Shown in pieces: positions 1 through 20,000 of a stretch of DNA of 20,000 nt; within the stretch, counting starts at the first letter, position 1; the number at the start of each line of letters is the position of its first letter. The stretch comes from an uncultured virus (IMG/VR IMGVR_UViG_2627853864_000004). Its lineage: Duplodnaviria; Heunggongvirae; Uroviricota; Caudoviricetes. The stretch is from IMG/VR virus record IMGVR_UViG_2627853864_000004. One strand, given 5' to 3'. Made by a program: the position numbers and the translations under genes. Under the pieces are notes generated by a model, which worked only from the letters and a program-made list of their open reading frames with translations, did not search any database and was not told where the DNA came from.

Positions 1-6
1 CCGGCT

Positions 7-54
7 CGATGCCGCTGGTTTCTTTGCCTCTCCGGTAAGAAACCAGCGGCATCG
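7..54. terminator. Strong hairpin, probable intrinsic terminator of an upstream gene
   Basis: Perfect 18-bp inverted repeat CGATGCCGCTGGTTTCTT (7-24) / AAGAAACCAGCGGCATCG (37-54), followed by CTAGTTTT on the + strand. Confidence 0.75.
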
Positions 55-168
55 CTAGTTTTCGGAGGAGGTTCCGGACGCGCCGCGGGACATAGTGCAC
101 AGCCGCCCCTGGTTACGGTGCGCGCACGGTGGCCGCCGCAGGGGCGGTCGCCGGCGGAAGGAGCCGAC

Positions 169-939
169 GTGCGTGAGATGTGGGAACTGCCACGGCCAAG
201 TGCGGGCAGCCGTGCGACCCGCGTCGTGTTGACGCTGGCGCTGGTGTGGGCAACGGTGGCGGTCCCACTGACCGTCTGGCTGGCTTTGCGTACCCCGCCG
301 CCGGAACCGGTGCCAGCCACCCGAACCCCATCGGTGCTCGAAGCCGCAGCGTTGCGCTACGCCAGCCAGACTCTGTCGACAGGGCCGGTGACACTGGCCT
401 CGACGGTGACGACGGCGACCGCGCGGCTGGAGGTTCAAGAAACCGCCGATCCCTCACACGCCGTCTCCTACGGAAAAGTCCGCTCAGGTACGCAGACCGC
501 CGAGCTGTTGGTGGTCGGCACACGTGTGCTGCTGCGAGGTGATTCGGCGTTTTGGTCCAGTGTCGGTGTCCCCACCGCAGAGCCCGGGTGGATCGAAGTC
601 GGTGACCGTCTCGGACGCATCCCGTTCCCGCTGTCCGAGGCCATCACGGCACTGGGCGCAGACAGGGTGGAAGTGAACACCCCCACGGCTGGGTCGGACA
701 CGATGACGGCGCGTATCGGCAACTTGGTCGCCGACTTCAACGCGGCGGGGGTATCGGCGTTGACTGTCGGCGGACGCAGTGCGGCGGTGACGCGTGCCCC
801 CGCCGACGCGCCGGCCCGCGTGTCGGCAGTGGCGGGCTCCGATCCGGCCGCGGCGAAATTGGTCGGCGCTTCCGGATCGCTGACGGTTTCGGCGCCGACT
901 GCGCCGGAGCCCCCACCAGTTCCGGCCCCGGGTTCCTGA
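169..939 (+). CDS. Membrane-anchored exported hypothetical protein, possibly LolA/LppX-like beta fold
   Basis: RBS GAAGGAG (157-163) precedes GTG at 169. N-terminal TM helix VVLTLALVWATVAVPLTVWLAL, Pro linker and beta-rich body. ELLVVGTRVLLRGDSAFW resembles actinobacterial LppX/LprAFG-like proteins (weak). Confidence 0.75.
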   Translation: MREMWELPRPSAGSRATRVVLTLALVWATVAVPLTVWLALRTPPPEPVPATRTPSVLEAAALRYASQTLSTGPVTLASTVTTATARLEVQETADPSHAVSYGKVRSGTQTAELLVVGTRVLLRGDSAFWSSVGVPTAEPGWIEVGDRLGRIPFPLSEAITALGADRVEVNTPTAGSDTMTARIGNLVADFNAAGVSALTVGGRSAAVTRAPADAPARVSAVAGSDPAAAKLVGASGSLTVSAPTAPEPPPVPAPGS

Positions 940-1078
940 CCACCGGCCGCTGGTCTTTCGAAAACCGCTGTCAGCGCGGGGACATGACAGCCTCAGCGGT
1001 CCGTGTCCGCATTGTCGGACACAGATTCCCGGTGGCACCCTGGCCAGCACACCCCGACTGCATGAGAGGCAGACGCAA

Positions 1079-2308
1079 ATGACGGCACAACCCTGGTCCC
1101 TGCCGCCCGAGCTGAGCGCAGGGATGCTCGAAACCGGTTCTACAGGGGCGACGTGGGCAGCCGCGTCGGCCGCATGGATGGGTTTGGCGTCGACCACCTT
1201 GGCAACACTGGGCATCGTTGGCGAACAAATGATGGCCTCACTGTCGTCCATCTCAGGCATGCGTTCGGCCATCCAATCAGCGGCGACGCCGCCCTTTATG
1301 ACCTGGCTGGCCTCCATGGCTGCGATCGCGTTCAAACAGTCGGCGATCAATGCTGTAGTTGCCGAAAGTTATGGAATGTCGCGGACATCGATGATCCCGT
1401 CGGAGCAGTCGATCAACAATCGCGTGCGGGAGCTGGCAGCCGAGTCGACCAACTTCTTCGGGCAGAACACACCGCTGATCGGCGAGCTCAATGGAGAGTA
1501 CGCCGCGTACACCGCCCAGAACACCATGATTGGAACCACTTACGGCGAGGTGATCACGGCGGCCACGCTACCGGTGCCGATCCCGCCTCCGCCGCCACTG
1601 AGCAATGCGGCGTCCGCTGTCGCCGACGGCGCTCAGGCGGTGCAAGGTGCCACCAATATGGTGAGCAGCGCCGGACAAGGAGCTTCACAAGCTGCCACGC
1701 AGGCCACTTCGGCGGTTACCGATACGGGAGCGAGCACGGCCGGCACCTCCTCGGACATGACCTCGATGCTGGGGCAGTTCGGTTCGGTGCTGTCGAGCCC
1801 GATGCAGATGGCCTCCAGCTTGCCGCAGTCGTTTCAGCAGCTGCTGTCGGCACCGATGCAGATGTTCGGGTCGTTGTCCGGCATGGGTGATCTGCTCAAC
1901 GGCGGATCGACCGGAAGTTCCTTCGCGCCTGCGACGTTGGCCGGTTCCGGTGGTCTTCCGCTGGGCAGTACCGGGATCAACCCTGCCTCGATGGGCGCCG
2001 GCGGAGGCGGCGGAGTCCCCGGAATGGGGGGCATGGGATCGCCGTTGATGGCCAAGCCTACTGGCTCCAGTGACAGTGTCAGTGCACGGAATACAGTGCT
2101 GTCCGGCGTGTCAAATGTCGCCCAGGAGAAAGTGATCGGCAGCGCCCCGGTGGGAACCCCGGGTTCGGGGATGGCACCAGGAGCCGGCGCCGCTGGTGCT
2201 GGCGCACGTGACCGCAGCCGCTCCGATTCGGTCGTTCTGTCGTACGCCGGCAGCGGGGACATCCCACGCCGGGCGGCCGAAGGTAACGAGCGCGAGCAGT
2301 TCACTTGA
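1079..2308 (+). CDS. PPE family protein, ESX-2 (PPE69)/plasmid-ESX-like
   Basis: N-terminal WSLPPEL, AAASAAWMGLA, PFMTWL, NNR and TNFFGQNTPLI are PPE-domain motifs. The segment IGTTYGEVI...IPPP and the PMQ-containing Gly/Met-rich tail recall PPE69. RBS GAGAGG upstream. Confidence 0.92.
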   Translation: MTAQPWSLPPELSAGMLETGSTGATWAAASAAWMGLASTTLATLGIVGEQMMASLSSISGMRSAIQSAATPPFMTWLASMAAIAFKQSAINAVVAESYGMSRTSMIPSEQSINNRVRELAAESTNFFGQNTPLIGELNGEYAAYTAQNTMIGTTYGEVITAATLPVPIPPPPPLSNAASAVADGAQAVQGATNMVSSAGQGASQAATQATSAVTDTGASTAGTSSDMTSMLGQFGSVLSSPMQMASSLPQSFQQLLSAPMQMFGSLSGMGDLLNGGSTGSSFAPATLAGSGGLPLGSTGINPASMGAGGGGGVPGMGGMGSPLMAKPTGSSDSVSARNTVLSGVSNVAQEKVIGSAPVGTPGSGMAPGAGAAGAGARDRSRSDSVVLSYAGSGDIPRRAAEGNEREQFT

Positions 2309-2316
2309 GCGGCAAT

Positions 2317-3840
2317 TCAAGCCACGTTTCCCACTGCATCGCCGCCGAGGACGGCCAGTGCCGCCGGCTCCGCTGGCTCGGGGGCACAGACCGCATACAG
2401 CGTGGTGTGATGCTTGGTGACATCTGAGCCAATCACCGCTAGCCGGGTTCCAGCCGGGAGCATCACCGCGTAGCCGCGGCGGGTGCGCACTGCGACACCG
2501 CGACGTACGCGTGCCTTCAGCGCAAGCCGGTGGCCTTCCCCGGGCACGACATCCTGGTCGATGCGTCCCAGCGTCGGTGCCGTCAATGTTGCTCCACCGG
2601 CGCTGCGCAACTCTGCGGCCAGAGCGCTCACGTCCTGCCATGGAGGGGTCGCGAAGTTGATGGTGACTTCGACTTCAGTGCCGAAATCGAAAGGCTCTGC
2701 AGCAGCGAGCAGCGTTATCTCGTCACGGTGCACGTTCGGAAGCGTGACGTAATCCTCGAGGCGGGTGTCGGCGCTGAGCTCGTCGCCTGGATCACCACCG
2801 TGTCGCATCCTGGCGAGCATCCCAGGCGGCGCTTCCACCGGCCGTATGGAGGTGTCCGGCGCCAGTGGCAGTTCGCCTGCGGCCAGTGCTTCGAACGGGC
2901 CGGTTGCTGCAACCTCTTCGGAGCGCTGACCGCCGACCAATTCCGCGATCGCTGCCGCCGCTGGGCTGACAAGGAATTTTCCCGGTGCGGCCCCAGGCTG
3001 CAGCACCAGCTCCTCGCCCGCTTCGCCACTGAGCCGGCGCGTCATCGAGGCCACCCAGCTGCGAACACCCGGTGAACACATCCGCAAGCAGTCCGTGACC
3101 ACCTCCCGAGGCCAGCGCGTCGGGCTGCGGGTGTCCCCAACGCCGGCGGTGATCTCCAGAGGTGCGGCGATTCGTGCGGTCCATGCGCCGGGCAGCGCAT
3201 CGGGTCCCGCGTCGACCACAACCGTTGCGGGGTGTCCGGCGACGGTGACCGTCGAGGTGGCTCGCAGCCAGCGCATCCCTGTCGTACGACGGGAGTCTTC
3301 CCGGGTGGCGTAGTCGGGAAGCAGCGCAGTCCGGCAGCCGAGCATTCCGGTGCTGGAAAGCAGATCGCTCGCGAGTACGCCGGCCAGCGGCGCCGGTGCG
3401 GGGGCGTCTTTGGCGGTCATCTCGATCTGGCTGCAGGCGTGCTCGAGGAACCGGGTCTGCAACCGTGCCACCAACGCCGCCGCGGCGAACCACTCACGCC
3501 ACGGGCGCGCCACGGCAGCGTTGAGTGTGTCGGGGTGGCCCGCCGCGGCGTCGGCCAGTGCCAGCGCCAAGTAATAGGCATCGAGGACGACCTGCTGATC
3601 GGACTCAGTGGCCCTGCGGGTCCGGGAGGGACGTGACAGTAGCACCTGCCGAAGGGCAGCAGCGGCTGACAAGTGCAGCATCTGCTCGTCGATGCGATGC
3701 CCGGCGGTATAAGCGACGTCGTCGGGATCGGGGTCCACGCCGTTCATCACCGCCGCGATCGCTTTCTGTGCACGGGTCAACCGCAGGGCGTTGGCGCGTA
3801 CCGCTGACCGGCGGCGAAGCGGGGCCTGTGTCAGATCCAT
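2317..3840 (-). CDS. Hypothetical 507-aa protein; C-terminal domain resembles a degenerate VIP2-type ADP-ribosyltransferase fold
   Basis: Long ORF. Start moved from 4227 to ATG 3840 because the extension overlaps a + strand gene and a TACCGT -10 box lies 7 nt upstream. C-terminal segment YAVMLPAGTRLAVIG. Confidence 0.75.
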   Translation of the reverse strand: MDLTQAPLRRRSAVRANALRLTRAQKAIAAVMNGVDPDPDDVAYTAGHRIDEQMLHLSAAAALRQVLLSRPSRTRRATESDQQVVLDAYYLALALADAAAGHPDTLNAAVARPWREWFAAAALVARLQTRFLEHACSQIEMTAKDAPAPAPLAGVLASDLLSSTGMLGCRTALLPDYATREDSRRTTGMRWLRATSTVTVAGHPATVVVDAGPDALPGAWTARIAAPLEITAGVGDTRSPTRWPREVVTDCLRMCSPGVRSWVASMTRRLSGEAGEELVLQPGAAPGKFLVSPAAAAIAELVGGQRSEEVAATGPFEALAAGELPLAPDTSIRPVEAPPGMLARMRHGGDPGDELSADTRLEDYVTLPNVHRDEITLLAAAEPFDFGTEVEVTINFATPPWQDVSALAAELRSAGGATLTAPTLGRIDQDVVPGEGHRLALKARVRRGVAVRTRRGYAVMLPAGTRLAVIGSDVTKHHTTLYAVCAPEPAEPAALAVLGGDAVGNVA

Positions 3841-3847
3841 GATGCAC

Positions 3848-3853
3848 ACGGTA
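3848..3853 (-). promoter_or_regulatory. Candidate -10 hexamer (TACCGT) of a leaderless transcript
   Basis: TANNNT lies 7 nt upstream of ATG 3840 with no RBS, the usual mycobacterial leaderless geometry. Confidence 0.5.
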
Positions 3854-3970
3854 TGCAGACGTGGAGGTTGTGGTCGTGCCCGCGGTACGACACGCCGGTG
3901 CCCGCACCTTACGCCTAGATGCCGACACAAGCGCAGCTGCGACCCGCGCCGTGTACGCGAGAACTGGCGG

Positions 3971-4345
3971 ATGCAACTTACTGTGCCCGCCATGATTCCG
4001 ATCCAGGACGCCGGCCGAGGGACTCTGCTGTACATGCACACTCTGGCCTCGGCACTGGCCGCCACATCCGACGAGACGGTGGTGCTGCTGGACCTGACCG
4101 GTGTGCGGGAACCGTCCCCCGCCGCGCAGAAGGCAGCGGTAGCCGCACATCTGGACGCCGCGATGGCTCGGCTGGACGCCACGATCCGGTCGAAGAAAAT
4201 GGCACCGGCACGGATACCGCGAGCCACGCAGGGACGCCTGATGATTCAGGACGGCGAGGTCTACGACGCTGTCGCCCACACCTACCAGCCGGGATTCCCT
4301 TTCGCCGCCTTCGTCACCGCTTTCGTCGCCGGCAGCCGCGGCTAG
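3971..4345 (+). CDS. Hypothetical protein (~124 aa), weak resemblance to a MinD/ParA N-terminus
   Basis: ORF with high-GC3 codons filling the gap before the 754-aa gene; segment LASALAATSDETVVLLDL. Start uncertain. Confidence 0.6.
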   Translation: MQLTVPAMIPIQDAGRGTLLYMHTLASALAATSDETVVLLDLTGVREPSPAAQKAAVAAHLDAAMARLDATIRSKKMAPARIPRATQGRLMIQDGEVYDAVAHTYQPGFPFAAFVTAFVAGSRG

Positions 4346-4393
4346 ACGTGACCCGTTCCGTCCGCAGATCCAGTCAGATGAGGAGAGCCGATC

Positions 4394-6658
4394 GTGAGTG
4401 AGTCCACAGGGTCGCAGGGTGTCCCCAACCCGACCCACGACGCCGCAACGAGTGACGCGACCAAGCCTGCCGCTGACGCTCCCCCAGCATCGGCACCGGG
4501 CACCGCAACAGCAGCAGCGAATACTCCTGCCGCTGCTACCAACACCACGTCAACGACGAATGCGGCCAAACCGGCAGCCCCAGCTCCGTCAACTGCCGGC
4601 GCCGCCAAGCCCGCCGGCAAGCTCACCGCGACCGGAACGGTCAAGGGAGCCGGGGGCCTCTACAAGGCCCAGTACAGCAGGGGTGTCGATGTTCTCGACA
4701 AGGGGATCGAGAAACTCGGCGCCAAGGGAATGGCCAAGAGTGCCTTGAAGATAGGTGCCCGTGCAGTGCCCGGTATCGGCACCGTCGTCGGCCTCGGATT
4801 CGCCGCGCAAGACCTCAAAGACGGCGACGTTGTCGGTGCCCTTCTCAATACAATCGGCGCAATCCCCGGGCCCATCGGATGGATCGGATTGGGCGCAGGC
4901 CAGGCGTGGGAGGCATTCGGACCCGACTGGCACCTGTGGGGCAACGGCGGCGCCGGCTACGGACTGTGGGACGCCCCCGACGGCACTTCCACACACATGT
5001 TGCCCGCCGCGGCCAGTGAGGCCGCAGGGGTCCGAGAGGTCGACGCGGCGCTGGCGACGGTGCAGCGCAACATCTTCGGGTTTGAAGACGGGCCGAACGG
5101 CTCGGTGTGGAACTCGAACCCGCCGGCGGCACTGACCCTGGATACCCCGCAGGTCGAAGCCGCGGTGAAAACGTGGCTGACCGGTATCGCGGACTTGTTC
5201 CATCAAATGGATCAGACCATGGCCCAGTCCGGGGAGCCCTACTTCGAGCAGTACCGCCAGAAGCTGGCCCCGCACTTTTCGGCGATCGCGGCACTGCCCG
5301 ACAAAGTCCCTGAGGTGATGGCGCAGCTGCGCGCCGGGTCCAAGGCAGCCGAATCCGCCTACGACGCGCTGCTGGCCGCCAATCGCAACGCCCGCAACCA
5401 GCTCACCGACCACGGCGCGCTGACCGATCAATCACCGGCGACAACGCTGAAGAACACCCTCGAAACAGAGCTGACCAAAGTGCAGGCCGCCGCCGACAAG
5501 CTGGCGACCGTGTTCGACGGCCCGATCCCGGCCCCGGTACAGGCACGGTCGGCAACCGCCAGCCCGCACGACAAGACCGCCACCACCCCGGTCACCGCGC
5601 ATCCGTCGCCACTGGCCCCGACACCCCCATCGCCGACCAGCCCGTCGGTGAAAGACACCGGCACAAGCGACAAGTCAGACCTGGGCAATCTGCTGTCGAA
5701 GCTGGGCCAAACCCCGCCCGCCGGTTCGATGGGCACACCGATGGGCGCACCGTCGACCGGCTCCGGCGGTGGCGGCACCCCGTTGAACAGCCCAGCATCG
5801 TCGAAACCGGATTCTGAGCCCAAGAAGTTGCTCGATGACGACAAGGACCACAAGAAGCGCGAGGACCGCAAGCCCGAGCCGCTGACCGCGGTGAAGTCCG
5901 ACACGGCCAAGCCGGCGAGCACTGCGCCGGTCACCGCGGGGACTGCCCCCGCCGCGCCGGTGACCGGTGTTCCACCGACCGCCAAGCCGGCGGTCGCACC
6001 CGAGCAAAGCAGAGAGGTTCAAGTGAAAGACCGCAAAGTCACCTTCCCCGACGCCAAGAGCGCCAAGCTGGCGCAGGTGCTGGCGGCCGCCGATCCGACG
6101 CATCCGGTGTCGCTGGCCGATGCCGCTGCCCAGGCCGGACTCAAGCCTCCGGTACCGGGTCAGGACCTTGGGCAGCAGGTCGCACCGGTCGACGCCAAGC
6201 CCGGCGACATCCTCGACACCGGTGACAAGAAGTTCATGCTGCTCGGCGACGGCGCGTTCTACGACCTGTCGGAGTACAAGGTGGTCGACGCGAGCGCGCT
6301 GCCGCAGGACATGGGTGAGCGCGCCGCGTACTTCCATCTCGAAGATGCCGGTGCCGCATCCTCACCGGTATCCGGTCAGGCTCCCGCCGCGACGACCTTC
6401 GACGTTCCCGGCGGGACCCCCGAGCCACACGTTCCGGCCGACGGATCGCCCGCATCACCGGCCGCACCCGCGGGGGCCCCGGCCGATCCTGCCGTGGCGC
6501 CGGAATCCGGGACGCAGGCCATCCCGTCCGTCGGAACTCCCGGTGTGCCACGCCAGGGCGAGGGTGGGCCGGCCAACGCCGCGGCCACCGACACCGGCAC
6601 CGGAACCGACGTCCCGTCGTCAACGGCGCCGCGGCTGGATCCGGGTGCGGTCAAGTAA
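4394..6658 (+). CDS. 754-aa Pro/Ala-rich putative type VII-associated protein: hydrophobic hairpin, helical bundle and inactive NlpC/P60-like C-terminal domain (DUF4226-protein-like architecture)
   Basis: RBS GAGGAG (4380-4385) before GTG. Contains ARAVPGIGTVVGLGF...GAIPGPIGWIGLG, a long amphipathic helical region and AQAGLKPP...VAPVDAKPGDIL...LLGDG. Confidence 0.85.
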   Translation: MSESTGSQGVPNPTHDAATSDATKPAADAPPASAPGTATAAANTPAAATNTTSTTNAAKPAAPAPSTAGAAKPAGKLTATGTVKGAGGLYKAQYSRGVDVLDKGIEKLGAKGMAKSALKIGARAVPGIGTVVGLGFAAQDLKDGDVVGALLNTIGAIPGPIGWIGLGAGQAWEAFGPDWHLWGNGGAGYGLWDAPDGTSTHMLPAAASEAAGVREVDAALATVQRNIFGFEDGPNGSVWNSNPPAALTLDTPQVEAAVKTWLTGIADLFHQMDQTMAQSGEPYFEQYRQKLAPHFSAIAALPDKVPEVMAQLRAGSKAAESAYDALLAANRNARNQLTDHGALTDQSPATTLKNTLETELTKVQAAADKLATVFDGPIPAPVQARSATASPHDKTATTPVTAHPSPLAPTPPSPTSPSVKDTGTSDKSDLGNLLSKLGQTPPAGSMGTPMGAPSTGSGGGGTPLNSPASSKPDSEPKKLLDDDKDHKKREDRKPEPLTAVKSDTAKPASTAPVTAGTAPAAPVTGVPPTAKPAVAPEQSREVQVKDRKVTFPDAKSAKLAQVLAAADPTHPVSLADAAAQAGLKPPVPGQDLGQQVAPVDAKPGDILDTGDKKFMLLGDGAFYDLSEYKVVDASALPQDMGERAAYFHLEDAGAASSPVSGQAPAATTFDVPGGTPEPHVPADGSPASPAAPAGAPADPAVAPESGTQAIPSVGTPGVPRQGEGGPANAAATDTGTGTDVPSSTAPRLDPGAVK

Positions 6659-6684
6659 GTGCGGATACACGGAAGGAACGATTG

Positions 6685-7650
6685 ATGGCCGGTGAGATCA
6701 GCAGCGACGGAGCGGCGCTTGTTTCCGGGGCGCAGAAGGCCGACAGCACGCTTCCCGGCAATGCTGACCGAACCCCCGCAGCCCCGGGGGTGCATCCAGG
6801 GTTGACGGCGGCAGTCGATGACACCACCAAAGACGGTGAGCGAGCGCGCGACAAGGTCAAAGACGGCACAAAGAAGACCGACAAGTTCGCCAAGGGTGTC
6901 GAGGATCTCGACAACAAGGGCGCCAAGGGCGTCAACAATGTTGGCTCGATGCCCACGGTTCCGTCATCGGCACCCCAGCAGAGCGCACCAACGGCTCCCT
7001 CGCCCGCACCGATGCCGGCCCCGGTACCCGCAACCCCGCCAGCCGGTGTCACCAGTATCGACCCACAGATTCTGGCAGCGCTGATCGAAGCGTCGCGCGC
7101 GCAGGCCGAATCCGATGGCGCCAATGGAATCTTCCCTCACAGCGACGATCCGTTCGCAGGCTCTTCGGCGACCTCGCCACAAAACCCCGATCCCCTTGAC
7201 GTATCGCAAGTGTCGCTGGCGAAGTACCCCGGTGGACCGCTAACGGCCCAGGAAACAGCGTCCGTGATCAATCAGGCGCTGACCATCAACGGGATCCCTG
7301 ATGACCCTGCCCTGCGTGAGCAGTGGCAGGCCTTGTATCAGCACATGTCCCAAGGCGAGTCCGGCGGAAATCCGAACGCCGGCAATGGATGGGATTCCAA
7401 CGCGACCGGAATGATTATGGAGGATGGGTTACCGTCCAACAGCAGCCGCGGTCAGTGGCAGTGCATTCCGTCCACATTCGCGGCCTACCACATGGCAGGT
7501 ACGTCGAACTCGATCTACGATCCGGTCGCCTCGGCGAGCGCTTCGATCAACTACGTCATGGACACTTACAAGGTCGGGGCTGACGGTTCGGGTCTCGGCG
7601 CGTTCATGTCGCGTCAAGGTGTCGGTACGGGTGGATACCAGGGATACTAA
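6685..7650 (+). CDS. Lytic transglycosylase (SLT domain), Rv3896c-like, ESX-associated
   Basis: RBS GGAAGGA (6671-6677). SLT motifs: catalytic GESGGNPNA, NGWDSNA, SRGQWQCIPSTFAAYH, IYDPVASASASINY and C-terminal GY. This closely follows the pattern of the SLT adjacent to ESX-2. No Sec signal peptide. Confidence 0.9.
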   Translation: MAGEISSDGAALVSGAQKADSTLPGNADRTPAAPGVHPGLTAAVDDTTKDGERARDKVKDGTKKTDKFAKGVEDLDNKGAKGVNNVGSMPTVPSSAPQQSAPTAPSPAPMPAPVPATPPAGVTSIDPQILAALIEASRAQAESDGANGIFPHSDDPFAGSSATSPQNPDPLDVSQVSLAKYPGGPLTAQETASVINQALTINGIPDDPALREQWQALYQHMSQGESGGNPNAGNGWDSNATGMIMEDGLPSNSSRGQWQCIPSTFAAYHMAGTSNSIYDPVASASASINYVMDTYKVGADGSGLGAFMSRQGVGTGGYQGY

Positions 7651-7738
7651 GCCGGAAGCTGTTGTCGTGCCTTGTCAGTCGGACCGGGTGACGGCGGCGA
7701 CACGGTGCCGCGACGCACGGCATTCGCCATCAGCGCCA

Positions 7739-7987
7739 TCAGTTCGCCTCGTTTCGCCGGTGTGCTGCTTTTTCTTCGGCGCGGGCCTGACGCAGCGCTG
7801 TCCGTGCGGCAGCGCGGCGGGAGCTTCTGTTCGTGGGGGTCAGGTTCGTGCCGGAGGCAGCGACTTGATCAAGGATCGAGGCCAGGCGTGCGAGGTCTGA
7901 TGGTCCGTGCCGATTCTCGTGGCGAGTGTCGTTCAAAGCGTTGCGGCTTCCTCTTCGTTTTGATGTGCCGTCATCTGCGTCAGGCAC
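7739..7987 (-). CDS. Possible small basic hypothetical protein
   Basis: Overlaps the stop of the upstream minus-strand gene and has a helical NRSSRRAAAR tail. Start uncertain (GTG 7987 or TTG 7936). Confidence 0.35.
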   Translation of the reverse strand: MPDADDGTSKRRGSRNALNDTRHENRHGPSDLARLASILDQVAASGTNLTPTNRSSRRAAARTALRQARAEEKAAHRRNEAN

Positions 7988-8306
7988 TTAGGAGACTGGT
8001 GTCGTCGTCGAATAGCGTCGGCGGGTCGGGTGCCAGCGCCGAGCCGAAAGTGATTCGCGCGTTTGTGTGCGTACAGACGCGCGGCCTCAGGGGCGCGTCG
8101 TTCCGCCCGCACTTCGCCTGCACCGCATTGCGGGAAGCGATAACTCGTACCAGATGCGCGACGCGCTCATCGTCAATCGCCCAGACGCACCCGGGGTGCG
8201 GAGCCTGCGACCAGTAGCCGAGTCCAAGCGCCCGACAGGCTGCGATCTCTTGCCGCGTCGTGGCGGAAATTGCCGTGACCTCGCCGAGGATCTGTTCGGA
8301 GCCCAT
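7980..8306 (-). CDS. Hypothetical protein (108 aa), leaderless
   Basis: ATG 6 nt downstream of a TAGTAT -10 box; globular-looking sequence (YWSQAPHPGCVWAID). Confidence 0.7.
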   Translation of the reverse strand: MGSEQILGEVTAISATTRQEIAACRALGLGYWSQAPHPGCVWAIDDERVAHLVRVIASRNAVQAKCGRNDAPLRPRVCTHTNARITFGSALAPDPPTLFDDDTSLLSA

Positions 8307-8312
8307 GCCGCC

Positions 8313-8334
8313 ATACTACTCTCCATTTTAGAGA
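8313..8334 (-). promoter_or_regulatory. Quasi-palindromic operator-like site plus -10 box (copy 1)
   Basis: The minus strand reads TCTCTAAAATGGAGA-G-TAGTAT-GGCGGC-ATG. A near-identical copy lies at 12199-12219. Confidence 0.7.
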
Positions 8335-8356
8335 TATAGCGGTGCGCGGGAATCGA

Positions 8357-8674
8357 TCAGCCGCCTTCGAAGAGCTCTGTCGCATACTTCGCCAACTCCG
8401 CGAAAAGCAGGCCCCAGTCCGCAGCCTTGTCGGCCGCACTGGACATGGGGTCAGCGGGTGCCAGGATCGGCTGAGTGTTGTTCAGCGACCACACCTCGCT
8501 CCACCGCCATAGAGCGGGGGACCACACATGCACACACGCCGCCGCGTCCTGCTCGTTCACGTGCAGCGACCAGCGGAACCGGAGTTCTCCGTGGTGTGTC
8601 AGTTTTGTGAGGTCAACAGGCCGCCCCTCCCGGACATCAATCTCGTGTGCGCAGATCTCTGGAGGCAGGATCAT
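8357..8674 (-). CDS. Hypothetical protein (105 aa)
   Basis: ATGA overlap with the upstream gene; Trp-rich globular sequence. Confidence 0.7.
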   Translation of the reverse strand: MILPPEICAHEIDVREGRPVDLTKLTHHGELRFRWSLHVNEQDAAACVHVWSPALWRWSEVWSLNNTQPILAPADPMSSAADKAADWGLLFAELAKYATELFEGG

Positions 8675-8973
8675 CCGAGCTCCCCTGACGGTTCAACCAA
8701 CCAGCCGTGAACGTCATCGACCCCGGCGGATCGATCGACCGTGATTGCCCGGCTGGCATGGATGCGCCCACTAGACACGTGTATCCCGATACCCGTGCTG
8801 ACGCCTTCACGAATGCGGCGAGCGGTGAAGTACCGGGCCGTGCGCTGGTGCACCACCCATCCGTGCTGAACAGCGACGCGGATCAGCTTCGCGGCGATTT
8901 CGTTGTCCACCTCCGCGTTACGCTCGGGCGGCGCAGAGGAACCTGCGGTTTCGATGGGGGTGATTGTCGCCAT
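8671..8973 (-). CDS. Hypothetical protein (~100 aa)
   Basis: ORF translationally coupled to 8357-8674. Start placed at ATG 8973. Confidence 0.6.
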   Translation of the reverse strand: MATITPIETAGSSAPPERNAEVDNEIAAKLIRVAVQHGWVVHQRTARYFTARRIREGVSTGIGIHVSSGRIHASRAITVDRSAGVDDVHGWLVEPSGELG

Positions 8974-9022
8974 GGCCCCGGTGCACCGCCTATCTGTCGC
9001 TGCCTCACGCTTCCAGCCGTTC

Positions 9023-9038
9023 CGGAACACGTGTTCGA
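9023..9038. promoter_or_regulatory. Candidate LexA (SOS) box
   Basis: CGGAAC-ACGT-GTTCGA versus the mycobacterial consensus TCGAAC-N4-GTTCGA: perfect GAAC-N4-GTTC core, perfect right half and two outer mismatches on the left. It lies in a divergent intergenic region. Confidence 0.6.
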
Positions 9039-9203
9039 ATTATTGCAAGGAAACGTAATCGGCATAGACGACACGCCGTTTCCGGTTTCTGCGTTTAAGA
9101 CCGGCATTTCCTCCCTTTCAACGTAGCGTCGCAGGCGCGTTTCAGGCATCTCCCACCCTTGCCCGAGGCGCTGTCAAAACCACCGGCCAGGAGAGTTTGC
9201 GCG

Positions 9204-12191
9204 ATGAGCCCAGACACCAGCACCCCACAGGTCGACACTGTGACGTTGACCAGGATGGTGTCACTCGGTGCGCATCTGATGCCACTGAAGGCACAGCTAA
9301 AGAGACCGACACAGACAGGTTGGCCGTTCGCGCCCGCCTACACCGTGGACCAGATCGCAGAGCACATGCACCGCGGCGGAAACGTCGGTGTGAACCTGTC
9401 GCTGAGCCGGATGATCTGCTTGGACGCCGAGAACACCCACGCCACGATTGCCGTGCAAAATGCGGGGCTACGTGTCACCGTCATTCCGGCAAAAGCGCAG
9501 ATGAATCAACCCCACAACAAGAAGTGGGGCGGGTCGCACACCTGGCTGCGCGTCCCCGACGGCATGGACGCCGCGACCCTGCCTGCCGACGCCATGGGGA
9601 TTTCGCTGCCTGGCGGTGGCCTGATCGATGTGCTGGCCGGAACCCGCTATGCCGTCGCACCCGGATCGAAGCTTGCCGAGGCTCCGCAATACTCCTACGC
9701 CGCCGCACAAGGCGGCCCGCTGGACCACAGCGCCTATGGCGCCGACCCTGCGTTGAATCTCGATGTGGCTCCTGCGTGGCTGTTCGATCGCAGCGTGCCC
9801 GTTCCGGCAGGACTGGAACCGCTGCACGGATGCCTGGCGCCGCGGCCGCAGACCGTTTATGACCGTGTAACTGCCGATGCCCGTTCGATCGAGCTCACTG
9901 ATGCTGTCGACGCGGTCTCCTGGGAGACCTGGATCGCCGGGGATCACCGCATCACCCTGGTCGGGCAGGTCGACGGCTGCGGGTGCGACATCGCGCACTG
10001 GGCAGGGTCTGACAACGAGAAATCCATGACGCTGCACGACCGCTGCGAAGTCGGCAACGGCGCACACGTGTGGAGCGCAACGATGATCGCCCAGCTCGGC
10101 TTGCCCGGCGACCACGTCTCGCGGCTGGAGCTTGCGGCCAAGCTGCGCGGGTGCAGTGTCGTCGAAGCCGGCCGCGCGCACGGGATCTCGATCGGAGGCA
10201 GTTCCGAGTCGCTGGCGCCAGTACTCCCCGAACACTACGAACAACAGGCTGCCGACGCGGAACGTAGCGGTGCGCATACCCGCGCCAAGCTGCTCCGGCA
10301 AGCCGCCGAGGGCCTGCGCGAAGCGCTGGCACGTGACGGCGTCGTGCGCGAGAACAGTGACGAGATGTATACCTCGTCACCGATCGCCGGCGGCGCGCCC
10401 ACTCCACCGGTGATCGAAGTGACTCGGCCGCCGGAGGCGGCTGTCCACGCCGAGACGGCCCCCTCGCTGACCGATGGCGCTACAGCGCTAAGCCCCCGGC
10501 CGGCACCTCCCCCGATGCCTGCCTCTGTGCCACAGCCGAAACCGCGTAAGGTGCGGCGCTTTCCGGAAATCAGCGACGTCGCCGACATGCCGATACCTGG
10601 CGACGATGAGATCTACGAGTACCCGTTCCCCCGCACGCCCGAGCACGTTCCAGCGGTGCACAGCACCCGCACACAGTGGGCCGAGATGCTCCCCCCAATC
10701 GCCAACCGCAAAACGCACGAGACAATTGAGCACGAGTGGATCTTCACCGCGACCCCAGGGTTATCTCAGGTCGCCGCGGCTGCCGATGCACGCGGGGTTG
10801 GCCGGTGGGGAATGCTGGGCGCGCTGCTGCCGCGAGTGGCGGCCAATGTCCCGCCGACTGTGCGGTTGATCCCCGCCGACGGGTCGATCCCCGCCGAGAC
10901 CGGACCCACTGGAGCGGGGACCTCGATCAACCTTTACAGCGTGCTGGTCGGCCCCCCTGCCTCGGGCAAGTCGGTGACGCTGACAGCCTCCGACACGCTG
11001 GTCCCAGGGGTGATGATGGTCCCGGTCGGCACCGGTGAAGGGATCTTGAAGCTGTTCCCCCGCGCCGGCGGCGAATCGGTGGAGGCAGCCGAGGACCGAT
11101 CGGCAGACGGAGAAGCTCCGCATATCGGCAGCGTCGGCGAGGAGCGCGCCTGCGACTCAGTGCTGCTGTCTTCTGACGAGATCGACGTGTTCGTTGCTGA
11201 GATGGGGCGCCAGGGCACCAAGGCCACCGGCCTCTACCGCCAGATGTGGATGGGTGGGGATGTCGGAAACATCACCTCCGACCGGGAACGCCACTCGATG
11301 GTTACCGCGCACACCTACCGATTCGGGATCCGCCTGGGCGCCCAGCCCGAAGCGGTCTCACCTCTGTTCAGTGAATCCGATCGCGGCACCCCGCAACGCT
11401 TTTTGTGGCTGGGCGCTCAACGGATGCCGATGCGTGGCGGGTACTACCCCGAGAGGCTGCAGATCGCCCCGGTCTACTGGTACGGCGGTGCGCCGTCAAT
11501 GCTTCCGCAGACCGGCGGTCCTCGCCCCCCGGTATGGGTGAAGCCGCCCCCGGCGGCCAAAGAGTTCATGGACGATGAACTGTGGCGCAGCGCTACTGCC
11601 AACCCGATGAGTCCCTCGGGAGGTTATGTCGCCGCTGAGGCTGTAGCGGACCGTGCCAGCGCGATCGCTGACCGGCACGCACTGCTACAGCAGCTCAAGG
11701 TCTGTGTGGTGTTGGCGGTGCTGGACGGATTAGCCCAGCCGCAGGATGTGCACTGGTACGCCGCCGAGGCGGTCATGGAGGTGCGCAGGAGAGTCATCAA
11801 AGAGCTTGTCGCCGTGGCAGATGCGGTGCGCGACGAGCAGGCCCGCAAGAGAGGCAAGGAACAAGGGATCATGCGTCGACACGCTGATGCGGCCTACGAG
11901 ACCGAGTCGCGGACCCGTGGCGCTGAAGCCAACGCTGCGGTGATGAATGCTGCATTCGCGTTGACCCGGCAGCGCATTCCACTGACGATCGATGCACTTG
12001 CCGCTGAAATGGAGCACACCCCGCTGGGCAATCCGGACTTTGTAGGCGAGGCGGTTCGGTCAATGGTGTCGGCCGGTCAGATGGCTCCGACCGACGACGG
12101 TAGAACGTATGTGCTCACGTTGCGCACCGAGCCGGGGGACAACACGGTAACCCCGCTTCGTCCGGCCCCGCCGATCTCCTCGATCGGATAG
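9204..12191 (+). CDS. Bifunctional DNA primase/polymerase (Prim-Pol) fused to a DUF3987/YfjI-like P-loop ATPase-helicase; probable replicase
   Basis: RBS AGGAG (9189-9193). Prim-Pol motifs PLK..KRP..GW, GNVGV, LDAE, GGSHTW and IDV..TRYAVAPGS. CxC..HxxC motif. NLYSVLVGPPASGKS Walker A (10950-10973), TGEG, DEID Walker B, GTPQRFLW and a C-terminal winged-helix-like segment. Confidence 0.88.
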   Translation: MSPDTSTPQVDTVTLTRMVSLGAHLMPLKAQLKRPTQTGWPFAPAYTVDQIAEHMHRGGNVGVNLSLSRMICLDAENTHATIAVQNAGLRVTVIPAKAQMNQPHNKKWGGSHTWLRVPDGMDAATLPADAMGISLPGGGLIDVLAGTRYAVAPGSKLAEAPQYSYAAAQGGPLDHSAYGADPALNLDVAPAWLFDRSVPVPAGLEPLHGCLAPRPQTVYDRVTADARSIELTDAVDAVSWETWIAGDHRITLVGQVDGCGCDIAHWAGSDNEKSMTLHDRCEVGNGAHVWSATMIAQLGLPGDHVSRLELAAKLRGCSVVEAGRAHGISIGGSSESLAPVLPEHYEQQAADAERSGAHTRAKLLRQAAEGLREALARDGVVRENSDEMYTSSPIAGGAPTPPVIEVTRPPEAAVHAETAPSLTDGATALSPRPAPPPMPASVPQPKPRKVRRFPEISDVADMPIPGDDEIYEYPFPRTPEHVPAVHSTRTQWAEMLPPIANRKTHETIEHEWIFTATPGLSQVAAAADARGVGRWGMLGALLPRVAANVPPTVRLIPADGSIPAETGPTGAGTSINLYSVLVGPPASGKSVTLTASDTLVPGVMMVPVGTGEGILKLFPRAGGESVEAAEDRSADGEAPHIGSVGEERACDSVLLSSDEIDVFVAEMGRQGTKATGLYRQMWMGGDVGNITSDRERHSMVTAHTYRFGIRLGAQPEAVSPLFSESDRGTPQRFLWLGAQRMPMRGGYYPERLQIAPVYWYGGAPSMLPQTGGPRPPVWVKPPPAAKEFMDDELWRSATANPMSPSGGYVAAEAVADRASAIADRHALLQQLKVCVVLAVLDGLAQPQDVHWYAAEAVMEVRRRVIKELVAVADAVRDEQARKRGKEQGIMRRHADAAYETESRTRGAEANAAVMNAAFALTRQRIPLTIDALAAEMEHTPLGNPDFVGEAVRSMVSAGQMAPTDDGRTYVLTLRTEPGDNTVTPLRPAPPISSIG

Positions 12192-12198
12192 ACGAATT

Positions 12199-12219
12199 TC
12201 TCTAAAATAGAGATACGAT
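12199..12219 (+). promoter_or_regulatory. Palindromic operator-like site plus -10 box (copy 2)
   Basis: TCTCTA-AAA-TAGAGA (perfect 6-bp arms) is immediately followed by TACGAT, 6 nt and then GTG at 12226. Confidence 0.7.
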
Positions 12220-12225
12220 GAACGG

Positions 12226-12615
12226 GTGAACACTTCAGGATCCGTTGACCGCTTCGAGCGCCGCGTGACATTGCACCGGTTCATCGGCGCCAAGGACGCA
12301 GAGGCGGCCCGCCGCGCTTCCACCTATGGTGTGCGCCTGTGCACTGGACCAATTCACGGGCTGGACGCTGTCATCGAAGACGCGGGCCTTGCCGGCACAC
12401 GGGCCGCGATCTACCGACATCACGGCGAACAGCCGCTGTGGTGGGTGTCGACGGATATCGTCGCAACCATCATCGCTGCGGATGAACGCAGTGCCACCGA
12501 AGCCGCGTACCTGTTGGTTTCTGTGAACGCTACAGACGCTGACGGGGACGTTTTCCGCTACGAGGTTCAGGTTCTCGGCGATACGGCCTCCCATTCCCAG
12601 CGTGCCGCTGCCTGA
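12226..12615 (+). CDS. Hypothetical protein (129 aa), leaderless
   Basis: GTG 6 nt after the -10 box; globular-looking sequence with high-GC3 codons. Confidence 0.75.
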   Translation: MNTSGSVDRFERRVTLHRFIGAKDAEAARRASTYGVRLCTGPIHGLDAVIEDAGLAGTRAAIYRHHGEQPLWWVSTDIVATIIAADERSATEAAYLLVSVNATDADGDVFRYEVQVLGDTASHSQRAAA

Positions 12616-12734
12616 GCAGGTGTCCAGGGGAAGTCTGCACGACTGCCTGACGCATGGAGGATGAATGAATGGATTCACGCGGGTCCTGCACGCAGCCGAA
12701 CGAGTACGAACACCAACAACAAGGAGAAATTGAA

Positions 12735-12983
12735 GTGTCGAAGAACATTTGGGCCACTCTCGTGTTTCTGTCGGTCGCTCTCACCTTCGCTGGCTCCAGC
12801 GTGCTGATCGGTGCCCACCTGGCGGCTCCATCGAGTCCGCCGCCGCCGGTCGGCGTCTACATCGCAGCATTCGCAAGCTCGCTGATGCTTGCAGCGCTGA
12901 TCGTCGCCGCCCGGCGCTCACCAGAACGCAAGTTGAAGACTCAAGTCGACAACGCAGCGCAGCGGAAACTGGCCGAACGATAG
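12735..12983 (+). CDS. Small two-TM membrane protein
   Basis: RBS AAGGAG (12721-12726) before GTG 12735; two hydrophobic helices and a basic tail. Confidence 0.75.
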   Translation: MSKNIWATLVFLSVALTFAGSSVLIGAHLAAPSSPPPPVGVYIAAFASSLMLAALIVAARRSPERKLKTQVDNAAQRKLAER

Positions 12984-13062
12984 ACCGGCGAATCGTATCG
13001 GCAAAGGTATCCGCTGTCAGAGCCCACGGACACTCGAATAACCGGAAAGAGAGGAAGGCTTG

Positions 13063-13344
13063 ATGATTGGCGAAATGACGATCGCCCTAGGAATAGCGCT
13101 GATACTGGTGGGTGCACTGAACTTGCAAGCGGGCCTGTCCGGCCGTGCGCTCAGCCTCCGCGGCGGGGTCATCGTTGGAGTTCTGACGATGTGCATCGGT
13201 GCGATCAATATCGTGTTTGGCATCGGTGGTCAAGGTCTCCACGGTGCCTGGCTCGGCGTTACGGGGGCTTTGTTGGCGTGCCAGCTATGGGTGGTGACCT
13301 CGGATGTACGCAAGTCAAACCGAACGAACGGACTGCGCGGATAA
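13063..13344 (+). CDS. Small three-TM membrane protein
   Basis: RBS AGGAAGG (13052-13058); three hydrophobic segments. Confidence 0.75.
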   Translation: MIGEMTIALGIALILVGALNLQAGLSGRALSLRGGVIVGVLTMCIGAINIVFGIGGQGLHGAWLGVTGALLACQLWVVTSDVRKSNRTNGLRG

Positions 13345-13641
13345 GTGTCCACAGAAGGTACGCGAGACAAGGAGATTCCCTTGAAGCAACCTCCGCTCAC
13401 GCGAGTGCACGCGTTGGCGATCATGGATCCGCGCCATGACCTGTTGGTGGTTGACGGAGACAATCGGTTGACCGCTACGTCATCGTCGACGTTCCTCGGC
13501 GGCGCCAGCGGCCGTATCGTTCTCACGCGCGGAGACCTGCTCGATCACGGCGTGGCGCTGGCCGGCGATGGGCGCCGGTTCGCGGCGGGGAGTGGCCTGA
13601 TCGTGGACCAGCTCCTCGATGCCATCAACGACGTCCGGTGA
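13345..13641 (+). CDS. Hypothetical protein (98 aa)
   Basis: Starts directly after the previous stop codon; plausible codon usage. Confidence 0.6.
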   Translation: MSTEGTRDKEIPLKQPPLTRVHALAIMDPRHDLLVVDGDNRLTATSSSTFLGGASGRIVLTRGDLLDHGVALAGDGRRFAAGSGLIVDQLLDAINDVR

Positions 13642-13903
13642 AGGTACGAAATAGCAGAGCCGGCAAGGAGACTGAGCACATCATGGAAACGGAGAATGCG
13701 GTTCCACTTGGTGGGCCGAGTTTGCGACGTACCACCAGCCGACCCTGACCGTCGGCGAGCACCACGCTCGAGGCGGACTGAGTATCAACTTCCGACGCGA
13801 CCTCATCGCGCATGACGTCGCCGACGTAGCGGGGGCATTCGCCCAGCTTCCGGAGAACTGGAAGGTTGTGGGCGAAATTCAGGAAGTAGACCCCAATTTC
13901 CAT
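13625..13903 (-). CDS. Possible hypothetical protein (~92 aa)
   Basis: ORF downstream of the minus-strand pair, start placed at ATG 13903. It overlaps the convergent gene by 17 nt. Confidence 0.4.
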   Translation of the reverse strand: MEIGVYFLNFAHNLPVLRKLGECPRYVGDVMRDEVASEVDTQSASSVVLADGQGRLVVRRKLGPPSGTAFSVSMMCSVSLPALLFRTFTGRR

Positions 13904-14006
13904 GTCGTTCGAGTGGCTCCGACGGAAACCCCGCGGGCCGTCCGGTAACAATAACGGTGAGCATCCGACATGCCACGCCACTCCTTAACACGTTCATCTG
14001 CGATCG

Positions 14007-14894
14007 TCACTCGTGGGGTTCCGGGATCTGTGCGGCCGCAACGGGAGCCGGCGGTGGTGTGGCAGTCGATGGCGGCGGCATCGTCATCTGGGACGCTGCG
14101 ACATCCTCGTCACCAAGGCAGGTAGCTGCGAGCTCGATCGCCACCAGTTCCCGGTATTCCGGGTATGGATCGTTCAGCCGGCCCGTGTATTGCCCCGCTG
14201 CGCTCAATGAGGCCGCGGTAAGCCGGTACCGGCTTAGGTCTACACCAGCGGTGTTGAGCGCCTGCACCTGCTGCAGTGGGGCATCAGCTGATTCGTCGTC
14301 CTCATGCAAATCCGCGGCATGGTAGGCGGCCACGAACGTGTCCCAGTCCCCCAGGCCAGCTAGCCGATACAGGAACCAAACGTGGGCGACCAACGTGCTG
14401 GTGCCGGGAGGAACGGGGTCGATGAGCGTCTGGGCGTCAGCGCGCTCCAGTGAGCCATCCTCCGCGATCGGAAGCGGCGCCAGCACCGGGCCCGCCTCGG
14501 GTGTCTGAGACATCTCACCCTCGACCGGGTCCGGTGGCGTTGTCACGTCCTGCGTATCCACCCGCATCGGTGGGATCGGAAGGCACTTGATCTTCGAATC
14601 GGCACCGGATTCGGCCAGCTCCGCCCCCGAGAGCTTGTCGCTTCCGCCCGGCTCGAACAGATCGGCCGTCTTCGTGAGCACTACCCCTGAAATCGCAACC
14701 GGAGCGGCAGCTGGAGAGGACACAGCAGCCACCAACACCAGCCCACCCATCACCGCACCCACAACCGTTGCCAGCCCGACGGCCAGCATCGCCAGCCGTC
14801 GGTATCGCAAACAGGCGTCACGCAACGCGCTGAGGGGTTGTCGGGTGTCCAGTGCCCGTCGCGCCAACGCGCGCAACGCAGGGGCGGTGATCAT
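14007..14894 (-). CDS. Single-pass membrane protein with acidic extracytoplasmic domain (295 aa)
   Basis: ATGA coupling to the upstream gene, Arg-rich N-terminus, TM LAMLAVGLATVVGAVMGGLVLVAAV, helical C-terminal domain and Pro tail. Confidence 0.8.
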   Translation of the reverse strand: MITAPALRALARRALDTRQPLSALRDACLRYRRLAMLAVGLATVVGAVMGGLVLVAAVSSPAAAPVAISGVVLTKTADLFEPGGSDKLSGAELAESGADSKIKCLPIPPMRVDTQDVTTPPDPVEGEMSQTPEAGPVLAPLPIAEDGSLERADAQTLIDPVPPGTSTLVAHVWFLYRLAGLGDWDTFVAAYHAADLHEDDESADAPLQQVQALNTAGVDLSRYRLTAASLSAAGQYTGRLNDPYPEYRELVAIELAATCLGDEDVAASQMTMPPPSTATPPPAPVAAAQIPEPHE

Positions 14895-15328
14895 GATGCG
14901 CCACTTCCCGACAGGCCTGCCCCGGGCCCAGCGGCGGGAGGAAGTCCGGGGGCGGGTGCAGGTCCAGCTGCGTGGGTGTCCGCGGGGCTGGGTTTGTCGC
15001 GGCGCGGCGCGCTGGAATCCGGGAGCACCCCGTGCTGCCACGGGTTGGTACGCACCAACGTCGAGGCCCCCGCGATCACCAGTGCGACCATCGACATCTG
15101 CACCGTGGTCTGGATCGACACGTACACAGCCGGATCGGTCCACGGCAGCGCCGCGATGCGCACTGCGAACAGATTTCGGTCATAGTAGGCGGTGGCAAAT
15201 CCGGACAGCACCAGCCACGACGAACCACCCGGTACCGCCGCTGCCACCACCACGATCACCAGCAGTTGGCCCAGCAACGCGTAAACCGCGGTGCGTGCCA
15301 GCATCGAGGGGGTGTTCACCTGCGCCAC
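14891..15328 (-). CDS. Membrane protein (145 aa)
   Basis: Two to three hydrophobic helices and a Pro/Ala tail; coupled to the downstream gene. Confidence 0.7.
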   Translation of the reverse strand: MAQVNTPSMLARTAVYALLGQLLVIVVVAAAVPGGSSWLVLSGFATAYYDRNLFAVRIAALPWTDPAVYVSIQTTVQMSMVALVIAGASTLVRTNPWQHGVLPDSSAPRRDKPSPADTHAAGPAPAPGLPPAAGPGAGLSGSGAS

Positions 15329-15384
15329 CGTAACGACGCGCCGCGCTCGTGGAAGGCAGTGGCGCGTGCCTAACGTTGCGCGCC

Positions 15385-15939
15385 ATGAGGCTCAAGACCG
15401 CCCTTCTGATCCCCGCCGCTGTATCCATCGCCCTGTCAGCGGCGGTCACCGTGGCTGTCGCCGACCCCGGCAGCGAACTTCCCGAATCCGAGACCACTGA
15501 CGTGCGCGTGACCCCCGCGACCGTTACCGTCACCGCTACCGTCGCTCCCGGCCAATGCGCCCCGGTGGCCGGCGGGCCACCGAACATCGCAGTGACCGAT
15601 ACCGCCGCGGAGCCGCAGCTTTCCGAGGGCCAAGTCGCGCCGAGCACGGCCACCGTGTCAGCCGACGGGGAGGCAGGACCCTCCGGTGCGTCCACCAGCC
15701 GCTTCGACCCCTACACCTGCGCCCCTGTCCCCGCAGCGGCCACGTCCAGCGCGACACCGGCGGCCCCCGCGCGGACGGACGCCGAAATACCCACCTACAC
15801 CGCGCCGCTGGCCCCCTACCCGGGTTCCAACGGCAGCGGAGTCTCCGGTGGAGCCGATGCCGAAGCGACCTCGACGCAGGGTCCTTTAAGCGAGCCCACC
15901 ACGTCCTCGACGCTGCCCGCAGCACCGGCACCGCGATGA
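15385..15939 (+). CDS. Secreted or anchored Pro/Thr/Ala-rich low-complexity protein
   Basis: Signal-peptide-like MRLKTALLIPAAVSIALSAAVTVAVA and TVTVTATV motif; TAACGT 8 nt upstream of the ATG; ATGA overlap with the next gene. Confidence 0.75.
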   Translation: MRLKTALLIPAAVSIALSAAVTVAVADPGSELPESETTDVRVTPATVTVTATVAPGQCAPVAGGPPNIAVTDTAAEPQLSEGQVAPSTATVSADGEAGPSGASTSRFDPYTCAPVPAAATSSATPAAPARTDAEIPTYTAPLAPYPGSNGSGVSGGADAEATSTQGPLSEPTTSSTLPAAPAPR

Positions 15940-16238
15940 CCGCGCTATCCCCGAAGCTGCAGCAAGCCATCGACTCAGCGGTGCATGCGGATGAGGCATG
16001 GACTCAGGCGACGTTCCCCAGCGTTGAGGCGGTAGGGATCGGGGTCGATGACCCCGACGATCCGCACGTCGCGGTCGCCGTGCACGGCGGATGCATCACC
16101 TACATCGGGATCAGTGACCCGATGCTGCATGTCGACCTTGAAGTTCTCCAGGACGTTCTCAACGCCGCCATCTTCACGGCGTTTAGCAGCTGGACGGCTC
16201 AGGCGAGCGGCAAGGCCCCGAGACTTATGCAGGACTGA
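15936..16238 (+). CDS. YbaB/EbfC-fold protein (EspL/EspH-like)
   Basis: 100 aa with helix, beta strands VAVAVHGGCITYIGISD and helix MLHVDLEVLQDVLNAAIFTA, matching the YbaB/EbfC pattern. Coupled ATGA start. Confidence 0.65.
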   Translation: MTALSPKLQQAIDSAVHADEAWTQATFPSVEAVGIGVDDPDDPHVAVAVHGGCITYIGISDPMLHVDLEVLQDVLNAAIFTAFSSWTAQASGKAPRLMQD

Positions 16239-16274
16239 GACAGATCGCGGATCGGAAAGAGGAGTCCAAACACC

Positions 16275-16508
16275 GTGGCGTACACCTGGAGCCTGTCTCT
16301 GTACCCAACACACGAGCACCCCGACCGCGGAGCATTCATCGCCGGAACCAGCGACACACTCGACGGCGCCCGTGATCACCTCGTCCATGCCCTGGTCGCT
16401 CATACCTCGATCCCTGACCAGGAGACGGTGCGTGTCGCTGTGCAGACCTGCAGCGACTGGACCGACTTCGACGAATACGCGATCACCTGTCGGATCGAAG
16501 AGAACTGA
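16275..16508 (+). CDS. Hypothetical protein (77 aa)
   Basis: Strong RBS AAGAGGAG before GTG. Confidence 0.75.
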   Translation: MAYTWSLSLYPTHEHPDRGAFIAGTSDTLDGARDHLVHALVAHTSIPDQETVRVAVQTCSDWTDFDEYAITCRIEEN

Positions 16509-16707
16509 GCCACACCAGGAAAGATGCTGTTGTGTCCCGGCTGCCAACATCAGTCCGGGCGGTGAATCCGTCTACGGTGCGGCACTTCTCGGCGTTTCAC
16601 GTGGCGGGTGCGAGAGCTGTGGCGCGGCCTGCTCTTGTCGGCGCTGCGCGCTACGTTCCTGACCGGAGCGGGGACCGTCGCCCGCACCAGATAAGGAGAC
16701 GCCGCCA

Positions 16708-18243
16708 ATGTGCCGCACCGCCAAGCGCCGCTGCCCCCACAATCCACAACGGGACCGAGAACGTCGGGCCGCGATGAAGACTTACCGTGCCGACTTGGCT
16801 TCCGCAGCAGCGCAGTTCGCAGGTCCTGGTGTGCTCTCGGTCATCGCTGCCGCACCCGCCTCCGCGCTGGCACCGATCGCCACCGATCTGGGGCTGGATC
16901 CCGCCACGGTATCCTCAGTGTCCCCGTCGACGCACGTCACCCACGACATCTCCGGAACACTGCGCGGACTGGCCGGCGCCAAAGCAGCCGACGCCGGTCA
17001 CGTTCCTTCCGAACACACCCTTCAGCGGGCCGCCATCCTGAACTACGAGCACTCCCGAGGGTACGAACCGCTGCACCCGCTGTTTGTCGGCGTGATCGCA
17101 CCTCCTCGCGAGCTGGACGATCTGCGGACCAGCTACGCCAAGGTGCACGAGCACACCGCCAGTGACGGTCTCGGCGTCGGCAACGCTCCCCTGACCGTCT
17201 CCGAACTCGGTACTATCGAGGCTGACCGGGCGAGGCGACGTCAAGAGATCGCCGACCTGTTCGTCGCCGAGACACGGCAAGACCGCGCCGACGCCGGTGA
17301 CAGCCAACAATGGTCGGAATGGCTTGCCGCCGAGCAGAACTCGATCACCACCGCCGAGACAGTGTCAAATACCGCGCCCACCCGGAAGAAAAGCACGGGG
17401 CGACAAACTGCTCCACAGATCAGTTTCCACACCGCCGACGGCTTTGAGGAGAACATCGACCCCGCGACCGCCACCCACATAGCCGCCGCGTACACGCGAC
17501 TGTCCGGGAACGACGTCGATATCCGATTCTTCGCCACCCACTCCGACGCGGTCCTGGCTCATGGCGTGCACATCGGACGGTGCGACACCCCGGCTGAGGC
17601 GATCGGCGAGGTGAACTGGAAGGCCTATCTGACGCGGGCCGACGGCGACGAACGGAAAGCCCGCGAGGCTGTGGCTACCGACATCGAGACTGTGTTCTCC
17701 AGCTCTGATGTTGCAGCGTTCGCGACCCGCGCGTCGCACCGCAGGGCATTGAAAGTCTCCGAGGCCGTCGAAACCGCGGCGCGACGCTGGGAAGAAGACA
17801 CCGACGCGGCGTGGAAAGTCTTCCCGTCGAGCGGTCCGATCCGGCACCAGGTCATTCTCGACGGACTGTTGCGTCCCCGGCATCTGATTGGCGACGACCC
17901 GTTCGACCTGTACGACGGTGTCGCTACCTATTCCTCCGGAGGGGTCTATCTGCCGGAGTCGAACGTGGTCGAGGCGATGGTGACCCACGTGAAAATGCTG
18001 CACCAACACCACGATCTCCGTATGCAGGCAGTGGCCGACGCGATCATCGATCGTGCCCGCGCCGCACGTGATCTTCCCACCGGCAGCTTCGCTGAGCGCA
18101 TCGAGCGGCAGTGGCAGCTCGTGGAACTGGCGGACGCAGCCGAGCTGCTGACCGAGGGTTCGGACTACATCGAGGACGTGACACTGTTGACTGCGAACGA
18201 TCCGAATCAGATGGAGTTGTTCGCACTGGCCGCCGCTGCATAG
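16708..18243 (+). CDS. Hypothetical 511-aa protein with N-terminal MCRxxxRRCP motif and C-terminal QMELF clamp-binding-like motif
   Basis: RBS TAAGGAG upstream of ATG 16708; long ORF with high-GC3 codons; no catalytic family recognised. Confidence 0.85.
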   Translation: MCRTAKRRCPHNPQRDRERRAAMKTYRADLASAAAQFAGPGVLSVIAAAPASALAPIATDLGLDPATVSSVSPSTHVTHDISGTLRGLAGAKAADAGHVPSEHTLQRAAILNYEHSRGYEPLHPLFVGVIAPPRELDDLRTSYAKVHEHTASDGLGVGNAPLTVSELGTIEADRARRRQEIADLFVAETRQDRADAGDSQQWSEWLAAEQNSITTAETVSNTAPTRKKSTGRQTAPQISFHTADGFEENIDPATATHIAAAYTRLSGNDVDIRFFATHSDAVLAHGVHIGRCDTPAEAIGEVNWKAYLTRADGDERKAREAVATDIETVFSSSDVAAFATRASHRRALKVSEAVETAARRWEEDTDAAWKVFPSSGPIRHQVILDGLLRPRHLIGDDPFDLYDGVATYSSGGVYLPESNVVEAMVTHVKMLHQHHDLRMQAVADAIIDRARAARDLPTGSFAERIERQWQLVELADAAELLTEGSDYIEDVTLLTANDPNQMELFALAAAA

Positions 18244-18406
18244 TCGAAACCCGTGCGGGCCAGCCACGTTGAACACGCTCTGCTCGGGAGTTGCAGCGGC
18301 ACGCAGAATTTCTCCTGTGTGGGTGTCCAGGTCCAGGTACCAGACCGGCCCGCCGCCACGACTTGCACGGAGCCAACCAGACCCGCCGCCGCGCACGGTG
18401 CACACC

Positions 18407-18442
18407 CGGCACTACGGACGGCGCTACAGACGGAACTACCAG
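18407..18442. repeat. Three imperfect 12-bp tandem repeats
   Basis: CGGCACTACGGA / CGGCGCTACAGA / CGGAACTACCAG in an intergenic region. Confidence 0.6.
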
Positions 18443-18573
18443 GCGTGATCCGGGCTGCGCCACGGGCGCCGATCCAGGGTTCCGGTGTATCCCGACCGCG
18501 CCGCAGACAGTCAGTGGCGTCGCTAGAACGCAGCATCTTTCCCGTTGCACCCCGACGGGAAAGGCCCAAGGCG

Positions 18574-18795
18574 ATGATCACTCACGACGAATTCCGCGCC
18601 CTGTGCGCGCAGTATCAGGACCGTCCAGAGACGCGCGGCGCCTTCATCGACTACGTGCGCGGACAGTACGTCTCGCACCGAGACTTGCACTGCGCAGCAG
18701 GCGCCGTGAAGACGGCGATGCCCACTCCAGAATCTGTTGCCGACATGGACGCTGTCATCGGCTACGTCGGCCAGCATTGGAAGGCGTTCGACTGA
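18574..18795 (+). CDS. Hypothetical protein (73 aa)
   Basis: RBS GAAAGG (18559-18564) before ATG 18574; helical globular sequence. Confidence 0.7.
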   Translation: MITHDEFRALCAQYQDRPETRGAFIDYVRGQYVSHRDLHCAAGAVKTAMPTPESVADMDAVIGYVGQHWKAFD

Positions 18796-18929
18796 GCGCG
18801 GCAGCGCTCCTGACGGACACCGACGGGTATCCGGTCCCTGCAGCTTCGTCGCGAGTGACCGTTAACCCATCGCTGCATCGAGCTGCCCTGACGCGCCGCA
18901 GCGGGCCCAAGCGCCGCGACCACAGCAGC

Positions 18930-19211
18930 ATGGCCACCATGACCAATTACCGAGTGGCATACGTGCTCAGCGGCGGGGAGCCCGTGGCGGTTTTCCTCGA
19001 CTCCGCTGCGGATTGCAACCCCGGCAACCTTATGACCTACATGCGAGTGGGCGAGCACGACGAGGGTTCGATCGAGTGGGTGCGCGAGCAGCCGCCGGCC
19101 GTCGAGTACCAGTACCGCGACCTGCACGCCTATCTCGCCCGCCGCTACGCCGATCCGTCACAAGGTGAGTCGCTGGAGCTGGTGATCGACCAGACAGGTC
19201 TGCCCCGGTAA
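18930..19211 (+). CDS. Hypothetical protein (~93 aa) of phage/plasmid type
   Basis: The 3' part of the 306-aa ORF has a globular composition (EPVAVF, TYMRVGEHDEGS, EYQYRDL). The 5' part overlaps another gene and looks non-coding. Confidence 0.7.
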   Translation: MATMTNYRVAYVLSGGEPVAVFLDSAADCNPGNLMTYMRVGEHDEGSIEWVREQPPAVEYQYRDLHAYLARRYADPSQGESLELVIDQTGLPR

Positions 19212-19301
19212 ACGCAGAGGCATGCCGGCGCACCACAACCCGCTCCAGCGGAGCGCGCCGCTGGATCCCCCTTCTCCGGGCAACACCTACCGTCACCGCT
19301 C

Positions 19302-20000
19302 ATGAAGCTCACCCGCATTTTCGCCAGCGCTGCCGCCCTCGTTGGCGCCGTCGCGGTGTTCACCGCGTCAGCGGCTCAGGCTGACCCGACCGACTCTGAT
19401 TCCCAGGTCTTGGGCGGGGTCATCGCCGCACAGGAACCGTTCTCAGTCATCTCGGTCGCAGACCTCCCTCTGCCGGCCGCCGGCTGGCAGCCGGTACTGG
19501 GTCATGACCGCACCAGCGGCGTACTGCCTGGCCTAGCGTCCTGCTCTGTCGACGGGATCCCCGCTGAAACCGATCTCGATCACCGCGCAGCGGCGACCAG
19601 CCCAGTGTTCGTCGCTGAGCTGCGACCCAGCAACCCAGAGGGAACCGAAGGGTGGGCCGGCACGGTCTCCGGTGCCGGCTATAACGGCATCAACGCCTCC
19701 AGCTACGCGCTGGCTTCCTATCGCCGCTACCTGGACACCTGCCGCACCGCGCCCGACCAGACCACCGACTACCACAACGCCGCGGTGGGCACCTCGGTGC
19801 TGGACCCGACGCAGGCACACGCACTCCTCGAGACCACTGACAGATGGGTGGAAGTGTTCGCCGTGGCCACGAACGATGGCCTGCTGGAAGCGACGTTCAC
19901 CCGTCCCAAGGACGGCCCAGTTTCGTTCGGATACAACGCCGCAGCGGTGTTCGGCGCGCTCAAGATGGCCGATCTTGGCGCTCTGGCACGCCGAGGGTAA
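19302..20000 (+). CDS. Secreted protein with probable PknH-like extracellular (sensor) domain
   Basis: Sec signal peptide ending ASAAQA. The pattern SVADLP...GW, first Cys (SC) and second Cys after an amphipathic helix (YRRYLDTC) fits the PknH_C-like fold. TACCGT lies 8 nt upstream of the ATG and TAA is at 19998-20000. Confidence 0.75.
   Translation: MKLTRIFASAAALVGAVAVFTASAAQADPTDSDSQVLGGVIAAQEPFSVISVADLPLPAAGWQPVLGHDRTSGVLPGLASCSVDGIPAETDLDHRAAATSPVFVAELRPSNPEGTEGWAGTVSGAGYNGINASSYALASYRRYLDTCRTAPDQTTDYHNAAVGTSVLDPTQAHALLETTDRWVEVFAVATNDGLLEATFTRPKDGPVSFGYNAAAVFGALKMADLGALARRG

Follow-up and report, generated by a model that had tools for sequence, protein, structure and literature searches.

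Gene content of the window

The window, by which we mean the whole 20,000-nucleotide stretch analysed here, contains a conserved block of genes in the order 273-aa protein, PPE protein, 507-aa protein, 754-aa hairpin protein, SLT-type lytic transglycosylase, Prim-Pol-helicase fusion, 378-aa protein and YbaB-like protein. The PPE gene, the SLT gene and a 1010-aa Prim-Pol/DUF3987 fusion, all proposed in an earlier sequence-only reading, were confirmed by Pfam. That reading had also stated that the window lacks ecc, mycP, esx and PE genes and, consistent with this, no Ecc, mycosin, WXG100 or PE family was matched among the 19 window ORFs scanned.

The PPE protein (409 aa, 1079-2308, plus strand) consists of an N-terminal PPE domain and a Gly/Ser/Ala-rich tail. 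Its assignment to the PPE family is based on a Pfam match with an E-value of 6.6e-19 (69 bits against a cut-off of 26), and it also matched the PDB chains PPE41/PPE15 at approximately 1e-8. The N-terminal domain is 65-69% identical in five related loci, on the opposite strand in four of them. The preceding 273-aa protein (118-939, plus strand), for which no family match was obtained, has one hydrophobic N-terminal segment (Kyte-Doolittle score 2.12 at residues 36-54) and tblastn homologues of 41-50% identity in the syntenic loci L005, L017 and L023. On the minus strand, positions 2317-3840 encode a 507-aa cytoplasmic protein without Pfam or PDB match or assigned family, which corresponds exactly to a stored protein (P0033), has 17 homologues of 465-523 aa, all annotated as hypothetical, and is syntenic at 33-44% identity. 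A 636-aa version of this ORF, extending to 4227, was discarded as an over-call. An Atlas lead to ADP-ribosyltransferase clusters scored just 0.81, no better than chance.

The 754-aa protein (4394-6658, plus strand), characterised by family alignment and homologue counts, comprises a low-complexity N-terminus, a Gly-rich hydrophobic pair (approximately aa 120-176), a helical middle domain, a Pro/Gly linker and a C-terminal domain (approximately aa 540-660). The ORF is real and its protein family small: it was matched by 18 clusters at 90% identity, and its profile matched 299 representatives at 50% identity (E<=1e-3). Both the hydrophobic pair, with a Kyte-Doolittle maximum of 1.46 that falls under the cut-off used, and the C-terminal domain are conserved. 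The pseudo-NlpC part of the earlier description was not confirmed: the protein had no Pfam match at E<=1 and no PDB match, comparison with the neighbouring NlpC/P60 protein yielded a 34-column hhalign match at a probability of 5%, and cysteine is absent from residues 540-660. An NlpC/P60 identity for the C-terminal domain is therefore kept only as a lead. The hairpin region recurs in proteins of 500-2400 aa, of which 33 were examined; peptidoglycan-hydrolase Pfam domains were present in seven and PHROG matches, tape-measure families included, in 21. Pfam domains were found in none of 13 proteins that have only the C-terminal domain in common with the 754-aa protein. This domain is also common to hypothetical proteins on ESX plasmids and to an 805-aa gene beside the SLT gene of plasmid pMYCSM02.

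The adjacent SLT-type lytic transglycosylase (322 aa, 6682-7650, plus strand) scored 24.1 bits in Pfam against a cut-off of 21.3, matched PHROG tape-measure lysozyme regions with E-values down to 4.7e-15, and is 45-72% identical in syntenic loci. It has no signal peptide and carries a GES motif at aa 226. The first 85 aa recur at the N-terminus of an NlpC/P60 peptidase encoded just upstream of the window (BLASTP E 3e-28). Outside the window, the conserved block follows genes for this peptidase and for proteins of 696 and 101 aa. An ORF at 7672-8217 was set aside as spurious-looking by composition.

The Prim-Pol fusion (1010 aa, 9159-12191, plus strand) joins an archaeo-eukaryotic primase domain (Pfam Prim-Pol, 5.3e-10) to a P-loop helicase-like domain (DUF3987, 7.4e-9) and matched the PHROG family 'DNA polymerase/primase' at 9e-35. 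The sequence contains an acidic motif, D89-x-E91, and a Walker A motif, GPPASGKS at aa 598, which we take to be the catalytic motifs of the fusion; the two domains and two motifs together identify it as a primase-helicase. It is 48-55% identical across syntenic loci and had partial matches of 27-33% identity in 69 actinobacteriophage records.

Downstream, two small proteins of 104 and 94 aa (12669-13344, plus strand), each with two hydrophobic segments in the Kyte-Doolittle scan, had counterparts only in L015 and L016, which are near-identical copies. The 378-aa ORF (14007-15143, minus strand) belongs to the conserved module; it has one hydrophobic segment (Kyte-Doolittle score 2.39 at aa 120-138) and no family match, and is 43-50% identical in L005, L017, L022 and L023. 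The block ends with a possible YbaB/EbfC-like protein of 100 aa (15936-16238, plus strand); a 227-aa ORF starting at 15555 was an over-call of this gene. Its top Atlas match was a YbaB/EbfC cluster (0.87, 190 shared features), followed by DUF2710 clusters, and it is conserved at 55-60% identity in five loci, with 34% identity to a 102-aa gene of the pMYCSM02 transfer locus. The earlier designation as a YbaB/EspL-like gene is kept here only as a lead, since no Pfam match, including the YbaB/EbfC family HMM, was obtained at E<=1 and a YbaB protein of the element that is itself Pfam-positive was matched by BLASTP only at an E-value of 1.7. The remaining part of the window (16708-20000, plus strand) is variable cargo without family matches, consisting of three ORFs: one of 511 aa without a match in any of the 12 related loci, a short one and, at the end, one of at least 232 aa that looks secreted and is 59% identical in L018 only.

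In Mycobacterium sp. 48b the window lies inside a chromosomal insertion

The window's own contig (C19) is a separate contig of 217.6 kb. An identical copy of the window (100%) is carried by Mycobacterium sp. 48b (L015) within a 7,436,734-bp contig (G401:C1). Comparison of the two ends of C19, on either side of its middle 180 kb, placed C19:1 at G401:C1:3,690,334 and C19:215,387 at G401:C1:3,895,808. The element occupies 279,012 bp of the sp. 48b chromosome as an insertion, to which the window is internal. Its left border is formed by a tRNA-Pro(ggg) gene (G401:C1:3,616,718-3,616,794), followed by a tyrosine integrase gene (Pfam Phage_integrase, 1.2e-25) and an HTH_17 gene, and its right border by an exact repeat of the 3' part of tRNA-Pro(ggg). 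The 41-nt att core has two exact occurrences in this genome, one per element end, 279,012 bp apart. Outside the element, housekeeping genes lie to the left of tRNA-Pro, and MmpL, PknG and Mce genes lie past the right end. The element thus has a site-specific recombinase beside its attachment site and is flanked by direct repeats, as expected of an ICE, and the same arrangement was found in two more species. The window's own assembly lacks the leftmost 74 kb of the element, which contains the integrase, the VirB4-like gene, eccA, eccD, mycP and eccE. Within the window, two blocks of 100% identity overlap at 7647-7653 (no strand), where an additional insertion sequence of 1.66 kb is present in sp. 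48b, with an apparent 7-bp duplication; the inserted 1659 bp correspond to C19:42936-44594 and encode a DDE_Tnp_1_4 transposase.

Besides sp. 48b, the window is 96-99% identical in the genomes of three further species, whereas in the recN-pyrG region these species show 77-89% identity to sp. 48b. In two of the three, the integrase-to-VirB4 end is 100% identical and directly follows the tRNA core, so that tRNA-Pro, integrase and flanking repeat occur together in three species including sp. 48b; in the third, this end is 97-98% identical without the integrase part, and the element is located 1.1 Mb from tRNA-Pro. Homologues of the 754-aa protein were found in at least 12 of 400 genomes of the genus, and the synteny of the module is kept in 6 of 12 related loci, in Mycobacterium, Mycolicibacillus and Tsukamurella. 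Because the element is 96-100% identical between species whose housekeeping DNA is 77-89% identical, recent transfer is needed, and this near-identity, together with the border arrangement, supports the earlier proposal that the window DNA is part of a mobile element. As evidence of conjugation, the near-identity is indirect.

The further claim that the element is self-replicating was not supported. An autonomous large plasmid replicated by the Prim-Pol-helicase, with the chromosomal copies as secondary integrations, would fit the status of C19 as a separate contig, on which a scan of 204 ORFs showed no housekeeping genes, and the element does encode a ParA-like ATPase, a family A polymerase and a type IIA topoisomerase pair in addition to Prim-Pol. 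However, every copy whose position could be assigned is chromosomal. All four near-identical mycobacterial copies share their contigs with chromosomal genes, three of the copies are located at tRNA-Pro together with the integrase, and C19 itself ends in the att repeat followed by an integrase remnant. In PLSDB, Prim-Pol matched just three records, only one of which, a Tsukamurella sequence listed as a circular plasmid, covers most of the protein, and plasmid pMYCSM02 had no Prim-Pol match. The Tsukamurella record, the sole relative listed as a plasmid, carries tyrS, recN, CTP synthase, xerD, scpAB, der and secA2 and is a mislabelled piece of chromosome. We consider the plasmid explanation improbable.

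The element encodes a divergent ESX core and T4SS-like genes

Inspection of the flanking contig, a check suggested with the sequence-only reading, revealed eccB and eccC. Although C19, being cut, retains only EccB and EccC of the ESX core, the copy in sp. 48b also carries EccA, EccD, EccE and the S8 mycosin MycP, which completes the core, along with VirB4-, VirB6-, TcpC- and coupling-protein-like genes and the integrase. Such a gene set is that of mycobacterial hybrid transfer systems combining type VII and type IV-like components. The EccE match (Pfam 7.7e-5) scored under the curated cut-off, with 29% identity to an annotated eccE, and EccD was recognised through a single tblastn match of 28% identity. 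The VirB4-like ATPase (AAA_10, 4.1e-7) is 43% identical to the pMYCSM02 ATPase, and the VirB6-like membrane protein has six segments. The TcpC/VirB8-like protein (Pfam 8.5e-6, 26.2 bits against a cut-off of 27) is 37% identical to an annotated conjugal transfer protein, and the 598-aa coupling-protein-like product is 29% identical over its full length to an annotated Tsukamurella T4SS coupling protein, with a TrwB_AAD_bind match (7.6e-4) under the curated Pfam cut-off.

The type VII genes proved to be strongly diverged and dispersed, as the sequence-only reading had suggested. Five other EccB genes are present in the same genome; the element's EccB shares 26-34% identity with them and no more than 40% with EccB from mycobacterial plasmids. 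The transfer genes of the element are spread over at least four separate clusters, compared with one stretch of approximately 32 kb in pMYCSM02. A six-frame HMM search of C19 and G401:C1:3.617-3.896 Mb returned no match to the relaxase families TrwC, Relaxase or Rep_trans (PF08751, PF03432, PF02486), and no oriT was found for the element.

Similarities to phage proteins raise the question of a prophage or phage-like element in which the 754-aa and SLT proteins would together represent a split tape measure protein and Prim-Pol a phage replicase. Phage tape measure proteins and virion-associated lysins likewise combine a Gly-rich hydrophobic hairpin with a peptidoglycan-hydrolase domain; the tape-measure PHROG matches of the SLT protein, the tape-measure and virion-lysin families among the hairpin relatives, the partial Prim-Pol matches in phage records, and P22_AR_N and Gp49 domains nearby all point in this direction. 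Unlike in phages, the hairpin protein and the SLT are encoded by separate genes and other virion genes are absent: no capsid, portal, terminase or tail family was detected by Pfam in 329 ORFs from C19 and the left part of the element. The size of 279 kb and the presence of the same 754-aa/SLT pair inside the compact ESX and T4SS locus of a plasmid, pMYCSM02, also argue against a phage, which we regard as extremely improbable.

Proposed function of the element

On the basis of gene content, borders and distribution, we propose, with a probability of roughly 70%, that the window comes from the interior of an integrative and probably conjugative element belonging to fast-growing mycobacteria. Its transfer function is predicted from homology and gene order, and the putative roles of the 754-aa, 507-aa, 273-aa and 378-aa proteins are drawn from their neighbourhood alone. 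The conserved block may represent the envelope-breaching and DNA-processing part of a transfer machine, in which the two hydrolases without signal peptides, together with the hairpin protein that resembles tape measures, would open the cell-wall peptidoglycan where mating takes place, the ESX system of the element would have PPE and its partners as substrates or helpers, and the Prim-Pol-helicase would prime or replicate excised or transferred DNA. For pRAW, the original report describes eccC and virB4 as required for transfer and an ESX locus that begins with two NLP/P60 genes (PMC4173767).

The element's ESX system may serve competition instead of, or besides, DNA transfer, because several polymorphic-toxin cassettes are present: on C19, a Tox-REase-7 protein is encoded next to a WXG100 protein, and a GH-E nuclease with Imm33 and a Tox-REase-5 protein are also present. 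A genomic island that has lost self-transfer, with ESX exporting toxins and wall hydrolases for bacterial competition and the T4SS-like genes as relics, would be consistent with these cassettes and with the missing relaxase, as well as with the scattering of transfer genes amid restriction systems, transposases and extra integrases and the interruption of the 507-aa gene by approximately 2.7 kb in one species. Nevertheless, the interspecies identity requires recent transfer, the transfer genes that were detected are open, their matches reporting no stops, and a natural group of hybrid T7/T4SS plasmids without a relaxase has been described (PMC12803027). An island that has lost self-transfer therefore seems unlikely to us, and the integrative, probably conjugative element is preferred.

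Comparison with known systems

The gene set of the element is the same as that of the ESX/T4SS locus of pMYCSM02 (Mycobacterium sp. JS623, NC_019958). Identities are 40% for EccB, 34% for EccC, 31% for EccA, 62% for MycP, 29% for EccE, 28% for EccD, 34% for the ParA-like protein, 27% for VirB6-like, 43% for VirB4-like, 37% for TcpC-like and 45% for SLT, and the C-terminal domain of the pMYCSM02 805-aa protein is 37% identical to that of the 754-aa protein. pMYCSM02 is likewise typed as non-mobilizable, with no relaxase recognised. In contrast to its single stretch of genes on a 198.6-kb circular plasmid, the genes of the element are spread over a 279-kb chromosomal insertion.

The pS2b-type giant linear M. 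avium plasmids and the ESX-P5 cluster, including pCBMA213_1, are also hybrid T7/T4SS systems and lack a relaxase, in agreement with the state of the element; their core genes include an NlpC-type hydrolase (PMC12803027). The plasmid EccB proteins nearest to that of the element, at 40% identity, include those of the 344-kb M. avium plasmid CP076860 and of pCBMA213_1; at this identity, the element falls outside the cluster. The pS2b-type plasmids are linear extrachromosomal replicons with terminal inverted repeats, whereas the element is integrated via a tyrosine integrase. pRAW and the ESX-P1 plasmids combine T7SS and T4SS-like genes as the element does (Ummels et al. 2014, PMC4173767). pRAW is a 114-kb circular plasmid of slow growers with a TraA relaxase and reportedly did not transfer to fast growers; no relaxase was found in the element, and its EccB shares only 30% identity with that of pRAW.

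The suggestion of an undescribed element class was too strong, since hybrid T7SS/T4SS elements are already published, among them relaxase-less ones and one reported as an ICE. The latter, ICEMyc226 of Mycolicibacterium sp. CBMA 226, is likewise very large and carries ESX and T4SS-like genes (PMC7478629). It was reported as a 388-kb circular contig with a relaxase, a DDE-type recombinase and compact ESX-2-like and ESX-4-bis loci; by this description, the element is set apart by the absence of a relaxase and by its integrated state, att repeats, tyrosine integrase and scattered ecc genes.

An integrated element bordered by tRNA-Pro repeats

Species genomes were searched by a pattern scan based on the 754-aa protein family, which yielded 11 loci. 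The locus in Mycobacterium sp. 48b, on its 7.44-Mb contig (G401:C1), was 100% identical to the window except for a 1.66-kb insertion sequence at window 7647-7653; this copy, 1659 bp long, lies just after the SLT stop codon and is identical to C19:42936-44594 (DDE_Tnp_1_4 transposase) on the 217,607-bp contig C19 that contains the window. In sp. 48b, a tRNA-Pro(ggg) gene (G401:C1:3,616,718-3,616,794) is directly followed by a tyrosine integrase gene and an HTH_17 gene, and a direct repeat of the 3' part of this tRNA gene marks the right end of the element. The 41-nt core of the repeat occurs exactly twice in the sp. 48b genome, with the copies 279,012 bp apart. Genes for NAD kinase, RecN, CTP synthase, XerD, ScpA/B and Der lie to the left of the element, and MmpL, MmpS, PknG and Mce genes lie beyond the right repeat.

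On C19, the window corresponds to positions 1506-21505 (minus strand), which puts it at one end of the contig. In a comparison of the contig ends, those of C19 were collinear with G401:C1:3,690,334 and 3,895,808. At C19:215343-215684, an att repeat is followed by 44 bp resembling the post-tRNA sequence of the sp. 48b left end, beyond which lies a remnant of an integrase N-terminus; the C19 copy therefore also sat in a chromosome. This arrangement suggests an older, decayed island beside the C19 copy at the same tRNA site. Searched with the 2.2 kb past the right repeat on C19, 81 genomes showed matches, all of them short and weak.

The interpretation of this region as a conserved chromosomal ESX locus was rejected, since the segment is bordered by att sites and homologues of the 754-aa protein were found in at least 12 of 400 genomes in the genus. 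The large genome searches, with Prim-Pol as with these homologues, give counts that are lower bounds. The related loci L054 and L005 correspond to NZ_LR134450.1, Tsukamurella tyrosinosolvens NCTC13231 'plasmid 8', which is labelled a circular plasmid and carries tyrS, NAD kinase, recN, steA, CTP synthase, xerD, scpA/B, cmk, der and secA2; the Tsukamurella eccB matching that of the element comes from a different 'plasmid' record of this strain. These 'plasmid' records look like pieces of a chromosome, and therefore no extrachromosomal copy is known, leaving the self-replication proposed in the sequence-only reading without support.

Contig C19 does not fit its assembly

No housekeeping genes were found among 204 ORFs scanned on C19. 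The scan identified an NlpC/P60 peptidase, a WXG100 protein with a Tox-REase-7 protein, a Pfam-positive YbaB protein, transposases, restriction systems, integrases, a type IIA topoisomerase pair and a family A polymerase, together with EccB, a 1409-aa EccC and a second EccC-like ATPase of 968 aa (C19:206935-209841, minus strand). The latter aligns with the ATPase part of the EccC of the element at 47% identity and has no match to the first 426 residues of EccC. Paralogues of EccB, EccC, PPE and WXG100 were not found on other contigs of the same assembly (G000). Housekeeping proteins of sp. 48b were only 31-60% identical to their G000 counterparts, and the tetranucleotide correlation of C19 was 0.936, compared with at least 0.99 for most large G000 contigs. 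C19 is probably a mis-binned or contaminant contig, and, given this misfit, G000 does not give the host of the window's copy. The lack of Prim-Pol matches among 400 other genomes in an order-level search around G000 says nothing about the real hosts of the element, because G000 is not a mycobacterium. Further tetranucleotide outliers in G000 were C4, C12, C35, C46 and C52. TrwC relaxases were observed on G000 contigs C4, C11, C28 and C48, and C4 also has a distant VirB4-like match.

Near-identical copies in different species

Three other species genomes (G565, G743 and G632) carry the window at 97-99%, 97-98% and 96-97% identity, respectively, and their recN-pyrG identity to sp. 48b is 77-86%, 88% and 88-89%. 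In both G632 and G743, the 12.8-kb stretch from the integrase to the VirB4-like gene is 100% identical to that of sp. 48b and begins directly behind the tRNA-Pro core. The G565 version of this stretch shows 97-98% identity and lacks the first, integrase-bearing 2.5 kb, and the element lies 1.1 Mb away from tRNA-Pro, an arrangement that fits a swapped integration module. Cluster members sharing at least 90% identity carry names from six Mycolicibacterium or Mycobacterium species. At the level of sequence, the element is characterized by its borders, its integrase, a hybrid secretion gene set, a conserved window block and recent spread between species.

Two interruptions were also observed. G743 has a 1.66-kb insertion within the integrase-to-VirB4 stretch, and in G565 the window match falls into two blocks 2,683 bp apart, with the 507-aa gene split by ~2.7 kb of extra DNA at window ~2736-2739.

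A dispersed and diverged hybrid secretion gene set

The 74 kb of the element that are absent from C19 encode a ParA-like ATPase, a 784-aa protein with six hydrophobic segments, a 1005-aa AAA_10 ATPase, a TcpC-like protein, EccA, a 536-aa EccD candidate, an S8 mycosin, a 772-aa EccE-like protein and a 598-aa coupling-protein-like ATPase, several of these left-part family assignments scoring under curated cut-offs. Next comes a cargo block containing three integrases and a metal ATPase. In sp. 48b coordinates (G401:C1), the secretion genes form at least four clusters, with VirB-like genes near 3.62 Mb, eccA near 3.63 Mb, eccD-mycP-eccE-coupling protein near 3.65 Mb, the window block near 3.69-3.71 Mb and eccB-eccC near 3.85 Mb. 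The module had been called dispersed from the window, and this proved correct at a larger scale than could be seen there. Among the genes that the sequence-only reading named to look for in the flanks, ecc, mycosin, VirB4-like, TcpC-like, coupling-protein-like and integrase genes were present, and no relaxase or capsid gene was found; TrwC, Relaxase and Rep_trans had no match within the element. The interpretation of the element as a prophage was rejected, since none of the 329 ORFs scanned on C19 and in the left part of the element matched a capsid, portal, terminase or tail family. The separate sp. 48b replicon G401:C2, which carries EccB and a 2203-aa TrwC ORF, looks like a pRAW-type plasmid.

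The element's EccB is the lowest-scoring of six in sp. 48b (328 bits versus 449-576), with 26-34% identity to the other five. It is 64.6% identical to the Tsukamurella gene, ~40% identical to those of pMYCSM02, pCBMA213_1 and a 344-kb M. avium plasmid, and 30% identical to that of pRAW. The strong divergence proposed earlier is thereby upheld, and none of the described plasmid ESX clusters contains the gene as a high-identity nested member.

Gene content of the window and a conserved block

Pfam and NCBIfam were scanned with 19 candidate ORFs of the window, which has a GC content of 0.61-0.69. Pfam named three, the PPE protein (1079-2308), the SLT transglycosylase (6682-7650, plus strand) and the 1010-aa Prim-Pol/DUF3987 fusion (9159-12191), bearing out the original calls, and NCBIfam added nothing further. 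None of the 19 matched Ecc, mycosin, WXG100 or PE families, as the sequence-only reading had noted. In PHROGs, the SLT domain resembles tape-measure lysozyme regions and the Prim-Pol fusion resembles phage 'DNA polymerase/primase'. The 754-aa ORF is a real gene belonging to a small family, the 636-aa ORF was corrected to 507 aa, and the 'YbaB-like' gene proved to be the final 100 codons of ORF 15555-16238. The YbaB likeness of this 100-aa protein and a possible ADP-ribosyltransferase likeness of the 507-aa protein are leads. Sequence searches with the 273-aa, 378-aa, 507-aa, 511-aa and 696-aa proteins returned no family match. No Rfam family was found in the window or at the right end of C19, no iterons were found between SLT and Prim-Pol, and promoter- or terminator-like sites showed no excess over shuffled controls.

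The gene order NlpC/P60, 696 aa, 101 aa, 273 aa, PPE, 507 aa, 754 aa, SLT, Prim-Pol, 378 aa and YbaB-like is kept in 6 of 12 related loci (Mycobacterium, Mycolicibacillus and Tsukamurella) at 33-72% protein identity. The NlpC/P60 peptidase lies outside the window (C19:24427-25365, minus strand). On reading, it and the SLT enzyme retain their catalytic motifs, and a scan of both detected no signal peptide or hydrophobic segment. They have in common an N-terminal domain of ~85 aa (49% identity, E 3e-28), which may serve for export or docking. Other proteins, 500-2400 aa long, share the hairpin region of the 754-aa protein; among the 33 examined, 7 have peptidoglycan-hydrolase domains and 21 have PHROG matches, including tape-measure families. 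The 'pseudo-NlpC' domain earlier assigned to this protein was not confirmed and is a lead: the C-terminal domain contains no cysteine and matches no family, and the support for the idea is a single weak local alignment. The 754-aa family profile had no match in PDB.

Candidate assignments of neighbouring ORFs were set aside. Immediately upstream of the window, the 101-aa ORF resembles a PE protein by eye, which Pfam at E<=1 and PDB did not support, and weak matches of neighbouring ORFs to EspC (0.024) and WXG100 (0.063) were not significant.

Repeats, toxins and a possible transfer mechanism

A ~450-bp repeat with long inverted arms and an AT-rich core is present in four copies (C19:45915-46400, minus strand; C19:164095-164563; C19:204419-204919; G401:C1:3644161-3644681) with 88% mean column identity. 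Every copy detected in sp. 48b lies within the element, and one adjoins an 878-aa protein that contains numerous HTH_17 repeats. Rfam was searched with one copy, that at 204.4 kb, and gave no match. The repeat could be a MITE, a set of shared operators or a transfer cis site.

We consider that the window block would open the cell wall and process DNA in transfer, with its signal-less proteins leaving the cell via the element's own ESX system and the Prim-Pol-helicase priming or replicating excised or transferred DNA. A more novel reading, to which we give a probability of about one in five, is relaxase-free transfer of ~280 kb between mycobacteria. Here the diverged ESX would export the NlpC/P60 peptidase, the SLT enzyme and the tape-measure-like hairpin protein, which with VirB4, VirB6 and TcpC-like parts would form a channel across the mycolate envelope; in place of a relaxase/primase, the Prim-Pol-helicase would start DNA processing, and the four palindromic repeats would act as cis sites tying the scattered modules together.

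The main rival holds that the ESX system serves mainly toxin export, and several polymorphic-toxin cassettes on the element favour it. Predicted cassettes occupy three regions of C19, comprising a WXG100 gene next to that of a 446-aa Tox-REase-7 protein (C19:34182-35819), and genes for a Tox-REase-5 protein of 762 aa and for a GH-E nuclease that adjoins Imm33 and DUF6985 proteins (C19 ~82.0-84.3 kb and ~132.7-136.9 kb).

Implications and comparison with known systems

The role of type VII secretion in mycobacterial plasmid conjugation is an open question, and pRAW, the model studied, did not transfer into fast growers (PMC4173767). The element resides in fast-growing mycobacteria at a defined tRNA site, is near-identical in at least four species and carries a hybrid gene set without a relaxase. 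It thus offers a natural system with defined borders for asking which scattered genes excision and transfer need, and could show if the ESX system takes wall hydrolases as substrates and by what route such a large unit disseminates its cargo of defence, toxin and metal-resistance genes. Caution is also called for, as ESX 'plasmid' genes in draft genomes or bins can be pieces of chromosomal ICEs; C19 itself misfits its bin.

The available text of the literature on mycobacterial ICE and type VII systems, ICEMyc226 and tRNA-Pro islands does not describe the element, and supplementary tables may list related contigs; a search on ESX, plasmid and Prim-Pol found no paper. In the literature, pRAW transfer requires eccC and virB4, with NLP/P60 genes at the start of the ESX locus (PMC4173767); ICEMyc226 takes the form of a circular contig of 388 kb that carries both a relaxase and a DDE recombinase (PMC7478629); linear plasmids of the pS2b type, which define ESX-P5, have a hybrid T7/4SS and lack a relaxase (PMC12803027); and hybrid systems are an open problem according to a review (PMC12857230). 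In pMYCSM02, the SLT gene adjoins an 805-aa gene sharing a C-terminal domain with the 754-aa protein of the element, and the proteins of the hybrid secretion gene set lie within one stretch of ~32 kb, whereas in the element they are spread over at least four clusters.
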